UHGV virus genome: UHGV-0106586
Origin: a virus
Length of the DNA stretch: 61,990 nt
Reading direction: 5' to 3' (one strand)
Positions within the stretch are counted from its first letter, which is position 1; each line of letters starts with the position of its first letter. The notes below the pieces were generated by a model. That model saw only the letters and a program-made list of their open reading frames with translations. It did not search any database and had not been told where the DNA came from. Positions 1-61,990 of this stretch are shown here, in pieces. The translations under genes and the position numbers were made by a program.

Positions 1-45
1 TTTTTGAATCTCCAATTTAGGATTTAGTGGTAAAGCTCTTTATCT

Positions 46-74
46 GGGGCTTACTTTATCGAACTATAAGCCCC
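46..74. terminator. GC-rich hairpin (ggggctta / taagcccc) just beyond the 3' end of minus-strand gene 87..470
   Basis: 8-bp inverted repeat seen in sequence; no clean U-run, so weak as an intrinsic terminator. Confidence 0.3.
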
Positions 75-86
75 TTGTAAAGTACT

Positions 87-470
87 TTATTTGTTAATTT
101 TGAAGATAGTTACATAACCATCGCTGCCGATGATTTGTGATGCTCCAGCTTTTTCTACTTGATAGCCCATATTTTCAAGATGGTAAACAGCATCATCATA
201 ACCATATGCGCCGCCCTGATAACGTCTCTTATCACATCTTACTAATACCTTTCCACGTCCTGCCAGTGCATTTAGTACGGCTTTTTCACTTGAAAGTGTA
301 CCATCTAACATGGTTGCCGTGTAATGGTTGATTCTATTCCCGTTTACATCATACTTAAAATTGAATGCGTGAACAACAATCAATTTGCCGTTAAATTTTT
401 CATCAAGTGACTTCTCCAGTGCGTTGCGAAAGTTGTCTTTATTGATGAATTTAGGTGCACGATAAGCCAT
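87..470 (-). CDS. hypothetical protein (127 aa)
   Basis: ORF with ATG start preceded by AGGAGA RBS (471-483 on minus strand); no motif recognised. Confidence 0.5.
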   Translation of the reverse strand: MAYRAPKFINKDNFRNALEKSLDEKFNGKLIVVHAFNFKYDVNGNRINHYTATMLDGTLSSEKAVLNALAGRGKVLVRCDKRRYQGGAYGYDDAVYHLENMGYQVEKAGASQIIGSDGYVTIFKINK

Positions 471-535
471 TTTTGAATCTCCTAGTTTAAGGACTTTACT
501 TAGTGGGGAAGGCCATTCCCTCCCTGTTGATGCAA

Positions 536-564
536 ATATTAGATAACCCTAGCCAGAGAGTCAA
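536..564 (-). promoter_or_regulatory. sigma70-like promoter for gene 87..470 (-35 TTGACT, 17-bp spacer, -10 TAATAT, read on minus strand)
   Basis: Hexamers and spacing read directly from the reverse complement of 536-564. Confidence 0.4.
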
Positions 565-740
565 GAAAAATTTTAAAAATATTTTTGCAAAAACTGTAAT
601 GAAACGGGCGCACGCGAATACCACAAAACAGAACTATAATCAAGAATTATTTTTCAATCCGCTACAAATTTTTCTGTTGACTTTTATTTCCAGATGTGGT
701 AGCCTTGTGAGAAATGGCGACATCCCCACCTGCACCCACC

Positions 741-919
741 TACCTGCACAATTCTAAAATGATTTTTCTTGCCCGACCTGAGCGGGGTCTGCACGTTTTG
801 AAAATGAAAAAGCTCTTTGGAGATTACCTGCACAGTTTGAAAATGAATTTTCTCTTTGGAGTTCAAAATTTTCTCTACAGATTTCTCTACAGAACTCTAC
901 CTGCACAATCCTGAAATGA
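741..919. repeat. Three copies of a 22-bp direct repeat (tacctgcaca-N-aaatga) at 741-762, 825-846, 898-919, plus tandem ttctctacag at 871-892
   Basis: Repeats seen directly in the intergenic sequence. Confidence 0.6.
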
Positions 920-992
920 AAAAGCCCCCCTTACCTGAAAAATTTACCAGATAAGAAAGGCTTAGTCTATTGTGAATATTCTACAGAGTTTC

Positions 993-1778
993 TTAGTTCT
1001 TTGCGTCTAAGAAGGTAACTTCCGGTGAAGAGAAGACCGTCTCGATATCCTCATCAGTTCTTGCATAGATATATGTATCTGCATCACTGCCAAATGTTAC
1101 TGCAATTCTGTGATTGCTCTTTGACAGGTGGGTAACTAGAGCGTTACTTAGAGACATCTTCTCAACCGGAGGGTTACTTTGATGTATCTTACCTTTTCTT
1201 CGTCTGAAGAGGGTAACTGTATCATCTGTGAACATTACTACACCTGCAAAGTATTCTGGTTCACAGTAGTTATTCCAACCTGAGCGTAACTTGTGGTACA
1301 TCTCTCCTTCGTAGACATACAGATAAACATCTACACTCTTCATCACCTGATTAATGATAACTGTGACGGCTTGAGGGTCTAGTCCACCGATACCTGCGCC
1401 AATCATAGGTAACCCGACTTTCTTCAACTGATTGACTTCACAGTATCTGTTAAGCTGTTTCAAAGATGACTCTAAAGCACTGTATCGGGCATCTTTACCA
1501 GTCTTAAGCTGAGTGTAAAGGTTAGCTATACGGCCTTGTTCTAAACGTGCTACAGAGAAATTGCCTAGTAAATTTTCACAGGGTTTGTGACCTATACCAC
1601 CTGCATACAGATAGACTTCTGTATCAGTCTCATATGCTTTTGGGTAAAGTTTAGAAATCTTGTCAGCGATACCTGCACCCATTAAATTCATACAGTTGCA
1701 ACCGTGACCAATAATATCAAACTTACCTTTATCAAATGCTGAGAAGATATCCCCATTGATGATTTTTACAATACCCAT
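993..1778 (-). CDS. macro-domain (ADP-ribose binding/processing-like) protein with ~130-aa C-terminal extension of unknown function
   Basis: N-terminal IIGHGCNCMNLMGAGIA and later LPMIGAGIGG resemble macro-domain glycine-rich ADP-ribose pocket motifs; recalled by eye, not searched. Confidence 0.5.
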   Translation of the reverse strand: MGIVKIINGDIFSAFDKGKFDIIGHGCNCMNLMGAGIADKISKLYPKAYETDTEVYLYAGGIGHKPCENLLGNFSVARLEQGRIANLYTQLKTGKDARYSALESSLKQLNRYCEVNQLKKVGLPMIGAGIGGLDPQAVTVIINQVMKSVDVYLYVYEGEMYHKLRSGWNNYCEPEYFAGVVMFTDDTVTLFRRRKGKIHQSNPPVEKMSLSNALVTHLSKSNHRIAVTFGSDADTYIYARTDEDIETVFSSPEVTFLDAKN

Positions 1779-1979
1779 TTAGCATCTCTCCCAAGATTCT
1801 TTATCTTCTGAAGGTTTTACACGTTGTCCTTCGTGGTCTACCCAGATACATCCACAACCTTCACAGATTACTGGCATTGCATAACCAGCTTTAAAGTCAT
1901 CTTCAGTGATAAGACCTTTTAAGTCACCTGTATCACGTCCAAACATTTCGATAGCACAATCTTTGCAGAAATCAGCCAT
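1779..1979 (-). CDS. small Cys-rich hypothetical protein (start taken at ATG 1979; track start 2015 is a non-ATG codon)
   Basis: ORF in track; CxxC...CEGCGC pattern; start uncertain. Confidence 0.35.
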   Translation of the reverse strand: MADFCKDCAIEMFGRDTGDLKGLITEDDFKAGYAMPVICEGCGCIWVDHEGQRVKPSEDKESWERC

Positions 1980-2205
1980 GAATAATTGCCTCTTGAATGA
2001 TGATGCCTTCGCCACAGCGACTTTTGAAATCTTCTAATGGTTCAGAGATGAAGCCACGTAAACGGTCACTGAATTTACGTTTTAAACCCTTCTTATAAGT
2101 TAGCACATCTTCCCCTGCAAACGGGACGACTTCATCTCTCCCTATGAATACTGCTGAACGTACAATCTTACGGGTCTTTTTATCTCTGGCTAGTATTACT
2201 CTCAT
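1972..2205 (-). CDS. hypothetical protein (77 aa)
   Basis: ORF with ATG start, same strand as neighbours. Confidence 0.35.
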   Translation of the reverse strand: MRVILARDKKTRKIVRSAVFIGRDEVVPFAGEDVLTYKKGLKRKFSDRLRGFISEPLEDFKSRCGEGIIIQEAIIHG

Positions 2206-2506
2206 AGTTTACCTTCTCAGTTAGTTCATATAAATCAACATGCTCAATACTATCAATGTTGATACCAATCTTTTTGAAGCGTTCTATCACTTCGTTGTCA
2301 GTCATCCATATCAGACACCAATGATTGTGTATGGATTCTTCAAGAAGGTCAACACAATCTTTAAAAGTTTTTGTATCACTTCTTGTCCCGACTACTGCAA
2401 TTGTTCCATATAACCACTTACCATTGCCGTAAGTTACTTGTGCTACACCAACTTCTTTATCGTTCTCATAGTAAACGGCTACAAAGTCTCTTCCATTAAT
2501 CTGCAT
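2180..2506 (-). CDS. hypothetical protein (108 aa)
   Basis: ORF in track, tight packing with neighbours. Confidence 0.4.
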   Translation of the reverse strand: MQINGRDFVAVYYENDKEVGVAQVTYGNGKWLYGTIAVVGTRSDTKTFKDCVDLLEESIHNHWCLIWMTDNEVIERFKKIGINIDSIEHVDLYELTEKVNYESNTSQR

Positions 2507-2508
2507 AG

Positions 2509-2778
2509 TTACTTCCTCGTTTTAAGAACTGCTAAGATTTCTTTAGAGTCTGGTAAGAACCATGTGTAGTGATTCTCTTTGATTTCTGGATGAGTGTCAA
2601 CCTTTATTTTGCAATCTTTACCAACATGCTTAAGCTGTGCTGTGACACCTTGCATAAAGATATGACACATCACGTTATCCATAATGGTTGGTATGAAGTC
2701 AATTCGCATATAAGTTTCTTTTGGTCGTGGTAACAGTAAGTACCCTTCTACGTAAAAAGTATCTTCATTCTCTGTCAT
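2509..2778 (-). CDS. hypothetical protein (89 aa)
   Basis: ORF in track; stop overlaps next start. Confidence 0.4.
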   Translation of the reverse strand: MTENEDTFYVEGYLLLPRPKETYMRIDFIPTIMDNVMCHIFMQGVTAQLKHVGKDCKIKVDTHPEIKENHYTWFLPDSKEILAVLKTRK

Positions 2779-3044
2779 TGCTGTTTATTTCCTAATAAAA
2801 TCATATCAATAAGGTTATTAGCTTTGATTGTACATTGGTAGAATCCATCACGATAAAACTCAAGGGCTGCTGCCACATCACTACCAGTATTACCTTTGAC
2901 AGTGAATCTTGACTCTTCTTGAGTGTACTTGTCACCCTCACTTACTTGGGAGTTTTTGAATGTACTGTTCACTTTGTTCGTTGAACACCCTGACATAATT
3001 ATCAGTAACACAAACATTATAAAACTCTGGCTTAGTCTTTTCAT
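2775..3044 (-). CDS. putative o-spanin (outer-membrane lipoprotein, Rz1-like), out of frame and overlapping the 3' end of the i-spanin gene
   Basis: N-terminal signal with lipobox IIMSGC; ATG with GAGG RBS; overlaps 2938-3044 of the i-spanin ORF in another frame. Confidence 0.5.
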   Translation of the reverse strand: MKRLSQSFIMFVLLIIMSGCSTNKVNSTFKNSQVSEGDKYTQEESRFTVKGNTGSDVAAALEFYRDGFYQCTIKANNLIDMILLGNKQQ

Positions 3045-3285
3045 ATGTTATTACCTCTTTTGTGTGCTTATTCTTAGCAAGCACATCTTTCAAATCATTT
3101 TTGTAATTGGTGCTGAGTGTGGCTAAACCCTCCTGATAAGCATCTTTAGCAACACTTATTAGTTTCTCATTATTTAGCTCAGTTTCAGCAACTTGGTAGT
3201 CTCTGTAAGAGTATCCTCCCCAGACACCTGCTCCAACTAAGAAAACAATTATGAAAGTAGCTTGGCAGAACTCTTTAAATGTCAT
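2938..3285 (-). CDS. putative i-spanin (Rz-like: N-terminal TM helix plus coiled-coil periplasmic domain)
   Basis: Hydrophobic FIIVFLVGAGVWGG segment followed by charged helical region; AGGAGA RBS; classic overlapped Rz/Rz1 arrangement. Confidence 0.5.
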   Translation of the reverse strand: MTFKEFCQATFIIVFLVGAGVWGGYSYRDYQVAETELNNEKLISVAKDAYQEGLATLSTNYKNDLKDVLAKNKHTKEVITYEKTKPEFYNVCVTDNYVRVFNEQSEQYIQKLPSK

Positions 3286-3304
3286 TTAACAATCTCCTGA
3301 AATG

Positions 3305-3330
3305 AAAAAGGCTCCCGAAGGAGCCTGTAT
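3305..3330 (-). terminator. rho-independent terminator (ggctcc-cgaa-ggagcc hairpin followed by U-run on minus strand)
   Basis: Perfect 6-bp stem with tetraloop at 3310-3325, A-run on plus strand at 3305-3309. Confidence 0.55.
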
Positions 3331-3337
3331 CTTAACC

Positions 3338-3802
3338 TTAACTGAGGACTTTAGCAAGGATATTCGCAGCCATCGAAGAAGCTTTTGCAGCAGCAACTAC
3401 GCCAGCTTTGACAGTGCCATCCTTAATAGCAGATACCGTTGCAGCATCAGTAAAGAGGTAAGTGATTGTTTTAGAACCACTTGTAAAGGAAAGCATAAGA
3501 GTAGTTTCCAGATTGAAAGAGCGATACGGAGCACCTTCTTTAACGATACCTTCAGCACCTAACTCTGAAGCCTTACCCATATCATAAATAGTCATCAGGT
3601 TTTCTTTGTGTGCAGTCGTTGAACCAGCACCTTTTACGTGCTTTTTAACATTCAACAATGCACGATATTCACGAATGCTGCCATCAGCTTTTACATTAAC
3701 AGCACGAAAAATTTTACCTTCAAAGTTACCTTGAATCAATTTACGAACTACTACAGATTTGTTTGTCGTATCGTCCAGTGCTACCGTAATGATATTGTTC
3801 AT
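3338..3802 (-). CDS. hypothetical protein (154 aa)
   Basis: ORF in track; no motif recognised. Confidence 0.45.
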   Translation of the reverse strand: MNNIITVALDDTTNKSVVVRKLIQGNFEGKIFRAVNVKADGSIREYRALLNVKKHVKGAGSTTAHKENLMTIYDMGKASELGAEGIVKEGAPYRSFNLETTLMLSFTSGSKTITYLFTDAATVSAIKDGTVKAGVVAAAKASSMAANILAKVLS

Positions 3803-3812
3803 AAGTTTTCTC

Positions 3813-4508
3813 TCAATGTTTAACTAACATGGTTTTAATGTGTGGAAGGATTCTATTTACCTTCTGAACATTCTTCTCTGTATCTTCTATAAAGCATACT
3901 ATATTAAAGTAAGGAAGAATGCAAGACTGAATCATCCTAACTTTTAAACTTTCTGCACTTATAGAGTTAGTTCCAAAACCACGCATAAAAAGCAAGTAAC
4001 CATGCTCTATATTGTGCCTTAAAAACATCTCAGTAGGTATTCTCTGAGATTCACCTCTTGCTGTCAAGAGTCCAACTGCTGCATGATTTGCAATTGCATC
4101 AATAATGTTGAAAACATATGTTGGCTTTGCTCTTACAGAATCAAGAAGATTAGTGTACTGTGAGAATGACCCATCAGTCAATTCCGTTGAACAATCTTCG
4201 TGATTAAAATTTGTGAGAACCCCATCAATATCTGCTAAGATGAGATTCCCTTTTTCTACAAGGTCTTTATTGACTATGACTAAGCTATCACGACTTACGC
4301 CTATAGATTGTCCAGTCTCTTTGTCCACAACGTTCACAATTGGTTCTGATGTGTGGAACTCTTCAAGTGAACATACAACTTCTCTTGCAGTGTCTTCAAA
4401 ATCCCTGCACTGTTCTGGAGTCCATACACAGGAATCAAGACCTAACTCATGAGGATGCGAGTCATAAGCATGGCACAGTACTTCATCAGACTTTCTTAAT
4501 TTTTTCAT
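3813..4508 (-). CDS. HAD-superfamily phosphatase, possible 5'(3')-deoxyribonucleotidase
   Basis: LILADIDGVLTNF matches HAD motif I (DxDGx); phage nucleotidase context. Confidence 0.5.
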   Translation of the reverse strand: MKKLRKSDEVLCHAYDSHPHELGLDSCVWTPEQCRDFEDTAREVVCSLEEFHTSEPIVNVVDKETGQSIGVSRDSLVIVNKDLVEKGNLILADIDGVLTNFNHEDCSTELTDGSFSQYTNLLDSVRAKPTYVFNIIDAIANHAAVGLLTARGESQRIPTEMFLRHNIEHGYLLFMRGFGTNSISAESLKVRMIQSCILPYFNIVCFIEDTEKNVQKVNRILPHIKTMLVKH

Positions 4509-5034
4509 GATTTACCTTAGAAATGTTTGTTGCAAATTCACATTGAGCGATAACTTTCATATTGTTATAGACATCTTGAGAGTATTTCTTAGCTTTAGGG
4601 ATTTTGTACGAATACCCAGCATTATATGATGCTAAAACTTTTTGTAAAGTCTTCTTTGATTTTGGCTGACCATGTACCTTTGTCCAAAACTCAAGCTCTT
4701 TATGTGTTTCTTTTGCGGCATAATCAAAATCCTTTAAGAGTTTCTTTTTAGCCACATTAGGACTGATTTTGTTACGCTTTACAACAGTCTTCAAGTGATT
4801 CTGGAAAATACCATAGTCATGGGTCTTTTTATTCTCTACCTTCAGACCTAACTCTGACTCTTGTAAGGCTATAGCTGCTAGAGTGATACCCCAACCTTTG
4901 CCCATATTATCCTCACCATACTGGTAAGCTTTTAACATGTTTACTTTTTGGCTAATTGATAGCTCTGGGCAGTCAACTGCATAAGATAAGTGTGCTGTAA
5001 ACATTAAGCACAAACCTAGAATCAACTTCTTCAT
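4486..5034 (-). CDS. secreted lytic transglycosylase-like protein (SLT family) with N-terminal signal peptide
   Basis: Signal MKKLILGLCLMFTAHLSYA; ALQESELG...YGIFQ and YNAG motifs resemble the SLT catalytic region. Confidence 0.5.
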   Translation of the reverse strand: MKKLILGLCLMFTAHLSYAVDCPELSISQKVNMLKAYQYGEDNMGKGWGITLAAIALQESELGLKVENKKTHDYGIFQNHLKTVVKRNKISPNVAKKKLLKDFDYAAKETHKELEFWTKVHGQPKSKKTLQKVLASYNAGYSYKIPKAKKYSQDVYNNMKVIAQCEFATNISKVNHEKIKKV

Positions 5035-5097
5035 TGGTTCTCCTGTTTAGTTTATCGTGACAACAATTATACAGCACTCTGCACAAAATACAAATAA

Positions 5098-5122
5098 AAA
5101 AGGCCGCCGAAGCAGCCTTTTA
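5098..5122 (-). terminator. hairpin terminator downstream of rIIB
   Basis: aggccgc-cgaa-gcagcct stem-loop with flanking A/T runs. Confidence 0.45.
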
Positions 5123-5134
5123 AGAAATTACTTA

Positions 5135-6244
5135 TTAGATTTCACGTTTACGCTGAGAGATGAGTTCCCCAGCAGTGCCAACGATGACATGCAAAGCTTC
5201 AGTCTTGCCATCCCATGCTTTCAGCACTTTACGTTGATTGTCAACGATTGCTGCAACTTCATAACGTGATGAACGCATCTTCATATCGTTGTAATCAGTT
5301 GGAACAGATACAACATCTCGTGGATGGACACGAACCTTCAGAATTGTATCACCTGAGAAGCAACGAACATAATCCCAAGCACCAACGTGAAGACCTTGAG
5401 AGCAAGTCACGTTACGGTTATTATCAACCATCCAACGTGGCATTTCTACAATGTTACCCAAATCATTAGGTACTCTGTAGGTACGGGAATCAACTAGCTT
5501 GCCTTCATGAGTAGAGACTTTCTTCCATCCAATGATGTAACCTTCTTCATCAATTTCAACATCAAGGTGTGATACGAATCCCCAAAGTTGTTCTACAGAG
5601 TCTTTAGATGGGTTTTCCATCAGTTTTTCGAAGAACATTACAAGTCGTTCAAAACCTTTATCACCAGTCTTCATCATGTGAAGAATACGGTCAACCAGAG
5701 TAGAACGCATCTCAACAGCACCGTAGAATAACTTGTCACCTTTGATTGTGATAGCACCCTGAGTGAAGTTTTCGATAGACTTACGAATATTCATCAGTTC
5801 AAAGGCTTTCTTAAACTCACCTTTCACAACATGAACTACAATCTCTTGATAGTTCGGATGAGTAGACTCAACAATTTCAGATTCTGAACCGTAAGTCATA
5901 ATTACAGAGTCGCCAGTAATCATGTACTCAATCTTGTCATCTTTCTGCATAGCTTCATGCAGTTTATTTACCGGAGCTTTCTGTACAGACTCTTTAACGA
6001 CCTTTTCAACTGGTTTGTCAGCTTTCTTTTTAAAGGTCTTAGCAACTTGCTTCAAAGTCTTCTTAGCTGGTGTAGAAGTCGCCTTCTTATTTCCTTTTAA
6101 GGTTGCTTCATGACGCTCTACAGCACGACCAACTGAACGGGTTGAAGTATTAAATTTCTGTGCAATAGCTGTTTTAGTCAGCTTGCCCTCTTTAACCAGT
6201 TTGTAAATTTCTGCGTCAATCTGTGCTTTAGTTTTAGTAGTCAT
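5135..6244 (-). CDS. rIIB: rIIB-like protein
   Basis: C-terminal region ...VHPRDVVSVPTDYNDMKMRSSRYEV and GAITIKGDKLFYGAVEMRSTLVDRIL align with T4 rIIB as recalled. Confidence 0.8.
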   Translation of the reverse strand: MTTKTKAQIDAEIYKLVKEGKLTKTAIAQKFNTSTRSVGRAVERHEATLKGNKKATSTPAKKTLKQVAKTFKKKADKPVEKVVKESVQKAPVNKLHEAMQKDDKIEYMITGDSVIMTYGSESEIVESTHPNYQEIVVHVVKGEFKKAFELMNIRKSIENFTQGAITIKGDKLFYGAVEMRSTLVDRILHMMKTGDKGFERLVMFFEKLMENPSKDSVEQLWGFVSHLDVEIDEEGYIIGWKKVSTHEGKLVDSRTYRVPNDLGNIVEMPRWMVDNNRNVTCSQGLHVGAWDYVRCFSGDTILKVRVHPRDVVSVPTDYNDMKMRSSRYEVAAIVDNQRKVLKAWDGKTEALHVIVGTAGELISQRKREI

Positions 6245-6292
6245 CTTATTACTCTCTCTTGTTAGTTAATAAATCATTTTGTGAGTCTATTC

Positions 6293-6313
6293 TAAGGGGC
6301 TTCAAAGCCCCTT
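6293..6313 (-). terminator. small hairpin between rIIA and rIIB
   Basis: agggg-loop-cccct seen in sequence. Confidence 0.3.
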
Positions 6314-6323
6314 GTCAAACACT

Positions 6324-8690
6324 TTAATCGTAAATTGTAGTCCCTTCTGGAACACACTTCACATCAAAGCCCAAGAACTTACTCACTTCGATGGGTGACA
6401 CTTTATTCCAATCTAAATGAGAAAGCAAGAAGTTTTCTTGTTTTCTTTTTGAGAAGTAGTTTGTCACCTTAATAAACATACGGTCACCAGCTTTCTTAAT
6501 TTTCTTGTAAAGCTTTGTATCCTTACCAAGACACCTTTTCAAATCTTGCAATACACTAATAGTGTAAGTGTATGCAAATTGTGCAGCAACGTATTGGATT
6601 TTACCGAACATTGCCTCAACAGCATCTTCATTACCTTCTAGGAAGATAGTTTTGTTTGTGTCCCGTGAATAGCAATAACCATCAGAAATCTTCCTGTTAT
6701 TGAACGTAAAGTTTCTGGTAATAATCCAACAGCTTGTAAGGTTAAGGACACCACGCATACAGATGCGTGTCATATACCTGTTATGATTAATCCAATGAAC
6801 ATCAGTTAAGCTGTCGTTCAAGAGCTTCTCATCTACTTCAATCCAGTCTTCTGGTATCTTTTTCCAATTTGCTTTTCGGAAAACATAGACTGTCTTCCCT
6901 ATAACATTAGCAACTGACTTAGCTACATCTTCTGGAGATGAGCAAAAACATTTGCCATCAACTGTGTCACCAACTGCCTTAATGTAAAGCTGAGGTTCTT
7001 CAATTGTGTCTAAGTCTTCTGATACCTCTTTGTAGGAGGCTACACCTTCTGCTGGAACAGCTTTCCAGAGTTTTACAACACCTCTTACAGCTTCTTTACG
7101 CTGATAGTGATGTTCCTTATCAGACATCTTCACAATCTTTAACAAGCTTTTATCAAGTTTGTGTAGGTTGATTAAGTCATCTAGCTCTTTTTCAGTCGAG
7201 AATACAAACACAATACCATTATATCTGTGAAACAGACTTGACTCGTTGGCGTAGTCTCGACATGCACCACGCAAGATTTGATTGCGTCCTACAGTCTTTT
7301 CAGTTCCATTTTTATTGCGACGGTCATTAATCACGAACAAAAACTGTTCAATTTGGCTTTTACGCATTGCACCAAAGATATTGAACATACTTGCCTCTTG
7401 AGTGTAGGAAAGTGCTGTTGCACGAATCTTACTCTCTAAAGAGTTGAACTTGACATAAGCAACTGGATTATAAAGATAATCCACTTTAGGGATATTGTTC
7501 CCGTTCCTATCAACCTTGATATTACCTTTACCGTCACGTTCATAAATGACTGAGCCGTCTTCTGCGTAGATAATCCCACGACGGATGTTTAGTAATTCTA
7601 CTTCCAGAGAATCAAGCTTAACGCCTCCCCACTCTAGCTTTGGACACACAACATTAAACATCTCTCGTGAGTTCAAACGTAACTCAGCATAAGCCTGTGC
7701 AGCATCCATGAGTGTAGGTTGACTATTAACTTTCTTGATAACATCCTTTGTAATTGCTTCAGTTATCTTTTTAGTAGCCTCAATGATAACATTTTTTGTC
7801 GTGTCATTCATCTGCAATGCTTCACGAGAAGCTGCAATAGCAACTGAACCAATAGGCATGTAGATGTTTACAAGGTCTACGCTCCTACGGAAAAACTCTG
7901 GCAAGACTTTGAAGAAATCATCACCAAGTAATGCTTCCATGTTAACTGGATAGGCGATATTACCCATCACCACATTAAACTCTGTCCTGTTACCACTAGA
8001 ACGCCAGCTTTGCTTATGAATCATGGCATCATAAACACCCTCTTCACGGGCAATGACGTTCATATCTGCTAATACATCGTCATACTCGATATTACTTTCT
8101 GGTTTTACAGCAAAGTATGAATATACATTACCAGCCTCTTCAAAGAACTTTGAGATACGATGGTCAGCAACTGCTACACGTACAGCTAAACCATTAGGTT
8201 CTTTTGTTGGGTTAGTGGTTAGCTTAGTTACTTGAGGGATACCATTCTCAAGATAAACAGAGTACTTATTAACAACACCGTCAACATAGCTAGACACTGT
8301 GAATGACTGAGCAATTGCAAATGGTGATTTTGAGCCGATACCCATTGCACCAATGTAGTCATTAGAGTCATTCTTCGTAGAAGCCCCATAGTTTAGGTAC
8401 AAACTCATAACTTTATCATGAGTTAATCCAGTTCCAAAATCACGAACTTCAAAGTAAGGCTCAAAACGAGTAGGTAAATGCACATGGAACGGGATGTTCT
8501 CTTTTCCAGCCTCTTTCTGAGCATCTACTGCGTTACATGACAGTTCACGAATCACTGCCCTTTCTTTAAAGGTATATACACCAGAACTCAAAAGGCTGAA
8601 CATTTCAGGTGTCATTGTAATCTGTGCTTGAGACGTCTCTAAAGAAGTTGAACTCTTAATCACTTCTGCGTGGTCGTTTACCATGCGCAT
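6324..8690 (-). CDS. rIIA: rIIA-like protein (GHKL ATPase-like N-terminus)
   Basis: KERAVIRELSCNAVDAQ, RDFGTGL and NDYIGAMGIGSKSPF match T4 rIIA N-terminal motifs as recalled. Confidence 0.85.
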   Translation of the reverse strand: MRMVNDHAEVIKSSTSLETSQAQITMTPEMFSLLSSGVYTFKERAVIRELSCNAVDAQKEAGKENIPFHVHLPTRFEPYFEVRDFGTGLTHDKVMSLYLNYGASTKNDSNDYIGAMGIGSKSPFAIAQSFTVSSYVDGVVNKYSVYLENGIPQVTKLTTNPTKEPNGLAVRVAVADHRISKFFEEAGNVYSYFAVKPESNIEYDDVLADMNVIAREEGVYDAMIHKQSWRSSGNRTEFNVVMGNIAYPVNMEALLGDDFFKVLPEFFRRSVDLVNIYMPIGSVAIAASREALQMNDTTKNVIIEATKKITEAITKDVIKKVNSQPTLMDAAQAYAELRLNSREMFNVVCPKLEWGGVKLDSLEVELLNIRRGIIYAEDGSVIYERDGKGNIKVDRNGNNIPKVDYLYNPVAYVKFNSLESKIRATALSYTQEASMFNIFGAMRKSQIEQFLFVINDRRNKNGTEKTVGRNQILRGACRDYANESSLFHRYNGIVFVFSTEKELDDLINLHKLDKSLLKIVKMSDKEHHYQRKEAVRGVVKLWKAVPAEGVASYKEVSEDLDTIEEPQLYIKAVGDTVDGKCFCSSPEDVAKSVANVIGKTVYVFRKANWKKIPEDWIEVDEKLLNDSLTDVHWINHNRYMTRICMRGVLNLTSCWIITRNFTFNNRKISDGYCYSRDTNKTIFLEGNEDAVEAMFGKIQYVAAQFAYTYTISVLQDLKRCLGKDTKLYKKIKKAGDRMFIKVTNYFSKRKQENFLLSHLDWNKVSPIEVSKFLGFDVKCVPEGTTIYD

Positions 8691-8718
8691 AATACTTTCC
8701 TCTTAGTTTACTGTTAAA

Positions 8719-8895
8719 TTACTTATTAAACATTTTACCAGAACCACCACACATAGGGCAACAACCTGCTCTTGTATAGCCTTCTCCATTACAGTAGTCA
8801 CATTTTTTGTGTTCTGCAAAGTACTTACAAAGAAGATAAACAAGGACTGCTACACTACCAAGTGACAGCAAAATTTCTATCCAATATGCTTGCAT
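8719..8895 (-). CDS. small TM plus Cys-rich (CxxC...CxxC) protein, 58 aa, below the ORF-track length cutoff
   Basis: Translated by hand: MQAYWIEILLSLGSVAVLVYLLCKYFAEHKKCDYCNGEGYTRAGCCPMCGGSGKMFNK. Confidence 0.25.
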   Translation of the reverse strand: MQAYWIEILLSLGSVAVLVYLLCKYFAEHKKCDYCNGEGYTRAGCCPMCGGSGKMFNK

Positions 8896-9212
8896 GACTC
8901 ACCTCTCATATTCTTGTAAAGGATAAAGCTTCTGTCATGGACGATACTTGTAGATACTGCAAAGTTACTTTCAAGCATCTGTTTGTTTGGATTGTAGAAG
9001 CTTTCTTTAAACTCGTCAAGTGCAAATTGGTGATTGTCTGGAAGACCTTTTACACAGACCTTTATTGTGATTGCTGCTGCAATCTTACCAGTCAGTTCTT
9101 CTTTAGCTGCTACTAAAATTTTGTTAAGGAACTTACGACCATTTTCAGGTTTCTTGATGTTCTCCCAACGTTCTTCTAAGACGATGTTGATGTTCATCTC
9201 TTTGATTTTCAT
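8877..9212 (-). CDS. hypothetical protein (111 aa)
   Basis: ORF in track. Confidence 0.4.
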   Translation of the reverse strand: MKIKEMNINIVLEERWENIKKPENGRKFLNKILVAAKEELTGKIAAAITIKVCVKGLPDNHQFALDEFKESFYNPNKQMLESNFAVSTSIVHDRSFILYKNMRGESCKHIG

Positions 9213-9229
9213 AATCTTCTCCAGAAATT

Positions 9230-9252
9230 AAAAAGGCTCCCGTAGGAGCCTC
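9230..9252 (-). terminator. rho-independent terminator (ggctcc-cgta-ggagcc)
   Basis: Hairpin 9235-9250 with A-run upstream on plus strand. Confidence 0.5.
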
Positions 9253-9265
9253 TTATCATATACTT

Positions 9266-11047
9266 TTAAAGCTGCTTGTCAATATTATTTCGAATATCAC
9301 CAAGAGTTGTGTAGCCGAACTGCTCAGAGTCGCTAAAGACTAGACGTAAAGCACAAGCTGGATGTTCAAGTGCATCTGCAAAGCTCTGGAACCCATAGCC
9401 ATCTACAGCTTTCAGGTTTTCACCATCCCACATAGGTGCTACACCACCAAAAGCAGACTTCTTAACACCACTATCTGTTTTAGGGTCTTTTGCAAGCATA
9501 ATCTCTTTACCACCAATGCTTGCAAGAGTTGCTTTGACAGCAAATGCAAAGGTGTCACGAGTCATGTACTGGTAAGTGTAAGAACCTACACCAAACACTA
9601 CGTTAGAGCTTGCAAAACCCATTTCATACAAACGCTTCAGTATTTCGTTTGCACGTTCCAACGTGATAGAATCACCATAGATAAGGCCAATGTGCTCATC
9701 CAGTACCTTAAAACCTTTAGAGTTGATAGTCCCTCCAAAGATGTTATACAGGGTCTTAATAGCCCCATCAATCTCTGCTACAGGACGTGTTACAACGTTT
9801 GCAGAACCAACCATATAAGCATTTTTCAACATCACTGTATCAGCAACTTCAAAGTCTTCTCTGTCAACAACCATCTCGTAGCCTTCTGACAGTAGCCATC
9901 CAGCAATACCATAATTGATGTTTTCAAGCTTCATGTTCAGAACAGCATTCAACATTGTGTCGCTGGCTTCCAGCTTGCTTAAGTGTTCGTAATAAGCCTT
10001 TTTAGCACACTCTAAATGGATTGCTTTGTATCCTGTGACAATATGTACAGGGTCTCCAGAATCAGGACGAATTACCAGTTTGCCATCACGTCCCATAATC
10101 TCTTTACGGAGTTCTGGCAATATGACTGATACAGTTCTCCAGAAGTTATAAGTATCTGAAACAACACTTGCAATACCAGTTGGGTAAGTTTCTGTTAAGA
10201 AGCGACGGAAGGTTTGTAACTCACCTTTAAAACGTCTTTCATCTTCAATCAATTCATTACCACCTTCCCAAGCAATGTTTGCACACATTACAGAGTGTTC
10301 AGTGGCTGGTACAGAACTACCAATATCAGAGATTGGGTAGGACTGTCCATAGATGCGTTTAGCTGTATATACAGCAGGGAAGCTATCAGTCCCTTTAAAG
10401 CTGGTTAAGTGACCTACAGCATTAAATGCGTCATCAGTAAAGCCAGACATACCACGCATAGCAAAGTCATGGCACTGATAAGGTAAATGTAAGTCGTTGT
10501 CACAAGTAAGGTCAGCCCATTTCTTACAGATACGTTTGTAGTGCAATGCGATAGTTGCAATGGTACAAGCCTTCCAAATCTCAGCAGAGAAAGCATCTTC
10601 CAGATACCCCGCTACCCAATGGAAACCTGAAACAGTGTTCTGGAAGACAATCATTGGTACACGCATAGGGACAACTGTGCCTTCTTCTACAGCGTATACT
10701 TCAACTGGCAGATAACCTAAGTCGTGAAGTGCTTCCCAATGCTCTCGACCAATAGCATCTTTACCCAGAACACCGTTCATGACTTCTAAGATTTCATCAA
10801 TTGCTTCTTTTTTGTCACGTTCGAAGAAGGTGGCGTTCCAGTGGTCTATCAGGTAATCTTTAACAAAACGTTGAATACCAAAAGCCACTACACCGTCAAT
10901 TGCTAAGGGGCTGTTAAACCATTTGTCACTACGTGGTGTTAGGTTGAACATCAAGTACTCTGTTGCGCTAGGATACTGGTAGATGTGACCAGATTTGTAA
11001 GCATCTGCATTTAAACCTGCTGGTACTGCATAAAGTGATTTAGTCAT
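9266..11047 (-). CDS. nadV: nicotinamide phosphoribosyltransferase (NAMPT)-like enzyme, 593 aa, longer than typical ~470-500 aa NAMPT
   Basis: Full-length NAMPT-type fold judged from translation; adjacent to a PRPP-synthetase-like gene; exact substrate (PRPP vs ADPR-PP) not decidable by eye. Confidence 0.8.
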   Translation of the reverse strand: MTKSLYAVPAGLNADAYKSGHIYQYPSATEYLMFNLTPRSDKWFNSPLAIDGVVAFGIQRFVKDYLIDHWNATFFERDKKEAIDEILEVMNGVLGKDAIGREHWEALHDLGYLPVEVYAVEEGTVVPMRVPMIVFQNTVSGFHWVAGYLEDAFSAEIWKACTIATIALHYKRICKKWADLTCDNDLHLPYQCHDFAMRGMSGFTDDAFNAVGHLTSFKGTDSFPAVYTAKRIYGQSYPISDIGSSVPATEHSVMCANIAWEGGNELIEDERRFKGELQTFRRFLTETYPTGIASVVSDTYNFWRTVSVILPELRKEIMGRDGKLVIRPDSGDPVHIVTGYKAIHLECAKKAYYEHLSKLEASDTMLNAVLNMKLENINYGIAGWLLSEGYEMVVDREDFEVADTVMLKNAYMVGSANVVTRPVAEIDGAIKTLYNIFGGTINSKGFKVLDEHIGLIYGDSITLERANEILKRLYEMGFASSNVVFGVGSYTYQYMTRDTFAFAVKATLASIGGKEIMLAKDPKTDSGVKKSAFGGVAPMWDGENLKAVDGYGFQSFADALEHPACALRLVFSDSEQFGYTTLGDIRNNIDKQL

Positions 11048-11065
11048 CTTTTAATCTCTCTCGAA

Positions 11066-11085
11066 ATGGGGCTTGTAAGCCCCTA
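11066..11085 (-). terminator. hairpin between NAMPT-like and PRPP-synthetase-like genes
   Basis: ggggctt-gt-aagcccc inverted repeat. Confidence 0.3.
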
Positions 11086-11092
11086 TAAAGTT

Positions 11093-11974
11093 TTAATCAA
11101 GGTTTGCTACAGTAACTTGACCATAATGTGTTAAACCACGTTCTTTAGCTTCCCCTAAAGAGTTTGTAGTGTAGATGTGGTCAATGCCATTGTCAAGAAG
11201 GTTTTCAACACCTTTGGAAAAGATACCATGTGTTACATAGAGTTCTACACGTTTTGCACCTGCTTCACGAAGATGTTTAGCTGCTTCTATGAAGGTTCGA
11301 CCACCATCACAGATATCATCAAGAATCATAACAGTTTTATCTGTCAAATCAACATCATCAAGGATTCGCATACCAGTAATTTCACCAGTCTTAAGGTTAC
11401 GTACTTTAGACATTGTGATGTATGGCTTATCCACCTCTTTAGCAGTCTCTGCAATCTTCTTAGCAGCACCTGCATCTGGGGCTACTAAGTAATCAATCAG
11501 TGGGTCATTTGCATAGTGGACTGCAATTTCCTTTTGAGGAATACTCTGGAAGCAGTTAAACAGGTTATCTGGTACATAGCTGTGAGGGTCAACTGCACAG
11601 ACTGCATCAAAACCCATTGCATTAACCTGTTGTGCAAACACTTTCAAAGCTGCTGCATCACCTTTAAACATGTGACGGTCATAACGTGCATTTGGCAAAT
11701 AGTAAAAGATAATGGTCTTCATAGCAAACTTATGAGGTACTAAATCATCAATTGCCTCTTTAGCAAGTGCCACAGCAAACAATGTGTCTTTATCATAACC
11801 TTTTACAATCATAATCACATTGTTGATGGATGATGCTGCATAAGCAGTAAAATCAACAAACTCTGGCGAAAAGTGCCCACCAATCTCACCAGAAGGAAAT
11901 TGGATGATGTTAAACTCTTCTTCATGAGTTCCTTTAGTCGGTGAATGAACTGTAACACGGATAGATGTTTTCAT
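11093..11974 (-). CDS. ribose-phosphate pyrophosphokinase (PRPP synthetase)-like enzyme; start taken at ATG 11974
   Basis: YLPNARYDR (cf ARQDR), DPH (cf DLH), VAPDAGAAKK and VMILDDICDGGRT (PRPP/phosphoribosyl-binding loop) match the Prs family as recalled. Confidence 0.75.
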   Translation of the reverse strand: MKTSIRVTVHSPTKGTHEEEFNIIQFPSGEIGGHFSPEFVDFTAYAASSINNVIMIVKGYDKDTLFAVALAKEAIDDLVPHKFAMKTIIFYYLPNARYDRHMFKGDAAALKVFAQQVNAMGFDAVCAVDPHSYVPDNLFNCFQSIPQKEIAVHYANDPLIDYLVAPDAGAAKKIAETAKEVDKPYITMSKVRNLKTGEITGMRILDDVDLTDKTVMILDDICDGGRTFIEAAKHLREAGAKRVELYVTHGIFSKGVENLLDNGIDHIYTTNSLGEAKERGLTHYGQVTVANLD

Positions 11975-11984
11975 AGTTTCTCTC

Positions 11985-12290
11985 TTAGTCAAAAGTTACG
12001 TTTGTTACTGCCATTGCAGATTTGCATTTTGCAGGGTCTACAACGTGATAAAGTACACTACAGTTACCTGTGCTGTCTGGTACAGGCTTTACCCATTGAT
12101 GCTCTATAGTTGGCTCTCCTAAGTCTTTGTAAGAACCATCTGTAAAGTTGTTTACCATCTCAAGTGCAATTGGTTCTGGAACATGACCACGTATCATGTA
12201 CATCTCACAACCATTACCACCTTCACTGACTAAGGGTAAAATCTCCCACTTTTCTTTAGCCATTGTAAGTTGCCCTATAAACTGTCTCAA
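11985..12290 (-). CDS. hypothetical protein (101 aa)
   Basis: ORF in track. Confidence 0.4.
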   Translation of the reverse strand: MRQFIGQLTMAKEKWEILPLVSEGGNGCEMYMIRGHVPEPIALEMVNNFTDGSYKDLGEPTIEHQWVKPVPDSTGNCSVLYHVVDPAKCKSAMAVTNVTFD

Positions 12291-12771
12291 ACTTCAACAG
12301 GAGAGATATTGCCAAATCTGTATAGTTGTTATCAAGCACATCTGGCATATTATTTTTGATATATTTCTCTTGCTCTTCATAGGTCATCTTAGGGGTGCTT
12401 AAAAGATTATCCCTTTGCTTCTGGTTATCAAGTTTAGTCTGGATAAACCAGTTTGTGCAGTGGTGCTCACCACCCTTTGTAACAGGTTTGTGGTGACCTA
12501 ATGTGAAGGATTGACTACCTGTGTATCTGCAAAGTTTATTGAGAACTGTAATGGTGTTCTTCACAACAAAACATTCATACAAGTTATCTATAGTGTAGTG
12601 TGGGTAATAGCGGAATAGTGCTCTTTCACGAGTACTCTCACGATTCCAGAGAATCATGTGGTTTGAGTTAGAAGGGTCGTATTGGTGGGAGTCAATGAAC
12701 TCTTGACGTTCCTCAAAGCTGAGCCTTAACACTGACATTGCAGCCGAACGTTTCAGGTTTGACAGGTACAT
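12256..12771 (-). CDS. hypothetical protein (171 aa)
   Basis: ORF in track. Confidence 0.4.
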   Translation of the reverse strand: MYLSNLKRSAAMSVLRLSFEERQEFIDSHQYDPSNSNHMILWNRESTRERALFRYYPHYTIDNLYECFVVKNTITVLNKLCRYTGSQSFTLGHHKPVTKGGEHHCTNWFIQTKLDNQKQRDNLLSTPKMTYEEQEKYIKNNMPDVLDNNYTDLAISLLLKFETVYRATYNG

Positions 12772-12787
12772 ATTATCTCCAAAATAA

Positions 12788-12812
12788 AAAAGGGAACCTT
12801 TACAGTTCCCTA
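12788..12812 (-). terminator. hairpin terminator (gggaac...gttccc)
   Basis: Inverted repeat flanked by A/T runs. Confidence 0.4.
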
Positions 12813-12823
12813 ATCATATAGTC

Positions 12824-13135
12824 TTACTGTGAGATTTTCAACACTTTGAGGAAGCCTTCTTCACCAATGTTGCTTATAATGTAATTTGTAGGTTTAATAG
12901 AATGGTTTAGACATACAATCTTCTTGTCTTTCTTGTTGTAAGTTAGTTTAAGCTGTTCTAGCTCTTTACTACCATCAAGAGATTCATTGTACATCTTCAC
13001 AGCTTTCTTAAATGGGATGTGTTCACCACCAAAGGTTAGAAATCCCGTACCACAATAATGTGCGTTATGTTGCTCAACCATAAACTGACACAGAACTGCA
13101 ATCTGAATCTTACGAGTGTTATAAATCTTTTTCAT
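12824..13135 (-). CDS. hypothetical protein (103 aa)
   Basis: ORF in track. Confidence 0.4.
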   Translation of the reverse strand: MKKIYNTRKIQIAVLCQFMVEQHNAHYCGTGFLTFGGEHIPFKKAVKMYNESLDGSKELEQLKLTYNKKDKKIVCLNHSIKPTNYIISNIGEEGFLKVLKISQ

Positions 13136-13146
13136 GTTAACTACCC

Positions 13147-13404
13147 TTATTTGTTACGTTTACGGTTACGAGCTTTCTTAGCTGCACGTTTAATTGCTGC
13201 TGCACCAGTTGGTCGATGTGCTTGTTTTTTACCACCTTTTCCACGTCCGACGTGGATGTAAGGCTGCTTTTCAATTTGGCTTGCAAGAACTTGTGCAACT
13301 GCTGAAGCATCTACACCAACCTGCTTTCCAGTCATAGAAATGATTGCTGCTGCTTTTGCCAGTGCCTTCAAGAAGCCAGCCTTCATATTACCTAAAATTC
13401 CCAT
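13147..13404 (-). CDS. hypothetical protein with highly basic C-terminal tail
   Basis: ORF in track; C-terminus ...IKRAAKKARNRKRNK. Confidence 0.4.
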   Translation of the reverse strand: MGILGNMKAGFLKALAKAAAIISMTGKQVGVDASAVAQVLASQIEKQPYIHVGRGKGGKKQAHRPTGAAAIKRAAKKARNRKRNK

Positions 13405-13419
13405 TTTTATTCTCTCTTA

Positions 13420-13776
13420 TTAAAGTTTAATACAGAACTTATGAAGTTCTTCTTCAGTGATTCCTATTGGAGTTACACCTTCTCTGATGTTTTGAATCCT
13501 GTAGAAGTCTCCAAATTTGTCTGATTCATGGATGACAAATGTAACGTTCTTCACCATCGTTGCAAGGGCACATAATGAACGTTCGCCAAACTTTTCTCTT
13601 GTGTAAATCATCCAAGCATCTAACTTGTTAATGTCGTAAGTCCACTTACCAGAATAATCATTCTGCTCGCCATTGACAATCACCTTGCCATCCATACTCT
13701 TTTCTCCAGATGTTTTGGTTATCAGAACCACGATATGGTTTAACTGTTGGTTTAGAAGAATCATACTTACCATCAA
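13420..13776 (-). CDS. hypothetical protein; start uncertain (track start overlaps nrdG by 119 nt; internal starts at ~13695 or ~13611 possible)
   Basis: ORF in track; overlap with nrdG noted. Confidence 0.3.
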   Translation of the reverse strand: MMVSMILLNQQLNHIVVLITKTSGEKSMDGKVIVNGEQNDYSGKWTYDINKLDAWMIYTREKFGERSLCALATMVKNVTFVIHESDKFGDFYRIQNIREGVTPIGITEEELHKFCIKL

Positions 13777-14143
13777 TCACCACGTCAACATATTTCATCA
13801 CATCTAAGTGGATTTTTTCGTGCAGTTGAAAACCTGTCCAAAGCCATATAGACTTTTCTGGATAAACAGTTTTAATACGCTTGCATATGTTGGTGACCTC
13901 TCGAATGTTTCTGTCATCCAGAGGCTCCCCACCAAGTATTGACAGCCCACTGATAGCCTTATCATTCATTAACTTAATGATGCCGTAGAGGTTTGCATAA
14001 GTAAACTCTTTACCAGCATTAAACTTCCAAGACTCCCTGTTAAAGCAACCTTCACAGTGATGTTTACAGCCAGCTACGAAGAGGCTTACACGAACCCCTT
14101 CACCATTAGCTGTGTCAAATGGTCTAATCTCCATGTAATTCAT
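13658..14143 (-). CDS. nrdG: anaerobic ribonucleotide reductase activating protein (radical SAM)
   Basis: FVAGCKHHCEGCFN is the CxxxCxxC radical-SAM cluster motif; size ~160 aa typical of NrdG. Confidence 0.8.
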   Translation of the reverse strand: MNYMEIRPFDTANGEGVRVSLFVAGCKHHCEGCFNRESWKFNAGKEFTYANLYGIIKLMNDKAISGLSILGGEPLDDRNIREVTNICKRIKTVYPEKSIWLWTGFQLHEKIHLDVMKYVDVVIDGKYDSSKPTVKPYRGSDNQNIWRKEYGWQGDCQWRAE

Positions 14144-14178
14144 CTAGTTACCTCACCAATATTATTTAAGCCTTTTAC

Positions 14179-14574
14179 TCATTCAAATACCACCTGACAA
14201 GGAACTTGTTTAGTAATAAATTCTTCACAGTGTTCTTTAATGAAGTTTTGTAATGGCACACAGTCTTGTGCACACGTCATTAGCATAATGTACTCTGGAT
14301 TCATAATATTTTCAATGGTGTAGAAGACAACATTGTCAAATAATTCATGACCGTCTTCTTCAGACCAAGTTCCAGTGACTATAGCTAATTTGTCAAGCAA
14401 TTCATTAGGCAACGCTACACCATCTTCTGCGGAATCACTTAGAACGTTGTCACCTATGTACAATGTGAAGACCGTATGAAATGTTGAGTATCTTACGTGA
14501 TTCTTTTCGCAAGAGCCACACTCTGAGGCGTAATCTTTAATCCACTCTAACTGTTTTTTGTTTAACTTAATCAT
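14179..14574 (-). CDS. hypothetical protein (131 aa)
   Basis: ORF in track. Confidence 0.4.
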   Translation of the reverse strand: MIKLNKKQLEWIKDYASECGSCEKNHVRYSTFHTVFTLYIGDNVLSDSAEDGVALPNELLDKLAIVTGTWSEEDGHELFDNVVFYTIENIMNPEYIMLMTCAQDCVPLQNFIKEHCEEFITKQVPCQVVFE

Positions 14575-14771
14575 AATTTCACCTTAGCTGGCAATGCACT
14601 GAATGCTATAGCTAACCCTAAAAATGGTTTGAAGCATGACCATAAATCCATCTGACCATGATATGTGAAACTCCATTGTGGGTCTGAAAAACCCCATACC
14701 ATAACGCTAACTCCAAAGAAGAAGATTAGAATGTGAAGTATGTATATCAACGTTTTTGATATTTTAAACAT
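14571..14771 (-). CDS. small hydrophobic protein (66 aa)
   Basis: ORF in track; hydrophobic ILHILIFFFGVSVMVWGF segment. Confidence 0.3.
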   Translation of the reverse strand: MFKISKTLIYILHILIFFFGVSVMVWGFSDPQWSFTYHGQMDLWSCFKPFLGLAIAFSALPAKVKL

Positions 14772-14924
14772 TTTAACTTATCTCTCAACTCACAATAAGA
14801 GAGTCCTAAAAAGAACCCCAGTAAGACAGAACCTATGAACAGGCCAATGATGCTCTCTGCCATATCTAACATCCAATAAAAAGGTGATGTAAGCCTATCA
14901 AGACTCACACCACCTTGTCAAGTT

Positions 14925-15872
14925 TTACATAGAAATCCTGTCACGAATCTCAGCAATTTTTGCATCATTCATTCGGGATTCACCTTTAATCTTAGTCCAC
15001 CCAAGATACCCACACACTCTGTTAATCACAGAGATGTCATGTGAATGGCAAACCTCACATTCTTCAACATCAGCCTTTGGTCTGTTGCCACAATGTTCGC
15101 AGATTGCTAAGTCAAAGTTAAGTCCCTGATAGAAACCTTTCAACATCCCTCTTGTAATACAACTTTTAAGTGCTGTTAAGTTTTCTGGGTTAGCTACCCT
15201 TACATACTGGATTCTGCCGCCTCTACAGATATGGAAGAATGGTTCTTCTAAGTCCTGCTTCTCAAATGGTGAAATATCTGCTGCAACATTCATATGGAAA
15301 CTGTTTGTAAAGTATTCCTTATCAGAAACACCTTTGATAACGCCAAACATATCTCTGAACTGTTTTAGTTGAGTCCCACAAAGTGATTCTGCTGGAGTAC
15401 CATAGACGGCATATAAGAAGCCATCTTCATTCTTAAACTCTTCAGTTTTCATGTTAATGTATGCCAGAACATCGTATGCAAAACTATAGCTTCCAACTTC
15501 ATGAAGTCGTTTACCCTCAGCAAGAACAGACAACTCATCAAGAGCAGTAACCCCAAAAGAAGCTGTGAAGGACTTCACGATATCCCAACCAACCTTGTCA
15601 GTAGGTTTCTTAGTCCCTTTGTACAGACCACCTTGTGTGAATGCAAGAGGGTTAGAACTTGCTGGCATATTAGCAATCATTTCGTAGCGTTTCTTGTGGA
15701 AGCTGCGAATCATCTCTAGGTACTTATCAAGCTCTTTCCAGAAATCTAAACCATTCTCTTTAGAATACTGGTAAATCATTGGCAAGTTCAAAGATACAGC
15801 ACCAATGTTAGCACGACCTACATAAAACTCTTCACCATCTTCGTTATGATATGGTGATAAAAACGCTCTACA
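14925..15872 (-). CDS. nrdD: anaerobic ribonucleoside-triphosphate reductase, C-terminal exon (inferred exon 2)
   Basis: RVCGYLG glycyl-radical motif and CEHCG...C zinc-ribbon near C-terminus; open frame extends upstream of any start codon to 15893. Confidence 0.7.
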   Translation of the reverse strand, partial: CRAFLSPYHNEDGEEFYVGRANIGAVSLNLPMIYQYSKENGLDFWKELDKYLEMIRSFHKKRYEMIANMPASSNPLAFTQGGLYKGTKKPTDKVGWDIVKSFTASFGVTALDELSVLAEGKRLHEVGSYSFAYDVLAYINMKTEEFKNEDGFLYAVYGTPAESLCGTQLKQFRDMFGVIKGVSDKEYFTNSFHMNVAADISPFEKQDLEEPFFHICRGGRIQYVRVANPENLTALKSCITRGMLKGFYQGLNFDLAICEHCGNRPKADVEECEVCHSHDISVINRVCGYLGWTKIKGESRMNDAKIAEIRDRISM

Positions 15873-16614
15873 CTTATTGTTCAGGTAAGTTCGCTACGCT
15901 TACCCCGCTTTATTCAAGCTGCTTACTGTCACCAGTAAGTCCAGACTATATCTTCTACTTATTTCTAAGTAGCGTACCATTTCGAGTCGCTTGACCCTAC
16001 ACCGCTACATTCATCACGGTTAGTCGTTCGGCATTTAAATGTACTCAAAATCATGTTCAAAGTTATTATACTCTTTTACACCCTTCAATATTGAAGAGAT
16101 AGTCTTGCGATTATACCCAAGTACATTAGATAACTCTCGTATTGACTTAGCAACAATAACTTCTTTTGTCACTTTATGTGTAGCCTTCACAGCATATGAA
16201 CGCTTACAAAACTTGTAGCAACCATTTTCATAACCCTCTTTAACATTCTCAGAATGAGTTCCCCATTCTAAGTTAGAAGCATGGTTGTTCAGTTTGTTAT
16301 CATCTTTGTGTTTTACAATTGGAAGATTGTTAGGGTTAGGTACATACTTTTCAGCAACTAACCTATGGACATACATGTCACGATTCTTCCTTCCATAAAA
16401 CCTTACTTTCATATAACCAGTGTTGGATTTCCACTGCGTAAGTTCTACACCATTTTTCCTAAAGACTCTTCCGTCCTCAGTAACATGATAATTTGGCATG
16501 TAATACTCCTATTTTATATAGTTTCTTACATCGTACATCATTTAGCACAGGATTGTCTACACCTGTAGAGTTTCCCTGTTTAGGCACGTTTTAGATGAGC
16601 TATAGAGCTTGTTA
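15873..16614 (-). mobile_element. probable group I intron interrupting nrdD (boundaries inferred), carrying an HNH homing endonuclease ORF
   Basis: nrdD frame broken by stop right after ...ISPMG and resumes at CRAFLSP...; inferred intron ends in G; possible P1 guide GCUCAU near its 5' end; 7-bp stem with GTGA tetraloop in 3' part. Confidence 0.5.
16035..16499 (-). CDS. HNH homing endonuclease (intron-encoded)
   Basis: VHRLVAEKY...VKHKDDNKLNNHASNLEWGTHSEN is a classic HNH motif. Confidence 0.75.
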   Translation of the reverse strand: MPNYHVTEDGRVFRKNGVELTQWKSNTGYMKVRFYGRKNRDMYVHRLVAEKYVPNPNNLPIVKHKDDNKLNNHASNLEWGTHSENVKEGYENGCYKFCKRSYAVKATHKVTKEVIVAKSIRELSNVLGYNRKTISSILKGVKEYNNFEHDFEYI

Positions 16615-17811
16615 ACCCATCGGTGAAATTACCTTGCCAGAACGCTCAAAAGCTTCTGCTACAGCACCATGACCAGATACACTTAAGAAATCTGGATACA
16701 TTGCTTTAGAGCAACACTCAATAGCTTTACTGTACAGGTGTCCTTGACAGATATTTTCATCATGTCTCTTCTGGTCATAAATATAAACCAGTTTAGGAAA
16801 TACAACAGGTTTTTTGCTCTTACCTTGTCCATTCATACGAACATCTAGGAGAGTGCTTGCAATCATGTACTGTAGTCGGTTATCTTCATTAGACATGTCT
16901 GAGTCAAGTAAACCAAATGTTAAAGTTGTGAATGCAAAATCACCACGGCTACAGGGTACTGTATTTAGTTTCATCTCTAGTGACTGGAAGCCTTGAGTTA
17001 ATTCAATCTGTAGCTGCTCCATGACATAATTATGGTAATGTTCTTTAGGAATACCGTAAGATGCTGCTTTCTCAGCATGATAGCGTAGAGACTTCTTAGC
17101 ATACGGTACAAGCACCTTATCAATCTCCGCTAAAGTAAATCCACCAAATTGCTGTGCAGTTGCTGAAAGAACTACATCACCGATAACTTGTAAGGCTGAC
17201 AGTACAGACTTCGGTTCACAGTATTCGATGCCAGACATTTCAAAGCCACCTTTCAGTACTTTACCAATGTCAAACAGGCAACAGTTGATACCACCAAAAA
17301 TTAGGTCTCTTAAGTCATGGATGTAGATAAACCCTTTTTCAATGGCTTCGAGTTCCTCTGGTGTTAAATGGTACTGCTTAAAGATTTCTTTAGTCAGATA
17401 ACCACGAATAATTGAACCTTTTGTAGAAATTAAACTGCTGTCAAAGTTAGCGTTTTCACGGTCGCCTAAGAAGAGTGTATCTTTGGTCTTCTGGTATAGT
17501 TCATCCCAATTTTGAGCAACTTCTTTACGGTAATTTCTATATGTTGAGTAAGACTCATAAATCTCGTGATTGACTTCTGCCAAAGCACCCTCAACAATAC
17601 TGTGAATATCGTTTACAGAAATTAGCAAATTATTCTGCTTAGTGGACTTTACCAGAATCCTCATAAATGCTGACTCAAGAGCTTGAGTAACATCTGGTGG
17701 AAGCTCTTTATAACCAACTCTGTTAGCTGACTTTGTGACGGCTGCTAAAACTTTTTTGATATCGGGTTCTTCAAGTGAGCCGTTCTTTTTAATAATCTGT
17801 ACTTTGTTCAT
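16615..17811 (-). CDS. nrdD: anaerobic ribonucleoside-triphosphate reductase, N-terminal exon (inferred exon 1)
   Basis: N-terminal ATP-cone-like region (IIKKNGSLEEPDIKKV), class III RNR-like body; frame ends ...KVISPMG then stop. Confidence 0.75.
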
Positions 17812-17830
17812 TATTGCCCCTTTACATACT

Positions 17831-17856
17831 AAAAAGGTCTCCGAAGAGACCCTTTC
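17831..17856 (-). terminator. rho-independent terminator (ggtctc-cgaa-gagacc)
   Basis: Hairpin 17836-17851 with flanking A-run. Confidence 0.5.
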
Positions 17857-17859
17857 ATT

Positions 17860-18066
17860 TTAAATCTTTTTAGAAAACTTCGCAAAGAGTTCTCTTAGTT
17901 TTTCAGTTATACCTAACTGTATCTCTAATATTTCGAAGATAACCCATAGTAACATGGCTCCAAACAATGAACCTTGCTCAAAGTCAGTAAATAGGTTAAC
18001 AATAAGCATACCAATCACAATAGCTGGTGCATCAACAACCAAACCTTCCCAAATGCGTTTAAGCAT
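17860..18066 (-). CDS. small membrane protein (68 aa)
   Basis: ORF in track; hydrophobic VVDAPAIVIGMLIVNLF segment. Confidence 0.35.
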   Translation of the reverse strand: MLKRIWEGLVVDAPAIVIGMLIVNLFTDFEQGSLFGAMLLWVIFEILEIQLGITEKLRELFAKFSKKI

Positions 18067-18301
18067 TATTCACCTCTGCCATAAAATTCTGTAGCGTCCC
18101 AACAGGTTTTAGGTTTTGTCCATCAGTTTTCATGATGAACGGCATCTGACGAACTGGCATCTGTGCAATATCCGTCAGGTCTGATAGTTCATAGTCCTGC
18201 CCTAACATTCTCACAATATGGTCAATACCACGAGCTTTTGCAAAATTCTTTGCAGTCTCACATTGAGGGCATCCAGTTTTGGAGTAAATTACATAAGTCA
18301 T
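18059..18301 (-). CDS. glutaredoxin/NrdH-like redoxin
   Basis: CPQC active-site motif near N-terminus; ~80 aa; sits beside nrdB. Confidence 0.6.
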   Translation of the reverse strand: MTYVIYSKTGCPQCETAKNFAKARGIDHIVRMLGQDYELSDLTDIAQMPVRQMPFIMKTDGQNLKPVGTLQNFMAEVNNA

Positions 18302-19374
18302 TAAGGAACCTCTAAAAATCCACTATTCAAATCATCTACAACAGTATTCAACAGGTACGCACCGTTCTGTTGCTCCTGATTAGCATTCTGCTCTTTATCA
18401 ATTTCCATCTTCTTAATCATGTACTTCAAAGGTGGTTCTTTAGGAGCTACAAAATCTCTGGGAATGCCAAACATATCATACAGTGGGGCAGCATTATAGT
18501 AAACCCACTCATGAAGAAGCTTTGTATTTAATCCAACTACAGCACGTCCTTCGGAGAAGATATAATACGACCATTTCTCTTCACTTTCAACTACTTCATC
18601 TAAGATTACTTTAATCTCTGGAAGAATTTGTTGAAAAGCTTTCTGCCACTCATCATCTCTTAAAGTTTCTTTTAAAACTTCAATATCAATTTTAGTGTGA
18701 AGGATTTCGTCAAGCATAATTTTCTGTACCGCTTGAGCAATACCCTGAAATTTATCTTGAGCATCAAGTGCAAAAGTACATGCAAAGGATGCCATAAAAG
18801 ATATACCTTCAAGTGCAGTCACTGCAAACAGCCCTTTCAGAATCACTTTATGGAAGTGTAAAGGGTCTTTGTCCAGAAGTGAGTCGCGCACATAACTCAG
18901 GCGATAGTTTATACCTTCATCCAGTAATTCTTCAAGAACACGATTCACAGTTTTTAATCGGTCTTGTACAGCAACATTCTGGTTAATCTCATCTAAGATT
19001 GTTTCAGGGTTTTTAATACATTGCCTTACAATCTCTGAGTAAGTAAGAGCATGTAGGTTTTCAATCTCAGACTGCTTCATAATTGCAGTTGCATAGATGT
19101 CATCAGAGATAAATGGTGCAAAGGCAAATGCCAAACTCTTAGCAACTTGAGTATCTGCTTCCCACTGCCACTTAAGAATCTCAAGCATTACACCTGACAT
19201 TGATGCTGGAACACTCTCAAAATCAAGACGTGATTGTTCAAAAGGGAACTCATCTTCTGACCAATCTTGTGCTTTTTGTTGTTTATAAAGCTCAAAGATT
19301 TTTGGGTAGTGTTTATTAAGTGAGTCAAAAGTTTTTCTCTCACCACCTAAAAAGATTGGGTGCTGGTTAATCAT
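18301..19374 (-). CDS. nrdB: ribonucleotide reductase class Ia small subunit; start taken at ATG 19374, which overlaps the upstream stop (ATGA)
   Basis: N-terminus aligns with E. coli NrdB as recalled; size ~357 aa; adjacent to nrdA. Confidence 0.8.
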   Translation of the reverse strand: MINQHPIFLGGERKTFDSLNKHYPKIFELYKQQKAQDWSEDEFPFEQSRLDFESVPASMSGVMLEILKWQWEADTQVAKSLAFAFAPFISDDIYATAIMKQSEIENLHALTYSEIVRQCIKNPETILDEINQNVAVQDRLKTVNRVLEELLDEGINYRLSYVRDSLLDKDPLHFHKVILKGLFAVTALEGISFMASFACTFALDAQDKFQGIAQAVQKIMLDEILHTKIDIEVLKETLRDDEWQKAFQQILPEIKVILDEVVESEEKWSYYIFSEGRAVVGLNTKLLHEWVYYNAAPLYDMFGIPRDFVAPKEPPLKYMIKKMEIDKEQNANQEQQNGAYLLNTVVDDLNSGFLEVP

Positions 19375-19628
19375 AGCGTGATTTCTCCTTTCTTTATCAT
19401 TTCTAAGGCTTGTTTTCTGTCTAAAACTTCCCAATTTTCTTTGTTGAACATCTCATAAGGTCTTGCGTAGATTTTACCATCTGCTGTAGAGATGTAAGAG
19501 ATACCAGCAACCCATGAGTCATCCTTTTGTTTTATCATCATATCTGTGCTACTCACATAGTACATCGTTTTCCGAGGCTTGTGGAGCAAGTATATAGGTC
19601 GCTCATGTTTTTCTATTAAATCTTTCAT
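19371..19628 (-). CDS. hypothetical protein (86 aa from ATG 19628) between nrdA and nrdB
   Basis: ATG with GGAGAGA RBS; stop overlaps nrdB start. Confidence 0.4.
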   Translation of the reverse strand: MKDLIEKHERPIYLLHKPRKTMYYVSSTDMMIKQKDDSWVAGISYISTADGKIYARPYEMFNKENWEVLDRKQALEMIKKGEITL

Positions 19629-19650
19629 GGTCTCTCCAAAGTTAATTTTA

Positions 19651-19670
19651 GAGGGTCTTTTACGACCCTC
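19651..19670 (-). terminator. hairpin (gagggtc-tttta-cgaccctc)
   Basis: Inverted repeat seen directly. Confidence 0.4.
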
Positions 19671-19683
19671 ATAGTTATTAAAA

Positions 19684-21918
19684 CTAAACACCACAACCCT
19701 CGCAATAAGCATCTTGCAGTGCAGATTTACCTACACCAATGCGACTGTTAAGGTAGTACATGGTTTTCATACCTACTGAGTTGGCATAAATCATGTACTT
19801 CAAAGCTTGAGACAATGATACCTTCTTAGCTTTTGCATAGTCAACATAGAAATCTGAAGAGATAGCTTGACCAGTGAACTTTTGAACAATTGCATAACAA
19901 TCAATCAGGTCAAAGGTGTCAATATCCCAAGCAATTTCGTATACATACTTCAACTCTTCATAATCTGGAACAATAAACAGTACGTTACCAGTTGCAGACT
20001 TTTTAGTTAAAATAAAGTCACGAATTGGATACAAGCCATTTGTCGTATTAGTTGCCAGTGAAGAACTCTCATTAGGCATGTAAGCTTCTAATACAGAGTT
20101 ACGGATTCCACCATTTTCTTTAATACGTTGTGCTAAGTCATCCCAATCATATCTTAGTTTTGCATCATGCTTCTCATCAATCTTCTTGTTAGCTGTCTTC
20201 GGAGGAACCCAACCTTCAGGATACTTAGTGAACTTCATGTATTCAGGTACACCGCGCTCTTTAGCAAGTCTTAGAGAAGCTTCATGCAGATAGTAAGAGT
20301 GCATCTCTGCAAGTTCGTGAAGCTTTGTCTTGCCTGCTCTTGAAGAGTAGTTCACGTAGTTTTTCGCAAGGTAATGAGCCACATTTGTAAGGCCAATCCC
20401 AACAGAACGACGCTTCTGAACATGGTTGCGCATCGACGGATACGGATAATCCATAAGGTCAATAACGGAGTCAACCATTGCAAGAGCATAATAAGCAACG
20501 TCAGCGTATTCATCTTCTGAAATTCTCCCTGCAACCAAACTAGCTAGGAAGCAAAGAGCTACCTCACCATCCTCTTTCACAGCATCATCTCTGTAAAGGT
20601 CTGTCTCTTTCTCAAAGCCGTACACTGGCAACACAATTTCCATACAAAGATTTGACATCTTCAAAGGCTCTTTAAATGGCGTATGTGTGTTTGCATTATT
20701 TGTGAAGAATGGATACACACGGCCTGTTGCATAACGCTGCTGGATAAACAGTTTAGCAATTTCACGAGCCTTTACTCGTCTGTGCTTAACACCTGAATGT
20801 ACTGCATGACCAACTGCCATAGCAAACTCATCAGCAGATGCTGTGTAGAACATGTCATAGAGCTTTGGTGCATCCTTGTAAGAGAATAGCAACCAATCTG
20901 TATCATACTGAACACACTGCCAGAAATAATCATTTGTACCAAATGAGTAGTCCATCTCGTTAATACGTTTAGAAGGAACCGTTGTAGGGTGCTTCAAACG
21001 TAGTAAATCTTCAATCTGCGGGTCTAGAGCAGTGTAGAAGTTGTTAGCTGAACCACCACGACTCTTCTGTTTATTTGCCTCTACAGATGAACGTACAAGC
21101 TTGTAATAAGGTAGTTTACCCATGTGCTCAATAGTATTTTGACGGATACCATCACCAATAGTACGAGTCTCCATCAGCATCCCAATACCAGCTTGCTTTG
21201 TGGTCATGTCATAGGCAACCTTTGCAGCAATACCTAGAGATTCAGCAGTATCATTCGCCTTAATCAAACAGCATGACGCATAACCTGATTTAGTAGCTCT
21301 TAAACCATTCAGATAAGGCGTAGGGGCGTTAATCTTCAGGTCAGATAAGTAAGTGTACAGCTTGATAACATCTTGCAGTCTACGGTGCTTTGGTTGCTTC
21401 TCAAAGGCTTTCATAGCCATACCCATAAACATAAACTGTGGTGACTCAAAAAGTCTTCCCGTTTTAATATCACGGATACCATACTTGTCTCTGAACTGTT
21501 TCAGGACTGCATAACCATAAGAGATATCTTTTGAGTGCACAATGTACCCTTGCAGGTATTCAAGCTCTTCCTGAGAATAGTCCATCTTCTCCCAAAGTCC
21601 TGCTCTCTCCATATTTTTAACGAAGGTAACTAGCGTAGGAACCTTAGTAAAGCCTCCAAAAGCTTCTTTGTAGATAATTCCTAGAAGTAGCCGTCCAGCC
21701 ATATCTGAGTACTCTTGAGTTTGTTTATCAACACAAACATCAATCATGGCTTGGTGCATCTCTTTTGTAGTGCAACCCTCATAGACACGCTTCATGGCTT
21801 CCATAGTGACTTCTGACCAGATAATTCCACGCTTATCTGCCCATGATGCCCACTTATTCAGTCTTTCTGGGTCAAAGCTTACTACTGTACCGTTTGATTT
21901 TTTAATTGTCTTAATCAT
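19684..21918 (-). CDS. nrdA: ribonucleotide reductase class Ia large subunit
   Basis: 744 aa with N-terminal ATP cone; ends ...CEGCGV, typical of the NrdA C-terminal Cys pair. Confidence 0.85.
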   Translation of the reverse strand: MIKTIKKSNGTVVSFDPERLNKWASWADKRGIIWSEVTMEAMKRVYEGCTTKEMHQAMIDVCVDKQTQEYSDMAGRLLLGIIYKEAFGGFTKVPTLVTFVKNMERAGLWEKMDYSQEELEYLQGYIVHSKDISYGYAVLKQFRDKYGIRDIKTGRLFESPQFMFMGMAMKAFEKQPKHRRLQDVIKLYTYLSDLKINAPTPYLNGLRATKSGYASCCLIKANDTAESLGIAAKVAYDMTTKQAGIGMLMETRTIGDGIRQNTIEHMGKLPYYKLVRSSVEANKQKSRGGSANNFYTALDPQIEDLLRLKHPTTVPSKRINEMDYSFGTNDYFWQCVQYDTDWLLFSYKDAPKLYDMFYTASADEFAMAVGHAVHSGVKHRRVKAREIAKLFIQQRYATGRVYPFFTNNANTHTPFKEPLKMSNLCMEIVLPVYGFEKETDLYRDDAVKEDGEVALCFLASLVAGRISEDEYADVAYYALAMVDSVIDLMDYPYPSMRNHVQKRRSVGIGLTNVAHYLAKNYVNYSSRAGKTKLHELAEMHSYYLHEASLRLAKERGVPEYMKFTKYPEGWVPPKTANKKIDEKHDAKLRYDWDDLAQRIKENGGIRNSVLEAYMPNESSSLATNTTNGLYPIRDFILTKKSATGNVLFIVPDYEELKYVYEIAWDIDTFDLIDCYAIVQKFTGQAISSDFYVDYAKAKKVSLSQALKYMIYANSVGMKTMYYLNSRIGVGKSALQDAYCEGCGV

Positions 21919-21933
21919 TTTGAATCCTACAGA

Positions 21934-21960
21934 TGAAAAGAGCCTCCGAAGAGGCTCCCT
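21934..21960 (-). terminator. rho-independent terminator (gagcctc-cgaa-gaggctc)
   Basis: Hairpin 21940-21957 with A-run. Confidence 0.5.
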
Positions 21961-21963
21961 AGT

Positions 21964-22305
21964 TTAAATCTTGAAAATTTGCTCATTCTGCCACATATCG
22001 TAAAACTTATCACTTACTTTTGTGACTGAAGAAGTGTGCATACAATTCAGGAAGAACCATGATGATGGTGTATTATCATCCATAAGTGTTTCAAGTTTTT
22101 GTGTAACGTTCACATCCATGTCTGCAACAACGTAATTACCTCGCATCTTGCAAACAACTCTTCCAAACAAGATTGCACTTCTGCCTCTTCGGTCGTCACA
22201 GTACATAACTGTGTCCCCGTGCTTAACATCTTGTCCGATACTATCAACACCTAATTTAGCACCTGAGATAATGTCATCATAAGACAGCTTTTTTGCTTTA
22301 GACAC
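21964..22305 (-). CDS. hypothetical protein (113 aa)
   Basis: ORF in track. Confidence 0.4.
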   Translation of the reverse strand: MSKAKKLSYDDIISGAKLGVDSIGQDVKHGDTVMYCDDRRGRSAILFGRVVCKMRGNYVVADMDVNVTQKLETLMDDNTPSSWFFLNCMHTSSVTKVSDKFYDMWQNEQIFKI

Positions 22306-22630
22306 GGTATTTCTCCAAGTTTCTTTTTAGATATAACCAACCATAGTCAGTTCTTTCTACACCCATGAAGAGTGGAGCCATTACAACTTTACCAAAAGTA
22401 TTCCTGTGTTGACAGATTTCAAAAGAATACTCTTTCTCAATATCAATCCCATATTTGTACAGGACTGCTTTTAAAACTTGTTCATTATCCAGAAGTGTAT
22501 CTGGAGTCTCACCATACTTCTCAAGTAACGGGTCATTCATAAACACCGTCATAGAGATATTGTAGTTTGAGAAGTGGCTCTTCTGAGCCACACCTTCTTT
22601 ATTAATGTTCTGTGAATCCATTATAACCAA
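22298..22630 (-). CDS. hypothetical protein (110 aa)
   Basis: ORF in track. Confidence 0.4.
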   Translation of the reverse strand: MVIMDSQNINKEGVAQKSHFSNYNISMTVFMNDPLLEKYGETPDTLLDNEQVLKAVLYKYGIDIEKEYSFEICQHRNTFGKVVMAPLFMGVERTDYGWLYLKRNLEKYRV

Positions 22631-23357
22631 CCCCTTTTAACCAGCACTTCAGGTTATTAGCATCATAATTCAGTTTCGGGTATGAGGTTACATGGAACTG
22701 CTCACCATCGTAGTAGACAATATCTGCAATCCATAGTCCATTCTCTTTACAGAAATCTTTATCTGCTTTAGAGGTAATTGGATTAACTTCTACAAAACCA
22801 TCTACACCCAAATCCTTTAAGCTACCTACAATACCTTTGCAGATAACGCATGTCTCAGATACTACCACAAAAAGTTCTTGGCTTTCAAGTTCTACAATGT
22901 ATTCACCAAGTTGTACTTTAGGGAGATTTGATTGCTTCATAATCTTCCCATCGGCTGCACGGACAATCGCATACCACTCTTTACCATCAACCACTGACAT
23001 TCTGATGATACACTCTTGACCAGTACGCTTCTCAATATCTGCAAGACGTTTTAAAGCTTCTTCATAGTCATCTGTGTACTTCAGGTCATTATTATGGCAA
23101 ACAGCTTTCATAGCACCGTTATGGTCATGTTGTGACAGATAAATCAGACCATCAAGAACATATTGCAAATCTGCCTGAGCATCCAGTGTCTCAATGGGGT
23201 CTTTTTCTTCAATTGCTTTTACAAGCTCTTTTGCTTCTTCAAGCATACACAGAGACTGGGATTTTAAAGATTCCCAATACTCATCACTGTAAGGTTGCTT
23301 TTGAGTGTTTCCACAACGAAGATTCCAGTTTTTTACTGCTTCTCTTGAGTTAAACAT
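22602..23357 (-). CDS. MazG-like nucleoside triphosphate pyrophosphohydrolase N-terminal domain fused to unknown C-terminal domain
   Basis: LEEAKELVKAIEEKD...DAQADLQYVL resembles the MazG EExxE metal-binding motif. Confidence 0.45.
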   Translation of the reverse strand: MFNSREAVKNWNLRCGNTQKQPYSDEYWESLKSQSLCMLEEAKELVKAIEEKDPIETLDAQADLQYVLDGLIYLSQHDHNGAMKAVCHNNDLKYTDDYEEALKRLADIEKRTGQECIIRMSVVDGKEWYAIVRAADGKIMKQSNLPKVQLGEYIVELESQELFVVVSETCVICKGIVGSLKDLGVDGFVEVNPITSKADKDFCKENGLWIADIVYYDGEQFHVTSYPKLNYDANNLKCWLKGVGYNGFTEH

Positions 23358-23595
23358 TTGGACTCCTTAAAAATCTGTTAACCTTTAGCTCTCGTGTTTC
23401 AATATATTCCAGATGCTCACGTAGCTTTTGACGTTTAAGCATTAGGTGCTGCATTTGAGGCTCAACAGCTCCAACTTCTTTAATTATTGACTCTCTGGCA
23501 TTTGCAAGAATGCGCTCAAGTTCTTCAATCTTGCTGTCAACCCTTGCTACGTGACTCACAGCTTTACTTTTGTTAAACATTTTATTCTCTCTCAA
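23350..23595 (-). CDS. hypothetical coiled-coil protein (81 aa)
   Basis: ORF in track; charged heptad-like composition. Confidence 0.4.
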   Translation of the reverse strand: MRENKMFNKSKAVSHVARVDSKIEELERILANARESIIKEVGAVEPQMQHLMLKRQKLREHLEYIETRELKVNRFLRSPNV

Positions 23596-23601
23596 TAGTT
23601 A

Positions 23602-24102
23602 TCAAGCACAGTTTGCTTTCATTACCTTATGGATTCTTTTTTCAGCATCTTCATAAGTTTCTTTAGTGATAAACTTAATTGCTGCAATATTGGCATTGTA
23701 GAAGAGTCTGAGTTTAGAGTCAATCCTTTTTGTCATTACATCGAACTTATGTTGAAGGTTTGCTTCACCATAAACTAGACCACCTTTCGTGTAGTAGGTT
23801 TGGATAATGTAAAAGTCAAAAAATTCTTTTCCAAAGCTCTCGATATCTTTTTTAATATACTCAGAAGAAGTCTCATAAGTCATCCAATCACTCTCCTTAG
23901 TAACTACCTTCTTCCGAGTCTTACCAGCAACTTTTCTTTTGGTCACACTATTAAGCTGTTTTTTACCCAAATAGTACTGTCCAGTCTTTTTACAGTACAC
24001 TAGGTAGACAAAACCAAAGTGCTTTGCTGGGTCAACTTCACCACATAGTGAAATCCAGTGACCATAAGTGGGGCAACTCCCAAAACCTTTAACTTTAATC
24101 AT
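23602..24102 (-). CDS. hypothetical protein, possibly GIY-YIG-like nuclease
   Basis: FGFVYLVYCKKTGQYYLGKK loosely resembles GIY-YIG; weak. Confidence 0.3.
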   Translation of the reverse strand: MIKVKGFGSCPTYGHWISLCGEVDPAKHFGFVYLVYCKKTGQYYLGKKQLNSVTKRKVAGKTRKKVVTKESDWMTYETSSEYIKKDIESFGKEFFDFYIIQTYYTKGGLVYGEANLQHKFDVMTKRIDSKLRLFYNANIAAIKFITKETYEDAEKRIHKVMKANCA

Positions 24103-24614
24103 TCATAAGCTTCTCCGTGATTTGTAAACTCTCTATGGAGTTCTTCTCTTTTCTTTTTGACAACTGCTTCAGCCTCAGCAACAGAGTCAAATAGACCTAG
24201 ATGGTAGCAAACTTTATTATGCTTAATTTGTGCAGCCCATCTACCTCTTTGCTTGTGGTAATATACACCCTTCACGCCAGACTTATTATCTCTTCTTTTG
24301 ACTGCATTACAGTTGTTGTCTGACCTGCTGCACTCTCTCAAATTGTCGAACCAGTTATCGCATCTGATACAATTCTTATGGTCAACAAATTTTGGGAGGT
24401 ATCCTTTCATATACAAGAATGCCAGCCTGTGTGCTGCATATCTTTTTCCGAAAAGTTTTATATAGATATAACCGCTATGGTGTTTCAAACCTGCTACTGA
24501 GCCAGCTTTGGCCTTACCTTTTCTATCAACTAACCAAGTAAAGACCCCTGTTTCGGGGTCATAGTGTAGGTATTCTTTAAGAGTTTGTTGAGTTAACATT
24601 TGGTGTCCACCCAT
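24099..24614 (-). CDS. HNH endonuclease with C-terminal AP2 DNA-binding domain (free-standing homing endonuclease)
   Basis: HNH region ...AHRLAFLYMKGYLP...VDHKNCIRCDNWFDNLRE plus AP2-like SGVKGVYYHKQRGRWAAQI...GLFDSVAEAEA; start ATG 24614 or 24599. Confidence 0.75.
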   Translation of the reverse strand: MGGHQMLTQQTLKEYLHYDPETGVFTWLVDRKGKAKAGSVAGLKHHSGYIYIKLFGKRYAAHRLAFLYMKGYLPKFVDHKNCIRCDNWFDNLRECSRSDNNCNAVKRRDNKSGVKGVYYHKQRGRWAAQIKHNKVCYHLGLFDSVAEAEAVVKKKREELHREFTNHGEAYE

Positions 24615-25623
24615 ACTTATCAAAAGTAAAATCGTCTTTCTTATTTCTTTCCTGGTAAGCTAAGAAAAAGTGTTGCTGCATTAACTCTAAGGGTGTTCTG
24701 GTAATTGTTTGACCATCCCACGAGACATAAGTGTATGACTCTTTCTTAGCATAAAGCTCATAAATTGCATCAAGACACTCTTTGTAAGTAGTTTTACCTT
24801 CAAGGGCTTTCATTACAGCAACCTTACCAACGCCCTTTAAACCAAAATAGTTATCTGCATTATCACCAGCCACAGCTTGGTAACAAAGAAATTTAAAACC
24901 TACCCCAACTGTCTTCTTAGCTTTTGGTGTCGATTTTATTGGACAATCCCAAATTTCACCAACGTTGTTATCAGCAATGAAAATCAAAGGTGACTTCTCA
25001 TAGGTCATATCAATGCAGTAAGTCCCTTCAGCTTGGCGAAGGTCTTTATCAATACTCATTAAGGCAGCCTTTTTTCCCATCTTTTCAGCTTTAGCAATAA
25101 CGATAGAGTCAGCTTCAAATCCATCAAGAATCAATTTGAACTCTGGTCTGGATAAAAGATATTCACGACAAGCAACTAAGTGTGTTGGTGTGACAGCATC
25201 TTTACGGTTACCTTGATATTGGTGCTCAAGACCTTTAATGTCTTTATGCTTATGCACACCTTTCTCTGTTAAATAACCTACCCAAGTTCTTTCTTTACCA
25301 ACAACTTTAAGCCATTCCTGAAGAACCTGCTGAGTAGCCATGATAGCTTCTTTTTCACTCTTAGCTTCTTTCCAAGTCTGTCTTTCCCATTCATCTTCAT
25401 CAAATGTTAGTCCAAGCTCTTCTACAAGGATTCTCTGGTCTGCTAACCATCTTGCAGCGTCTTTTGCATTATCAAATGGTTCAGACTCTTCTGCTGTGAG
25501 TTTATTGACATACTTATATTTTGCTTTCTCAACTACACAAGCACCTTTATAGGCAATACTGTCAGAGTCAATAAAGACATGTGTAACTGAATCGGGAAGT
25601 TTTTTTAATGTGTACTTCTCCAT
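24577..25623 (-). CDS. 5'-3' exonuclease / flap endonuclease (T4 RNase H / T5 D15-like)
   Basis: N-terminal VFIDSDSIAY and H3TH-type GDNADNYFGLKGVGKVAV motif. Confidence 0.7.
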   Translation of the reverse strand: MEKYTLKKLPDSVTHVFIDSDSIAYKGACVVEKAKYKYVNKLTAEESEPFDNAKDAARWLADQRILVEELGLTFDEDEWERQTWKEAKSEKEAIMATQQVLQEWLKVVGKERTWVGYLTEKGVHKHKDIKGLEHQYQGNRKDAVTPTHLVACREYLLSRPEFKLILDGFEADSIVIAKAEKMGKKAALMSIDKDLRQAEGTYCIDMTYEKSPLIFIADNNVGEIWDCPIKSTPKAKKTVGVGFKFLCYQAVAGDNADNYFGLKGVGKVAVMKALEGKTTYKECLDAIYELYAKKESYTYVSWDGQTITRTPLELMQQHFFLAYQERNKKDDFTFDKYGWTPNVNSTNS

Positions 25624-25685
25624 TGTGACTCTCCATATGAAAAAGCCCCATACTAAGTACAGGGCTTTAAAGTAGCTTTTAGAGA

Positions 25686-26543
25686 TTAGTCTTCTGTATC
25701 GAAGTCTTCATCTTCTTCGTCATCTGGGTCTGGCAAGTCTTCATCGTCACCATCATCAGAAGCATTCGAAGGTTTGTGGTCTGTTGCATCTTCTTCAGTG
25801 ATTTCACCGTTATCTTCAACACCATCAAGACCAAGCATAGCCAGTTCATCTTCATCCAGTTCAGGTTCGCCGTTAGCACCGTTACCACCAGTGTAAGGTA
25901 CAAGAGTATCAATGATAAACTGTTCCTGAATAGGTTTTGTCAGAACATTGTTCTCAAAAGTGTAGAAGTGAGTAGAAAGAATCACACTACCAAAAGAACC
26001 GTTACCAACTGCAATATCTGGATGAATTACATCATAGTTCTTGTCATCTTCATGTTTGTCAGATGCTTGAGCTTTGATTTTCTTCATCGGCTGTTTAACA
26101 GCTACACGCTTACCATTTACTTCTTCAATCAGCATTACAGGGAATGACTGTTTAGCTGTCCACACAGCACCATCTTTATAAGCTGCTGCACGACTTACTT
26201 TCAAGATGTAGTAAGTGTCTGCTTCAAATGGTGGTTTGCAACCAAACTTCTCTTCGAAGTCATCTGCATCAACTGCTTCAGTAGTAACTTTATCCCAACC
26301 TTCTGGATTTTTCTTAGACTTAGTAAACTCTTTAAACAGCTTGTTACCATCTTCTGCCAGAATTGAAACACTGTAGTTACAGTCTTTGCCTGGGAATTTC
26401 TTATCAATGGATTTACCTTTTCCCGGACGTGGTGAAGTGTTCAGGTAATAAAACCAGACATCTTTCAGAAGGTAACGCAGAGTTTGACGTTCAGTACCAT
26501 TATACTTCTCTACCGGAGCTTTCATTTTAACAACTTTAGACAT
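25686..26543 (-). CDS. single-stranded DNA-binding protein with acidic C-terminal tail (T7 gp2.5-like)
   Basis: Highly acidic C-terminus ...DDEDLPDPDDEEDEDFDTED; position within the replication module. Confidence 0.55.
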   Translation of the reverse strand: MSKVVKMKAPVEKYNGTERQTLRYLLKDVWFYYLNTSPRPGKGKSIDKKFPGKDCNYSVSILAEDGNKLFKEFTKSKKNPEGWDKVTTEAVDADDFEEKFGCKPPFEADTYYILKVSRAAAYKDGAVWTAKQSFPVMLIEEVNGKRVAVKQPMKKIKAQASDKHEDDKNYDVIHPDIAVGNGSFGSVILSTHFYTFENNVLTKPIQEQFIIDTLVPYTGGNGANGEPELDEDELAMLGLDGVEDNGEITEEDATDHKPSNASDDGDDEDLPDPDDEEDEDFDTED

Positions 26544-26616
26544 TATTTAAACCTCTATCTCAATTTATGAAGAGTACCAATTCTAATTTGTTGATACTCT
26601 ATTGTCAAACATTAAT

Positions 26617-26766
26617 TACTGGAAGTTGTGCTTATCTTTAGAAGCTGCTTTACGTGCAGTTTTTCCAGTTCTTACACGCTTCTCTTCATAGTATTTTGCT
26701 GGTTTTCCAGCAGTGGCTTTTAAGGAATCCCCAAAAACTTGTTCAAATGCTTTAGAGTGTTTCATG
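26617..26766 (-). CDS. small basic protein (49 aa), below the ORF-track cutoff
   Basis: Hand-translated MKHSKAFEQVFGDSLKATAGKPAKYYEEKRVRTGKTARKAASKDKHNFQ. Confidence 0.25.
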
Positions 26767-27055
26767 ATATTCTCCGATATACTTGATATTCAAACACATC
26801 TTCTTTAATTATAAACAGCCAACCAATATTATGTCGAGGTATAGTAATAGTGACTGTTATCATACTGTGATGGAACTTTTCTTCTACCTCAACGCCTCCA
26901 TCACATTTCATGTAGAGCATTCTATAGAACCTATCAACCTTTGTCAAACACTCTTCCTGAAATTCATTTAAACTTTTTTCTTCAAAGAAGGGTATGAACC
27001 CATCTCTTTTATAACTATCACTCAGTTTCAAACGGGCAGTCATCTGCATCCTCAC
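26762..27055 (-). CDS. hypothetical protein (97 aa)
   Basis: ORF in track. Confidence 0.4.
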   Translation of the reverse strand: MRMQMTARLKLSDSYKRDGFIPFFEEKSLNEFQEECLTKVDRFYRMLYMKCDGGVEVEEKFHHSMITVTITIPRHNIGWLFIIKEDVFEYQVYRRIS

Positions 27056-29003
27056 TTAATACAGGTGGAATCGTTGAGCTTTGACGCTGTTCTTCAGTAT
27101 AGACTTCACCAGTCTCACGGTCAAACACTTCATCTTCATAATGAGGTAAAGAGTCGTCATAATGGTCTTCAGCTTCACCAATACCAAACTGTTGACGAAT
27201 ATTTTCTGCTGCACCATCAATATCAACACCACATCCAGAAGCTTTGATAAGACGTCCTGTATCTGGATTGTACCAAGTATGACCAGCAATACCTGTTGAC
27301 TTACCATGACGACGACACTTGGTTAACTTGATTTTTGTCAAGTTTTTCTTAACAGGGTCTGGGTCAACCTTGTTACGCATTAACAGAATGTTATTCATAG
27401 AAATCTGGAAATATGCACCAGAACCCTTAATGTCCTCTTCAGAGATATCTCCACCTTCAGAGTTAGCTTTCTGACCACCTGCACTCTTACGAACGTGACA
27501 TACGTTTACCTGCGCATACTGGTAGCGTTTGCAACGACGCAATAGCTCAGACAAAACTTCTTCTTCATCCGTATCAGAACGTGACAGGGCTAACGTGATA
27601 GGGTCAAGAATGATAATCTTACAGTCTAAACTGTTAACAAGATAGTCAACAAACTCTAGCAGGTTATCTTGGTCAATTGCCCCTTGATGGTCAACGATAT
27701 GGATACGACGGCCTTTAGATAGTTCTGCGTGTGCTCCTTTTAACTCATCCCAATCCCGTTCATCATAAGGAATCTCAGAAATCTGCTTGCTCAGGTGAAT
27801 TGCACAGAGCATCTCCATCAACTCTTCATAGGTATCTTCTACAGGAATTACACCGATATTATAATCAGTTTCTTTCCAAGCTGAATAAATCATCTCGCGA
27901 GTGTAAGCTGACTTACCTACTGAAGATGGTGCTGCAATAGTTGTAATCTCACCTAAACCATAACCACCATAAGTCAACCTGTTCAAATCTCCGAAAGACT
28001 CTGGGAAAGGAATCAATGGAATCTGACCACGATTCTTCATTGCCTCAAAACCATCTGCGAAGTTCTTGATACCAGCAGGGCAGTAACGAGGTGCGTTGTA
28101 GATACGCTGCTTAAATCCTTCCAGAACTGTATCTTTCTCTTTATAGAACTTTGTCCACCACTCGTTAAGGTCTTTTACACCTTCTGGATACTGGAATAAA
28201 CGAACCTTCTCAATAGGGAGGATACCAGCAGCCTCTTTAGTGGCTTTAGCGCCTGCTTCATCGTTATCAAAGCACAAGTAAATCTCATCAAATGATGTGA
28301 TGTACTGATAGTTGTCTTTGATAGACTTAATGTTTGCACCTGATGGAACAGATACGTGACAGTAATTCTTACGACGAGACTTATCTTTAATCGCCAAAGA
28401 AGTCATGTAGATTGCTGTAGCGCATTCCATCTCACCTTCCCAGATGAATAAACGGTTACCACCTTCTGGAGCAATCCATGAACCAAACATCGCCAGTTCA
28501 CCTTTAATGTCTCCAACACCACCTGAGAAGTCTTTTAGCTTACCACGTAGGTGTTCTTTTGGGTGGTCTTCTGGGTAACGGTGACGAACACGGTAGCCAA
28601 CATGCTCTAGCTTGCCATCTTCATTGCGTTTGTAAGTTGGGTAGAAATGCGCATCAATTTCACCATCACTGTCAATATCAACCTTAATACCCAAACGCTC
28701 AAGAACTTTTGCAGGAATCTTCCTGTCTTTCAAGTCCATTGCTTCAAGGTTTTCTTTCACATCGTCTAAATCCATTCCACGGAAAGTACGGTTTTTATTG
28801 TCTGAACCAGTAGAATAAGTGCTCACGATTTGTCCTTTATCAAAATCCCACTCTGGGAAACCTTTGTTACAACTAAAGCAAGTCATTGAATAAGAATCAT
28901 CGTCATGATGATAGATTGAACCAGCATCTGATGAACCACAACGTGGACATGCACAATGACCAACAAACTGACCAGCCTCTTTCAATTTACGACCTTTAGA
29001 CAT
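27018..29003 (-). CDS. bifunctional DNA primase/helicase (T7 gp4-like: zinc ribbon, TOPRIM primase, DnaB-family helicase); start taken at ATG 29003
   Basis: N-terminal CxxC...CxxC zinc ribbon; Walker A AAPSSVGKSAYT in C-terminal half; size ~660 aa. Confidence 0.85.
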   Translation of the reverse strand: MSKGRKLKEAGQFVGHCACPRCGSSDAGSIYHHDDDSYSMTCFSCNKGFPEWDFDKGQIVSTYSTGSDNKNRTFRGMDLDDVKENLEAMDLKDRKIPAKVLERLGIKVDIDSDGEIDAHFYPTYKRNEDGKLEHVGYRVRHRYPEDHPKEHLRGKLKDFSGGVGDIKGELAMFGSWIAPEGGNRLFIWEGEMECATAIYMTSLAIKDKSRRKNYCHVSVPSGANIKSIKDNYQYITSFDEIYLCFDNDEAGAKATKEAAGILPIEKVRLFQYPEGVKDLNEWWTKFYKEKDTVLEGFKQRIYNAPRYCPAGIKNFADGFEAMKNRGQIPLIPFPESFGDLNRLTYGGYGLGEITTIAAPSSVGKSAYTREMIYSAWKETDYNIGVIPVEDTYEELMEMLCAIHLSKQISEIPYDERDWDELKGAHAELSKGRRIHIVDHQGAIDQDNLLEFVDYLVNSLDCKIIILDPITLALSRSDTDEEEVLSELLRRCKRYQYAQVNVCHVRKSAGGQKANSEGGDISEEDIKGSGAYFQISMNNILLMRNKVDPDPVKKNLTKIKLTKCRRHGKSTGIAGHTWYNPDTGRLIKASGCGVDIDGAAENIRQQFGIGEAEDHYDDSLPHYEDEVFDRETGEVYTEEQRQSSTIPPVLSEDADDCPFETE

Positions 29004-29196
29004 TAGCACCTCTTCGTTGTAGTTCTGCCTTCAATCCATTTTCAATCTTGTCCAGTTCATGAATTTCATCTGCAATCTCTTTCCTTCGTGATTCAACTCT
29101 CTTAAGACGTTCAATCATTACCTCATTGGAAAGAGATGAGAGTTCCACTAAGCGGTGGTCAATAACTTTAAAATTGTCTTTTACTCTCATCTTCAT
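28996..29196 (-). CDS. hypothetical coiled-coil protein (66 aa)
   Basis: ORF in track. Confidence 0.35.
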   Translation of the reverse strand: MKMRVKDNFKVIDHRLVELSSLSNEVMIERLKRVESRRKEIADEIHELDKIENGLKAELQRRGANV

Positions 29197-29204
29197 TCTC
29201 TCTT

Positions 29205-29948
29205 TTAAACTTTAATGATGGCTCTTAGCTTGTTCTCAAGGTCTGCAAGAGTACCATTATTATGAATAATGTCACGCTCATATTTTGTAGAAATCCCATT
29301 TTCTGAAACATGTGATGAAACTTTGTCCACATTGTCTCTTTTTACTTCAATAGTTTGGTGTGCAAATCTACTCAGCCATTCAGCTTCAGAGTCAAATCTT
29401 AAATCACTGATTAAGACAAAACCATATTGATTTCTAAGTGAGCACATTTCATGGAATCTAACCATTCTTTTTTCAAGGTCTTTAGACCAGAACTTGTCGC
29501 CCATTACCTTACGGACAACTTCAGTACCCCAAATTTGTTGAATTTGTCTTGATGAGAATTTATACTTTTTACTAAATCCCAGACGTGTTAGTATGGTAGG
29601 TTTAGCAACCTTCTTAAGCTCCATGATTAATCGTCCGGTTAACTCTGACATAAGCTTGAAGTCCATATGATAACGTTCATCTCTGAAGGTGAACTCCATA
29701 GCTTCCGTAACTTTAAACATCAGTTCATGATATGATAAGTCAAATACCTGTGGAGTCTCTTTAGTTTCACCATACAGGTCATTCCAAGTCAGGTCAAATA
29801 TCTTTGATGCAGACATTTTAAGGTTGTCTGCAAAGGCCATTACAGCAACATTGTAGCCGTACTCATCCTCTAAGATGTTCTTCACAATAGAACATGAGGT
29901 GTCTTTTCCAGAGCGTGCCTTTCCAGTAAATGCGATAATATTACTCAT
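29205..29948 (-). CDS. deoxynucleoside monophosphate kinase (T4 gp1-like)
   Basis: P-loop IIAFTGKARSGKDT closely resembles the T4 dNMP kinase N-terminus as recalled. Confidence 0.65.
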   Translation of the reverse strand: MSNIIAFTGKARSGKDTSCSIVKNILEDEYGYNVAVMAFADNLKMSASKIFDLTWNDLYGETKETPQVFDLSYHELMFKVTEAMEFTFRDERYHMDFKLMSELTGRLIMELKKVAKPTILTRLGFSKKYKFSSRQIQQIWGTEVVRKVMGDKFWSKDLEKRMVRFHEMCSLRNQYGFVLISDLRFDSEAEWLSRFAHQTIEVKRDNVDKVSSHVSENGISTKYERDIIHNNGTLADLENKLRAIIKV

Positions 29949-29999
29949 TTTATCTCCCTTAATTACTAAAAAGCCCCCAACTAAGGAGGCTTGTAAGAT

Positions 30000-30821
30000 T
30001 TATAAAGACTTAGTGCAGTTGGTCACTGGTAATCTGTGAGTGCTCTTTTCAGCCATAGCTGAGACTTGCTTCACAAAATCATCACCGAAGTTAATACGCA
30101 GCTTCTCTTCAATGATTGAAGCCCCAATGTTTACCAAAACATCATTGATTGCTTGCATACTGACACCACCAGTCATCTCCTCAACGAACTCAATGGTTAC
30201 CCCCAACATCTGAGAAAGTTGGATTAGTGCAAAGATATTCATCATTGTAGAGATAGCTGGAATCATCAGAGCAACCTTCACCTGTAGTGGCTCTACATCA
30301 GCTACAGAGTCATCTTTCACAGCTTCTGCTAAAGAGTCTTTAGTTTGCTGGATAATCTCTTTGATTCGTGGGTTTAATTCTTCTACGCCCCAATCAAGTT
30401 TTTCATATCGTGAAAGTTTCTCTTCCATACGCTTCTCAAGAACAGCCATAACAGCACTCGTTGATGAGATAAGCGTATCAATAATGAAATCAGTGTCCTT
30501 AGTCAGCAACAGTTCCTTATCTTCGTCTGACATTCTGATATAGTCATTCTTTTGTATTTCATAAAAAATGAACTCTGCAAGAGCATCAACACCTACAACA
30601 ATAGATGCTAAGGCAAGCTTTTTGTCACACAGCATCATGTTAACCTGTTCTGCAAAAGCACCGTTATCAGACTTGTCTTCAGGCAAGTTATAGCTTGCAG
30701 GCATAAACTGTTCTGTGTAGTTGTTACCACGAAGAATCATAGCCATGCTTTCTACGGCATTGATTAAGAATGCTTCATCAACACCTTTCTCTTCAAGCAT
30801 CTTTTCTACATCGATATTCAT
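30000..30821 (-). CDS. hypothetical protein (273 aa)
   Basis: ORF in track. Confidence 0.45.
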   Translation of the reverse strand: MNIDVEKMLEEKGVDEAFLINAVESMAMILRGNNYTEQFMPASYNLPEDKSDNGAFAEQVNMMLCDKKLALASIVVGVDALAEFIFYEIQKNDYIRMSDEDKELLLTKDTDFIIDTLISSTSAVMAVLEKRMEEKLSRYEKLDWGVEELNPRIKEIIQQTKDSLAEAVKDDSVADVEPLQVKVALMIPAISTMMNIFALIQLSQMLGVTIEFVEEMTGGVSMQAINDVLVNIGASIIEEKLRINFGDDFVKQVSAMAEKSTHRLPVTNCTKSL

Positions 30822-30822
30822 A

Positions 30823-31245
30823 TTATTTCTCTCTCAGTTGGTTAAGTTTCTTTCTAGAACATTTTAAGTTTTCAGATGAAGAAAAGTCAAGTGTCTTTTC
30901 AGAACGTGGATAGTAATGCCTATCCCAAGAAGTTTCAACATCGTTAATCAGTGACGCTAGATTACACAGGTCTGTACCACTTTGCAACCTCTTTTTAAGA
31001 GAATCAAGTAAAGCAACTGTGTCTTTAGCTTTACGTCTCGCTGTAGCAACATCTTTCATATGCTCAAATACAGAGCATTTTAAGTCATCTTCATAGTTTT
31101 CAGACAACTCTATTTCATGTTGTATATCAACCATTCTCCTGTGATGGTGAGCATATTCCCGTTGAGCAGCAATGTCAAGTTCTTCCAACTTCTGCAAAGC
31201 TCTAACAAAGTCAGCTATGTCTGGGTGAACAAACATTTTCTGCAT
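30823..31245 (-). CDS. hypothetical protein (140 aa)
   Basis: ORF in track. Confidence 0.45.
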   Translation of the reverse strand: MQKMFVHPDIADFVRALQKLEELDIAAQREYAHHHRRMVDIQHEIELSENYEDDLKCSVFEHMKDVATARRKAKDTVALLDSLKKRLQSGTDLCNLASLINDVETSWDRHYYPRSEKTLDFSSSENLKCSRKKLNQLREK

Positions 31246-31502
31246 GTAAGCCTCTTTTAAGTAACTATTAAGTTTTAATCTTTTATCTTAACGTATTCTA
31301 TACGTTATACTTTAAAGCTTTTTAAAAGCTATTAAATAATCTTTTAAGAGTTTTAAAGTATCTGTATAGTTAAACTGTTAAGTAACCTTTTAAGTAAAAA
31401 CCCACTTCGCAAAGATTAACACCTTGTCAAGTGCATTGTCAACTTGCTTTTTATAATTTTTTGCAGTAATGTATGAGGTTAATGATTTTAGAGGGAGTAA
31501 AA
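31246..31502. promoter_or_regulatory. AT-rich divergent control region between minus-strand and plus-strand gene blocks; palindromes (ctttaaag, gctttttaaaagc); candidate promoters and/or replication origin
   Basis: Strand switch at this point; TTGTCA and TATAAT hexamers present but spacing imperfect; palindromes seen directly. Confidence 0.4.
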
Positions 31503-34202
31503 ATGGAAAACGTAGATTTTAAAAACTTACATTTAGTTGGTGATACAGAAACTGATGGTTTACTCCTTGAGTTTACTAAAGTGCACGTAATGGCTTTCGC
31601 AGACTATAAATCTGACGATGAAGAGCCACCTGTATGGGTCTTTACAGATGAACCTATCCTCGGTCACAAGTATACCAAGTACATTAAGGGTGGTTTACGT
31701 GAAGGTGTTGAATTTGCGTTAAAGGCAAAACGTCTTTGCATCCATAACGGTCTCGGTTATGACTGGTGGGTTTTCAATCACATTGCACCCGATTTGTGGA
31801 ACTTTGATAATCCAAAGTGTAAGCCGTGGAGTAATTTCTTTCAGGATTCTCTTATCCAGTCTCGTGTTCAGTGGATGGATAGACCAACTCCAAAGGGCTA
31901 TAAAGGTGCTCATGGCTTGGCAGCATGGGGTGCTCGTGTGGGTGTCCGTAAACCAGAGATTGAACATTGGGGTGTGTGGAATGCAGAAATCTTCACTCGT
32001 GTTGTGGAAGATATCCGTATTAACGCCAAAACTAAACGTGCATTGGATAATGAATATCTGAAGCTTAAGAAGTGTGGTATAGACACTTATGAAACCTACA
32101 TGCGAGCTAAAGAGACATCTTTCTGGATGAGTCAACAGGCTATCAATGGTTGGAAAGCTGATAAAGAGCTTATGGAGTTCCATGTAAAGGAACTTGACAA
32201 GTTGACTAATGAGCTTGCTTCAGAAGTTGAACCACATCTTCCTCCAACTATTAAAACCAAAGGTAAAGTCACTGGAGAAGAATTTGCAAAAGCTTGGAAT
32301 GAGTATGTTGAAGCGTTTGGTCATGCAGATGGTCTGAAGAGAATTACCAAGTACCCTAAGACAAAGTATCGTCAACAGGTACGCAACGGTGAGATGCAGA
32401 CATATGAAATCAAGCCATTTGGTAAGCCAACTACAAAGATTTTTAACATTGAAAAGCGGAATTGCTATACACCAACCAACTCTGTAACTGGCGAAGAGTA
32501 CAAGGAAGGCTTTGTAGCAATGAAGGATGCTCGTGCAATTTGCAATGAGTTGAATGCAAAGATTGGTAAGAAGTGCAAAGACTGGAAGCCAGTAAAAACA
32601 GTTAAAACTGTGAAGTACTATAACAGCCATGTTGTTAACCACTTTAAGCTTGAGTCAAGTCGCTACACAGGTTTGATTGATGCACCATATACACCAATTG
32701 AGTTCGAAGTTTCTCGTATGACTCAGGTAGCAGTTGTTAAAGACTACTTGAAATCAGTTGGTTGGATTCCAGATGACTGGAACTATAAGAAAGACTCTGA
32801 TGGTCGTCCTGTTAAGGTTTGTCGCTTCAAAGACAACAAAAAGATGATTACAAAACATCCTAAGTGGGATGAGATGGTGGAACGGTGTGGTTTGAGTTAT
32901 GTTGAACATGAAGGTGTCCAGTACATTGAACATAACTGGTCTGTGAAGAAGTACACAGATTTGCTTGAGCCTTGCTTAATCCGTACTTCACCAAAACTTA
33001 CTGAATCATCTTATGATACGATTGAAGGTGAGCTTGGACAGAAGATTGCTAAGTACTATACTTTGATGCACCGACGCAGAACTATTGAGAACTCAAAGGA
33101 TGATGAAAAAGGTTGGTTGAACCAGATTCGTCCAGATGGTCGCCTTAGTGCTGGTGCAATGGTATTTGGTACTTCAACTGGACGTATGACACAATATGGT
33201 ATTGTAAACGTACCGTCTGGTGCTGCTGTCTATGGAGCACCTATGCGGGAAGTTTGGACTTGTGAAGAAGGTACAGATATCATCTCTGTAGACCAAAACT
33301 CAGCACAGCTAGTTCTTCTTTGTAACTTTATGGGTGATGAAGAGTTCACTAAAGCGGTAACTGAAGGTAAAGAGTCAGTAGAATTTACCAAGCAAGAGGA
33401 TGGGAGATACTATTGCAAGCATCTTGATAAGTACCTCAATCCAGAAACTGATAAGTATCTTCGTTATGATGCTGAGAATGACCTCTACGAAGTCTACACA
33501 GGTACTGATGCACATACACTGAATAGTATTTACTTTGGTCTGAACAAGGAAGAAGATATTGTTCGTTGTAGGGAAACACAGGATGAGGAACTTCTCCACG
33601 AGATTACAAAAGGTCGTAAGAAGGCCAAGAATGGCATCTACGCCCTGTTATTTGGAGCCGGAGACGAGAAGTTTGCAAAAACTATCAAGGCATCATCTAC
33701 GGAAGAAGGTGCATTGACTAAACAAACTTACTTTGTGCGTCTACCTAAGATTAAAAAGCTGCTTGACAGGTTAGAGGAAGACTTCAAAGCAACTAAGAAG
33801 GCACTTGAAGAGGTTTTTGGAAAAACTTCTGCAATTGCCAAAGGTGGTTATATCAAAGTCGCTGGAGCGTGGTTATGGTGTAAATCTCCACATAAGTTAT
33901 TGAATTTCACACTCATGGGTAGTGAGGCGCAGGTACAGAATGAGGGGATTAACTTGGCTAATAGAGAGTTAACAGAGCGAAAACTTACAGTTCTAAATGG
34001 TAGGAAACCAGCTATTGGTGCTAGATGGGTCTGTAGTTACCACGACGAAGTTTCTTTAGAGGTTCCAACAAAAGCTGTACCAGATGTTAAGGAGATTATT
34101 GATAGAATGTATGGTCAAGCATCAAAAAATCTTGGATTAAAGAGTAAGACGCTTGTTACAGGCACTGGTAAGGTAGGTAAGACATGGTACGCCGTACACT
34201 AA
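31503..34202 (+). CDS. DNA polymerase, family A (T7 gp5-like) with 3'-5' exonuclease domain
   Basis: N-terminal LVGDTETDG exo I motif; C-terminus ...YAVH as in Pol I family; ATG 31503 preferred (GAGGGAG RBS) over track start 31473. Confidence 0.85.
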   Translation: MENVDFKNLHLVGDTETDGLLLEFTKVHVMAFADYKSDDEEPPVWVFTDEPILGHKYTKYIKGGLREGVEFALKAKRLCIHNGLGYDWWVFNHIAPDLWNFDNPKCKPWSNFFQDSLIQSRVQWMDRPTPKGYKGAHGLAAWGARVGVRKPEIEHWGVWNAEIFTRVVEDIRINAKTKRALDNEYLKLKKCGIDTYETYMRAKETSFWMSQQAINGWKADKELMEFHVKELDKLTNELASEVEPHLPPTIKTKGKVTGEEFAKAWNEYVEAFGHADGLKRITKYPKTKYRQQVRNGEMQTYEIKPFGKPTTKIFNIEKRNCYTPTNSVTGEEYKEGFVAMKDARAICNELNAKIGKKCKDWKPVKTVKTVKYYNSHVVNHFKLESSRYTGLIDAPYTPIEFEVSRMTQVAVVKDYLKSVGWIPDDWNYKKDSDGRPVKVCRFKDNKKMITKHPKWDEMVERCGLSYVEHEGVQYIEHNWSVKKYTDLLEPCLIRTSPKLTESSYDTIEGELGQKIAKYYTLMHRRRTIENSKDDEKGWLNQIRPDGRLSAGAMVFGTSTGRMTQYGIVNVPSGAAVYGAPMREVWTCEEGTDIISVDQNSAQLVLLCNFMGDEEFTKAVTEGKESVEFTKQEDGRYYCKHLDKYLNPETDKYLRYDAENDLYEVYTGTDAHTLNSIYFGLNKEEDIVRCRETQDEELLHEITKGRKKAKNGIYALLFGAGDEKFAKTIKASSTEEGALTKQTYFVRLPKIKKLLDRLEEDFKATKKALEEVFGKTSAIAKGGYIKVAGAWLWCKSPHKLLNFTLMGSEAQVQNEGINLANRELTERKLTVLNGRKPAIGARWVCSYHDEVSLEVPTKAVPDVKEIIDRMYGQASKNLGLKSKTLVTGTGKVGKTWYAVH

Positions 34203-34687
34203 CACTTCAAGACTACAAGGATAATTTTATTTATGACCCCGACAAAGGGGTCTTCTACAACAAGTATGACAGGAATAGGCAAGCTAAAGCTGGGCAGATT
34301 GCAGGAGGAAGTGATGCTTATGGTTACAAAGTACTTAAATTCAAAGATGTCGTAATAAAAGTTCATCACCTCGTTTGGTGGTTCGAGCATGGTTACAAGC
34401 CCACTAAGATGATAGACCACATTGATGGTAACAGAAGTAATAATCATATCTCTAATCTTAGGGAGACTGATAAGTATGGAAACGCCCAAAACAGAGTTAA
34501 GCAGACAGCTAACAAGTCAGGTTACAAGGGTGTGCATTATTTTAAAGACTGCAATAAATGGAGGGCTGCTATAACATGCAGAGGTAAAAGGACATCACTT
34601 GGCTTATTTGACACACCAGAAGAAGCCCATAAAGCTTACTGTGAAGCTGCTATTAAACTCCACGGAGAGTTTGCAAAACTAAGTTGA
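34184..34687 (+). CDS. HNH endonuclease with AP2 domain (free-standing, overlapping the 3' end of the polymerase gene)
   Basis: KVHHLVWWFEHGYKP...IDHIDGNRSNNHISNLRE plus AP2-like SGYKGVHYFKDCNKWRAAI...GLFDTPEEAHKAY. Confidence 0.75.
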   Translation: MVRRTLTLQDYKDNFIYDPDKGVFYNKYDRNRQAKAGQIAGGSDAYGYKVLKFKDVVIKVHHLVWWFEHGYKPTKMIDHIDGNRSNNHISNLRETDKYGNAQNRVKQTANKSGYKGVHYFKDCNKWRAAITCRGKRTSLGLFDTPEEAHKAYCEAAIKLHGEFAKLS

Positions 34688-34738
34688 CAAGGTGCTCAGG
34701 GAAGAGTACCTTATACAATATCTTATATAGGAGGGCTT

Positions 34739-34948
34739 ATGAGCCACCGTGGAAGAACCCATGCAGCGATGATGAAAGGTGCTTCAAAGGAGACTATCAA
34801 AAATCGTAAGCAGAAGTTGTTTGAGAGAATGAACAGGTTAATTGACAATTCATCTCTTTCAGGTTCTGAGAAGGTTTTCTTGAAAGGTAATCTGAAAAGC
34901 GTTGCACAAGAACTTATTGACATTGAGTATTGGAGACATCAAAAATGA
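34739..34948 (+). CDS. hypothetical protein (69 aa)
   Basis: ATG with AGGAGGG RBS. Confidence 0.4.
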   Translation: MSHRGRTHAAMMKGASKETIKNRKQKLFERMNRLIDNSSLSGSEKVFLKGNLKSVAQELIDIEYWRHQK

Positions 34949-35157
34949 CACTTGCAGACGTTATTCAGCAACTTCACGACAATTGCTATACTCCAGAGTT
35001 GATTCAGGAGATGTCTATTGTGGTAATGCCTTGTAAGTTCGTAAAAGCTTTTAATGGCGAATCTTTAAGGTCTGCACATATCCTTATTGTTGACGGTAAG
35101 ATTGCAAGGGACCGTACAGGAGTCCTTAAGGGTGAACGTATTAGCATTGACATCTGA
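34945..35157 (+). CDS. hypothetical protein (70 aa from ATG 34945)
   Basis: ATG with GGAGA RBS; track start is a TTG. Confidence 0.4.
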   Translation: MTLADVIQQLHDNCYTPELIQEMSIVVMPCKFVKAFNGESLRSAHILIVDGKIARDRTGVLKGERISIDI

Positions 35158-35174
35158 GTATTGGAGATACCAAA

Positions 35175-35330
35175 ATGAAACGCAAAGTAAAATTCTTTAG
35201 TTTGTATGGAAGAGTCGGTAAAGGTTTTGATTGGCAACTTCTACGTTCAGATGTTAAAAGCAACGAGTTAGCACAGCTTATTATAAACTATCGACGAACG
35301 TACAGAGAAGTAGAACATCGTGAACAGTAA
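35175..35330 (+). CDS. small hypothetical protein (51 aa), below track cutoff
   Basis: Hand-translated MKRKVKFFSLYGRVGKGFDWQLLRSDVKSNELAQLIINYRRTYREVEHREQ; GGAGA RBS. Confidence 0.3.
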   Translation: MKRKVKFFSLYGRVGKGFDWQLLRSDVKSNELAQLIINYRRTYREVEHREQ

Positions 35331-35343
35331 TAGGAGAAGTATT

Positions 35344-35580
35344 ATGTGGAAAGCAGTAATTGTGCTTAGTGTTATCCTTCTATCTGGCTGTAATCCCTCT
35401 TACGAGGACAAAAATGCTTCTTATAGCCTCCCACCAGAGATGCAAGATTGCAAAGTCTATAAGTTACATGGTGATGCCATAAGCAGAGATATTGTTGTTG
35501 TCAGATGTCCAAACTCTCAAACAACAACATCTTATAGCTATGGAAAAAATGGTCAATCACACACTACTGTTATTGAGTGA
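35344..35580 (+). CDS. small lipoprotein (78 aa), early region
   Basis: Signal MWKAVIVLSVILLSGC with lipobox LSGC; ATG with AGGAGA RBS. Confidence 0.5.
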   Translation: MWKAVIVLSVILLSGCNPSYEDKNASYSLPPEMQDCKVYKLHGDAISRDIVVVRCPNSQTTTSYSYGKNGQSHTTVIE

Positions 35581-35590
35581 GGTGTTCAAG

Positions 35591-35797
35591 ATGGAAGTCC
35601 TAGTAAACTATATCTACTGTTATGATGTTGTTCACTCCACTACAACCGTAGCTCAACGTAACCCAATCGTCCCACGAGAAGGTGAGTTGGTTCGAATCGA
35701 GGGTTGGACTTACACTGTGGAAAGCATCATTCATAAGTTTGATGTTGCTGGTGATGTTCAAGTTATTGATGTAGAGATTGGTGGTAAGAGAAAATGA
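35591..35797 (+). CDS. hypothetical protein (68 aa from ATG 35591)
   Basis: ATG with GAGG RBS. Confidence 0.4.
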   Translation: MEVLVNYIYCYDVVHSTTTVAQRNPIVPREGELVRIEGWTYTVESIIHKFDVAGDVQVIDVEIGGKRK

Positions 35798-35979
35798 AAA
35801 CAGAACCTGTAAAAACTGAAGACGGAAACATTGAGACATTCTCAATCACAGTCGCTGGTGATGAGTTCTCTTGCAAATGTGGGTGTAACTGCTTTCATAA
35901 ACCAGATAAAACAAAACTTGGTCTTTATGAATGTAATAGCTGTGGGTTGAGGTTCTTAGACAAAAGCAAGGATATGTGA
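35794..35979 (+). CDS. small zinc-ribbon protein, paralog A
   Basis: FSCKCGCNCFHKPDK...YECNSCG; paralogous to ORF 36307..36498. Confidence 0.45.
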   Translation: MKTEPVKTEDGNIETFSITVAGDEFSCKCGCNCFHKPDKTKLGLYECNSCGLRFLDKSKDM

Positions 35980-36227
35980 TGAAGATAACTCAAGAAATGA
36001 AGAAGTTGTATGAGAGAAGTGTGAAGATTCCACCAAGAACTGATGCAAAGAAATTACTATTCAACTCTTGGATGAATGATTGCACGTATGAGCAATACTA
36101 CTTTAAAGTAATAGCATCAGGCGAAAGACCAGAATCACCTGAATTTTATGATATTTACATAAAGGAGCAAGATGAAAAATGTTTAGATTTCTACGAAAAA
36201 TACATGGAAGTTATAAATTCAATTTAA
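35976..36227 (+). CDS. hypothetical protein (83 aa)
   Basis: ORF in track. Confidence 0.4.
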   Translation: MMKITQEMKKLYERSVKIPPRTDAKKLLFNSWMNDCTYEQYYFKVIASGERPESPEFYDIYIKEQDEKCLDFYEKYMEVINSI

Positions 36228-36306
36228 TTATCAAAGAAGACTTTGGTGGACATGCTTGGCACTCCTTCTACTCAAAAGGCTCCATAGATTGTGAGGCAAG
36301 AGATAA

Positions 36307-36498
36307 ATGAACAAAGAAGATAAGCATAAAAATGCTGTACGTACTCCTGATGGAAAGGTTCAATCCTTCATCCTGACAGTTGGTGGAAAGACGTTTCGTT
36401 GCCACTGCGGAGCAAACTGTTTTCATAAACCAGATAAAAATGACCTAGAGCTTTACGCATGTAATGCTTGCAATACTTGGTATCACTCAGAGGAATAA
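36307..36498 (+). CDS. small zinc-ribbon protein, paralog B
   Basis: FRCHCGANCFHKPDK...YACNACN; paralogous to ORF 35794..35979. Confidence 0.45.
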   Translation: MNKEDKHKNAVRTPDGKVQSFILTVGGKTFRCHCGANCFHKPDKNDLELYACNACNTWYHSEE

Positions 36499-36499
36499 A

Positions 36500-37600
36500 A
36501 TGACAATTCTATACAAACAAAATAAAGATGGCTCTTTTAACGTCTGGTCATGCGTTGCTGTAGGCGACAAAGTTATTACAACCTACGGTAAAGAAAATGG
36601 CAAGATGATGTTTGAAGAGTATACAGCAGAACCTAAAAACATCGGTAAAAAGAATGAGCGTAACGCTGAACAGCAAGCTCTCTTTGAAGTTGCTGCTAAG
36701 TATAAAAAGCAAGTTGACCGTAAAGGTTATGCTTACACAAAAGAGTCTGCACAGAATACTGAGAAGGTAGGTGTACAACTTGCTCATGATGCTGCAAAGG
36801 TTAGTCATGCAAAGTATTTGATATTCCCTGCTGATGCTCAACCAAAACTTGATGGTGTTCGTTGTAGAATTTCAAGAGATGCTGATTCAGTTAGCTTCAC
36901 GGCCTATTCTCGTGAGAATACTGTTTACAACGTCCCAGCAGAACTAATCCCAGATTTACTTTTGTTGCTTAAATTGCATCCACAAGTCGAAGACTTTGAT
37001 GGTGAGATTTATGCTCACGGTTGGGACTTAGAAGATATTGTGTCTATGATTAAGAATGCTGACAATCCAGAACGCCACCTTCTTAAATTCTACTGGTATG
37101 ATATCTGTGACAATTCAAAAACTTGGCCTGAGCGTCGTGAAGTTATTGATAACTCACCCATTATTGAGCTTGGTGATACCTGTAGAGTTGTTCCTGTACA
37201 GACTATCCGTGTTAACTCTTGGGAAGAGTTTGATGAAGCTCATGATAAGTGGGTTGAAGCTAAGTTTGAAGGTGCAATGTACCGTTCAATCTCTGAAGAC
37301 TCCTTCTATGAGTGTTGTCACCGTTCATACTTCTTGATTAAGCACAAGAAGATGCACACTGAAGAGTTTAAAGTGACTGGTGTAAAGACTGATAAGCGTG
37401 GTCATGGCAAGTTCGTTGTAGAGACTCTTCCTAACGTCTTTGTAGATGTCTCATGGAAGACTACTCATGAGAAGAAACAGTATCTTGCTGAGCATCCTGA
37501 AGAGTTTATCGGGAAACCTTTAACGGTTCAGTTCCAGAAGATGACTCGTAAGGGGTCTTTACAGTTTCCTGTTGGTTTAGTTATTCGAGATTACGAATAA
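36500..37600 (+). CDS. ATP-dependent DNA ligase
   Basis: KLDGVRC adenylation motif I (KxDG); size ~366 aa; ATG 36500 with AGGA RBS. Confidence 0.75.
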   Translation: MTILYKQNKDGSFNVWSCVAVGDKVITTYGKENGKMMFEEYTAEPKNIGKKNERNAEQQALFEVAAKYKKQVDRKGYAYTKESAQNTEKVGVQLAHDAAKVSHAKYLIFPADAQPKLDGVRCRISRDADSVSFTAYSRENTVYNVPAELIPDLLLLLKLHPQVEDFDGEIYAHGWDLEDIVSMIKNADNPERHLLKFYWYDICDNSKTWPERREVIDNSPIIELGDTCRVVPVQTIRVNSWEEFDEAHDKWVEAKFEGAMYRSISEDSFYECCHRSYFLIKHKKMHTEEFKVTGVKTDKRGHGKFVVETLPNVFVDVSWKTTHEKKQYLAEHPEEFIGKPLTVQFQKMTRKGSLQFPVGLVIRDYE

Positions 37601-37606
37601 AAGTTG

Positions 37607-37634
37607 TTGACATAGATAATTTGGTGAGTATACT
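37607..37634 (+). promoter_or_regulatory. sigma70-like promoter (-35 TTGACA 37607-37612, 16-bp spacer, -10 TATACT 37629-37634) overlapped by an 8-bp inverted repeat (37623-37630 / 37655-37662)
   Basis: Hexamers and dyad read directly. Confidence 0.5.
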
Positions 37635-37804
37635 GAGCATCATAAACCGACGGGTACTCACCAGCATCACTTAAGAGTCTTCTAAGAGGGTTTTTAAGTA
37701 ATGTTCGGTCGGGTTTGGTAGGGTAAGGTCGGGTAAGGTAAGGTAATGTATGGAAGGATGGCAGTAACCTTATAAAAAATCTGCCAAATAAGCTATAAAG
37801 TCTG

Positions 37805-37839
37805 TTGACAAGTCAGGTGTTATAGCTTATTTTTATACT
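37805..37839 (+). promoter_or_regulatory. second promoter-like element (TTGACA 37805-37810; -10 either TATTTT or TATACT) embedded in the inverted repeat agctataa / ttatagct
   Basis: Seen directly; -10 assignment ambiguous. Confidence 0.3.
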
Positions 37840-37877
37840 CAACGTAATACAAAATTTAATATAACTTTGAGGTCATT

Positions 37878-38261
37878 ATGAAAAAGATTTTATTAGCTGC
37901 TGCAATGGTTATGGCAATGAATTTACCAGTCAATGCAACAGAACTCCCCAATGTGGACTTATCAGGTGTTCCAGAAGACACTTGTCAGATTGTTAAAGGT
38001 GTTGCTTTGGCTAATGGTGAGTTACTTAAACCAATCTCTGAAGAGTCTTTAACAGAGATGACTGATAAGGTGACTGACTATCAGTATCGTGTTCTTGCAG
38101 AGTATTTCCTGCAATCTGCAAACATTAAAGAGAAGCACCATGAAGATATTGATGTACAGGCTATGCTCAATCATCGTATTCAGTTTAAAGAAGACTTGAT
38201 GCAAAAAGCTATGTATGGTGTTGAGTATTTCTTAGAAAACAGAAGCTGCACAGGTATTTGA
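37878..38261 (+). CDS. secreted/periplasmic hypothetical protein with signal peptide
   Basis: N-terminal MKKILLAAAMVMAMNLPVNA signal-like sequence. Confidence 0.5.
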   Translation: MKKILLAAAMVMAMNLPVNATELPNVDLSGVPEDTCQIVKGVALANGELLKPISEESLTEMTDKVTDYQYRVLAEYFLQSANIKEKHHEDIDVQAMLNHRIQFKEDLMQKAMYGVEYFLENRSCTGI

Positions 38262-38262
38262 T

Positions 38263-38475
38263 ATGGCTCTTAAAAAGTTACATCCCAGAAGCGGTTATGG
38301 TAAGATAATTGACGATACAGACGGCTTTACAGTCTTTACAGTTATCTGTCAAGATGATTCACAGATTGAAAAGGCTCTTGATGATTATCTTAACGATGAA
38401 CGTGAAAAGGTTAGGGCTACAAACATAGATTCATTGATTGACACTTCACGCAAACGGAAGAAGAAAGATGAATGA
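38263..38475 (+). CDS. hypothetical protein (70 aa)
   Basis: ORF in track. Confidence 0.35.
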   Translation: MALKKLHPRSGYGKIIDDTDGFTVFTVICQDDSQIEKALDDYLNDEREKVRATNIDSLIDTSRKRKKKDE

Positions 38476-38767
38476 GATTTTTGACCCTTATGCTCCACAA
38501 GATGATTGGGAGGCTGACAGAGAGGCTGAAATGGAGAGTTATATTTGTCCAATGGATGTAGACGAAATGAGAGACTTCGTTGCACATCGTTTTAAGAGAG
38601 AGATTAAATCCAGAGGTCTTTCTCAAGAGCAAGTTGCTAAAATTTGTGGTATCTCTCAGGCTCGTGTATCCAACATAATCAATCTCACTGGTAATGTCTC
38701 CCTTGAGTTTATGTTGGAAGTATGTGAAAAATTTGGTGTTAACTTTAATTTAAGGCTGGCAGATTAA
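38468..38767 (+). CDS. helix-turn-helix DNA-binding protein (XRE-like), probable transcriptional regulator
   Basis: LSQEQVAKICGISQARVSNI resembles an HTH; ATG 38468. Confidence 0.5.
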   Translation: MNEIFDPYAPQDDWEADREAEMESYICPMDVDEMRDFVAHRFKREIKSRGLSQEQVAKICGISQARVSNIINLTGNVSLEFMLEVCEKFGVNFNLRLAD

Positions 38768-38768
38768 T

Positions 38769-39128
38769 ATGAAACGTGAAAACATTATCCACTCTGAAAA
38801 CTTCGCATTAGGCTTTTATGGTGTGCCTACTCACCTTGAAAAGTATTATGGTGTAAAGATTCTCTCCAATCTCATTATGGCTTACAAAGATGGTAAGATT
38901 AAACATACTGAGAAGAAACGTGTCATGGGTTATATGGCTGTAGGTTCAGCAATCTCAAACATTAAGCTGGAAACAACTAGTAGCCAGATTGTGAAAGACC
39001 ACTTCATCAAAGAGCTTTACCACAATCTTGATGGTGTAGATGTTCAGGCTGTTTGGCTGGATGTTGATGGTCACAACTACACAAGTTTCGTTTTCAAAAA
39101 TGATGACATCAAGTGTCTGTTCCCATAA
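38769..39128 (+). CDS. hypothetical protein (119 aa)
   Basis: ORF in track. Confidence 0.45.
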   Translation: MKRENIIHSENFALGFYGVPTHLEKYYGVKILSNLIMAYKDGKIKHTEKKRVMGYMAVGSAISNIKLETTSSQIVKDHFIKELYHNLDGVDVQAVWLDVDGHNYTSFVFKNDDIKCLFP

Positions 39129-39141
39129 TAGGTGATTAACT

Positions 39142-39657
39142 ATGATTGATATCTACTTACAAGATGCTCATGCAGATTTCCTTAAGGAAATGCTTAAAAA
39201 GTTTATGGCTTCACAGTATGAGAATGAAGCATCTTTTAAAATAGTCACATGTGGCGACGAAGCTGGTTTTGTTGAGATTGAGCATGAAGGTACTGGAAAG
39301 ACTGTTTGTAAGTTACCTGATAGCATGTTCTCTAGCACATTCTTAGCAAAGACTATCATAAATGTTAAGCTTGTACCTCAGATTGAAACATACTCTGGTA
39401 CAGATTACCCTAAAGGTTTTAAGTCACTGATGAAGTACTTCTTAGATGACTTTGTGAGCAATCTTCTGCGAGAGGTAAAAGAAAGTCGTACAGTGTTGAC
39501 TGTAGAGAATATGGGAGGCACTATTAGGGTTACTTCTGACTGCTTTGTTATGAACCTCTTCGACTTCGTTCCTAAGAACTTTGATGGTATTCTGGATGAA
39601 GAGGATGACTGTGTAGACTTTATATTGGTTCTTGAACCAGTTTTTGAGGTTAAATAA
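39142..39657 (+). CDS. hypothetical protein (171 aa)
   Basis: ORF in track. Confidence 0.45.
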   Translation: MIDIYLQDAHADFLKEMLKKFMASQYENEASFKIVTCGDEAGFVEIEHEGTGKTVCKLPDSMFSSTFLAKTIINVKLVPQIETYSGTDYPKGFKSLMKYFLDDFVSNLLREVKESRTVLTVENMGGTIRVTSDCFVMNLFDFVPKNFDGILDEEDDCVDFILVLEPVFEVK

Positions 39658-39921
39658 ATGAAAATTGAACACTGCTATGAGTCTGATGGAACACCTATCC
39701 GATGTCCACATTGTGGGTGTACAGACTTACAAGGCGAGGTAAGTGAAATAGTCAACGGTCATATTGCTGAAGAGAGTACAAGGTGTACAGGATGTAATGA
39801 AATCATTGCTTTCTGGGCTTATGGTTTATACCAGCCTACACCACACTTAATCTACCATAGCAATAAAGCTGTGAAGAATGTTATTAACTGGTTCATTAAG
39901 AAAGGATTTACAAATGATTAA
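39658..39921 (+). CDS. small zinc-ribbon-like protein (CPHCGC...CTGCN)
   Basis: Two CxxC pairs. Confidence 0.4.
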   Translation: MKIEHCYESDGTPIRCPHCGCTDLQGEVSEIVNGHIAEESTRCTGCNEIIAFWAYGLYQPTPHLIYHSNKAVKNVINWFIKKGFTND

Positions 39922-40459
39922 ATTAATCTTTGCAAGTGGTGAAAATGGGGAGTTTGGTACTCCAACTGGTATGCCGTGGCCTCGACATAAACAGGACATG
40001 CAAGAGTTTAAGAGACTCACTAAAAATAACTTAGTAGTGATGGGTAATGAAACTTTCAAGACTCTGGGAAGTAAACCTTTACCAGAACGTGCAAACCTCA
40101 TCTTAACAAACTCTGTACCATATTTAGGCATAGATTTTGGCAAAGATGATGTAATGTATGCTAAGGCCAGCAAAGAATCCTTTGGAGCATTTTTGAACTA
40201 TCTTGATAGCTCTATTGATGAAGATGTATTTGTAATTGGTGGTGCAGGTGTCCTTGTCAATGCTTTACCGTATGCTGGTGTAGTTTTCCATACAGTTTTC
40301 CATAAAGTTACTGAAGAGGCCACTGTGCATTTACCTTTTGAAAACTTCTTTGAGAAGCTGTATGATAACCGTGTATTTACAAAGGTACAGTCAAAACCAT
40401 CAGAGGATGGTAAAGCAACCTTTGAAATTTATGTTCCACAAGTAAAAGGACACTTTTGA
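39914..40459 (+). CDS. folA: dihydrofolate reductase
   Basis: MIKLIFASGENGEFG...MPW...VVMGNETFKTLG...PLPERANLILT follows the DHFR N-terminal pattern; directly upstream of thymidylate synthase. Confidence 0.75.
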   Translation: MIKLIFASGENGEFGTPTGMPWPRHKQDMQEFKRLTKNNLVVMGNETFKTLGSKPLPERANLILTNSVPYLGIDFGKDDVMYAKASKESFGAFLNYLDSSIDEDVFVIGGAGVLVNALPYAGVVFHTVFHKVTEEATVHLPFENFFEKLYDNRVFTKVQSKPSEDGKATFEIYVPQVKGHF

Positions 40460-40460
40460 T

Positions 40461-41360
40461 ATGTCACAAGCAGATACAAGTTACAAAAATATCCTGAACC
40501 ATGTTTTATCAGTCGGTGAACTGCGTACTACACGAACTGGAGATGTTATCTCTGCATTTGCTCCACCACAATTTCGTTTTGATATGAGAACTGGTTTCCC
40601 ACTATTAACATCTAAACAGGTGTTTACACGGCAAGTTATTGGGGAAGCTTTATGGTTCCTGAACGGTGAGAATAAACTGGGTGAACTCCGTTACCGTACT
40701 TGGGGTGAAAATGACGGAGAACGTTGGACAATCTGGTCAGATGATTTCAAACGCTGGTTAAGCTCTAATTATTCTTCTGAACAAGATTGGTTAGAAGATG
40801 CAGGTGGGAGAATCTACGGAGTTCAGTGGAGAAACTTTGAAGGTCATAATGGTTGTGTTGTAGACCAGTTAGATACCTTAGTAACGAAGATGAAGGGTGA
40901 TATCACAGACCGTTACATGCTTGTTAATGCTTGGAATGCAGCAGATATTGCAGCTAACTCAATGGCTTTAGCACCTTGTCATGTTCTGTTTCAGATTTAT
41001 ATCACTAACGAGGGTGAAGTTGACTTACAATGGTATCAGCGTTCTGTAGACACCTTTTTAGGACTTCCCTTTAACATTGCATCTTATGGCTTTATTCTGG
41101 AAGTTCTTTGTAAGATGACTGGATACACTCCACGGTACTTGATAGGTGTTTTTGGAGATACCCAGATTTATCAGAACCATATGAAGCAGGTTTATGAACT
41201 GATGAACAATGAAGAGTTCCATGCACCAACTTTTGAGATTGGTATCCCACTTAACACTTTAAGTGACTTAAAACATCTCACTGCAAGTGACTTTATTGGT
41301 GGTATTAACAATTACCAACATGCAGGAAAGATTGAAGCACCTTTGTCAGTAGGTAAATAA
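40461..41360 (+). CDS. thyA: thymidylate synthase (ThyA family; a dUMP-modifying hydroxymethylase variant cannot be excluded by eye)
   Basis: MALAPCH (catalytic Cys), QRSVDTFLGLPFNIASY, GDTQIYQNH and C-terminal ...APLSVGK align with E. coli ThyA as recalled. Confidence 0.8.
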   Translation: MSQADTSYKNILNHVLSVGELRTTRTGDVISAFAPPQFRFDMRTGFPLLTSKQVFTRQVIGEALWFLNGENKLGELRYRTWGENDGERWTIWSDDFKRWLSSNYSSEQDWLEDAGGRIYGVQWRNFEGHNGCVVDQLDTLVTKMKGDITDRYMLVNAWNAADIAANSMALAPCHVLFQIYITNEGEVDLQWYQRSVDTFLGLPFNIASYGFILEVLCKMTGYTPRYLIGVFGDTQIYQNHMKQVYELMNNEEFHAPTFEIGIPLNTLSDLKHLTASDFIGGINNYQHAGKIEAPLSVGK

Positions 41361-41364
41361 AACA

Positions 41365-41392
41365 AAAAAGGCTCCCGTAAAAAGGAGCCTTA
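41365..41392. terminator. bidirectional hairpin terminator between convergent genes (ggctcc-cgtaaaaa-ggagcc)
   Basis: Stem 41370-41375 / 41384-41389 with A/T runs on both sides. Confidence 0.55.
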
Positions 41393-41396
41393 AACT

Positions 41397-41768
41397 TCAC
41401 TTTTCAGTATTCTTTGTGTTCTTTTCAGTAATAGCTTGGAGGGCTGATACTGATTGAGCCAGATTATTCACACTATCAGAGAATTTATCAAGAGTCTTAG
41501 TAAGTTTTGCGTTCTCACCCTTAACATTCTCTAACTGGACTTTCTGGTTCTCCATCCCTAGCTGAAGCAACCTCATATCAGACTGTAAATCACGGATAGC
41601 TGAATAATTACTTTTGGAATAATTATCCAACTGCTGTAACTTTGTTGTGATAGACACTTCTTGTTTACCATCCGAAACTTGCATGGTGGTATACATCCCA
41701 ATAACACTAAAAATACCAACTACAATTGCACCAATATTATTTTTAAAAGCTTCATCTAGCCACTTCAT
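41397..41768 (-). CDS. membrane-anchored coiled-coil protein (123 aa)
   Basis: N-terminal hydrophobic IGAIVVGIFSVIGMY followed by Q/L-rich helical region. Confidence 0.4.
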   Translation of the reverse strand: MKWLDEAFKNNIGAIVVGIFSVIGMYTTMQVSDGKQEVSITTKLQQLDNYSKSNYSAIRDLQSDMRLLQLGMENQKVQLENVKGENAKLTKTLDKFSDSVNNLAQSVSALQAITEKNTKNTEK

Positions 41769-41962
41769 TTATTCTCCCCCTTAAAAGCTTTTTCTAAGTT
41801 ATCTACGAACTCATCATCAATAGGTGTGTCTGTTTTACTCGCAAGGTATCTTGCAAGCTTAAAGAACACTTTCTCAATCATGTATTCACTTAGAAGGGAT
41901 AAAATGAGTTTCCAGAAGAAGCTACCTAGATTTTTTAGAAGAATTGCTAGGATTGTAGGCAT
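41765..41962 (-). CDS. small hydrophobic protein (65 aa)
   Basis: ORF in track; hydrophobic N-terminal region. Confidence 0.35.
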   Translation of the reverse strand: MPTILAILLKNLGSFFWKLILSLLSEYMIEKVFFKLARYLASKTDTPIDDEFVDNLEKAFKGENK

Positions 41963-42041
41963 TTAATCACCTCATCAGCCAAGATGGTGAGAATACCCAT
42001 AAAGAATATTAACACCATCTTAACAATCAGTCAACAAGGGA

Positions 42042-44387
42042 TTAAGCAGTTCTTACCCAAGCCATTAACTTGTAGAACTGGTTAGTAACACTAAATGCTG
42101 AACCAGAACCTGTACCACCAGTGTTACCGCTAACTGTGTGGCTATGAGCACCAATACCTACTGAGTGAGCATGTCCCCCAGCAGATGCAGCAGAACCACT
42201 TACAGAGTGAGTGTGAACACCATCACTTTCTGTACAACCAACGTGCGTTTGAGCAGAGTTTGATGAAGCAACACGACCAGATGGTACGTTAGCGTTATCA
42301 CCTTGTGAGATTCTATGTGCGTGCCCACCACCAGAGTTAGCAGTACCACTTACAGAGTGGGTGTGAGCACCAGTGTTGTTAGTGTTCTTTGTACCATAAT
42401 CAAAAGATGAAGTGGTAGCAGAGAAACTATGGGTATGTGATGGTAAGTTACCAACAGCTAACGTCACAGAATCTGAACCACCAGTTGTAGCAACATCTGA
42501 ACCGTTTGCTGCTGCGATTCTGATAGTTCTACCAATACCATTGTTCAGGTACGTCCAAGTTAACCCAGGAAGTGCTGTATTAGGGTCAACATTACTATTA
42601 AACCACGTTACAATACCTACTGGGTAGATTTTATTCAGGTCTGTAGAGTCACTAATTGCTGTTGCAATCTTCTGGTCAGTCTCTGCTTTAGTATATGCAC
42701 CAATATCTGAAGGAGATGGTTTAAATGCCGTTGAATACAACTGCGCCTCTCCAACATATGCTCCATCTGCTCCATAAGCATATGTGAAGACATCAAGACC
42801 TTTGGACCCGTATGTAAAACCAATACCTCTGGCATGAGCAATACCAGCAGCATGTGCTACATGGATGGCTAAATCTTTCAGACCCTGCTCAATACCGTTA
42901 TTTCTTACAAACCCTGAATAATCTTTGTTGAATGATGCTGAGTCATCCAATCTATTAGTTGTCCTTGTCATTAAAGATTGGTTTAACAGTTTTGTTTTTA
43001 AGAAATATCTAGCATCCAAGTTAGACCAATCAGAAGGTTGAACTTGACCAGTGATTCTTACTGTTTTGTTCAGTAAGAAGTCATCCTTCATGTAAATGGT
43101 AGTAGCAGTCCTGTCATTGTGGATAGTGAACCTTTCTGGGTTGCTTGGTTCCCCATTACCAATATACCACCTTCTAACACCATCAGCATTAAAACCAGCA
43201 AAGTATAACCCATTGTCTTGTGCAGTATTCCTTAGTTGTAACAATAAGCCATTTTGATTAATAATCTGTGCAGACCTGAAATTGTTTACATCACTCAGTT
43301 TAGCAAGATTACTCAAAGTTCCTGCTGGAATATATCTAGAGTCAATGTTAGTCCAATCAGAAGGTTGTACTTGACCATCAATTTGAACTGTTTTGTTCAT
43401 GGCAATAGTGTTACCTAGTGAGACTTGTGTTTTTGTTAGGTAGTTATAGATTTTTAAAATGTTCTCATCACCGTCATTACCAATGTACCACTTATAATTC
43501 CCATCTGACTTTCTTGCTCGAATATATAAAGAGGGAGCAGTGTCCACATTTTGCAGAGTGATGGCTTCAGCATTCTTCTTAGCGATAAAATTAGCGAAAA
43601 TGTTAGTACCAGTAAAAGTATTATTAGCGGTTAACTGTGCAAATCTCTGATTAGCCACTGTCTGAGTGAAGTATCTAGCATCTAAGTTAGCCCAATCAGA
43701 AGGCTGAACTTGACCAGTAATCTGGATAGATTTGTTCACAGAAATTAGGTTATCCAGAAGAGCTAAATACGCACCGGATTTGACATTTTTGATAACAAGA
43801 TTATCTGCACCTCTATTATCATTACCTAGATACCACCTGTTAGTGCCATCTACATCTTGACCACGAATATATAGCGGCATTCCTTGTGTAATGTTCTTAA
43901 CAATAAGAGCTTCATTATCAGAGAGGATAGCTTGAGTACCTCTAAATGTGTTATTTACAGCTAATCTTGCATATCTTGCATCATTCTCTTCATTAGTTCT
44001 CATCCCAAGTTCATTAGGGCTTGGCTTATTCAGAGTATGATAAACAGTTGCCGACCTTGAAGCATCTGCAATAGTTAGTTTAAGGCCATTTGCGTTAATT
44101 TTAAAAGTCTTTAAAACATCCCCAATATTAATCTCAGAAGAGCCTGTTGGGTCAAACACTACCTTACCACCATAAAGTAACTTAACAATCCCTAAGTCAC
44201 CTGTCATAGTACTACCAGCAATCTGAACAAATCTTTCAAGTTTAAAAGATGCTAAGAAATCTCGATAGGTCATTCGACGGTCTTCATCACCCAGCATTTC
44301 AGGTCTCTTTTTAACTCTGACATGAAGAAGGTCGTCTGAACGGATTGTGTCGATTGAGTTTAATTCACTCAACTTGTAATCTGCCAT
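42042..44387 (-). CDS. tail fibre protein with tandem ~100-aa internal repeats and His-x-His-rich C-terminal region
   Basis: Repeated WY(I/L)GN and GQVQPSDW-N-D-RYF modules; C-terminal HTHS/HAHR/HSHT motifs; ends ...AWVRTA. Confidence 0.7.
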   Translation of the reverse strand: MADYKLSELNSIDTIRSDDLLHVRVKKRPEMLGDEDRRMTYRDFLASFKLERFVQIAGSTMTGDLGIVKLLYGGKVVFDPTGSSEINIGDVLKTFKINANGLKLTIADASRSATVYHTLNKPSPNELGMRTNEENDARYARLAVNNTFRGTQAILSDNEALIVKNITQGMPLYIRGQDVDGTNRWYLGNDNRGADNLVIKNVKSGAYLALLDNLISVNKSIQITGQVQPSDWANLDARYFTQTVANQRFAQLTANNTFTGTNIFANFIAKKNAEAITLQNVDTAPSLYIRARKSDGNYKWYIGNDGDENILKIYNYLTKTQVSLGNTIAMNKTVQIDGQVQPSDWTNIDSRYIPAGTLSNLAKLSDVNNFRSAQIINQNGLLLQLRNTAQDNGLYFAGFNADGVRRWYIGNGEPSNPERFTIHNDRTATTIYMKDDFLLNKTVRITGQVQPSDWSNLDARYFLKTKLLNQSLMTRTTNRLDDSASFNKDYSGFVRNNGIEQGLKDLAIHVAHAAGIAHARGIGFTYGSKGLDVFTYAYGADGAYVGEAQLYSTAFKPSPSDIGAYTKAETDQKIATAISDSTDLNKIYPVGIVTWFNSNVDPNTALPGLTWTYLNNGIGRTIRIAAANGSDVATTGGSDSVTLAVGNLPSHTHSFSATTSSFDYGTKNTNNTGAHTHSVSGTANSGGGHAHRISQGDNANVPSGRVASSNSAQTHVGCTESDGVHTHSVSGSAASAGGHAHSVGIGAHSHTVSGNTGGTGSGSAFSVTNQFYKLMAWVRTA

Positions 44388-44433
44388 TATAAATTTTCCT
44401 CTTAAAAGGGGCTATAAAGCCCCTGTAAAGAAA

Positions 44434-45621
44434 TTAAGCTGTTCTCTGCCATACATACAGCACGAAGGATGGCTGTTCAATGTTGAAAGCTTGCCCACCA
44501 CCAACACTGTTCGTGTTTCCACTATGCGTATGCTCAGAAGAAGAAACTGTCACAGTACCATTGTGCGTATGTGAACCAATACCAACTGTGTGACTGTGAG
44601 CACCAATACCCACCGTATGGTTGTGGTCACCAGTTGTGTTAGTGGTAACACTGAAAGAGTGGGTGTGCTCACCAGCGACTTCACAGACAGCATCTGCTGA
44701 GTACCATGATTGGTCATTCCTTGTAGACCAAACCATTGCAGGTCTTTCCGATAGACCACCACCTGCTTCATAGGTCAATCTGTGGTTGTGAGCACCAGCA
44801 GCACTTGTTGACCCACTGCCAACGTGATTATGGTTACCAGTTGTGTTGGTGGTCTTTGTCCCATAGTCAAAAGAGTTGGTAGTCTTAGTCCCATAATCAA
44901 AAGCTGAAATTGACACAGTTGCATTATGAGTGTGACCACCACCACTAAGAGACACAGAGTGAGAGTGTTGAGGCATGTTATTAACTGACAAAGTGACAGT
45001 CGAAGCACCAAATACAGAACCTGCTGGCCTTGTATCAGAGTCATAACCAACCAATGCCCTACCTTTTGAAACCAACTCCCAAGTACCTCCACAAATTAAG
45101 TATGTAGAAGGGTTTGCAGAGTTCATAGAAAGATGGATAGTACCTACTGGATAAGAAGCCTGAACAGCCTTGTACAAGTTATTTACTGCTCTTGCTGTAG
45201 CATACTTATCTGCATCTTCATTATACAGGTTAGATGTTGTCCAGTTCTGAACATTACTTAAACCAACCTGTGCCTTAGTTGTATTGTGTGGGTTACTCTT
45301 GTCCTTGATATGTTGTTGGACAAGATTATTAACCTCTTCTGAAGACATAATCTGTAGATTTGCTCTTGCCTCAGCTACATTAACAATATCTGATAAGTTA
45401 TTTGCAGCAACTAACTGAAGAGCATTAATAACATTATCTAAACCAATCTGTGTCTTAGTAACACCATGAGGGTTATTTCTTAGGCTTGAGTGTGGAGCAA
45501 GTAATTGCTCAAGAGTACACCTCTTATCCTCAATACCCTGCTTAAGATGGAAGATATCACTAAGGTCAATTGGTAAGGCTGCTTGAGGCAAGGCACTAAT
45601 TTGAATTTCACCTACTGCCAT
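44434..45621 (-). CDS. second tail fibre / receptor-binding protein with fibre repeats and His-x-His-rich C-terminus
   Basis: NPHGVTKTQIGLDNV and NPHNTTKAQVGLSNV fibre-repeat motifs; YPVGTIHL... collar-like region; HxH motifs; ends ...VWQRTA. Confidence 0.7.
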   Translation of the reverse strand: MAVGEIQISALPQAALPIDLSDIFHLKQGIEDKRCTLEQLLAPHSSLRNNPHGVTKTQIGLDNVINALQLVAANNLSDIVNVAEARANLQIMSSEEVNNLVQQHIKDKSNPHNTTKAQVGLSNVQNWTTSNLYNEDADKYATARAVNNLYKAVQASYPVGTIHLSMNSANPSTYLICGGTWELVSKGRALVGYDSDTRPAGSVFGASTVTLSVNNMPQHSHSVSLSGGGHTHNATVSISAFDYGTKTTNSFDYGTKTTNTTGNHNHVGSGSTSAAGAHNHRLTYEAGGGLSERPAMVWSTRNDQSWYSADAVCEVAGEHTHSFSVTTNTTGDHNHTVGIGAHSHTVGIGSHTHNGTVTVSSSEHTHSGNTNSVGGGQAFNIEQPSFVLYVWQRTA

Positions 45622-45623
45622 TA

Positions 45624-51445
<5,822 letters not shown>

Positions 51446-51486
51446 TCATTTTTAACCAAGCCTTTGATATATAAGTATTTTCTCTG

Positions 51487-51556
51487 TTAAGCGTGAGCTA
51501 CGTAAAAAATAATTTTTGGTGGGTATATCTGTTCAGAAGATTTCACGTAGCATTCG
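51487..51556 (-). promoter_or_regulatory. conserved ~70-bp element upstream of gene 50615..51406 (copy 1 of 2)
   Basis: Shares blocks ttaagcgtg, tacgtaaa, gtgggtat, atttcacgtagca with 53631-53700. Confidence 0.4.
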
Positions 51557-51563
51557 ACTATTA

Positions 51564-53612
51564 TCAATCATCTTCTGGGAATGATGAACTTAATAGCGTA
51601 GCTTCTGCGTATTGGTCGTAGATATTACTGCTAAAGGTCATAAAGCTGGTTTCATCTGGTTTAATGGCAACTTCACCACCAAGTGAAACTTTCACAGGCT
51701 CCTGAATACGTTTGCTCAAAGCACTAATTTCATCTCTCAGGCTTTGGATATCCGTATTCGTTAATGCCGCATCTTGTCTCATGGTGATTAATTCTGGATG
51801 CTGGAAGTTAGCAAGATTCATAGCTGCACTATTAAACCAACCTTTCACATCGTCCATTGTAAATACTGGCTTAAGTCCAGACTCTTTAGCCAGCTCTGGT
51901 AATTTAGCTTGTGCTTCCATTCGTTCAGGTGTAGAGGCTAATCTTTCATAACCTGCATAGATAGCACTACCAGCTAATAGCATATTCCCAAGATTAAACC
52001 TTGATGGTTTCCCGTTCTTTCTATTCACGTTATCCGCTGTAGTATCAGCGACCTGACCTAATCTTGTGATAGCAGTCATAAGCCCGTAAATACTTCTGGT
52101 TACACCAACAACTTTATTTACAGCAATAACACCAGCCAAGACTTTTAAACTATTAATCAAGCCAGAACCTAAAGCATCAACAACTTTCTTTTGTTCATCG
52201 GTTAAACCACGATAAGCCAATGTCACCTCATCAAAGAACGCCCTTACCCTGTAACTAATATCAGTCAGGTTATCGACACCGTGTGACATAGAAGTCATGA
52301 GATTACCAAGACTTTCACCTAATGTTTTACCACTCCCACCAAGACTATTTAAAAGCGTTGTTAAGCTTCTTGTGAAATCTTGAAGACCATTTTCAGAACC
52401 TCTGAAGATATCCGTTAGTGAGTTGTTCCAAGTATTCTTTAAGTTCCCTAACATCGTCTGCGTAGAGTCCTGAATAGCTTTCCAGCCACCTCTGGAATTA
52501 ATCTGTGAACCAAGTTCTTTAGCAAACTTAGGGAGTGCATCAGAGGCTTTAACATCACCATTTTTCATCTTATCGAAAAGCTGTTTTTCAGTCAGACCTA
52601 AAGCCTTTGCAAATGCCTGAGTAGCACCCGGTAAAGCTTCAGATAGTTGCCCCTTAAGCTCTTCAGCCATCACCTGACCCTTAGAAGCCATCTGCGATAC
52701 TGCGGTTAATGCTCTTTGAATCTGCTCATCTGAACGACCCATTAAACGGGCATATCCAGTTAAGTTTTTAAATAATTCCTCTGAGCCTTCAAGACCCATC
52801 GTATTTTTTGCAGATGCACCAAATGAAGCAAACTGTGCTTGTGTTTCGGTTGTGTCCATACCAGTAATTTGAGTTAAATCTTGAATGAACTTTTTGACCT
52901 GTGTACTTTGGTCACCGAATACGAAATCAATACTTCTTTCCGATGATGCACGTTGAAGGCCAACTTCCATAATCTTCTGATAAGCGGATAGTACAGCCTG
53001 AAAGCTGATAAATGCACCTGCTGTTTTAACTGCTGCTGAACTCAAACTATCAAGACTATTAGCTGCTCTGTCACCGTTAATGCTGGTGGATGTATGACCT
53101 TTAGCTTTAGCAATTGCTTCTCTGACTGAAGCATTTAACTGAGCCAGCTTCTCATTGAATTTTGAATTATCCATCTGACCAGCTTTAGCAGATAGCCCGT
53201 AAAACTGAGATTTGATGTATTTCTGCAAAACAGGGTCAAAGCCCTTTAACTTGCTCATATTCGCTGAGTAAGCTGCTGTGATTGCTCTGTTTCCGCTAAT
53301 TCGTGGCTGTCTTGGTTGTTTTGGAGGATTAATAGCGTCATTAACCTGACTTGTGAAACGGAAAGCTTTTGTGCTTCTTGCTCTCTGTTCAATCTTGTCA
53401 AAAGCCTTATTAAACTTCCTTTCAAGTTGCCCTAAAGAACTTGTCAAATTACTATCAAGCTGTTTTGTATTAATCCTGAAACCTTTATTTAGGTTCTTTT
53501 CAATTCTTTGTGCTGACTGCAAAGCTGCCTTTTCAACTCTTTGCAAGCCTTTAACAACGTTTTCACTGAAGCCTAATTCAACGATAAAACTATCAACTGT
53601 AAATTTGCTCAT
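51564..53612 (-). CDS. tail tape measure protein
   Basis: 682 aa, alpha-helical low-complexity composition, TMP-like core QVMAEELKGQLSEALPGA, position upstream of baseplate genes. Confidence 0.7.
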   Translation of the reverse strand: MSKFTVDSFIVELGFSENVVKGLQRVEKAALQSAQRIEKNLNKGFRINTKQLDSNLTSSLGQLERKFNKAFDKIEQRARSTKAFRFTSQVNDAINPPKQPRQPRISGNRAITAAYSANMSKLKGFDPVLQKYIKSQFYGLSAKAGQMDNSKFNEKLAQLNASVREAIAKAKGHTSTSINGDRAANSLDSLSSAAVKTAGAFISFQAVLSAYQKIMEVGLQRASSERSIDFVFGDQSTQVKKFIQDLTQITGMDTTETQAQFASFGASAKNTMGLEGSEELFKNLTGYARLMGRSDEQIQRALTAVSQMASKGQVMAEELKGQLSEALPGATQAFAKALGLTEKQLFDKMKNGDVKASDALPKFAKELGSQINSRGGWKAIQDSTQTMLGNLKNTWNNSLTDIFRGSENGLQDFTRSLTTLLNSLGGSGKTLGESLGNLMTSMSHGVDNLTDISYRVRAFFDEVTLAYRGLTDEQKKVVDALGSGLINSLKVLAGVIAVNKVVGVTRSIYGLMTAITRLGQVADTTADNVNRKNGKPSRFNLGNMLLAGSAIYAGYERLASTPERMEAQAKLPELAKESGLKPVFTMDDVKGWFNSAAMNLANFQHPELITMRQDAALTNTDIQSLRDEISALSKRIQEPVKVSLGGEVAIKPDETSFMTFSSNIYDQYAEATLLSSSFPEDD

Positions 53613-53630
53613 TGTTCATATTTCACCTCT

Positions 53631-53700
53631 TTAAGCGTGTTGTACGTAAATTCTATTTTTCAGTGTGGGTATTAGCTTTACAGATTTCACGTAGCACACA
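53631..53700 (-). promoter_or_regulatory. conserved ~70-bp element upstream of the tape measure gene (copy 2 of 2)
   Basis: Same conserved blocks as 51487-51556 in the same order and spacing. Confidence 0.4.
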
Positions 53701-53770
53701 TACAAAAAAGGGAGAAACTACCGATGTCACTCGATAATCTCTCCCGTAGATTTTTACCCAACCAATCTTT

Positions 53771-53974
53771 TTACCCAACCAGATAATAATTGCCATCTTC
53801 ACCAACAATCTGACAATCACTTGGTAATTTATCAAGACACCATTTAGCGATTCTTCTGATTCTGTTATTTTGCTTAGAGGTGGATGATTTGATTCGTTTT
53901 GGTTTGTTGGGTTGTTCTTTCAGTCGTTCACTAATTGCCTTGATGAGTTCATAGCGTTCTGTTAAATCAATCAT
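53771..53974 (-). CDS. hypothetical protein (67 aa), N-terminus paralogous to the next ORF
   Basis: MIDLTERYELIK vs MNDLTERDKRIK. Confidence 0.3.
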   Translation of the reverse strand: MIDLTERYELIKAISERLKEQPNKPKRIKSSTSKQNNRIRRIAKWCLDKLPSDCQIVGEDGNYYLVG

Positions 53975-53999
53975 TCACCACCTCCTTTTTAATTCGATT

Positions 54000-54308
54000 T
54001 TAATCTAAGTAGTGTATACACTCGACACCGCGTTCATTCTTTTGAATTTCATAACGTAGTGAAAGACCAGTTTGATAATACACAGTATCAAGCTTATTTA
54101 TCTTATCCTTGAGTTCGATAAGAAGTCGCGTTAAATCATCCCGACCATCACACTTTAGTTCGGCAAGAGGCTTTTCGTCCATACGACCAATAAGATATTC
54201 AGTGACCTCCTGAATATCACCAAGAGTCGTTTTAATTTCATTGAACCTATCTTCAAAAGGTTCCATCACCCCTTTAATTCTTTTATCACGTTCTGTTAAA
54301 TCATTCAT
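54000..54308 (-). CDS. hypothetical protein (102 aa)
   Basis: ORF in track. Confidence 0.4.
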   Translation of the reverse strand: MNDLTERDKRIKGVMEPFEDRFNEIKTTLGDIQEVTEYLIGRMDEKPLAELKCDGRDDLTRLLIELKDKINKLDTVYYQTGLSLRYEIQKNERGVECIHYLD

Positions 54309-54316
54309 TAATCACC

Positions 54317-55027
54317 TCAAATAGCCTTTGCATATTTCTGAGAAATCTTCATTAACTGCTCAATATCGGCTTGCATAGCAATCTTCTTCTGTGATTCATA
54401 TTCACTAACAAGTTCTTTCATAGCCTGAAGCTCTCTTGAGAGATACAACTTAACATTTTCAAGTTGCTTGTTACGTGATGCCAAGATGTTCTGTCTAGCA
54501 AGTTCACAGAGTTCTTCATCGCTCTTATTAGTCATATAAATAAATTGACCAGCACCCCTTGAAGCTTTAACCATCTTCACAATTCGATATCCGTCAGGAA
54601 GATTATTAATCACGTCTGGGATATTCTCAGGAAAAGTACCAAAACCATCATTATCTTCGTATTGGTAATAGACAAATGGTTTCTGTGACAATTCATCCTG
54701 AATCTCAAATTCTGACGGCTCAATAGCTGATTGCATCAGGGTAACTTTGCTGTAAGCGTCATCAAGTTTAATACGCTGTGCTTTTAACTGTGGGTAATAT
54801 TCACGCTCAAGATTAAATAGTGCTTCACTTTTGCAGATATCTGGCATTTCTTGAGGCTCAGGAGACACAAAGGTAATTTCCTTTGGTGACATCTTTAACG
54901 ATTGCTCAAGCTTAATTCTTTCATCGTGTTCTTTACGCTGAATAGTGATAGCTGGATGTTCAGTCTGTGGCGACCAGTCACCGAAGCTATCAACCTTTCT
55001 GCCATTAATGTAAATATCATTTGTCAT
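54317..55027 (-). CDS. hypothetical protein (236 aa)
   Basis: ORF with ATG and GAGGAAAT RBS. Confidence 0.45.
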   Translation of the reverse strand: MTNDIYINGRKVDSFGDWSPQTEHPAITIQRKEHDERIKLEQSLKMSPKEITFVSPEPQEMPDICKSEALFNLEREYYPQLKAQRIKLDDAYSKVTLMQSAIEPSEFEIQDELSQKPFVYYQYEDNDGFGTFPENIPDVINNLPDGYRIVKMVKASRGAGQFIYMTNKSDEELCELARQNILASRNKQLENVKLYLSRELQAMKELVSEYESQKKIAMQADIEQLMKISQKYAKAI

Positions 55028-55553
55028 TATAATTTCCTCTAAGTGTGATTATTTCTTAATAGAGCACCTTCAACGCCAATACACTTAGAAGATGACTTAA
55101 CGATTTATTAAAGATGCTCTATAAAGAAAAGCCCTAAACATAGGTTCATCCTCATCTGTGAAGGGCTTTGGAGGTTTGCTTTAACGTTAACGAAGTTTCA
55201 GGAAAAAGTTCTGTTTGAAAACTCTTAAAGAAACGCCCTAACTCATGATTAGGGCAAAGCTGTAAAGGGTTCAATGAATGAATGATTAAGCACTTTTTGA
55301 GATAGCCTATCTAGTGTGGGCTAAATAGGCCATGACGAAAAGCATTGCACCTTTCCAACTCAGAATATAGTTATCATCGATGTAGAGACGATTAATATTT
55401 TAATTCAAGGAGAATTGCTCTCCCTATATATACAATTATGTCATGCTCAAGGTTATTTGTCAACAGCTTTTTAACAGATTGGTAACATTTATACTTTAAT
55501 AGATGCACCTGCAATCATACCAATCAATACAAAACAGATAATCACCAATTCCA

Positions 55554-55877
55554 TTAATGCACCACCTTCGAATCCGTCACCAAAATATTGTCAGCGTACA
55601 AAATTGCTATAGCTGCCTTGAGATATCTTTCAGGGCTAATACTGTATTTGTTCGTTTGCTCGATAACCAATCTTTTCATGTTGCTGTCTATAATTGGTAG
55701 CATCATTCGAGGCTCGTTAAACTCCACCGACTGAATAAAGTCTTCAATTACTTCTGAGTTATCAGCCATTAGCCTTAACAGCCTGTCAAAGTCAATGCTA
55801 ACACCTACATCAGTGAAAGCCTGAATCATCATAGCGGTGTCGTTATCAACGAAAATCTGTAATGGGTAATTGTTCAT
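55554..55877 (-). CDS. hypothetical protein (107 aa from ATG 55877)
   Basis: ATG with AAAGGAGA RBS. Confidence 0.45.
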   Translation of the reverse strand: MNNYPLQIFVDNDTAMMIQAFTDVGVSIDFDRLLRLMADNSEVIEDFIQSVEFNEPRMMLPIIDSNMKRLVIEQTNKYSISPERYLKAAIAILYADNILVTDSKVVH

Positions 55878-56032
55878 TTTTAAAATCTCCTTTTTACCAG
55901 ACCTCCTCAATCGCTCTGTAACGAGCTAAACAGTCTTTTTCAGGGGTAGCCTGTACAGTGGTATTACCCACCCTAAAATAAGATAGTTTTTTGCGTTAGA
56001 ATGCGATTGAGAGCGCCTGAGAAGCTATTTTT

Positions 56033-56320
56033 CTAATTTCTCTTAAAGTCTCGGACTTGCATAAGATTTTTTGGTCTGGTATCGGCTCTGTTACCATTTC
56101 GATGGATAATTTGCTTGTTGGATTGATAGCCATGATAAAGGAACCAGACAACATATTTCACGTAGAAAGTATATCGGCCTATATTAAATGTTTTGTTGCC
56201 GTAGTCGTCGGTATTTATCGTGACTGACTCTCCATCAGACCAGCACAGGGAATCACTGGATTCATCATAGATAAGGTGTTCTGTAAAATATCGTCTAACA
56301 TCTTCATGCCAAGGTTTCAT
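56033..56320 (-). CDS. truncated/degenerate HNH-like protein (N-terminal HNH region only, no AP2 domain)
   Basis: LIYDESSDSLCW...FYVKYVVWFLYHGYQ...IIHRNGNRADTRPKNL parallels the N-terminal halves of the intact HNH-AP2 proteins but with substituted catalytic positions. Confidence 0.4.
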   Translation of the reverse strand: MKPWHEDVRRYFTEHLIYDESSDSLCWSDGESVTINTDDYGNKTFNIGRYTFYVKYVVWFLYHGYQSNKQIIHRNGNRADTRPKNLMQVRDFKRN

Positions 56321-56532
56321 AAAACCTCCTCACCCCAATAACCTAATTCAATCTTGTGACGCTCAAACCATTCCGGTTTAACTGCTGTTTTCAGTACTTC
56401 ATTTGGGCCAATGGCTTTAATGAAAATATCTTTTGAGTTATGGATGTCACCGAATCCGTTTCCCTTAATCAGGAGGTCGGAGATGTGGCGAATCATTTTA
56501 TCCGTGTGGTATTCAAAGGTAACGCATAGCAT
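56317..56532 (-). CDS. hypothetical protein (71 aa)
   Basis: ORF in track. Confidence 0.35.
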   Translation of the reverse strand: MLCVTFEYHTDKMIRHISDLLIKGNGFGDIHNSKDIFIKAIGPNEVLKTAVKPEWFERHKIELGYWGEEVL

Positions 56533-56810
56533 TAAACCTCCATCGCTAACTTGTGAATCTTAAGACTCAATAGACGGGCAATATCAATCTTAAAGCCGTT
56601 AAGTGCCTTCAAAGTATCTAAAGCGTCCTGAGTAATTCGGATGTGCTTACGACCTTTAGAGACTGGATATTTAAGTAAATCCGACTCAGTGACCTCTTTA
56701 GCAATTGCAAGCTGCATTACAGTTTGATGAGGCAAGTTAGTAGCTCGTTTAATTCTGGTAAGCTCGTTAAAAGCTTCCTCTGAAATACGGGTTAATGTGT
56801 GTTTATTCAT
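56532..56810 (-). CDS. hypothetical protein (92 aa)
   Basis: ORF in track. Confidence 0.4.
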   Translation of the reverse strand: MNKHTLTRISEEAFNELTRIKRATNLPHQTVMQLAIAKEVTESDLLKYPVSKGRKHIRITQDALDTLKALNGFKIDIARLLSLKIHKLAMEV

Positions 56811-57368
56811 TTAAAATTCCTCTGTAACTAAATACGGGTCAAACTCGAAATCTGGTTGCTCGTTTTCCATTGGCTCAATATTCCCAACGGCAATATGATG
56901 TTCAACAATACCAATTAGCTTTGCACACATTACAGCAAGCAAAGCGCAATATTTATCGCTTGGTAATTCATGGCTAAGTCTGGTTGCTTGTCTTTGAAGA
57001 TAATTTGTCACGCTGGCTGCGTTAATTTCGTCAAGATTCTTTAGAAGATAAAATAGTTTTTTGTTGTATTTCGGGTGGCCTTCACTTCTACAGAATCCAA
57101 TGAAAATATCATCAAGCTTACTTGGTAGTTGCTCGTAAGAATCAAAGTTAGCCAGATAATTTTTAATAGTGTTCTGGGTGCTCTTTCTGGTTGGCATAAA
57201 TCTGTCTCGTGGCGTAATGCTACGAATTACTTCGTCAATGCCTTTGCGTTCTTTCTTGGTGAGCTTGGGTAGTTCGTAGCTGGTTGGGTTGTTTGTGTAA
57301 GCGTAGGAGTTGTGCTTGTTACGTTGTCTCGATGCCTGAAGCATCGCTCTAAATTCTGCGTCTCTCAT
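56811..57368 (-). CDS. hypothetical protein (185 aa)
   Basis: ORF in track; first gene of a minus-strand operon. Confidence 0.45.
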   Translation of the reverse strand: MRDAEFRAMLQASRQRNKHNSYAYTNNPTSYELPKLTKKERKGIDEVIRSITPRDRFMPTRKSTQNTIKNYLANFDSYEQLPSKLDDIFIGFCRSEGHPKYNKKLFYLLKNLDEINAASVTNYLQRQATRLSHELPSDKYCALLAVMCAKLIGIVEHHIAVGNIEPMENEQPDFEFDPYLVTEEF

Positions 57369-57419
57369 TCATGTTCCGACCCTCATAAGATGTTATTATT
57401 CTGTTAACTTATATATACA

Positions 57420-57448
57420 ATACTAGCATTTTCAAAGACTAATGTCAA
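57420..57448 (-). promoter_or_regulatory. sigma70-like promoter for minus-strand operon 57368..55554 (-35 TTGACA, 17-bp spacer, -10 TAGTAT)
   Basis: Read from reverse complement of 57420-57448. Confidence 0.35.
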
Positions 57449-57473
57449 GTATTTTTTAACATTTTATTAACAT

Positions 57474-57486
57474 CTGTGGTATAATG
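57474..57486 (+). promoter_or_regulatory. extended -10 promoter-like element (TGGTATAAT), plus strand
   Basis: TGnTATAAT seen at 57478-57486; no good -35. Confidence 0.35.
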
Positions 57487-57612
57487 GTTCTATGGGGAGA
57501 GTAAAATATAAAGGCGTGGCTATGAGGTTTATTCGATAGGGGTTGGTACAAGCCCAACTAACCGAATCAACTATGTATGTCACATGGTATTGCATTGCAC
57601 ACAGGAAATTTA

Positions 57613-57789
57613 ATGGTAAATCTCCCTCCTGAACTGGGGTCACCTGATGTATGGGCTGGTGGAGGTATCGGGCTGATTGCAGGTCTGTTACTCCGCTACG
57701 TCCTCGTCAGAGTGCTTGTTGTCTTTAAACTGTTCGGTCGTACATGGACGCTTGACCTTAAGGATAATGACCACACGGACCCCCGTTAA
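57613..57789 (+). CDS. small single-pass membrane protein candidate (58 aa), more GC-rich than surroundings
   Basis: AGGAAA RBS then ATG; GGGIGLIAGLLLRYVLVRVLVVF hydrophobic helix. Confidence 0.3.
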   Translation: MVNLPPELGSPDVWAGGGIGLIAGLLLRYVLVRVLVVFKLFGRTWTLDLKDNDHTDPR

Positions 57790-58840
57790 ACCCCCTTCAA
57801 AACCCCTATACCATCTCGTACAGGGGTATCTTTAGCATTTTGTGCTATCTATTAAAAAATAGCTTGACAGAACCAGAAAGCTGTATCTATCAAGTATTCA
57901 CCTCTCTGACAGTGATTTCTAAAAGTTCTTATTTTTCAATAAGTTGTAATTAGCCATATATAGTAGCTGTTCAGCACCTTCACAGATGACTTCAAGCCTT
58001 CTTAGCTATCCACTAAGCGGGAGAAGAGCGATAACCCCAGAGAGGGAAGCTCCCTTCTAATTGGTATTGTTATGAGGATGCTTCATCCGAATCATCTACC
58101 AATCCCTAAACCGACTTTCTTAACCAGCCCTTTACGTTATTCGTTCACAGTGTTGATAAGTGGTTTTGCCCTCTGTTTCTGTTATCATCGGGCTTACCTT
58201 ATCAGGGCTTTGAAATGCCCTGTAACTCCCCTCTTAACGGGAGAGAAAGAACATAGTGACCCCAAGCGAAGCGCCCCTCTAAAAAGATTTTTTAGCTACT
58301 TTGTTTAAAAGCACATCAAACGATACATTTTATTGATTTAGGTCAAAGACAAAAGCATTGACAAAATGGTAAGATTGTTCACATGACCTTACTTAACAGA
58401 TTCTTAAGAGCTTTGAAACAGCCTGTCTAACAAGGTCACTACCTCTGGTCTTATCGTTCCCTCTCTTCTTGGTAGTTCTGTTAAGTATTTTTCAGTTTTA
58501 TTCTTAAGATAATTGTTAAGATAGAACCTACCTTCGGTTTCATGGTTCTCTTCCTCCCGTTAAACAATTCTTCCTAACTATCTACATAATCACTACCAAG
58601 AATCTTACAAGGTAATATCCAGACCTCTTATAGTTGACCTGATACAGAAACATTACAGACATGCTCTCTAGGTTCTGTGTAGTTCCCTTGTTGGGAATAG
58701 ATGCTCCTACAATAAGAGCATCATTAATCTATATACTCCTCTTCCGAGAACTTAATGTTTTTTTAATGTATATCAATCATTATCCAAAATATGATATGAA
58801 GTTTCTTGGTAGTATTACATCAACAAGTTAATTGAAATAA

Positions 58841-59284
58841 GGAATATTATTTAGAAATGGTGTAAAAATCGAGGGTTCACTTGTAAATCCTAAACCAAGA
58901 CAATACCTGGCTTTTGGTTGTCGGATTAATGGTAAGTTCAGAATACTTAAGGTGCATCAGGTTATTTTCTATCTATATCATGGTAAACAAGCTAAACTAT
59001 AGATTGACCATATAGATGGTGACCCGCTAAATAATGCTATTAGCAATCTTCGCGAGGTTACCAAAGAGCAGAATCAGGCAAACATGATACCCAGAAAGAA
59101 AACAAAATCAGGTTACAAGGGGGTACACCCAAGAGTGGATAACAAGGGGTTCTGGGCTACAATACGCTGTAATGGAAAATCTCATTATCTGGGTCAGTTT
59201 AATACAGCAGAAGAAGCTGCAAAAGCCTATGATGCTGCATCACTGGAATTGCATGGTGAATATGGACACAGGAATTTTAGCTGA
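58841..59284 (+). pseudogene. HNH-AP2 homing endonuclease pseudogene: no start codon for the N-terminal part, in-frame TAG at 59000-59002, AP2-domain remnant retained as ORF 59084..59284
   Basis: Hand translation ...VHQVIFYLYHGKQAKL*IDHIDGDPLNNAISNLRE...SGYKGVHPRVDNKGFWATIRCNGKSHYLGQFNTAEEAAKAY parallels the intact copy at 34184..34687. Confidence 0.6.
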
Positions 59285-60237
59285 TAGTTAATAAAGACCT
59301 GACATAAACTTGTCGATAGGTCTGATTAAAGTTTATACAGTGATTTTTCATCTTCTAATTTTTTTATAAAAATCGTAGTAGCCTCTCTACATTCCCCTTC
59401 ACCGATAATCTTCAAAAATATCTACACAGTTGATTCGGTAGAATCTACCTCATGATTGATGGCTGTTAAGTACCCCAGATTCACGATATAGCACCCCCTT
59501 TGCAAAAGCAGTTAAAATATCTATAACCAATTATTGACTTTCTTTATAGCATCTGTTAACTCCACATCAAGAAACCTTTATCACACTTCAAAGCATCTAT
59601 CAAGAAGATTTCACCTATCAATAGATGTAACATTTTATAGTTCTGTGAAGTCCTATCCAGTTTTCTCTGTAACAGACACAAACTTCTGTGACCTTATGTA
59701 TCAATGACTTACAAGACATGCTCTCAAGGTGCTGTATAGCCTCTTATCTTCAAATACACAAAACCCTTATAAATCAGTACTGATACGTATACAGTTCGTT
59801 TTTAACATAATAGCTGTTTTACGCACTAATCGTGTTCTACATGAAATCTGTATAGATATTAAGGTGTCTGTAAGTGATTTTTTAAGAGGAGCTACGAAGA
59901 ACTATAACCATCACCTCCTAACTTTCACATGGGAAACTGTTAAGCAGCTTGATAGTCACTTTGAGGGAATATTGATAGTGACCAACTGCATAGATAGCGT
60001 TATATAGTCCTGTATATAGCACTTTTCTAGGAGTCGAGAGAGGGACGACTAACACGATACAGTTTACCCTGAAAAGAGACTTCACAGATTCTTTATATAT
60101 TTCAATAAGTTATGCTAAAAAGGGACTATATCAATACTGCATAGAATCTGTGTAAAACTGCTTAGATAGTGCATAAATACACCGTTGAATTGCATAATCA
60201 TTCACTGATATTGTCCTGTTATTAACAGGTATGTTCT

Positions 60238-60316
60238 CATAGTTGATTCGGATGTTCTAGGAATCATCCTCATAGTTGATTCGGATGTTCTAGGAATCAT
60301 CCTCATAGTTGATTTA
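60238..60316. repeat. 33-bp tandem direct repeat (catagttgattcggatgttctaggaatcatcct), 2.4 copies, with internal dyad symmetry; ~85 bp upstream of the recombinase-like gene
   Basis: Copies at 60238-60270, 60271-60303 and a partial copy at 60304-60316; related sequence at 59429-59464. Confidence 0.7.
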
Positions 60317-60399
60317 GACCTTGATGATTTTTATTAGACACGTTTAAATACACTACCTAAAGCGATACAATCTAGGTATCAGTTTTGAGGTGGTAAACA

Positions 60400-61659
60400 A
60401 TGAAACGTGTCATTTCATACATTCGTTTCTCATCAGAGAAGCAAGCTAAAGGCGACTCACTCCGCAGACAATCTAAGATGGTCACTGATTGGCTTAAGGC
60501 TCATCCTGAGTACTACCTTGACCAAGATTTATCTTTTCGTGATTTAGGTGTGAGTGGATTCACTGGTAAGCACTTGAAAGGTGGCTTAGGTGACTTCTTA
60601 ACCGCTATCGAGAAAGGGCTTGTTAAAGCTGGTATCAAAGTTTCTAAACGTTGTCCTGCATGGCTTAAGCTTAATGATGACCGTAAAAGCTTCTCTGTGA
60701 TACCTGAGAAAGTGGAGACTGTGAAGAGGTGCTTTCAGCTACGGTTAGAGGGTAAGTCTATCTGGGAGATTGTCAGAACTCTTAATGCTGAAGGTCACCA
60801 GACGCTTAACCAGTACAAAGCAGGTAAGTTTGGTCAAACATCTGTTCAAGACCTTTTGAAGAATCGCTCTGTAATTGGTTACTTCACACCTAAAGGCTGT
60901 GAGGAGATTGCAGGTTATTACCCGTCTGTAATTGATGAAACAACATTCTACAAAGTTCAACAACTATCACATTCTCGTTACGGTAGAAAACCTGCTTCAG
61001 ATAAACCATTGAGTGTGAATCTCTTTAAAGGTGTTATCCGTTGTTCTGAATGTGGTCATGCTTTGATTATCACAGGCTTTAGCGATACAAGAAACGGGAT
61101 TTATCGTTGTCCTCTTCGTAATGAAAACCGTTGTAGTGCTAAAGGACTTTCACGTAAGCAAACCGATGGTACATTGCTTGCCCTGCTATCTCGTCTTGAC
61201 CGATTTGATAGCGATATGACGAATACCATAGACACACTGAAGCTACACCGTGAACACATCTCAAGCAATATTGAAAAGCTGGTACAGCTATCACTTGAAA
61301 TTGAAGACTTGTCCGCTATTACCAGCAAACTAAGACAACTAAAGAATGAGCTATCACAAGTTGATGCGGATATCGAGAAGGAGACACAACGCCTTAAATC
61401 TATTGATGTGGGTTGTTTGTCTGATTGTGACTTGACTACAAAGGCGGGAAGGATTGAAGCACAACTGATAATCAAAAGTGCTGTTAAAGAGGTCGTTTTA
61501 AATACTGCTAAACGTCGCTGTAAAGTAACTTTTCACAACGGTAAAGCAATCACCTTACCAATAACAGAAAACCCCTCAGACAACGTTACAGAGGCTATAC
61601 AGTCGCTTTCTGAAGTCACTGAGAGGGGTTTAATAGATGTTGATGAGGTTATCATATAG
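60400..61659 (+). CDS. serine-recombinase-like protein (resolvase-type N-terminal motifs, recombinase domain, zinc ribbon) with apparently truncated catalytic domain
   Basis: YIRFSSEKQ and DLGVSG motifs; recombinase-domain-like middle; CSECGH...YRCPLRNENRC zinc ribbon; no DRLxR-type motif found by eye. Confidence 0.6.
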   Translation: MKRVISYIRFSSEKQAKGDSLRRQSKMVTDWLKAHPEYYLDQDLSFRDLGVSGFTGKHLKGGLGDFLTAIEKGLVKAGIKVSKRCPAWLKLNDDRKSFSVIPEKVETVKRCFQLRLEGKSIWEIVRTLNAEGHQTLNQYKAGKFGQTSVQDLLKNRSVIGYFTPKGCEEIAGYYPSVIDETTFYKVQQLSHSRYGRKPASDKPLSVNLFKGVIRCSECGHALIITGFSDTRNGIYRCPLRNENRCSAKGLSRKQTDGTLLALLSRLDRFDSDMTNTIDTLKLHREHISSNIEKLVQLSLEIEDLSAITSKLRQLKNELSQVDADIEKETQRLKSIDVGCLSDCDLTTKAGRIEAQLIIKSAVKEVVLNTAKRRCKVTFHNGKAITLPITENPSDNVTEAIQSLSEVTERGLIDVDEVII

Positions 61660-61673
61660 TTGAGATTCTATCG

Positions 61674-61990
61674 TCAGTAGCGCTTGTTAGGATTCACAGA
61701 AAGCTTCTTCAAAGTACTACCTGTACCAGCATTATTAAGCACCTTTGAAGCTTGCTCATTAGCGGCATCTGAGAAGGTGCTTTTTCCGTTCTCAACTTTG
61801 ACACTTCTACCACAATTGATACGGGCTTGAAGTTGCTCATTAGTAAGTTCACTCGTAGAGCGATTATATAGCTCCTGACACATCAACATACCGTTACCTA
61901 AGCTTGTTGTAGTGTTCCCTGTATTCTTCTTAGAAGTAGCACCACCGTCATTTGTAGTAGAAGTCTTTCCAGTGGCTGCTGAAATATCAG
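61674..61990 (-). CDS. partial CDS (3' portion; 5' end lies beyond the window) paralogous to tail gene 50615..51406
   Basis: Open frame runs to the window edge; 61891-61990 is ~88% identical to 50850-50949 (last ~60 nt identical); C-terminus ...LSVNPNKRY vs ...[11 protein letters not shown]. Confidence 0.5.

What the first reader, a model, noticed from the sequence alone, without database searches (positions are those of the whole stretch)
3813..41360. Unusually complete nucleotide-metabolism complement
The window encodes aerobic (nrdAB) and anaerobic (nrdDG) ribonucleotide reductases, a glutaredoxin-like redoxin, thymidylate synthase, DHFR, dNMP kinase, a HAD-type nucleotidase and a MazG-like pyrophosphohydrolase with an extra C-terminal domain. 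This implies strong investment in dNTP supply under both aerobic and anaerobic conditions, as expected for an enteric host. The MazG fusion and the insertion in ThyA (LSSNYSSEQDWLEDAG) are the less standard parts.
Basis: partly seen in the sequence, partly recalled or inferred. Interest (0 to 1): 0.3.

Follow-up and report, generated by a model that had tools for sequence, protein, structure and literature searches.

The report
Standard Felix O1-type phage nucleotide genes
The window is part of a Felix O1-like (Felixounavirus) phage genome, and the listed nucleotide-metabolism genes are real but are the ordinary, already published gene set of this phage group, with a normal thymidylate synthase rather than a base-modifying enzyme.

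Summary
The genes are there. HMM scans confirm nrdA, nrdB, a CPQC glutaredoxin, nrdD, nrdG, a MazG-like pyrophosphohydrolase, dNMP kinase, DHFR and ThyA at the stated places. The window is a Felixounavirus, about 94-95% identical to many GenBank genomes. The Felix O1 genome paper (2010) listed the same complement, which is a subset of phage T4's, so it is not unusually complete. Corrections: (1) nrdD is split by a 742-nt group I intron carrying an HNH endonuclease, at the catalytic-cysteine codon. (2) The 'HAD nucleotidase' resembles the T4 Pnkp 3'-phosphatase domain, without a kinase. (3) The extra MazG domain is a CxxC glutaredoxin/thioredoxin-fold module, and this fusion is confined to a small phage lineage. 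(4) The ThyA 'insertion' lies in a loop that also varies in T4 and phiEa21-4 TS. ThyA passes the curated TS model, three hydroxymethylases fail it, and relative Bas63 is restriction-sensitive. Verdict: already known, low interest. Only the MazG-glutaredoxin fusion remains uncharacterised.

The parts
3813..4508 (-). HAD-superfamily phosphatase of the PNKP 3'-phosphatase type. It has an extra N-terminal domain of about 85 aa and no kinase domain. Public records label it 'polynucleotide kinase'.
   Evidence: No Pfam or NCBIfam hit. PHROG 3970 and 415 'polynucleotide kinase'. Invariant HAD motifs DIDGV (93), LTARG (148), IEDT (207). AF2 model pLDDT 87. Best Foldseek matches are the T4 Pnkp phosphatase, 5uj0 TMt 0.80, and Pnkp1. 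Homologue P0026 passes PF25109 HAD_PNKP. 97.8% identical to Bas63 gp87.
9266..11047 (-). [quoted passage not shown] Annotated in databases as NAMPT/NadV.
   Evidence: Pfam NAPRTase and NAMPT_N. 97.6% identical to Bas63 gp80, which was tested by deletion. E=8e-128 to the SpbetaL1 Namat structure 9w5w, against about 1e-40 to human NAMPT.
11093..11974 (-). Adps (ADP-ribose pyrophosphokinase, Prs-like), the first enzyme of NARP1. The mechanical ORF extends to 11992; the likely start is the ATG at 11974.
   Evidence: Pfam Pribosyltran and Pribosyl_synth. 79.8% identical to Bas63 gp79. Adjacent to Namat, as in 97% of Adps-clade genes. Start position from the Bas63 annotation.
13658..14143 (-). NrdG, the radical-SAM activase of the anaerobic RNR.
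   Evidence: Pfam Fer4_12 E=1e-43 and Radical_SAM. CKHHCEGC cluster motif at residue 26.
14925..15872 (-). nrdD exon 2 (residues 400-714). It starts with the catalytic Cys codon and contains the glycyl-radical motif RVCGYLG.
   Evidence: Pfam NRDD and Gly_radical. In-silico splice. Gap-free alignment to PDB 9d3x and 1h78. Collinear with Felix O1 nrdD nt 1198-2145.
15873..16614 (-). Group I intron (742 nt) in nrdD.
   Evidence: Rfam Intron_gpI hits on both sides of the ORF, 38.6 bits (E=6e-8) and 17.7 bits, both below the gathering score of 50. The exon ends in U and the intron ends in G. Clean 742-nt block relative to the uninterrupted Felix O1 nrdD. The Bas63 record annotates nrdD as a join.
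16035..16499 (-). HNH homing endonuclease ORF inside the intron.
   Evidence: Pfam HNH_3, 40 bits. 95.5% identical to Bas63 gp68 'putative homing endonuclease'.
16615..17811 (-). nrdD exon 1 (residues 1-399: ATP-cone plus the N-terminal half of NrdD).
   Evidence: Pfam ATP-cone and NRDD positions 1-250..
18059..18301 (-). Stand-alone glutaredoxin (CPQC), the likely electron donor for NrdAB.
   Evidence: Pfam Glutaredoxin, 29 bits. PHROG 22. Sequence. The same inference was made for Felix O1.
18301..19374 (-). NrdB, class Ia RNR small subunit. The mechanical ORF extends to 19434; the likely start is the ATG at 19374, preceded by AAAGGAG.
   Evidence: Pfam Ribonuc_red_sm. 100% identical to Bas63. 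Start position.
19684..21918 (-). NrdA, class Ia RNR large subunit, with a C-terminal CEGC redox pair.
   Evidence: Pfam Ribonuc_red_lgC E=2e-91 and lgN. 99.6% identical to Bas63. C-terminus.
22602..23357 (-). MazG/HisE-like all-alpha NTP pyrophosphohydrolase (residues 1 to about 112), a beta-hairpin, and a C-terminal glutaredoxin/thioredoxin-fold domain (about 158-245) with an invariant C170-V-I-C173.
   Evidence: Pfam PRA-PH. PHROG 2144. Invariant EExxE...ExxD...D and CxxC. AF2 model. Foldseek Trx/Grx matches, TMt 0.6-0.73. Homologue P0031 passes Pfam Glutaredoxin. The fusion is limited to about 6-7 cluster representatives, against more than 1000 for the N-terminal domain.
29205..29948 (-). 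dNMP kinase (T4 gp1-like).
   Evidence: Pfam DNMK, 77 bits. PHROG 139.
39914..40459 (+). Dihydrofolate reductase. The mechanical ORF starts at 39878; the likely start is the ATG at 39914. Its stop lies 1 nt before the ThyA start.
   Evidence: Pfam DHFR_1, 78 bits, match from residue 13. Bas63 annotation of 546 nt..
40461..41360 (+). Thymidylate synthase ThyA, with a 16-aa surface-loop insert at nt 40758-40805.
   Evidence: Pfam 246 bits. TIGR03284 202 bits against a cut-off of 108. PDB TS hits to E=8e-49. Alignments.

Best explanation
Window 3813-41360 is the early/middle replication and nucleotide-precursor module of a Felixounavirus (Felix O1-like myovirus of Salmonella and E. coli). It works as the equivalent, well-studied T4 genes do. 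Class Ia RNR (NrdAB) reduces ribonucleotides when oxygen is present, probably drawing electrons from the adjacent CPQC glutaredoxin. The glycyl-radical class III RNR (NrdD, activated by NrdG) does so without oxygen. nrdD must first be repaired at the RNA level by self-splicing of a mobile group I intron. ThyA methylates dUMP to dTMP, and the DHFR gene immediately upstream recycles the dihydrofolate made by that reaction. The dNMP kinase phosphorylates dNMPs. Shown here: domain identities, catalytic motifs, orthology with published phages, and the exact intron boundaries. Inferred from family knowledge: the enzymatic roles and pathway flow. Three neighbouring genes are accessory. The MazG-like/glutaredoxin fusion is probably an NTP/dNTP pyrophosphohydrolase with a thiol-redox module; its substrate is unknown. 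The HAD protein is probably a 3'-phosphatase acting on nucleic-acid ends or 3'-nucleotides. The Prs-like/NAMPT-like pair is NARP1, which rebuilds NAD+ from ADP-ribose and nicotinamide to defeat NAD+-depleting defence systems; it does not supply DNA precursors.
For: Identity of the phage: 94-95% DNA identity over 19 kb to many Felixounavirus genomes, with 168 records covering at least 80%. The region is collinear with Bas63, with 80-100% protein identity for every gene. All domains were confirmed by Pfam, PHROG or NCBIfam. The Felix O1 paper lists the same complement and the glutaredoxin inference (PMC3185647). The spliced NrdD is 714 aa, 98.6% identical to the uninterrupted Felix O1 NrdD, and aligns without a gap to solved NrdD structures. 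ThyA scores 202 bits on TIGR03284 (cut-off 108), while T4 gp42, SPO1 gp29 and the ViI TS-like protein score 31-58. It retains R21, E58, W80, Y94, C146-H147, Q165-R166-S167, D169, N177 and Y209. DHFR and ThyA are adjacent, as in T4 and phiEa21-4. [quoted passage not shown] NARP1: Bas63 genes 79-80 were tested by deletion; identities are and the Namat structure match is.
Against: No enzyme activity was or can be measured here. ThyA departs from the E. coli consensus at R127 (Tyr), H207 (Gln) and by two extra C-terminal residues, so its kinetics could differ. The NrdA ATP-cone match is below the Pfam cut-off (20.5 against 25.8 bits). The intron matches Rfam only below the gathering score, and splicing is inferred. 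The substrates of the MazG fusion and the HAD phosphatase are unknown. The RNR-containing segment is dispensable on laboratory E. coli, so 'strong investment' may matter only in natural conditions.
Confidence: 0.9

Rival explanations
1. ThyA is a dUMP (or dCMP) hydroxymethylase. Together with the dNMP kinase and the MazG-like pyrophosphatase, it would replace thymine (or cytosine) by a hydroxymethylated base in phage DNA, as in SPO1, ViI or T4.
For: The triad of TS homologue, dNMP kinase and NTP pyrophosphohydrolase is what hydroxymethylating phages use; in ViI the three genes are adjacent. ThyA has unusual R127Y and H207Q changes and a C-terminus two residues longer. The C-terminus is known to close the TS active site for hydride transfer (family knowledge).
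Against: TIGR03284 scores 202 bits (cut-off 108), against 31, 34 and 58 bits for the three hydroxymethylase controls. The protein keeps the TS-type PCH, YQRS, TIW, LPFNIASY and AP..V motifs, which all three hydroxymethylases lack, and it has Asn, not Asp, at position 177. It sits beside DHFR, which only the methylase reaction requires. No 5-hmdU DNA kinase or glucosyltransferase is annotated in the fully annotated relative Bas63. Bas63 is highly restriction-sensitive. No second TS gene is annotated that could make dTMP.
Confidence: 0.02
2. The MazG-glutaredoxin fusion is not a precursor-supply or pool-sanitising enzyme. Instead it acts as a counter-defence or host-takeover factor, hydrolysing a signalling or toxic nucleotide such as (p)ppGpp or a defence-system nucleotide signal, with the redoxin domain as a regulatory or targeting module.
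For: The neighbourhood carries proven counter-defence genes: NARP1 and rIIA/rIIB against QatABCD. The segment is dispensable in laboratory hosts. There is no detectable similarity to the T4 gp56 dCTPase/dUTPase. The family is narrow and phage-restricted.
Against: In every diverged relative examined, the gene sits 1-3 genes upstream of nrdA, within the replication and nucleotide module. Glutaredoxin domains are classically RNR partners. No experimental data exist either way, and no paper describing the fusion was found.
Confidence: 0.2
3. The HAD protein is a genuine mononucleotide phosphatase (nucleotidase) that reshapes the dNMP pool, rather than a nucleic-acid end-healing enzyme.
For: HAD catalytic motifs are intact. 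The T4 Pnkp phosphatase is known to hydrolyse 3'-dNMPs as well as 3'-phosphorylated ends (family knowledge). No kinase domain, and no RNA ligase, is annotated in Bas63 to complete a repair pathway.
Against: The best structural matches are polynucleotide 3'-phosphatase domains (T4 Pnkp, Pnkp1 of the Rnl/Hen1 RNA-repair complex), well ahead of small-molecule HAD phosphatases. Homologue P0026 passes Pfam HAD_PNKP. The phage does encode a DNA ligase that needs 3'-OH ends.
Confidence: 0.3

Closest known systems
Felix O1 / Bas63 (JohannRWettstein) replication and nucleotide-metabolism module (Felixounavirus, Ounavirinae)
   Same: Same genes in the same order, at 80-100% protein identity to Bas63. 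The Felix O1 paper lists aerobic and anaerobic RNR, glutaredoxin, Prs, NAPRTase, DHFR, dNMP kinase and TS.
   Different: Felix O1 has an uninterrupted nrdD, whereas this phage, like Bas63, carries the 742-nt intron with the HNH gene. Adps is only 80% identical to Bas63's.
Phage T4 deoxynucleotide-synthesis genes (nrdAB, nrdC, nrdDG, frd-td, gene 1, gene 56, gene 42, cd, tk)
   Same: Aerobic plus anaerobic RNR, an adjacent frd-td pair, a gp1-type dNMP kinase, an all-alpha NTP pyrophosphatase, introns with homing endonucleases in nucleotide-metabolism genes, and a TS with an insert in the same loop.
   Different: No dCMP hydroxymethylase, dCMP deaminase, thymidine kinase or glucosyltransferases are annotated. 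The MazG-like protein is not detectably similar to gp56. The nrdD intron sits at a site that T4-like phages read through uninterrupted.
NARP1 (Adps + Namat), Osterman et al. 2024
   Same: An adjacent Prs-like and NAMPT-like gene pair, orthologous to the Bas63 genes 79-80 whose deletion sensitised the phage to SIR2-HerA. Strong match to the SpbetaL1 Namat structure.
   Different: Relative to SpbetaL1 Namat, this Namat has an insertion of about 77 aa (residues 351-427). The insertion is presumably shared with Bas63, whose protein has the same length of 593 aa and aligns end to end.
T4 polynucleotide kinase-phosphatase (Pnkp/PseT), 3'-phosphatase domain
   Same: A HAD fold with a DxDGT-type nucleophile motif. 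Best structural match: 5uj0, TMt 0.80, rmsd 2.7 A.
   Different: No 5'-kinase domain or P-loop. A different beta-rich N-terminal domain of about 85 aa. Only 12-19% sequence identity.
MazG/HisE-type all-alpha NTP pyrophosphohydrolases of phages, and NrdH/glutaredoxin redoxins
   Same: The EExxE...ExxD metal-binding motif and a Pfam PRA-PH hit. The C-terminal beta-alpha-beta-alpha-beta-beta-alpha fold has CxxC at the start of helix 1.
   Different: The two modules are fused in one polypeptide. The fusion was found in only about 6-7 cluster representatives, and the four whose genomic context is known lie in Felix O1-like genomes (the window itself). No publication describing it was found.

Membership tests
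Thymidylate synthase ThyA (EC 2.1.1.45) | Scores above the curated equivalog cut-off of TIGR03284, with true hydroxymethylases as negative controls | tested here: met
   Cut-off 108.35 bits. Window 202.3, E. coli 455 and phiEa21-4 230 pass. SPO1 gp29 58, ViI Vi01_060c 34 and T4 gp42 31 fail.
Thymidylate synthase ThyA (EC 2.1.1.45) | Catalytic and substrate residues (E. coli numbering): R21, E58, W80, Y94, C146, H147, Q165, R166, S167, D169, N177, Y209 | tested here: met
   All are present in alignment A1.
Thymidylate synthase ThyA (EC 2.1.1.45) | Fully canonical phosphate/3'-OH ligands R127 and H207, and a C-terminus ending at the AP-x-x-(V/I) carboxylate | tested here: not met
   R127 is Tyr, H207 is Gln, and two extra residues (GK) follow APLSV. 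phiEa21-4 shares R127Y and has one extra residue. These are conserved but not strictly defining positions, and the effect on catalysis is unknown.
Thymidylate synthase ThyA (EC 2.1.1.45) | Produces dTMP plus dihydrofolate from dUMP plus CH2-THF | not testable with these tools
   Needs an enzyme assay. The adjacent DHFR gene is indirect support.
dUMP/dCMP hydroxymethylase (T4 gp42, SPO1 gp29, ViI-type dU hmt) | Hydroxymethylase-type motifs: PCN or MCT instead of PCH, NRS or MRS instead of QRS, Asp at position 177 for dCMP, a long non-TS C-terminal tail | tested here: not met
   The window protein has the TS-type residue at each of these positions.
dUMP/dCMP hydroxymethylase (T4 gp42, SPO1 gp29, ViI-type dU hmt) | Companion genes (5-hmdU DNA kinase, glucosyltransferase) and restriction-resistant DNA | tested here: not met
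   None is annotated in Bas63, although its hypothetical proteins were not all screened. The hallmark is from PMC5889632. Bas63 is 'remarkably sensitive' to RM systems.
Class Ia ribonucleotide reductase (NrdAB) | Large-subunit barrel and all-alpha domains, a ferritin-like small subunit, and a C-terminal Cys pair in NrdA | tested here: met
   Pfam. C-terminus ...YCEGCGV. The ATP-cone is weak, 20.5 bits against a cut-off of 25.8.
Class III ribonucleotide reductase (NrdD/NrdG) | NRDD domain, catalytic Cys loop, glycyl-radical motif RVCGY; NrdG with a CxxxCxxC radical-SAM cluster | tested here: met
   Met after in-silico splicing: SPMG|CRAFL, RVCGYLG at residue 684, 714 aa, gap-free alignment to 9d3x and 1h78.
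Group I self-splicing intron with homing endonuclease | Match to Rfam RF00028 at the gathering score | tested here: not met
   No hit at gathering. Two sub-threshold hits flank the ORF, 38.6 bits (E=6e-8) and 17.7 bits, against a gathering score of 50. This is expected when an ORF of about 465 nt splits the core.
Group I self-splicing intron with homing endonuclease | A precise insertion into a conserved coding site, U at the end of the 5' exon, G at the end of the intron, an internal endonuclease ORF, and presence/absence polymorphism among close relatives | tested here: met
   A clean 742-nt block relative to Felix O1 nrdD. Boundaries. HNH_3 ORF. Intron-less, 316-nt ORF-less and 742-nt alleles all occur in the genus.
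Group I self-splicing intron with homing endonuclease | Self-splicing of the RNA | not testable with these tools
   Needs RT-PCR or in-vitro splicing.
NARP1 (Adps + Namat) | An adjacent Prs-like and NAMPT-like pair belonging to the phage Adps and Namat clades | tested here: met
   The genes are adjacent. They are 79.8% and 97.6% identical to Bas63 gp79 and gp80, which define the pathway. Namat-type structure 9w5w E=8e-128, against about 1e-40 for human NAMPT. No phylogenetic tree was built.
NARP1 (Adps + Namat) | ADPR to ADPR-PP to NAD+ activity, and rescue from NAD+-depleting defence | not testable with these tools
   Shown for Bas63 and SpbetaL1 in the literature, not for this phage.
MazG/HisE all-alpha NTP pyrophosphohydrolase | Pfam domain above its cut-off and the EExxE...ExxD metal-binding motif | tested here: met
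   PRA-PH 26.6 bits against 21.3. E40, E41, E44, E56, D59 and D63 are invariant in the family alignment.
Glutaredoxin/thioredoxin fold (C-terminal domain of the MazG fusion) | CxxC at the N-terminus of helix 1 in a beta-alpha-beta-alpha-beta-beta-alpha fold, and structural similarity to Trx/Grx | tested here: met
   Invariant C170 and C173. Topology and pLDDT of about 90. Foldseek probability 1.0 with TMt 0.6-0.73 to Grx1 (7c10), Trx-like 5zf2 and XcR50.
Glutaredoxin/thioredoxin fold (C-terminal domain of the MazG fusion) | Sequence-profile match to Pfam Glutaredoxin | tested here: inconclusive
   The window's own domain gives no hit. The diverged family member P0031 passes only marginally, 23.5 bits against 22.9.
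HAD phosphatase, PNKP 3'-phosphatase type | HAD motifs I-IV, and fold similarity to the T4 Pnkp phosphatase domain | tested here: met
   Motifs are invariant. Foldseek 2ia5, 5uj0 and 4xru at E=4e-7 to 5e-6, TMt 0.80 to 5uj0. Homologue P0026 passes PF25109. The window protein itself has no Pfam hit.
Polynucleotide kinase (the label used in public records) | A P-loop 5'-kinase domain | tested here: not met
   No kinase domain appears in Pfam or NCBIfam. No GxxxxGK[ST] motif is visible in the sequence. The structural matches cover about 155-180 alignment columns, roughly the length of the 142-residue phosphatase-only chain 5uj0.

The most novel reading that the evidence does not exclude
The MazG-like/glutaredoxin fusion (22602-23357) is an uncharacterised redox-coupled deoxynucleotide pyrophosphohydrolase that works with the phage RNR. 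One possibility is that it converts dUTP or dCTP to the monophosphate that feeds ThyA, in a phage with no annotated dUTPase or dCMP deaminase. Its CxxC domain would then either reduce NrdA or gate the hydrolase by the cell's thiol redox state.
Probability: 0.2. Interest if true: 0.35.

Novelty: already known. Interest (0 to 1): 0.12.

Why it matters
As stated, the finding matters little. It re-describes the published gene content of a common, heavily sequenced phage genus used in Salmonella diagnostics and biocontrol. Its practical value lies in the corrections. Annotation pipelines often split nrdD into two or three 'RNR' genes because of the intron. They label a kinase-less 3'-phosphatase 'polynucleotide kinase', label NARP1 counter-defence enzymes as NAD or PRPP salvage enzymes, and leave the MazG-glutaredoxin fusion as 'hypothetical'. 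If that fusion proved to be a redox-linked dNTP pyrophosphatase coupled to RNR, it would add a small new element to the picture of phage dNTP-synthesis machinery.

Tried and rejected
- Rfam at gathering thresholds over the whole window gave nothing. The intron appeared only with the relaxed search.
- PDB sequence searches for the MazG fusion and the HAD protein gave no usable hit, so structure prediction plus Foldseek was needed.
- BLASTP of the MazG fusion against T4 gp56 dCTPase/dUTPase was not significant, E=0.09.
- NCBIfam gave no hit for the HAD protein, the MazG fusion or the dNMP kinase.
- Literature searches for a MazG-glutaredoxin fusion, or for a defined role of this MazG type, found nothing relevant.
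- The PhageMaP paper has no gene-level statements for Bas63 g30, g50, g59, g62 or g87 in the text, and no supplements are held.
- The genomic context of stand-alone MazG relatives was uninformative because their contigs are 1-2.5 kb.
- The context of diverged fusion copies is syntenic with this phage, so it is not independent evidence.
- I considered and rejected that the two NrdD ORFs are a natural split gene or a pseudogene. The junction restores the catalytic SPMGC loop exactly, and the insert has group I hallmarks.
- I considered and rejected that the nrdD intron sits at the T4 nrdD intron site. T4-like phages read through this junction. T4 itself was not individually checked.

Full report
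**What the window is.** The window has about 39% G+C, no tRNA genes and tightly packed ORFs. Megablast of 3813-23000 against GenBank phages gives 94-95% identity over the full 19 kb to many Escherichia and Salmonella Felixounavirus genomes (phiWec177, SWJM-02, BPS17W1 and others). 168 records cover at least 80% of the query. The region is collinear, in reverse orientation, with the well-annotated BASEL phage Bas63 (JohannRWettstein, MZ501086). Every gene of the finding that lies in the Bas63 stretch compared has an orthologue at 80-100% protein identity. The other three (dNMP kinase, DHFR, ThyA) are annotated in the rest of the Bas63 genome.

**Checking the observation.** Pfam confirms the following:

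- NrdA (19684-21918, minus strand)
- NrdB (18301-19434, minus)
- an 80-aa glutaredoxin (18059-18301, minus; CPQC)
- NrdD, as two ORFs
- NrdG (13658-14143, minus)
- a MazG/PRA-PH-type pyrophosphohydrolase (22602-23357, minus)
- a T4 gp1-type dNMP kinase (29205-29948, minus)
- DHFR (39878-40459, plus)
- ThyA (40461-41360, plus)

PHROGs agrees. Key motifs are present: the NrdA C-terminal CEGC, NrdG CKHHCEGC and NrdD RVCGYLG. The shorter starts used in the Bas63 record are preceded by good ribosome-binding sites, which gives NrdB 18301-19374, DHFR 39914-40459 and Adps 11093-11974.

The word 'unusually' is not justified. The Felix O1 genome paper of 2010 lists aerobic and anaerobic RNR, glutaredoxin, Prs, NAPRTase, DHFR, dNMP kinase and TS, and already infers that the glutaredoxin serves the RNR (PMC3185647). 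T4 has all of these plus dCMP deaminase, thymidine kinase and dCMP hydroxymethylase. No dUTPase, dCMP deaminase or thymidine kinase is annotated anywhere in Bas63. A genome-wide knockout screen found the Bas63 segment at about 46-66 kb, which holds the RNR genes and the pyrophosphokinase, non-essential on laboratory E. coli (PMC11482910).

**nrdD is intron-split.** The two NrdD ORFs (16612-17811 and 14925-15791) flank an HNH_3 endonuclease ORF (16035-16499). A relaxed Rfam search finds Intron_gpI on both sides of that ORF, at 38.6 bits (E=6e-8) and 17.7 bits. Both are below the gathering score of 50, as expected for a core split by an ORF. Joining 16615 to 15872 restores ...ISPMG|CRAFLSPY..., the catalytic-cysteine loop. 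The exon ends in U and the intron ends in G. The 714-aa product aligns without a gap across the junction to solved NrdD structures 9d3x and 1h78. Felix O1 has an uninterrupted 2145-nt nrdD, and against it the window shows one clean 742-nt block at exactly this position. The spliced protein is 98.6% identical to Felix O1 NrdD.

The Bas63 record already annotates nrdD as a join with an internal homing endonuclease, so the intron is known. The genus shows three alleles: no intron, an ORF-less intron of about 316 nt, and the 742-nt intron with HNH. T4-like phages read straight through this site.

**ThyA: methylase or hydroxymethylase?** ThyA's best solved relatives are all thymidylate synthases, down to E=8e-49. 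It retains R21, E58, W80, Y94, C146-H147, Q165-R166-S167, D169, N177 and Y209 in E. coli numbering.

On the curated equivalog model TIGR03284 (cut-off 108 bits) the scores separate cleanly:

| Protein | Chemistry | Bits |
|---|---|---|
| E. coli ThyA | methylase | 455 |
| phiEa21-4 TS | presumed methylase | 230 |
| Window ThyA | under test | 202 |
| SPO1 gp29 | dUMP hydroxymethylase | 58 |
| ViI TS-like protein | presumed dUMP hydroxymethyltransferase | 34 |
| T4 gp42 | dCMP hydroxymethylase | 31 |

Those three share PCN or MCT, NRS or MRS, and long C-terminal tails. The window protein has none of these.

The 16-residue 'insertion' (aa 100-115) lies in the loop where T4 td has its own insert and phiEa21-4 has an even longer one. 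L. casei TS matches in two stretches around the same place. DHFR ends 1 nt before ThyA starts. The same frd-td adjacency occurs in T4 and phiEa21-4. In ViI, by contrast, the TS-like gene sits beside a dNMP kinase and an NTP pyrophosphatase. [quoted passage not shown]

Real deviations remain: R127Y (shared with phiEa21-4), H207Q and two extra C-terminal residues. Their effect is untested. I put the hydroxymethylase reading at about 2%.

**The MazG fusion.** The family alignment shows invariant EExxE...ExxD...D residues in the N-terminal half and an invariant C170-x-x-C173 in the C-terminal half. The AlphaFold model (pLDDT 81 overall, about 90 in the C-terminal domain) has three parts: an all-alpha domain, a beta-hairpin, and a beta-alpha-beta-alpha-beta-beta-alpha domain with the CxxC at the start of helix 1. 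Foldseek matches that domain to thioredoxins and glutaredoxins at probability 1.0 and TMt 0.6-0.73. A diverged family member, P0031, marginally passes Pfam Glutaredoxin on the same region.

An exhaustive profile search finds the N-terminal domain in more than 1000 cluster representatives, mostly as stand-alone proteins of about 160 aa. Only about 6-7 representatives match the full-length fusion. Diverged fusions lie 1-3 genes upstream of nrdA, but in syntenic genomes. There is no significant similarity to T4 gp56, and I found no paper describing the fusion. Its function is therefore inferred only: an NTP/dNTP pyrophosphohydrolase with a thiol-redox module.

**The 'HAD nucleotidase'.** There is no Pfam or NCBIfam hit, but HAD motifs I-IV are invariant. 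A confident model (pLDDT 87) matches best the T4 Pnkp 3'-phosphatase domain (5uj0, TMt 0.80, rmsd 2.7 A) and Pnkp1 of an RNA-repair complex. Homologue P0026 passes PF25109 HAD_PNKP. No kinase domain is present, so the public label 'polynucleotide kinase' is not supported. The substrate, whether 3'-phosphate ends or 3'-nucleotides, remains open.

ORFs 11093-11992 (Prs-like) and 9266-11047 (NAMPT-like) are 79.8% and 97.6% identical to Bas63 genes 79 and 80. Deleting those genes sensitised Bas63 to SIR2-HerA. The pathway they define, Adps plus Namat, rebuilds NAD+ from ADP-ribose and nicotinamide. The NAMPT-like protein matches the SpbetaL1 Namat structure 9w5w at E=8e-128, against about 1e-40 for human NAMPT. 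These two genes are counter-defence genes, not DNA-precursor genes.

**Verdict.** The finding re-describes a known module and is of low interest. The only element without a published description is the MazG-glutaredoxin fusion, a narrow-lineage variant of known domains.

Noticed in passing
window 993-1778 (-), just outside the finding: A 261-aa Macro-domain protein (Pfam Macro, 32 bits; DarG-like N-terminus, E=1e-12), 97.7% identical to Bas63 gp95 'putative phosphatase'. A 2026 preprint shows that Macro-domain ADPR-1''-phosphate phosphatases (Adpp) extend NARP1 against aRES defence. This gene lies about 7.5 kb from Namat on the same strand, not in the operon. It is a candidate Adpp-like enzyme and is untested.
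   Followed up: partly
window 15873-16614 (-) and related phage records: The nrdD intron is polymorphic in the genus. There are intron-less alleles (Felix O1, LF82P2, KEP1), an ORF-less form of about 316 nt (e.g. SLAM_phiST56, BPSELC-1), and the 742-nt form with HNH (61 records). The 3' core of the intron is 83% identical to sequences in phiKZ-like Pseudomonas phages, and a core of about 41 nt is 98% identical to T4-like phages.
   Followed up: partly
window 23602-24102 (-), 24099-24623 (-), 34184-34687 (+), 12256-12771 (-): Free-standing homing-endonuclease-type genes sit among the replication genes: a SegE-like GIY-YIG, two HNH+AP2 proteins (one directly after the DNA polymerase gene), and an ORF with a weak HNH-like PHROG hit.
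   Followed up: partly
window 9266-11047 (-), Namat residues about 351-427: An insertion of about 77 aa relative to the crystallised SpbetaL1 Namat. It splits the PDB match into two stretches. Bas63 Namat has the same length. Its role is unknown.
   Followed up: no
L015 and L017 (metagenomic relatives carrying diverged MazG-Grx fusions): These more distant Felix O1-like genomes keep the order DNMK - primase/helicase - exonuclease - SegE - MazG-Grx - NrdA - NrdB - Grx - Prs-like. However, no called gene with an NRDD or radical-SAM domain lies between nrdB and the Prs-like gene, so the anaerobic RNR may not be universal in the wider group. L017 also has a D12-class methyltransferase upstream of nrdA.
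   Followed up: no
window 17860-18066 (-): A 68-aa hydrophobic ORF is conserved between the glutaredoxin gene and nrdD (98.5% identical in Bas63; 'hypothetical membrane protein' in Felix O1). A small membrane protein inside an RNR operon is unexplained.
   Followed up: no
L014 (Salmonella phage ViI) 36055-38203: In ViI, the TS-superfamily gene labelled 'thyA' scores far below the TS cut-off (34 bits against 108). It is directly followed by a dNMP kinase and an NTP pyrophosphohydrolase. This fits its being the dUMP hydroxymethyltransferase of the hypermodification pathway rather than a thymidylate synthase as annotated.
   Followed up: partly
window 5135-6244 (-) and 6324-8690 (-): These are rIIB and rIIA homologues (82% and 97% identical to Bas63 gp85 and gp84). 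PhageMaP reported that these Bas63 genes counter the QatABCD defence system. The finding's range therefore mixes precursor-supply genes with at least two counter-defence loci.
   Followed up: no

What the first reader, a model, noticed from the sequence alone, without database searches (positions are those of the whole stretch)
8719..35330. Plausible small genes below the ORF-track length cutoff
Hand translation found three unlisted ORFs with reasonable starts: 8719-8895 (minus; TM helix plus CxxC...CxxC), 26617-26766 (minus; basic 49 aa) and 35175-35330 (plus; 51 aa with GGAGA RBS). Small proteins are often missed and are frequently regulators or anti-defence factors in phages.
Basis: seen in the sequence. 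Interest (0 to 1): 0.3.

Follow-up and report, generated by a model that had tools for sequence, protein, structure and literature searches.

The report
Three known small Felix O1-type phage genes
The three short reading frames are real, conserved protein-coding genes of a Felix O1-like phage, but they were already annotated in 2010 as Felix O1 genes 131, 103 and 92, and their functions remain unknown.

Summary
The window is a Felixounavirus (Felix O1-like myovirus) genome. All three ORFs exist as described. ORF2 is really at 26616-26765, one base off.

**They are genes.**
- Each has an ATG start with a conserved Shine-Dalgarno sequence 6-7 nt upstream.
- Each is intact in nearly all relatives.
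- Variable sites pile up at codon position 3: 8/5/31, 2/0/8 and 4/1/21 for positions 1/2/3.
- dN/dS is mostly 0.03-0.17.
- The called frame is the only one of six without stops, and it has the lowest pN/pS.

**They are not new.**
- They are orthologs of Felix O1 genes 131, 103 and 92 (Whichard 2010).
- They belong to PHROGs 3931, 4424 and 2381, all of unknown function.
- Most GenBank relatives annotate them. A few records omit ORF2 or ORF3.

**What each looks like.**
- ORF1 is a single-pass membrane protein with one DnaJ-type (CxxCxGxG)x2 zinc knuckle. It sits upstream of rIIA here, but next to nrdC thioredoxin in T4-like Krischvirus.
- ORF2 is a basic peptide (pI 10) in the T7-like replication module. 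Its start overlaps the stop of the upstream gene.
- ORF3 is a small basic domain also found in phi92-like phages (there fused to another domain) and in Klebsiella myoviruses.

No evidence supports or excludes an anti-defence or regulatory role. Interest is low.

The parts
8719..8895 (-). ORF1, 58 aa, ortholog of Felix O1 gene 131. It has a short N-terminus, one transmembrane helix (about residues 6-23) and a C-terminal C32xxC35xGxG ... C45-C46xxC49xGxGK zinc knuckle.
   Evidence: sequence; phrog_3931, E=1.8e-33; purifying selection; invariant residues; DnaJ Cys-rich domain 1EXK, E=0.0019; Felix O1 gene 131, 85876-86052, 'membrane protein, 1 TMD'
8898..8907 (-). Shine-Dalgarno region of ORF1 (GAGAGGTGAG). 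It lies inside the 3' end of the upstream 111-aa gene, whose end overlaps ORF1 by 19 nt.
   Evidence: ATATGAGAGGTGAGTC upstream of the ATG in 25 of 46 loci, plus one-base variants
8877..9212 (-). Upstream 111-aa gene (Felix O1 gene 130; phrog_4262, unknown function). It overlaps the start of ORF1.
6324..8690 (-). rIIA, 28 nt downstream of the ORF1 stop. Same strand and probably the same transcript.
   Evidence: phrog_612 RIIA, E=1.3e-188
9231..9254 (-). Terminator-like hairpin after nadV. It marks the likely 5' boundary of the unit formed by gene 130, ORF1 and rIIA.
   Evidence: consensus scan only
26616..26765 (-). ORF2, 49 aa, pI 10.1, ortholog of Felix O1 gene 103. The N-terminal 38 residues are conserved (K2 S4 K5 A6 F7 V10 F11 G12 ... 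K29 R30 R32 G34 K35 T36 A37 R38). Its ATG overlaps the stop of the upstream gene (ATGA).
   Evidence: (phrog_4424, E=2.7e-35)
26772..26775 (-). Shine-Dalgarno GGAG of ORF2, 6 nt before the ATG.
   Evidence: TATATCGGAGAATATC in 30 of 41 loci
26762..27055 (-). Upstream small gene (Felix O1 gene 102; phrog_4982, unknown function), translationally coupled to ORF2. Relatives annotate 93 aa.
26580..26608 (-). Sigma-70 consensus-like promoter TTGACA-17-TAGAAT in the 72-nt gap between the ORF2 stop and the 285-aa acidic-tail gene (25686-26543).
   Evidence: consensus scan only
35175..35330 (+). ORF3, 51 aa, pI 10.2, ortholog of Felix O1 gene 92. Conserved core: [YW]GR[VM]G..D[WY]..L[KR][ST].V ... Y.[KR]T[YFW]RE[VL].[YFH]RE.
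   Evidence: (phrog_2381, E=8.7e-19)
35163..35167 (+). Shine-Dalgarno GGAGA of ORF3, 7 nt before the ATG.
35344..35580 (+). Downstream 78-aa predicted lipoprotein gene (MWKAVIVLSVILLSGC, lipobox LSGC), starting 14 nt after the ORF3 stop.
   Evidence: phrog_902, unknown function

Best explanation
The three ORFs are genuine small protein-coding genes of a Felixounavirus. They are under purifying selection, are co-transcribed with their neighbours, and are the orthologs of Felix O1 genes 131, 103 and 92. That part is shown. The functions below are inferred.

**ORF1.** This is a bitopic inner-membrane protein with the N-terminus outside and the C-terminus inside. Its cytoplasmic tail is a single DnaJ-type zinc centre made of two CxxCxGxG motifs. 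I think it most likely acts as a membrane-tethered zinc-knuckle protein-protein interaction (holdase or adaptor) module. It would engage a membrane-associated partner during the middle phase of infection. The conserved Glu and Ser in the membrane segment suggest a specific contact within the membrane. Probability about 0.35.

**ORF2.** This is a highly basic peptide, translationally coupled to gene 102, inside the T7-like replication module (primase/helicase, gene 102, ORF2, then a 285-aa protein with an acidic tail). It is most likely a nucleic-acid- or replisome-binding accessory factor. Probability about 0.3.

**ORF3.** This is a small basic alpha/beta-type domain that moves between myovirus lineages. 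It occurs alone or as the N-terminal domain of a 160-aa protein. It is most likely an accessory host-interaction module. Probability about 0.3, with no mechanism resolved.
For: **Coding.**
- ORFs, start codons and Shine-Dalgarno sequences.
- Excess of variable sites at codon position 3: 8/5/31, 2/0/8, 4/1/21.
- dN/dS mostly 0.03-0.17.
- The called frame is the only stop-free frame and has the lowest pN/pS of six.
- tblastn conservation in 258-263 phage records, down to 47%, 65% and 36% amino-acid identity for ORF1, ORF2 and ORF3.

**Identity.**
- Annotated CDSs in relatives.
- PHROGs 3931, 4424 and 2381.
- Felix O1 genes 131, 103 and 92 in PMC3185647 Supplementary Table 1.
- The flanking genes 130, 1, 104 and 93 gave RT-PCR transcripts, with maximum expression listed at 25 min.

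**ORF1.**
- Hydrophobic segment at residues 6-22, with no positive charge on the N-terminal side.
- Invariant residues E7, S11, C32, C35, G37, G39, G44, C45, C46, C49, G51, G53 and K54 across Ounavirinae, Krischvirus and P0039.
- Alignment to both zinc centres of the E. coli DnaJ Cys-rich domain 1EXK at E=0.0019, and to anti-TRAP at E=0.31.
- Sub-threshold hits to Pfam DnaJ_CXXCXGXG and NCBIfam DnaJ.

**ORF2.**
- ATGA overlap with gene 102.
- The same gene order in Mooglevirus and in Pectobacterium phage Wc4-1.
- pI 10.1.

**ORF3.**
- Standalone in Ounavirinae and in Klebsiella phage KP12-like phages.
- Fused to a phrog_7812 domain in three phi92-like genomes.
- No neighbouring genes are shared between lineages.
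Against: - No direct evidence of translation exists. The 2010 RT-PCR survey did not test genes 131, 103 or 92 ('NT').
- AlphaFold2 models of ORF1 and ORF3 were low-confidence (pLDDT 60-61), so no fold evidence is available.
- The DnaJ-domain matches are all below the curated thresholds (17.1 versus 32.7 bits).
- In Mooglevirus the region after the ORF1 membrane segment is net acidic (sequences). The positive-inside argument for topology is therefore weak, and the topology rests mostly on the need for reduced cysteines.
- A few database entries carry frameshifted ORF1 (P0003, P0005-P0007). This suggests either sequencing errors or that the gene is dispensable.
- For ORF2, codon periodicity alone cannot exclude the antisense 29-aa ORF at 26602-26691. 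The stop-codon and pN/pS controls do exclude it.
Confidence: 0.9

Rival explanations
1. The ORFs are chance open frames in AT-rich intergenic or overlapping sequence and are not translated.
For: They are short (49-58 aa). No expression data exist for them ('NT'). Some GenBank records do not annotate ORF2 or ORF3.
Against: - Variable sites concentrate at codon position 3 (p=5e-7, 3e-3 and 9e-7).
- dN/dS is 0.03-0.17 where it can be estimated.
- The called frame is the only stop-free frame and has the lowest pN/pS.
- ATG and Shine-Dalgarno sequences are conserved.
- Protein-level conservation persists across lineages whose synonymous sites are saturated.
Confidence: 0.03
2. ORF1 (gene 131) is the phage holin, as Whichard et al. 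2010 suggested as one of five candidates.
For: It is small, has one transmembrane domain and has a charged C-terminus. It is listed as a holin candidate in PMC3185647.
Against: - It has a conserved DnaJ-type zinc knuckle, which is not a holin feature.
- It is wedged between gene 130 and rIIA. Both of those are listed as maximally expressed at 25 min, not at 60 min with the late genes.
- Homologs occur in T4-like Krischvirus, next to nrdC in an early-gene region. From my own knowledge, T4-type phages already have the T holin.
- Pfam and PHROG scans gave no match to a holin family.
Confidence: 0.06
3. ORF1 is a dedicated membrane anchor or partner of rIIA.
For: It sits immediately upstream of rIIA with a 28-nt gap in Felixounavirus, Mooglevirus and Suspvirus. 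Only a terminator-like hairpin lies upstream of the unit formed by gene 130, ORF1 and rIIA.
Against: - These genera share collinear genomes, so the gene order is not independent evidence.
- In Krischvirus, and on the P0039 contig, the homolog sits next to a thioredoxin/glutaredoxin gene and not next to rIIA.
- T4 rIIA.1, which occupies the same position, is unrelated and has no transmembrane segment and no cysteine.
Confidence: 0.12
4. One or more of the three genes is an anti-defence or host-takeover factor.
For: - They are small genes in early/middle regions.
- ORF3 lies in a variable block of tiny genes downstream of the DNA polymerase. It has divergent alleles within one genus (98%, 67% and 57% amino-acid identity). 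It also occurs in three myovirus lineages with no shared neighbours. That pattern is typical of accessory genes.
Against: - No similarity to any characterised protein.
- No anti-defence library was available to search.
- ORF2 is nearly invariant (96-100% within the genus) and embedded in the replication module. That looks like a core function rather than an arms-race gene.
Confidence: 0.15

Closest known systems
Felix O1 genes 131, 103 and 92 (Whichard et al. 2010, PMC3185647) and PHROGs phrog_3931, phrog_4424 and phrog_2381
   Same: Orthologs at 97%, 98% and 67% amino-acid identity, in the same genomic positions and with the same or near-same lengths (58, 49, and 48 versus 51 aa). Full-length HMM matches to the PHROGs.
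   Different: Nothing of substance. The window's ORF3 belongs to a different allelic type from Felix O1 gene 92: 51 aa with a longer N-terminus.
DnaJ cysteine-rich zinc-finger domain (Pfam PF00684; PDB 1EXK) and anti-TRAP (PDB 3LCZ)
   Same: Two CxxCxGxG motifs spaced as in one DnaJ zinc centre. The sequence aligns to both centres of 1EXK.
   Different: - Only one centre, where DnaJ has two.
- No J domain and no G/F region.
- An N-terminal membrane anchor.
- An extra invariant Cys, forming a CC doublet.
- Scores are below the curated thresholds.
Plant thylakoid transmembrane DnaJ-like zinc-finger proteins such as FIP, the FtsH5-interacting protein (PMC5915565)
   Same: The architecture: a hydrophobic membrane anchor followed by a C-terminal C4 DnaJ-like zinc finger. 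In FIP this acts as a protein-interaction module towards a membrane protease.
   Different: Eukaryotic and larger. No sequence homology has been shown, so this is an architectural analogy only.
Krischvirus (RB49/JSE-like) small 'putative membrane protein' next to nrdC, for example Makalu002_046
   Same: The same architecture and the same invariant residues (E, S, CxxCxGxG, GCCxxCxGxGK). It is linked through P0039: 46% identity between P0039 and the Krischvirus protein, and 42% between P0039 and Felixounavirus ORF1. Whichard 2010 had already noted the JSE homolog EpJSE_00047 at 39% identity.
   Different: The genomic context differs. It overlaps the 3' end of NrdC thioredoxin rather than preceding rIIA, and it has a shorter N-terminus.
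phi92 gp205
   Same: Its N-terminal 47 residues belong to the ORF3 family (phrog_2381, E=1.3e-17; 38% identity).
   Different: It is 160 aa, with an added C-terminal phrog_7812 domain that has no counterpart in the window.

Membership tests
PHROG phrog_3931 (ORF1), phrog_4424 (ORF2), phrog_2381 (ORF3) | Full-length significant match to the family HMM | tested here: met
   E=1.8e-33, 2.7e-35 and 8.7e-19, covering residues 1-58, 1-49 and 1-51
Felix O1 genes 131 / 103 / 92 | Orthology: high identity plus the same flanking genes | tested here: met
   97%, 98% and 67% identity at the syntenic positions in AF320576.1. The coordinates match Supplementary Table 1 of PMC3185647.
DnaJ cysteine-rich domain (Pfam PF00684) | Repeated CxxCxGxG motifs | tested here: met
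   C32xxC35xG37xG39 and C46xxC49xG51xG53 are invariant across 7 diverged homologs. There are only two repeats, so one zinc centre, against four repeats in DnaJ.
DnaJ cysteine-rich domain (Pfam PF00684) | Score at or above the Pfam gathering threshold | tested here: not met
   17.1 bits against a cutoff of 32.7, E=0.0065. NCBIfam DnaJ scores 17.3 bits against 377.
DnaJ cysteine-rich domain (Pfam PF00684) | Zinc coordination by the four cysteines | not testable with these tools
   This needs metal analysis of purified protein. The AF2 model was unusable (pLDDT 60).
DnaJ/Hsp40 co-chaperones | A J domain with the HPD motif | tested here: not met
   The 58-aa protein consists only of a transmembrane helix and a zinc knuckle. 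There is no J-domain match.
Holins | Small membrane protein with at least one transmembrane domain and a charged C-terminus | tested here: met
   One hydrophobic segment and a C-terminus ending in GKMFNK
Holins | Match to a holin family, or a lysis-cassette or late-gene context | tested here: not met
   No holin family among the Pfam or PHROG hits. The gene lies between gene 130 and rIIA, both maximally expressed at 25 min. Homologs sit in early regions of T4-like Krischvirus.
Anti-TRAP (Pfam PF15777 / NCBIfam RtpA) | Significant match to the family model | tested here: not met
   E=1.5 (Pfam), E=0.36 (NCBIfam) and E=0.31 for PDB 3LCZ
T4 rIIA.1 (the positional counterpart upstream of rIIA) | Sequence similarity | tested here: not met
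   T4 rIIA.1 is a 67-aa soluble acidic/basic protein with no transmembrane segment and no cysteine.
Known anti-defence proteins | Homology to a characterised anti-defence family | not tested
   No anti-defence library was on hand. PADLOC (defence systems), Pfam, NCBIfam and PDB gave nothing for ORF2 or ORF3.

The most novel reading that the evidence does not exclude
ORF1 may define a phage-specific family of membrane-tethered, single-centre DnaJ-type zinc fingers, shared by Ounavirinae and T4-like Krischvirus. Its members carry a conserved intramembrane Glu and Ser. Such a protein could target a host inner-membrane machine, for example FtsH or membrane-associated DnaK/DnaJ clients, by analogy with plant FIP. 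Alternatively it could act as a thiol-redox-linked factor, given its translational coupling to NrdC thioredoxin in Krischvirus. Either would be a new class of small phage host-takeover or counter-defence protein.
Probability: 0.1. Interest if true: 0.5.

Novelty: already known. Interest (0 to 1): 0.15.

Why it matters
The practical value is for annotation. A 60-aa ORF cutoff hides real, conserved genes in this phage, and a few public records still omit ORF2 or ORF3. Biologically, none of the three has a known function. ORF1 is the most tractable lead. It has a recognisable zinc-knuckle motif and a clear predicted topology. It has homologs in two unrelated myovirus groups. It also has an ortholog in Bas63, a Felixounavirus of the BASEL phage collection in which deletion and interaction experiments could be tried. 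If it targets a host membrane complex, it would add a new type of small phage effector. Otherwise the finding is ordinary.

Tried and rejected
- **AlphaFold2 models.** ORF1 (alignment A3) and ORF3 (A2) gave pLDDT 60 and 61. That is too poor to use, so no fold search was run.
- **Word-indexed homolog searches.** For all three ORFs these returned only close relatives, plus frameshifted variants of ORF1.
- **Exhaustive phmmer search with ORF1.** It returned Ounavirinae representatives, multi-repeat CxxCxGxG proteins that match on the motif only, and one informative small homolog, P0039.
- **IMG/VR scans.** No lineages appeared beyond those already seen in GenBank phages.
- **T4 rIIA.1 as a positional homolog of ORF1.** Rejected.
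- **rIIA partnership for ORF1.** Weakened by the Krischvirus and P0039 contexts.
- **Rosetta-stone test for ORF3.** The C-terminal domain of phi92 gp205 has no counterpart in the window.
- **The 285-aa acidic-tail protein as a T7 gp2.5-like single-strand DNA-binding protein.** There is no sequence match to any PDB chain, so this remains an inference from the acidic tail and the gene's position.
- **Comparative scan for further genes under 60 aa between 8 and 36.5 kb.** ORF1 and ORF2 passed. Most other passing candidates were antisense-frame artefacts of longer genes, so I make no claim about additional small genes.
- **Literature searches.** Searches for Felixounavirus transcriptomics or proteomics and for Bas63 anti-defence work found nothing on these genes.

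Full report
**Identity of the window**

BLAST of the three regions against GenBank phages gives 95-99% nucleotide identity to more than 200 Felixounavirus genomes. These are Felix O1-like myoviruses of E. coli, Salmonella and Shigella. Weaker matches go to Mooglevirus, Suspvirus and other Ounavirinae.

**Check of the observation**

All three ORFs are present.
- ORF1 is at 8719-8895 (-), 58 aa.
- ORF2 is at 26616-26765 (-), 49 aa.
- ORF3 is at 35175-35330 (+), 51 aa.

Each starts with ATG and has a Shine-Dalgarno sequence 6-7 nt upstream: GAGAGGTGAG, GGAG and GGAGA respectively.

The descriptive details also hold. ORF1 has one hydrophobic segment (residues 6-22, mean Kyte-Doolittle 2.3) followed by two CxxC motifs. 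ORF2 has pI 10.1 and ORF3 has pI 10.2.

**Are they genes?**

I extracted orthologs from 19 GenBank loci and later from more than 80 IMG/VR loci.

- *Codon position.* Among close alleles of equal length, variable sites at codon positions 1/2/3 are 8/5/31 for ORF1, 2/0/8 for ORF2 and 4/1/21 for ORF3. The binomial p values for the excess at position 3 are 5e-7, 3e-3 and 9e-7.
- *dN/dS.* Nei-Gojobori dN/dS against the window is 0.03-0.14 for ORF1 within the genus. It is about 0.125 for ORF2 against Mooglevirus and 0.03-0.17 for ORF3. A few ORF2 pairs within the genus rest on only 2-3 substitutions and range up to 0.5.
- *Six-frame control.* In every comparison with diverged relatives, the called frame is the only one of six with no stop codon in either sequence, and it has the lowest pN/pS.
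- *Start signals.* Start codons and Shine-Dalgarno sequences are conserved.
- *Breadth.* tblastn finds ORF1 in 258 phage records down to 47% identity. It finds ORF2 in 263 records, with the N-terminal 34-38 residues conserved as far as Pectobacterium phage Wc4-1. It finds ORF3 in 262 records, including phi92-like phages and Klebsiella myoviruses of about 145 kb at 36-43%.
- *Exceptions.* The only disrupted copies are in 'UNVERIFIED' records (NS7, GE_vB_7A) and in four singleton protein clusters with frameshifts in ORF1.

The ORFs are therefore real protein-coding genes under purifying selection.

**Are they new?**

No.
- Relatives annotate them as 'hypothetical protein' or 'putative membrane protein'.
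- They belong to PHROGs phrog_3931, phrog_4424 and phrog_2381, all of unknown function.
- Supplementary Table 1 of the Felix O1 genome paper lists all three:
  - gene 131: 85876-86052, 58 aa, 'CHP, membrane protein (1 TMD)', with a 39%-identical homolog in phage JSE;
  - gene 103: 68198-68347, 49 aa, pI 10.2;
  - gene 92: 59668-59814, 48 aa, pI 9.7.
- None of the three was tested in that paper's RT-PCR survey. The flanking genes 130, 1, 104 and 93 were transcribed, with maximum expression listed at 25 min.

The original AF320576.1 record lacks the ORF2 and ORF3 orthologs. Two Mooglevirus records lack ORF3. Bas63 annotates its ORF3 ortholog from an implausible CTG start 21 nt upstream.

**ORF1**

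*Conserved residues.* Across Felixounavirus, Mooglevirus and Suspvirus the invariant residues are M1, Q2, Y4, W5, E7, L10, S11, G13, C32, C35, G37, G44, C45, C46, P47, C49, G51, G53 and K54. This gives two CxxCxGxG motifs, which is the signature of the DnaJ cysteine-rich zinc finger.

*Similarity to DnaJ.* phmmer aligns the tail to both zinc centres of E. coli DnaJ (1EXK, E=0.0019) and weakly to anti-TRAP (E=0.31). The Pfam and NCBIfam DnaJ matches are below threshold. ORF1 therefore resembles a single DnaJ-type zinc centre but is not a member of the DnaJ family. It has no J domain.

*Wider family.* An exhaustive phmmer search of 1.8 billion representative proteins found only the Ounavirinae members, proteins matching on the motif alone, and one 53-aa protein with the same architecture, P0039.
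- P0039 matches phrog_3931 at E=9e-9.
- It bridges to T4-like Krischvirus phages: 46% identity to the Krischvirus protein and 42% to Felixounavirus ORF1.
- In Krischvirus the 52-aa gene overlaps the 3' end of nrdC thioredoxin and is not near rIIA.
- In the extended alignment E7, S11, both CxxCxGxG motifs, the CC doublet and K54 stay invariant.

*Context in the window.* ORF1 overlaps the end of gene 130 by 19 nt and ends 28 nt before rIIA. A terminator-like hairpin lies upstream of gene 130.

*What this rules in and out.*
- T4 rIIA.1, the positional counterpart, is unrelated.
- The rIIA adjacency is lineage-specific and is weak evidence for a functional link.
- The holin suggestion of Whichard et al. 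is unlikely. The reasons are the zinc knuckle, the middle-phase neighbours and the homologs in T4-type phages.

*Proposed topology and role.* The N-terminal side of the helix has no positive charge, and the cysteines need a reducing compartment. The C-terminus is therefore probably cytoplasmic. This is an inference, and the charge argument is weak in Mooglevirus. The closest architectural analogues are plant thylakoid proteins with a transmembrane anchor and a DnaJ-like zinc finger, such as FIP, which binds the FtsH5 protease. My best guess is a membrane-tethered zinc-knuckle interaction module. The partner is unknown.

**ORF2**

- Its ATG overlaps the stop of gene 102 (ATGA).
- The gene order is primase/helicase, gene 102, ORF2, then a gap of about 70 nt with a consensus TTGACA-17-TAGAAT promoter, then a 285-aa protein with an acidic tail. 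This order is kept in Mooglevirus and in Pectobacterium phage Wc4-1.
- The protein is 96-100% identical within the genus.
- Its conserved core is K-S-K-A-F..V-F-G.S..A-T.G...K-R.R.G-K-T-A-R.
- Nothing significant turned up in Pfam, NCBIfam, PADLOC or PDB.

I infer a nucleic-acid- or replisome-binding accessory peptide. That the 285-aa neighbour is a gp2.5-like single-strand DNA-binding protein is itself unproven.

**ORF3**

- It lies in a run of tiny genes downstream of the DNA polymerase and an HNH endonuclease. It sits immediately before a predicted lipoprotein gene.
- This 750-nt region is more variable than the other two regions.
- ORF3 has distinct alleles within Felixounavirus, at 98%, 67% and 57% amino-acid identity.
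- The family also occurs alone in Klebsiella phages.
- In three phi92-like genomes it forms the N-terminal domain of a 160-aa protein, fused to phrog_7812.
- No neighbouring genes are shared between lineages.
- The fusion partner has no counterpart in the window.

This pattern fits an accessory module. No mechanism can be assigned.

**Verdict**

They are the already annotated Felix O1 genes 131, 103 and 92, and their function is unknown. The anti-defence or regulator idea remains untested. Interest is low. ORF1 is the one mildly interesting lead.

Noticed in passing
window 8703-8843 (-), the alternative frame of ORF1; proteins P0003, P0005, P0006, P0007: Four singleton database proteins of 63 aa are ORF1 frameshifted at four different positions into the same open alternative frame, all ending ...LISNLTVN. 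One shift lies in the A6 run at about 8805-8810. They are either sequencing errors or occasional natural loss of the gene. By comparison, intact ORF1 has 262 cluster members.
   Followed up: partly
window 34900-35650; GenBank GU169904.1 positions 94291-95039: 'Staphylococcus phage SA1' (147 kb) carries Felixounavirus sequence at 98.5% identity, and two 'Campylobacter' phage records also match. These look like chimeric or contaminated records. Separately, vB_EcoM_P54 (88 kb) is filed under Tequatrovirus although it is Felix O1-like.
   Followed up: no
window 35175-35330 and flanks: ORF3 has sharply different alleles within one genus (98%, 67% and 57% amino-acid identity). This 750-nt block is much more variable among Felixounavirus genomes than the ORF1 and ORF2 regions, which suggests mosaic replacement of accessory genes.
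   Followed up: partly
window 35344-35580 (+): A 78-aa predicted lipoprotein (MWKAVIVLSVILLSGC, lipobox LSGC; phrog_902, unknown function) lies directly downstream of ORF3. It could be a superinfection-exclusion-type protein.
   Followed up: no
window 35794-35979 (+): A 61-aa ORF with CKCGCNC...CNSC (a zinc-ribbon-like CxC/CxxC pair; phrog_5768, unknown function). It is another small Cys-rich gene just above the 60-aa cutoff.
   Followed up: no
window 9266-11047 (-) and the gene upstream of it: nadV (nicotinamide phosphoribosyltransferase) lies just upstream of the unit formed by gene 130, ORF1 and rIIA. In relatives a ribose-phosphate pyrophosphokinase gene sits next to nadV. The search for 'Bas63' plus 'anti-defense' returned a preprint on phage NAD+ reconstitution against NAD-depleting defences that mentions Bas63 (bioRxiv 10.1101/2024.02.11.579819). 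I did not read it.
   Followed up: no
window 26580-26608, 26919-26947, 9255-9282, 6289-6318 (all - strand): Several near-perfect sigma-70 consensus promoters (TTGACA, 16-18 nt spacer, TAGAAT or TATGAT). One lies inside gene 102 and one lies right after ORF2. This fits Felix O1's reliance on the host RNA polymerase.
   Followed up: no
L003 553-729 (Bas63 bas63_0043), which corresponds to window 35154-35330: Bas63 annotates its ORF3 ortholog from a CTG codon 21 nt upstream of the ATG that has the GGAGA Shine-Dalgarno sequence. The extension is not conserved in other alleles, so this start is probably mis-called.
   Followed up: yes
L018 904-1386 (phi92 gp205); L069, L070: In phi92-like phages the ORF3-family domain is fused in frame to a domain of about 110 aa (phrog_7812). 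The fusion is conserved in three genomes and has no homolog in the window.
   Followed up: partly
L106 2239-2656 (Krischvirus Ec_Makalu_002); L050: In T4-like Krischvirus, the ORF1-family gene overlaps the 3' end of nrdC thioredoxin by 11 nt. On the metagenomic contig L050 it overlaps the end of a gene with a thioredoxin-type domain. This may point to a thiol-redox link for the Cys-rich tail.
   Followed up: partly

What the first reader, a model, noticed from the sequence alone, without database searches (positions are those of the whole stretch)
9266..11974. Adjacent NAMPT-like and PRPP-synthetase-like genes: candidate NAD+ reconstitution (NARP1-type) counter-defence module
A 593-aa NAMPT-family protein sits beside a Prs-family protein carrying a PRPP-type binding loop (VMILDDICDGGRT). 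No NMN adenylyltransferase (HxGH motif) was recognised in the window. Such a pair could be classical salvage, but it is also the architecture described for phage NAD+ reconstitution pathway 1 (Prs-like ADPR pyrophosphokinase plus NAMPT-like transferase), which rebuilds NAD+ after depletion by NADase-based defences (Thoeris, DSR, SIR2/TIR-type systems). The NAMPT-like protein is ~100 aa longer than typical NAMPT, suggesting an insertion.
Basis: partly seen in the sequence, partly recalled or inferred. Interest (0 to 1): 0.7.

Follow-up and report, generated by a model that had tools for sequence, protein, structure and literature searches.

The report
Known phage NAD+ rebuilding operon (NARP1)

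Summary
Window 9266-11047 (-) encodes a 593-aa NAMPT-family protein and 11093-11974 (-) a 293-aa Prs-family protein, 45 nt apart, followed by a terminator-like hairpin. The window is a metagenomic Felixounavirus contig. NARP1 was discovered in the Felixounavirus Bas63 (genes 79-80). The window proteins are 81% (Adps) and 98% (Namat) identical to those, without gaps and with the same spacer. The Namat carries the published ADPR-PP selectivity clamp (SCH motif GSYTYQYMTRD; SCL K42-W43) and the full catalytic core. Its model matches the Namat crystal structure best (target TM 0.95). No NMN adenylyltransferase was found in the window. The extra ~100 aa are real. They comprise an ~88-aa insertion found only in Ounavirinae, which is confidently folded but has no recognisable fold relative, plus a ~15-aa insertion. 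Two side observations may deserve more attention. A Macro-domain protein at 993-1778 is homologous to the phosphatase-position gene inside a NARP1-AP-type operon of another phage. A ~10-kb E. coli integrative element with its own tape-measure and Dit-like genes sits at 51.4-62 kb in excised (attP) topology.

The parts
11093..11974 (-). adps: Prs-family ADP-ribose pyrophosphokinase (293 aa)
   Evidence: ORF. Pfam, NCBIfam and PHROG matches. 81% identical, without gaps, to Bas63 gp79. It reaches only the subfamily-level Prs model and falls far below every Prs equivalog cutoff.
9266..11047 (-). namat: NAMPT-family nicotinamide ADP-ribose transferase (593 aa)
   Evidence: ORF. 98% identical, without gaps, to Bas63 gp80. 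Best PDB sequence hits are the Namat structures 9W5W/9W5X at about 1e-127, against about 1e-41 for mammalian NAMPT. AF2 model has pLDDT 94, and its best fold match is Namat 9W5X with target TM 0.95.
9554..9586 (-). Namat SCH clamp motif GSYTYQYMTRD (aa 488-498)
   Evidence: Fits the published Namat-only consensus GSX-phi-X-phi-X-phi-TRD with aromatic X residues. Mapped. Present in all 48 aligned homologues.
10898..10933 (-). Namat SCL loop RSDKWFNSPLAI (aa 39-50) with K42-W43, the Bas63-type adenine-stacking pair
   Evidence: The paper states that when Lys or Tyr is the third loop residue, the fourth residue does the stacking, as in Bas63. The window loop is identical to Bas63. Mapping.
10295..10297 (-). 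Namat His251, in the conserved ATEHS motif and invariant in 48 homologues; inferred equivalent of the catalytic histidine of Nampt
   Evidence: The paper states that the catalytic histidine is conserved between Namat and Nampt; assigning it to this position is my inference.
9767..10030 (-). Ounavirinae-specific insertion domain in Namat (aa 340-427)
10214..10276 (-). second, smaller length-variable segment of Namat (aa 258-278, about 15 aa extra)
11399..11407 (-). Adps K190-V-R192, corresponding to the catalytic K-x-R of the Prs flexible loop
   Evidence: The HMMER alignment to Prs structure 4TWB pairs K with K and R with R. MAFFT with E. coli Prs places the Lys one column off but keeps R192 invariant. 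Mutation of the equivalent Lys (K162A) in SpbetaL1 Adps abolishes activity.
11294..11323 (-). Adps ribose-phosphate loop LDDICDGGRT (aa 218-227)
   Evidence: Aligns with E. coli Prs VDDMIDTGGT. The window, Bas63 and BBMuffin proteins have D-G-G where Prs has D-T-G-G.
11068..11083 (-). small GC-rich hairpin GGGGCTT-AC-AAGCCCC in the 45-nt adps-namat spacer
   Evidence: Read directly from the sequence. Function not tested.
9231..9254 (-). intrinsic-terminator-like hairpin 12 nt after the namat stop codon (10-bp stem plus T run)
   Evidence: sequence confirmed.
12791..12841 (-). terminator-like hairpin (12791-12811) overlapped by a promoter-like site (12813-12841); possible start of a four-gene unit gp77-like, gp78-like, adps, namat
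   Evidence: These are consensus matches only.
993..1778 (-). unlinked Macro-domain protein (261 aa), a candidate Adpp-type accessory; not shown to belong to the pathway
   Evidence: Pfam Macro scores 32.1 bits against a cutoff of 22. Nearest solved relatives are OARD1/TARG1. aa 3-154 align over the full length of Vibrio phage BBMuffin gp178, which lies between Adps-like and Namat-like genes.

Best explanation
This is an intact NARP1 (NAD+ reconstitution pathway 1) operon of a Felixounavirus. When a host NADase-type defence (SIR2-HerA/Nezha, DSR, Thoeris type I, SEFIR and similar) cleaves NAD+ into ADP-ribose and nicotinamide, the Prs-like enzyme Adps (11093-11974) transfers pyrophosphate from ATP to ADP-ribose, giving ADPR-pyrophosphate. 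The NAMPT-like enzyme Namat (9266-11047) then joins ADPR-PP to nicotinamide, giving NAD+ directly, so no NMN adenylyltransferase is needed. What is shown here: gene structure, orthology to the validated Bas63 operon, conservation of the catalytic and specificity residues, and the fold. What is inferred from published work on orthologues and homologues: the two enzyme reactions and the counter-defence phenotype.
For: 1) Orthology to the type example. Namat is 579/593 identical and Adps 236/293 identical to Bas63 gp80 and gp79, both without gaps, with the same 45-nt spacer and the same neighbours (NrdG upstream, rIIA downstream). 2) In Bas63, deleting genes 79-80 sensitises the phage to SIR2-HerA and lowers NAD+. 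ADPR-PP appears only with the wild-type phage plus the defence system, and the effect persists in a host lacking pncC and nadR. PhageMaP independently found a 10^4-10^6-fold plating loss on Sir2-HerA for each single deletion, restored by complementation. 3) Namat specificity signature. The SCH motif GSYTYQYMTRD and the SCL pair K42-W43 are present. The catalytic-core residues D15, Y17, F195, R198, D221, R327 and D329, plus the invariant ATEHS histidine H251, are all conserved against the SpbetaL1 crystal-structure residues. 4) The best PDB hits by sequence (about 1e-127) and by fold (target TM 0.95) are the Namat structures 9W5W/9W5X, ahead of true Nampt enzymes. 5) Adps keeps the Prs catalytic motifs (ARxDR, DPH, PDxG, K190-x-R192, DD...G..T) but fails all Prs equivalog cutoffs, for example 93 bits against 297. 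All 57 differences from gp79 lie outside aa 181-210 and 241-270. 6) No NMNAT in the window. 7) The operon has no match in 5,426 complete E. coli genomes but matches 255 phage records.
Against: Nothing was measured for this particular sequence; activity and phenotype are transferred from orthologues. The biochemistry and crystal structures come from SpbetaL1 enzymes, which are only about 48% identical for Namat, and not from the Felixounavirus proteins. The Adps N-terminal roughly 60 residues differ substantially from the tested Bas63 allele (25 of 60 positions). [quoted passage not shown] Only about 51 kb of an approximately 87-kb phage genome is on the contig, so the rest could not be searched for an NMNAT. 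The complete Bas63 genome has none annotated.
Confidence: 0.93

Rival explanations
1. Classical salvage. The Prs-like enzyme makes PRPP from ribose-5-phosphate, the NAMPT-like enzyme makes NMN from PRPP and nicotinamide, and a host NMN adenylyltransferase or deamidase route (NadR, PncC/NadD) completes NAD+ synthesis.
For: Pfam, NCBIfam and GenBank annotations name the proteins this way. SpbetaL1 Namat can make NMN from PRPP in vitro.
Against: Bas63 still overcomes SIR2-HerA in a host lacking pncC and nadR, and ADPR-PP is detected in infected cells. With both substrates offered, the SpbetaL1 enzyme made only NAD+. The window protein carries the adenine clamp, which the paper reports as absent from Nampt. 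The Prs-like protein is far below every Prs equivalog cutoff.
Confidence: 0.04
2. NARP2-type pathway, that is, a true Nampt working with a phage-encoded bifunctional NMNAT/Nudix enzyme, as in Vibrio phage KVP40.
For: A NAMPT-family gene is present.
Against: No NMNAT signature or domain was found in the window, and none is annotated in the complete Bas63 genome. NARP2 has no Prs-like partner. The discovery paper found no phage encoding both pathways.
Confidence: 0.01
3. The operon is NARP1 by descent, but this allele pair is functionally altered, for example through the diverged Adps N-terminal domain or the Namat insertion, and no longer reconstitutes NAD+ efficiently.
For: The first 60 residues of Adps are only about 58% identical to the tested Bas63 protein, and DNA identity there drops to 63-78%.
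Against: Both ORFs are full length, with all catalytic and clamp residues intact. This Adps allele is the common one in the genus: 128 phage records at 95-99% protein identity. The Namat insertion is identical in type to that of the functional Bas63 protein.
Confidence: 0.03

Closest known systems
NARP1 operon of Escherichia phage JohannRWettstein (Bas63), genes 79 (adps) and 80 (namat); Osterman et al., bioRxiv 10.1101/2024.02.11.579819
   Same: Same phage genus, gene order, gene lengths (293 and 593 aa), 45-nt spacer, flanking genes, clamp residues and Namat insertion domain. 98% (Namat) and 81% (Adps) amino-acid identity.
   Different: The 5' third of adps is a different allele (63-78% nucleotide identity). 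The window lacks the small gene bas63_0081 immediately downstream of namat.
SpbetaL1 Adps and Namat (biochemically characterised; Namat crystal structures 9W5W and 9W5X; Lan et al., NAR 2026, PMC12774641)
   Same: Same catalytic core and same SCH clamp motif. Best sequence and fold match in the PDB.
   Different: About 48% identity. The SCL uses K42-W43 in place of R40. The window protein has about 102 extra residues in two insertions that SpbetaL1 lacks.
NARP1-AP (Adps, Macro-domain phosphatase Adpp, Namat; Vibrio phage Gary; bioRxiv 10.64898/2026.01.28.702374)
   Same: Adps and Namat are homologous. The window also encodes a Macro-domain protein homologous to the operon-embedded Macro gene of Vibrio phage BBMuffin (28% identity, E 4e-15).
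   Different: The Macro gene here is not in the operon. It lies about 7.5 kb downstream and carries an extra roughly 105-aa C-terminal extension. No Macro or RyR domain occurs among the five genes upstream (NrdG and its upstream neighbour also scanned) or the three genes downstream of NARP1.
NARP2 (KVP40 NadV Nampt plus NatV NMNAT/Nudix)
   Same: NAMPT-family enzyme and the same overall purpose, restoring NAD+.
   Different: NARP2 uses PRPP and needs an NMNAT, has no Prs-like partner and lacks the clamp. No NMNAT is present here.
Cellular Prs (for example E. coli b1207) and NAMPT/NadV (human, Xanthomonas, Haemophilus ducreyi HdNadV 9KE8)
   Same: Same folds and catalytic residues.
   Different: 26% identity to E. 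coli Prs, with D-G-G in place of D-T-G-G in the ribose-phosphate loop. Namat clamp motif in place of the Nampt sequence.

Membership tests
NARP1 (Adps + Namat) | Adjacent, co-oriented Prs-family and NAMPT-family genes in a phage genome | tested here: met
   ORFs 45 nt apart on the minus strand. Family matches. Felixounavirus backbone. No copy in 5,426 E. coli genomes.
NARP1 (Adps + Namat) | [quoted passage not shown] | tested here: met
   GSYTYQYMTRD at aa 488-498. Y490 and Y494 correspond to SpbetaL1 F392 and Y396.
NARP1 (Adps + Namat) | Namat SCL loop supplying an adenine-stacking residue (third residue R/K/Y; the fourth residue stacks when the third is K or Y) | tested here: met
   S40-D41-K42-W43, identical to Bas63 Namat, which the paper cites as the Lys-type example. 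This was tested by sequence only; stacking geometry was not examined.
NARP1 (Adps + Namat) | Nampt-like catalytic core (nicotinamide and ribose-phosphate contacts plus the catalytic His) | tested here: met
   D15, Y17, F195, R198, D221, A248, R327, D329, G458, D459, G488, S489 and R497 are conserved. The exceptions are S190 to A196 and A362 to S460. H251 lies in the invariant ATEHS motif.
NARP1 (Adps + Namat) | Adps: Prs fold with the flexible-loop catalytic Lys (SpbetaL1 K162, equivalent to B. subtilis Prs K197) | tested here: met
   K190-V-R192 aligns with the K-x-R of Prs in the HMMER alignment. MAFFT shifts the Lys by one column. The SpbetaL1 Adps sequence itself was not available for comparison.
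NARP1 (Adps + Namat) | Adps belongs to the phage clade separate from cellular Prs | tested here: inconclusive
   No tree was built. Proxies agree: 81% identity to Bas63 gp79, PHROG 619 at 331 bits, and all Prs equivalog models far below cutoff.
NARP1 (Adps + Namat) | Enzyme activities: ATP + ADPR gives ADPR-PP; ADPR-PP + nicotinamide gives NAD+ | not testable with these tools
   Shown for the SpbetaL1, Paenibacillus and DyoEdafos enzymes, and ADPR-PP was detected in Bas63-infected cells. Not measured for this sequence.
NARP1 (Adps + Namat) | Counter-defence phenotype against NAD+-depleting systems | not testable with these tools
   Shown for the Bas63 orthologues by two independent groups.
Classical salvage / NARP2 | An NMN adenylyltransferase (GxFxPxHxGH nucleotidyltransferase) encoded by the phage | tested here: not met
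   No such motif in six frames. No such domain in the 30 ORFs scanned. About 36 kb of the phage genome is not on the contig, and Bas63 has none annotated.
Classical salvage / NARP2 | Prs at equivalog level (a true ribose-phosphate diphosphokinase) | tested here: not met
   Best equivalog-level scores are 62-106 bits against cutoffs of 296-536. Only the broad TIGR01251 subfamily model passes, at 123.9 against 113.
NARP1-AP (with Adpp phosphatase) | Macro-domain gene within the NARP1 operon (within two genes, as defined in the preprint) | tested here: not met
   The five genes upstream (NrdG and its upstream neighbour were also scanned) and the three genes downstream have no Macro or RyR domain.
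NARP1-AP (with Adpp phosphatase) | An Adpp-type (Poa1p-like) Macro protein encoded by the phage | tested here: inconclusive
   Macro protein at 993-1778, homologous to the operon-embedded BBMuffin gp178. However, the same family occurs in 2,850 phage records, including T4-like phages. The yeast Poa1p structure 6LFQ was not among the PDB sequence hits. Phosphatase activity is untested.

The most novel reading that the evidence does not exclude
Felixounavirus-type NARP1 may have more than two components. The unlinked Macro-domain protein at 993-1778 (orthologue of Bas63 gp95) could be an Adpp-type ADPR-1''-phosphate phosphatase acting in trans. These phages would then run a split NARP1-AP pathway and also escape aRES-type defence. 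The published survey would have missed this because it scanned only two genes on either side of NARP1. In addition, the 88-aa orphan-fold domain inserted in Namat, found only in Ounavirinae, could be a functional add-on for regulation or partner docking and not a neutral loop expansion.
Probability: 0.25. Interest if true: 0.45.

Novelty: already known. Interest (0 to 1): 0.13.

Why it matters
NARP1 lets phages defeat a whole class of NAD+-depleting immune systems, so recognising it matters for predicting phage host range and for choosing therapeutic phages. Felixounaviruses are candidates for biocontrol. This locus adds no new biology: it is one more copy of the published type example, which nearly all of about 250 sequenced relatives also carry. 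The useful by-products are three. First, sequence rules that separate Namat from Nampt (SCH and SCL motifs) and, tentatively, Adps from Prs (D-G-G against D-T-G-G, from three sequences only); current database annotations still mislabel both genes. Second, a testable hint that an unlinked Macro phosphatase may extend the pathway in this genus. Third, an undescribed lineage-specific domain inserted in Namat.

Full report
OBSERVATION. The window holds two co-oriented minus-strand ORFs exactly where reported. ORF 9266..11047 encodes 593 aa. ORF 11093..11974, from its ATG, encodes 293 aa. The first matches Pfam NAPRTase and NAMPT_N, NCBIfam PRK09198 (466 bits, cutoff 405) and PHROG 448. The second matches Pribosyltran and Pribosyl_synth, TIGR01251 and PHROG 619. 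The quoted loop VMILDDICDGGRT is present.

WHERE IT COMES FROM. The 2.7-kb region matches 255 phage records, nearly all Felixounavirus-type phages of Escherichia, Salmonella, Shigella and Citrobacter; the best is 97.3% identical. The window is collinear with Escherichia phage JohannRWettstein (Bas63, MZ501086) from position 1 to about 51.4 kb. An exact-sequence look-up showed that the window is a complete metagenome contig, ENA ERZ1304109 NODE_478, 61,990 nt. The NARP1 region has no match in 5,426 complete E. coli genomes.

WHAT IT IS. NARP1 was discovered in Bas63 genes 79-80. Deleting the operon sensitised the phage to SIR2-HerA and lowered NAD+. ADPR-pyrophosphate appeared only with the wild-type phage plus the defence system. 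The effect persisted in a host lacking pncC and nadR, which excludes the classical NMN route. The reactions ATP + ADPR giving ADPR-PP (Adps) and ADPR-PP + nicotinamide giving NAD+ (Namat) were shown with the SpbetaL1 homologues. PhageMaP independently found 10^4-10^6-fold plating defects on Sir2-HerA for each single deletion, rescued by complementation. Bas63 gp79 and gp80 are 293 and 593 aa with a 45-nt spacer, the same as here. Identity is 236/293 (81%) for Adps and 579/593 (98%) for Namat, both without gaps. The locus is therefore an orthologue of the type example.

SPECIFICITY RESIDUES. The Namat structural paper (PMC12774641) defines a selectivity clamp. Its SCH element has the consensus GSX-phi-X-phi-X-phi-TRD, reported as absent from Nampt. 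Its SCL loop supplies a stacking residue. I transcribed the 9W5X sequence from the HMMER alignment. All 20 residue identities given in the paper were reproduced, which validates the numbering. The window protein has SCH = GSYTYQYMTRD (aa 488-498) and SCL = ...S40-D41-K42-W43..., the Lys-type loop described for Bas63. It also has the core residues D15, Y17, F195, R198, D221, A248, R327 and D329, and H251 in the invariant ATEHS motif. All 48 homologues I aligned carry the SCH signature. By sequence, the best PDB hits are the Namat structures 9W5W/9W5X (about 1e-127), then H. ducreyi NadV (1e-104), then Xanthomonas and mammalian NAMPT (1e-51 to 1e-41). An AlphaFold2 model (mean pLDDT 94, pTM 0.92) matches Namat 9W5X best, with target TM 0.95.

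ADPS. The Prs-like protein keeps the Prs catalytic motifs: N-A-R-Y-D-R-H, V-D-P-H, A-P-D-A-G, K190-V-R192 and L-D-D-I-C-D-G-G-R-T. It scores far below every Prs equivalog cutoff and passes only the broad subfamily model. Aligned with E. coli Prs and with the Adps-like gp177 of Vibrio phage BBMuffin, the three phage proteins have D-G-G where Prs has D-T-G-G in the ribose-5-phosphate loop. With only three sequences this is a lead and not a rule. The 57 differences from Bas63 gp79 cluster in residues 1-60 and 121-180; there are none in 181-210 or 241-270. DNA identity falls to 63-78% over the 5' third of the gene, against 93-97% across namat, which indicates an allele exchange. The window allele is the commoner one in the genus, with 128 records at 95-99% protein identity.

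NO NMNAT AND NO OPERON-LINKED ACCESSORY. No GxFxPxHxGH-type motif occurs in any frame. The two loose [HT]xGH hits lie in unrelated proteins. Pfam scans of 30 ORFs found no nucleotidyltransferase. The known NARP1 add-ons are the Macro phosphatase Adpp and the RyR-domain glycosidase RyDEP. Neither is found among the five genes upstream (NrdG and its upstream neighbour were also scanned) or the three genes downstream.

OPERON SIGNALS. A 10-bp-stem terminator-like hairpin follows namat by 12 nt (9231-9254). Another hairpin (12791-12811), overlapped by a promoter-like site, precedes the gp77-like gene. The transcription unit may therefore be gp77-like, gp78-like, adps, namat. These are consensus matches only. 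In Bas63, gp77 counters the Ec67 retron and rIIA/rIIB counter QatABCD, so the neighbourhood is rich in counter-defence genes.

COMPARISON AND NOVELTY. The locus meets every sequence-testable defining feature of NARP1. It fails those of classical salvage and NARP2 (no NMNAT, no equivalog-level Prs) and the operon-linkage criterion of NARP1-AP. It is a further copy of a published system in the very genus where that system was found, so the novelty is 'already known' and the interest is low.

SIDE OBSERVATION 1: Macro protein. ORF 993..1778 (-), the orthologue of Bas63 gp95 'putative phosphatase', is a Macro-domain protein (Pfam 32.1 bits against a cutoff of 22). Its nearest solved relatives are OARD1/TARG1 and Appr-1''-p-processing macrodomains. 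Residues 3-154 align over the full length of BBMuffin gp178 (28% identity, E 4e-15). That gene sits between Adps-like gp177 and Namat-like gp179, the NARP1-AP layout. The NARP1-AP survey scanned only two genes on either side of NARP1, so this genus would have been scored as lacking the phosphatase. The family is also common in phages not known to me to carry NARP1; it occurs in 2,850 records, including T4-like phages. The link is therefore only a hypothesis.

SIDE OBSERVATION 2: a mobile element on the contig. From about 51.4 kb to the contig end the sequence is not Felixounavirus backbone. It is 98.7% identical to an approximately 11.4-kb element present in at least 121 complete E. coli chromosomes, with partial matches in 550 genomes. 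In strain MS10495 the element splits a DUF72 gene between yecD and yecN. Its gene order there is a serine recombinase, a 'baseplate' (Dit-like) gene, a 682-aa tape-measure gene, seven orphan ORFs interspersed with an HNH gene, and an AP2 gene. In the window the element is circularly permuted, with a precise attP junction. The element-side arm of attR is joined to the element-side arm of attL through the shared core TGATTTT at 60325-60331. The recombinase has a 264-nt in-frame deletion in its catalytic domain. This same variant occurs on 10 contigs, including an 11-kb human-gut contig that is almost a full circle of the element. The element's Dit-like gene shares a roughly 570-nt 5' part that is 90-98% identical to the phage gene, but has an unrelated 3' end. 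The window contains two reciprocal hybrid copies, at 50615-51427 and from 61674 to the contig end. This fits a single-crossover co-integrate of the excised element with the phage. It also fits an assembler walking through the shared segment. The contig ends inside the repeat, so I cannot decide between them. I found no description of such an element in the searchable literature.

Noticed in passing
window 51383-61990 (attP core 60325-60331; recombinase 60400-61659; tape-measure 51564-53612; Dit-like copies 50615-51427 and 61674-61990): About 10 kb that is not Felixounavirus backbone but is 98.7% identical to an approximately 11.4-kb integrative element found in at least 121 complete E. coli chromosomes, where it splits a DUF72 gene between yecD and yecN. 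It carries a serine recombinase, its own tape-measure gene, a Dit-like gene whose 5' 570 nt are 90-98% identical to the phage gene, an HNH gene, an AP2 gene and seven orphan ORFs. In the window it is in excised, circularly permuted topology with a precise attP and an internally deleted recombinase, flanked by reciprocal hybrid Dit-like copies. It is either a satellite-like element co-integrated into the phage by homologous recombination or an assembly join through the shared segment. No description was found in the literature searched.
   Followed up: partly
window 993-1778 (-): A Macro-domain protein (261 aa; orthologue of Bas63 gp95 'putative phosphatase') about 7.5 kb downstream of NARP1 on the same strand. 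It is homologous over its whole Macro domain to the gene embedded between Adps and Namat in Vibrio phage BBMuffin (NARP1-AP layout), and it has an extra roughly 105-aa C-terminal extension. It may be an unlinked Adpp, which the published survey of two genes on either side would have missed.
   Followed up: partly
window 11650-11974 (5' third of adps) and 12764-13186 (gp76-like gene): Local drops to about 62-78% nucleotide identity against Bas63, inside a region otherwise 87-99% identical. These are mosaic allele exchanges. One covers the N-terminal domain of Adps, while its catalytic C-terminal half is unchanged.
   Followed up: partly
window 9213-9265: The small gene bas63_0081 (345 nt), which lies directly downstream of namat in Bas63, is precisely absent here.
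   Followed up: no
window 11985-12771 and 5135-8690: NARP1 sits among other genes reported by PhageMaP as counter-defence genes in Bas63. The gp77-like gene (12256-12771) counters the Ec67 retron and may be co-transcribed with adps and namat. The rIIA (6324-8690) and rIIB (5135-6244) homologues counter QatABCD.
   Followed up: no
[not shown]
   Followed up: no
proteins P0073, P0075, P0097, P0104 and others: Proteins of about 496 aa carrying the Namat SCH signature, annotated 'nicotinate phosphoribosyltransferase', are abundant in Klebsiella, Cronobacter, Kosakonia and Phytobacter chromosomes; one cluster has 1,229 members. This agrees with the report of bacterial NARP1 homologues.
   Followed up: no
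window 11068-11083 (-): A GC-rich hairpin, GGGGCTT-AC-AAGCCCC, lies in the 45-nt spacer between adps and namat. Both genes are preceded by a GAGAGA-type ribosome-binding sequence.
   Followed up: no

What the first reader, a model, noticed from the sequence alone, without database searches (positions are those of the whole stretch)
14925..17811. nrdD split by a ~740-nt intervening sequence encoding an HNH endonuclease: probable self-splicing group I intron
The N-terminal NrdD frame stops right after ...KVISPMG at 16615. The C-terminal part (RVCGY glycyl-radical motif) is open upstream of any start codon back to 15893, and joining 16615 to 15872 gives a continuous ...ISPMG-CRAFLSP... protein. 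The intervening 15873-16614 holds a complete HNH endonuclease ORF, ends in G on the coding strand, has a candidate guide GCUCAU able to pair with the exon 1 end AUGGGU, and a 7-bp stem with GTGA tetraloop. T4-like phages are known to carry group I introns in RNR genes.
Basis: partly seen in the sequence, partly recalled or inferred. Interest (0 to 1): 0.65.

Follow-up and report, generated by a model that had tools for sequence, protein, structure and literature searches.

The report
Self-splicing intron splitting phage nrdD
The anaerobic ribonucleotide reductase gene of this Felix O1-like phage is interrupted by an ordinary mobile group I intron carrying its own HNH homing endonuclease, a textbook kind of phage element that some database records already annotate as spliced.

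Summary
On the minus strand, nrdD exon 1 (17811-16615) ends ...ATG GGT. A 742-nt insert (16614-15873) starts with an in-frame TAA and ends in G. Exon 2 (15872-14925) starts TGT AGA. Joining the exons gives a 714-aa NrdD with an intact PMG|CRAFL motif.

The insert is a group I intron of the T4 td/sunY type (IA2-like, with P7.1/P7.2 and no P2). All helices P1-P10 can be placed, in the same order and spacing as in the T4 td intron. Covariation across seven related phage introns is strong.

Rfam's group I model scores the window copy at only 38.6 bits (cut-off 50), because a 465-nt ORF sits in loop L6a. Natural ORF-deleted alleles of the same intron score 56-60 bits. T4 td with its ORF scores 40.3.

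The ORF is an I-HmuI-like HNH endonuclease. Felixounavirus genomes show all three stages of the homing cycle:
- intron with endonuclease gene (about 61 records);
- intron without it (about 32 records);
- intronless, lacking exactly 742 nt.

A ~55-nt exon-2 haplotype travels with the intron.

The window is a Felixounavirus, not a T4-like phage. The element is a known kind, and two GenBank records already join the exons. Interest is low.

The parts
16615..17811 (-). nrdD exon 1 (399 codons: ATP-cone plus the N-terminal half of NrdD); its last nucleotide is U (16615)
   Evidence: ORF list and sequence; Pfam ATP-cone and NRDD profile positions 1-250
15873..16614 (-). Group I intron, 742 nt. It begins with a UAA stop in frame with exon 1 and ends with the terminal G (omega-G) at 15873
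   Evidence: Exactly these 742 nt are absent from intronless alleles; Rfam RF00028 hits; helix map
14925..15872 (-). nrdD exon 2 (315 codons plus stop). It starts with UGU, the Cys400 codon, and contains the RVCGY glycyl-radical motif
   Evidence: Pfam NRDD profile positions 264-560 and Gly_radical; continuous alignment to solved NrdD structures
16035..16499 (-). HNH homing endonuclease gene (154 aa) in loop L6a of the intron; its last 10 nt overlap the 3' strand of P6a
   Evidence: Pfam HNH_3 at 40.2 bits against a cut-off of 24.8; PHROG 59 at 3e-43; I-HmuI PDB 1U3E at E=8e-10
16506..16510 (-). Shine-Dalgarno AGGAG, 6 nt upstream of the endonuclease AUG
   Evidence: Sequence
16595..16607 (-). 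Internal guide sequence CUCUAUA|GCUCAU. GCUCAU (16600-16595) pairs with the exon 1 end AUGGGU (P1, 6 bp, U-G wobble at the splice site). CUCUAUA (16607-16601) pairs with the exon 2 start UGUAGAG (P10, 7 bp)
   Evidence: The same GCUCAU(G) guide is present in the T4 nrdD, HMD-6 and F96 introns
16548..16588 (-). P3 5' strand CGUGCC (16588-16583), J3/4 UAAA, and the P4-P5 domain (CAGGG / UCUAC-AGGU-GUAGA / UCCUG)
   Evidence: Rfam partial hit over model positions 60-138; (P3 100% of cells paired; P4 91%)
16533..16546 (-). 5' strands of P6 (GC) and P6a (GAUGUAC)
   Evidence: unconstrained fold of the ORF-less allele
16031..16044 (-). 3' strands of P6a (GUACAUU) and P6 (GC)
16022..16027 (-). P7 5' strand A(C)GACU, with a bulged C and a G-C pair at the position of the guanosine-binding pair
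   Evidence: Invariant in all 7 introns compared
15984..16019 (-). P7.1 (CCGU...GCGG) and P7.2 (GGGUC-AAGC-GACUC), the extra hairpins typical of subgroup IA
15973..15978 (-). P3 3' strand GGUACG
   Evidence: 4 of 6 pairs show changes on both sides; 100% of cells paired
15955..15972 (-). P8 hairpin CUACUU-AGAAAU-AAGUAG
15943..15954 (-). J8/7 AAGAUAU plus the P7 3' strand AGUCU (hallmark motif GAUAUAGUC)
15884..15939 (-). P9 (7 bp with a GUGA tetraloop, 15939-15922), P9.1 (15919-15907) and P9.2 (15904-15884)
14881..14916 (-). Terminator-like hairpin followed by a T-run, just after the nrdD stop codon
   Evidence: a terminator is annotated at the same place in phages Meda and wV8

Best explanation
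The 742 nt at 16614-15873 (minus strand) are a mobile group I intron of the T4 td/sunY type (IA2-like: P7.1 and P7.2 present, P2 absent). It sits in the nrdD gene of a Felixounavirus, immediately 5' of the catalytic-loop cysteine codon (PMG|CRAFL). An I-HmuI-like HNH homing endonuclease gene lies in loop L6a.

**Splicing mechanism (inferred from the family).**
- Ribosomes translating exon 1 stop at the in-frame UAA that forms the first three intron nucleotides.
- The RNA folds. Its guide GCUCAU pairs with the exon end AUGGGU to form P1, with a U-G wobble at the splice site.
- Free guanosine bound at the P7 G-C pair attacks after U16615.
- The terminal G15873 then enters the same site.
- P10 (CUCUAUA with UGUAGAG) aligns exon 2, and the exons are ligated.
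- The product is an mRNA for a 714-aa NrdD.

**Mobility mechanism (inferred).** The HNH protein is translated from its own AGGAG ribosome-binding site. In a mixed infection it nicks or cuts an intronless nrdD near the insertion site. Repair from the intron-bearing genome copies the intron together with about 55 nt of flanking exon 2.

**Shown here:** the boundaries, the restored reading frame, the ribozyme architecture with covariation, the endonuclease family, the presence/absence polymorphism, and the linked exon haplotype.

**Inferred:** catalysis, endonuclease activity and its target.
For: 1. **Boundaries.** Intronless alleles lack exactly these 742 nt (2145 against 2887 bp).
2. **Spliced product.** It aligns gap-free across the junction to solved NrdD structures and to T4-type NrdD, SPMGCRSFLS against SPMGCRAFLS.
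3. **Rfam RF00028.** The window copy scores 38.6 bits, E=4e-8, plus a collinear 17.7-bit hit. HEG-less alleles with a near-identical core score 56.1 and 60.4 bits, above the cut-off of 50, over model positions 1-253. T4 td with its ORF scores 40.3.
4. **Element order.** All helices occur in td order with near-identical junction lengths. An unconstrained fold of the HEG-less allele recovers P3, P4, P5, P6, P6a, P7.1, P7.2, P8, P9 and P9.2, with P9.1 in the centroid structure.
5. **Covariation over 7 introns.** 92.8% of cells are paired, against 35-41% when partners are slid. 36 of 62 pairs change on both sides. 0 of 500 shuffles reach the observed values. P7 is invariant (hand count).
6. **Splice-site signals.** U at the 5' splice site, terminal G, a 6-bp P1 and a 7-bp P10 from one contiguous guide.
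7. **Endonuclease.** Pfam HNH_3, PHROG 59, and PDB 1U3E I-HmuI at E=8e-10 with the H...N...N motif aligned. Synonymous changes outnumber non-synonymous ones, 20:7 and 31:10 codons.
8. **Mobility signatures.**
   - About 61 records carry the intron with the HEG and about 32 carry it with the HEG deleted, by at least two independent deletions that spare the core.
   - All intron carriers share one exon-2 haplotype that differs from that of five of the six intronless Felixounavirus-type alleles compared.
   - The intron is 99.5% identical to that of SP116, while the exons come to about 95% by arithmetic.
9. **Same site elsewhere.** The same MG|C site holds a related intron and HNH (48% and 39% identity) in an rV5-like phage and a Vibrio phage.
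10. **Prior recognition.** GenBank records MH586731 and MZ501086 already join the two exons.
Against: - No experimental splicing data exist for this intron.
- The window copy itself is below Rfam's gathering score (38.6 against 50). T4 td behaves the same way.
- P7 and most of P7.1 are invariant across the compared introns, so they carry no covariation evidence.
- Most GenBank records annotate two separate NrdD fragments.
- The structure used in the covariation test was derived from the window sequence. That inflates 'cells paired' somewhat, but not the counts of double changes.
Confidence: 0.93

Rival explanations
1. Genes in pieces. A free-standing HNH endonuclease gene has split nrdD into two separately translated polypeptides that assemble after translation, as described for Aeromonas phage Aeh1 nrdA split by mobE.
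For: Most database records annotate two NrdD fragments with an HNH gene between them. Exon 1 ends at a stop codon.
Against: - The exon 2 frame has no ATG/GTG/TTG between the upstream TAG (15896-15894) and the TTG at 15791. An independent product would lack the first 27 residues, including the catalytic-loop Cys.
- About 277 nt of non-coding flanks fold into a complete group I core with covariation.
- That core is retained, and passes Rfam's cut-off, in alleles that have lost the HNH gene.
Confidence: 0.02
2. A decayed intron. The element was a group I intron but no longer splices, or splices poorly, so nrdD in this phage is a pseudogene.
For: Splicing was not tested. The window copy scores below Rfam's cut-off. 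Phages also carry the aerobic nrdAB genes, so NrdD might be dispensable.
Against: - The core outside the ORF is 97.5-97.8% identical between carriers, while the ORF is 91-94% identical.
- Of the 13 core differences seen, only two fall in helices. One keeps the pair (U-A to U-G) and one touches the end pair of P6a.
- Both exons and nrdG are intact.
- HEG-less derivatives keep every core helix.
Confidence: 0.04
3. An intein or other in-frame protein-level insertion.
For: Inteins with endonuclease domains are common in ribonucleotide reductase genes, often at catalytic sites.
Against: The insert starts with an in-frame TAA, and the HNH ORF is a separate gene with its own ribosome-binding site and start and stop codons. 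No Pfam intein domain was reported for the three proteins scanned.
Confidence: 0

Closest known systems
Phage T4 td group I intron (subgroup IA2, encodes I-TevI)
   Same: - Same order of helices and nearly the same junction lengths.
- About 71% identity over the 3' core.
- The intron starts with an in-frame UAA.
- The ORF sits in loop L6a.
- P7.1/P7.2, P9 with a GUGA loop, P9.1, P9.2 and a UGAACAnnAnG tail are all present.
   Different: - The host gene is nrdD, not td.
- There is no P2.
- The endonuclease is HNH (I-HmuI-like), not GIY-YIG.
Phage T4 nrdD (sunY) group I intron (encodes I-TevII)
   Same: - Same host gene.
- No P2.
- Same guide GCUCAU followed by UAAAAC.
- A block covering P6', P7 and P7.1 is 40/41 nt identical.
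   Different: - Different insertion site: about codon 180, against codon 399/400 here.
- The T4 ORF lies 3' of P9 and encodes a GIY-YIG enzyme.
- P7.2 and P8 differ.
nrdD introns of rV5-like coliphage HMD-6 and Vibrio phage F96
   Same: Identical insertion site (MG|C), the same architecture, and an HNH gene in L6a that is 48% and 39% identical.
   Different: Different phage lineages. Helix sequences have diverged with compensatory changes. These introns are unannotated in those records.
I-HmuI (Bacillus phage SPO1 DNA polymerase intron; PDB 1U3E)
   Same: The HNH_3-type catalytic motif and the N-terminal region align at E=8e-10 over residues 3-115. Both are encoded inside phage group I introns.
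   Different: Different intron, host gene and presumably target. Whether the enzyme here nicks one strand like I-HmuI or makes a double-strand break like I-TevIII is unknown.

Membership tests
Group I intron (Rfam RF00028) | The 5' exon ends in U, which forms a U-G wobble with the internal guide (P1) | tested here: met
   AUGGGU (16620-16615) pairs with GCUCAU (16600-16595) over 6 bp, with U16615 opposite G16600
Group I intron (Rfam RF00028) | The intron ends in G, and P10 can form between the guide and the 3' exon | tested here: met
   G at 15873. CUCUAUA (16607-16601) pairs with UGUAGAG (15872-15866) over 7 bp and lies contiguous with the P1 guide
Group I intron (Rfam RF00028) | Conserved core P3-P8 with the P3/P7 pseudoknot, J8/7, and P7 with a bulged nucleotide next to a G-C pair | tested here: met
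   All elements lie in td order. Cells paired: P3 100%, P4 91%, P8 95%. P7 is invariant. 36 of 62 pairs show double changes. The unconstrained fold recovers the helices
Group I intron (Rfam RF00028) | Covariance-model score at or above the curated gathering score (50 bits) | tested here: inconclusive
   The window copy scores 38.6 bits (E=4e-8), below the cut-off. ORF-deleted alleles of the same intron score 56.1 and 60.4 bits. T4 td with its ORF scores 40.3. The shortfall therefore tracks the ORF in L6a
Group I intron (Rfam RF00028) | Removal restores an uninterrupted host gene, and intron-free alleles exist | tested here: met
   Intronless alleles are exactly 742 nt shorter. The spliced protein is collinear with solved NrdD structures
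Group I intron (Rfam RF00028) | Guanosine-dependent self-splicing | not testable with these tools
   Needs in vitro transcription with GTP labelling, or RT-PCR
Subgroup IA (td-like, IA2) | Extra hairpins P7.1 and P7.2 between the P7 5' strand and the P3 3' strand | tested here: met
   P7.1 at 16019-16002 and P7.2 at 15997-15984. P7.2 covaries in the hand alignment, 5 of 5 positions
HNH homing endonuclease, I-HmuI-like (Pfam PF13392 HNH_3) | Profile match above the curated cut-off, with the H...N...N catalytic motif intact | tested here: met
   HNH_3 scores 40.2 bits against a cut-off of 24.8. The motif H64, N76, N85 (vkHkDdNklNNhasNLewgThseN) aligns to I-HmuI
HNH homing endonuclease, I-HmuI-like (Pfam PF13392 HNH_3) | Site-specific nicking or cleavage of the intronless allele near the insertion site | not testable with these tools
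   Indirect evidence only: the presence/absence polymorphism and the linked exon-2 haplotype
Split gene ('genes in pieces') with a free-standing endonuclease | Independent translation start for the downstream fragment, and no ribozyme in the spacer | tested here: not met
   There is no start codon before 15791, which lies 27 codons past the junction. The spacer holds a complete group I core
Intein | In-frame insertion translated together with the host protein | tested here: not met
   An in-frame TAA forms the first three nucleotides of the insert

The most novel reading that the evidence does not exclude
The nrdD 'MG|C' intron and its HNH gene are one mobile unit that has crossed between unrelated phage lineages (Felixounavirus, rV5-like coliphages, Vibrio phages). 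It also swaps ribozyme modules with the T4 introns.

The evidence consistent with this:
- A block covering P6', P7 and P7.1 is 40/41 nt identical to the T4 nrdD intron, inside an otherwise ~70% similar, td-like intron.
- The T4 nrdD intron shares the same guide GCUCAU although it sits at a different nrdD site, whose exon end is AUGAGU.

This would point to site-hopping by reverse splicing or illegitimate homing, plus intron-intron recombination during co-infection.
Probability: 0.3. Interest if true: 0.35.

Novelty: already known. Interest (0 to 1): 0.2.

Why it matters
The main value is for annotation. Most Felixounavirus records, and the rV5-like and Vibrio phage records examined, list nrdD as two fragments with an HNH gene between them. 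The correct product is a single 714-aa NrdD made from a spliced mRNA.

The genus also offers a tidy natural series of the homing cycle:
- intron with endonuclease gene;
- intron with the endonuclease gene deleted, at least twice independently;
- intronless;
- one possible precise loss.

The intron carries a linked co-conversion tract and sits one codon before the catalytic-loop cysteine. This would make a convenient system for studying intron spread among therapeutic-type Salmonella and E. coli phages. It does not change any concept.

Tried and rejected
- **Rfam at gathering thresholds, whole window.** No hit. The intron appears only in E-value mode. This is explained by the ORF in L6a.
- **My first translation.** It was in the wrong frame and was discarded. 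The frame was read from the sequence and the ORF list instead.
- **An alternative short P1.** GGGU could pair with the first GCUC at intron positions 7-10. I rejected it in favour of GCUCAU at positions 15-20. That version gives 6 bp plus a contiguous 7-bp P10, and the same guide is conserved in the T4 nrdD, HMD-6 and F96 introns.
- **A hairpin hiding the endonuclease ribosome-binding site or AUG, as in the T4 introns (PMC2988022).** A hairpin exists, but it is weak and not better than shuffles: -6.8 kcal/mol, z = -1.3. I make no claim.
- **Other copies of the hallmark GAYATAGTC.** The matches at 30537 (+) and 60124 (-) have no group I context and no Rfam hit, and three matches is within chance.
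- **Literature search for a description of this intron.** Nothing was found for Felixounavirus together with 'group I intron'.
  - The Felix O1 genome paper reports no introns in Felix O1 itself (PMC3185647). That fits, because the closely related Felix O1 isolate FO1a examined here is intronless.
  - The SPJ41 paper mentions two 'introns' among predicted ncRNAs without detail (PMC9951933). SPJ41 carries the HEG-less allele (H85).
- **MAFFT alignment of the trimmed cores (A2).** It mis-registers P7.2 in three sequences, so the tool's figure for that helix (80% of cells paired) is conservative. The hand alignment gives 100%.
- **Confirming from a paper that the junction Cys is T4 Cys290.** The search found nothing. 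That identification rests on my own knowledge plus the alignment.
Full report
**What is in the sequence**

All of the following is on the minus strand.

- An ORF runs from 17811 to 16612. It encodes 399 aa ending ...KVISPMG and then TAA. Pfam assigns it an ATP-cone and positions 1-250 of the 562-position NRDD profile.
- A second frame is open from 15893 to the stop at 14925. It matches NRDD positions 264-560 plus the glycyl-radical domain. It has no ATG/GTG/TTG before the TTG at 15791.
- Joining 16615 to 15872 gives a 714-aa protein that reads ...ISPMG|CRAFLSPYHNEDGEEF....
- That protein aligns without a gap across the junction to solved class III reductases (9d3x E=2.6e-77; T4 NrdD 1h78 E=3.2e-75). 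It also aligns to a T4-type NrdD, SPMGCRSFLS against SPMGCRAFLS.
- The 742 nt in between hold a 154-aa ORF (16499-16035) with a Pfam HNH_3 domain.

**Where the window comes from**

The region is 94-97% identical to many Felix O1-like phages: genus Felixounavirus, ~87-kb myoviruses of Salmonella and E. coli. It is not a T4-like phage. The neighbours are nrdA, nrdB and a glutaredoxin upstream, and nrdG downstream, all intact.

**Independent proof of the boundaries**

Related genomes show three allele states.

- **Full length, 2887 bp.** About 61 records cover at least 80% of the 742-nt insert.
- **Intron kept, HNH gene deleted.** The estimate is about 32 records: 93 records cover at least 80% of the whole region, minus the 61 above. 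BPSELC-1 has an in-frame 426-nt deletion that leaves a 316-nt intron. RPN213 has a different 450-nt deletion that leaves 292 nt.
- **Intronless, 2145 bp.** These alleles are exactly 742 nt shorter and read ...CCGATGGGT|TGCAGAGC.... Examples are wV8, the Felix O1 isolate FO1a, SapYZU01, C600M2 and finno.

The one-nucleotide ambiguity (T on both sides of the junction) is settled by the group I rules. The exon must end in U and the intron must end in G.

**It is a group I ribozyme**

*Rfam.* The gathering-threshold scan is silent. The permissive scan gives two collinear minus-strand hits to RF00028. One is 16102-15922 at 38.6 bits, E=4e-8, containing P8, the hallmark GAAGAUAUAGUCU and P9. The other is 16579-16505 at 17.7 bits, covering P4-P6. 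It is the only hit in the window at E up to 0.05.

*The score shortfall tracks the ORF.*
- The natural ORF-deleted alleles score 56.1 and 60.4 bits over the full model, above the 50-bit cut-off.
- The experimentally established T4 td intron, with its ORF in place, scores 40.3 bits.

*Helix map (coordinates).*
- P1: AUGGGU with GCUCAU.
- P10: CUCUAUA with UGUAGAG. This strand is contiguous with the P1 guide.
- P3: CGUGCC with GGUACG.
- P4: CAGGG with UCCUG.
- P5, P6 and P6a. The ORF lies in loop L6a.
- P7: A(C)GACU with AGUCU.
- P7.1, P7.2 and P8.
- J8/7: AAGAUAU.
- P9: 7 bp with a GUGA loop.
- P9.1 and P9.2.
- Tail UGAACAAUAAG, ending in the terminal G.
- There is no P2.

*Comparison with other introns.* The elements occur in the same order, and with almost the same junction lengths, as in T4 td. 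An unconstrained MFE fold of the 316-nt natural allele recovers P3 to P9.2; P9.1 appears only in the centroid structure.

*Covariation.* I aligned the trimmed cores of seven introns: window, T4 td, T4-type nrdD, HMD-6, Vibrio F96, phiKZ-like OMKO1 and Vibrio S4-7.
- The structure pairs 92.8% of cells. With partners slid by one to three columns the figure is 35-41%.
- 36 of 62 pairs show changes on both sides.
- No shuffle of 500 reaches any observed measure.
- P7 is invariant, so it is uninformative.
- A hand alignment gives the same picture. For example, 5 of 6 positions in P3 and 5 of 7 in P9 are compensated relative to the window.

**Relation to the T4 introns**

- The 3' core is about 71% identical to td.
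- The 5' end resembles the T4 nrdD (sunY) intron: no P2, and the same guide GCUCAU followed by UAAAAC.
- A 41-nt block covering P6', P7 and P7.1 (16037-15997) is 40/41 identical to the T4-type nrdD intron.
- The T4 nrdD intron nevertheless lies at about codon 180, not at this site.
- The same MG|C site is occupied by a related intron in the rV5-like phage HMD-6 and in Vibrio phage F96.
- The cysteine right after the junction aligns with the Cys of the T4 PMGCRSFL motif. From my own knowledge, not verified in a paper here, that is the thiyl-radical Cys290 on the finger loop. Insertion at such a site is typical of homing elements.

**The endonuclease**

- The ORF matches HNH_3 (40.2 bits) and PHROG 59 'HNH endonuclease' (3e-43).
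- Among solved structures it matches I-HmuI, the intron-encoded HNH nickase of Bacillus phage SPO1 (1U3E, E=8e-10). The H...N...N motif aligns.
- It is 48% identical to the HNH protein in the HMD-6 intron and 39% identical to the one in the F96 intron.
- Between Felixounavirus carriers, codon changes are mostly synonymous: 20:7 and 31:10. The gene is therefore under purifying selection.
- It has an AGGAG 6 nt before the AUG.
- A hairpin over the start codon, of the kind that regulates the T4 endonucleases (PMC2988022), is only weak here and not significant.

**Signs of mobility**

- Besides the three allele states, every intron carrier, with or without the HNH gene, shares the exon-2 haplotype TGTAGAGCRTTTTTATCACCATA....
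- Five of the six intronless Felixounavirus-type alleles compared carry TGYAGAGCYTTCTTRTCTCC.... The last 60 nt of exon 1 show no such split.
- The TGT of the carriers completes P10. The TGC found in most intronless alleles would break one pair.
- One intronless phage, pEC-M719-6WT.1, has the carrier haplotype except for TGC. It is a candidate precise loss.
- The intron is 99.5% identical to that of SP116, while the whole region is 96.2% identical. That puts the exons at about 95% (arithmetic), as expected for recent lateral spread.
- The non-coding core is more conserved than the ORF: 97.5-97.8% against 91-94%.
- Of the 13 core differences, only two touch helices. One keeps the pair.

**Rivals**

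- *Genes in pieces.* This fails because the downstream fragment has no start codon before the catalytic Cys codon, and because the spacer is a complete ribozyme that is retained after loss of the HNH gene.
- *Intein.* This is excluded by the in-frame TAA at the start of the insert.
- *Decayed, non-splicing intron.* This cannot be excluded without RNA data, but it is unlikely given the conservation pattern.

**Novelty**

This is a standard mobile group I intron with an HNH homing endonuclease in a phage ribonucleotide reductase gene.
- Near-identical copies are in dozens of public genomes.
- Two records (Meda MH586731 and JohannRWettstein MZ501086) already annotate nrdD as a joined CDS with the nested endonuclease gene.
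- I found no paper that describes it.
- The Felix O1 paper correctly reports no introns for that intronless strain.
- Splicing and endonuclease activity remain untested.

Noticed in passing
window 15997-16037 (minus strand): A 41-nt block covering P6', P7 and P7.1 is 40/41 identical to the T4-type nrdD (sunY) intron, while the rest of the intron is only about 70% like the T4 introns. This suggests module exchange between phage introns.
   Followed up: partly
L006 2412-2440 (T4-type nrdD intron) compared with window 16595-16620: The T4 nrdD intron sits at a different codon (about 180) but uses the same guide GCUCAU, and its 5' exon ends AUGAGU against AUGGGU here. This is compatible with an intron having moved between two nrdD sites that share AUGRGU.
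   Followed up: no
L016 (Escherichia phage pEC-M719-6WT.1 nrdD): An intronless allele that carries the intron-associated exon-2 haplotype except for TGC in place of TGT. It is a candidate precise intron loss, or the ancestral donor haplotype.
   Followed up: no
L004 (BPSELC-1) and L005 (RPN213), intron region: Two different deletions remove the HNH gene: a 426-nt in-frame deletion that leaves a 12-codon mini-ORF, and a 450-nt deletion between short TGTAA-containing repeats. Both keep the last ~33 nt of the ORF, which include the 3' strand of P6a.
   Followed up: partly
L010 (Vibrio phage F96 nrdD region): nrdD is broken by two separate HNH-containing insertions. The second is at the same MG|C site as here. 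None is annotated as an intron.
   Followed up: partly
window 60233-60317: A 33-nt unit (CTCATAGTTGATTCGGATGTTCTAGGAATCATC) is repeated in tandem, two exact copies plus partial ones. It lies at the end of a ~3-kb stretch (57.4-60.4 kb) that has only short ORFs, just upstream of the 419-aa ORF that starts at 60400 (+). It could be an iteron or regulatory array.
   Followed up: partly
window 1-61990: ARAGORN finds no tRNA genes in the window, although Felix O1 is reported to have 22 (PMC3185647). The tRNA cluster must lie outside this window.
   Followed up: no
window 17836-17851 and 14881-14916: Terminator-like hairpins bracket nrdD. Terminators are annotated at the same places in phages wV8 and Meda, so nrdD may be transcribed as its own unit.
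   Followed up: no
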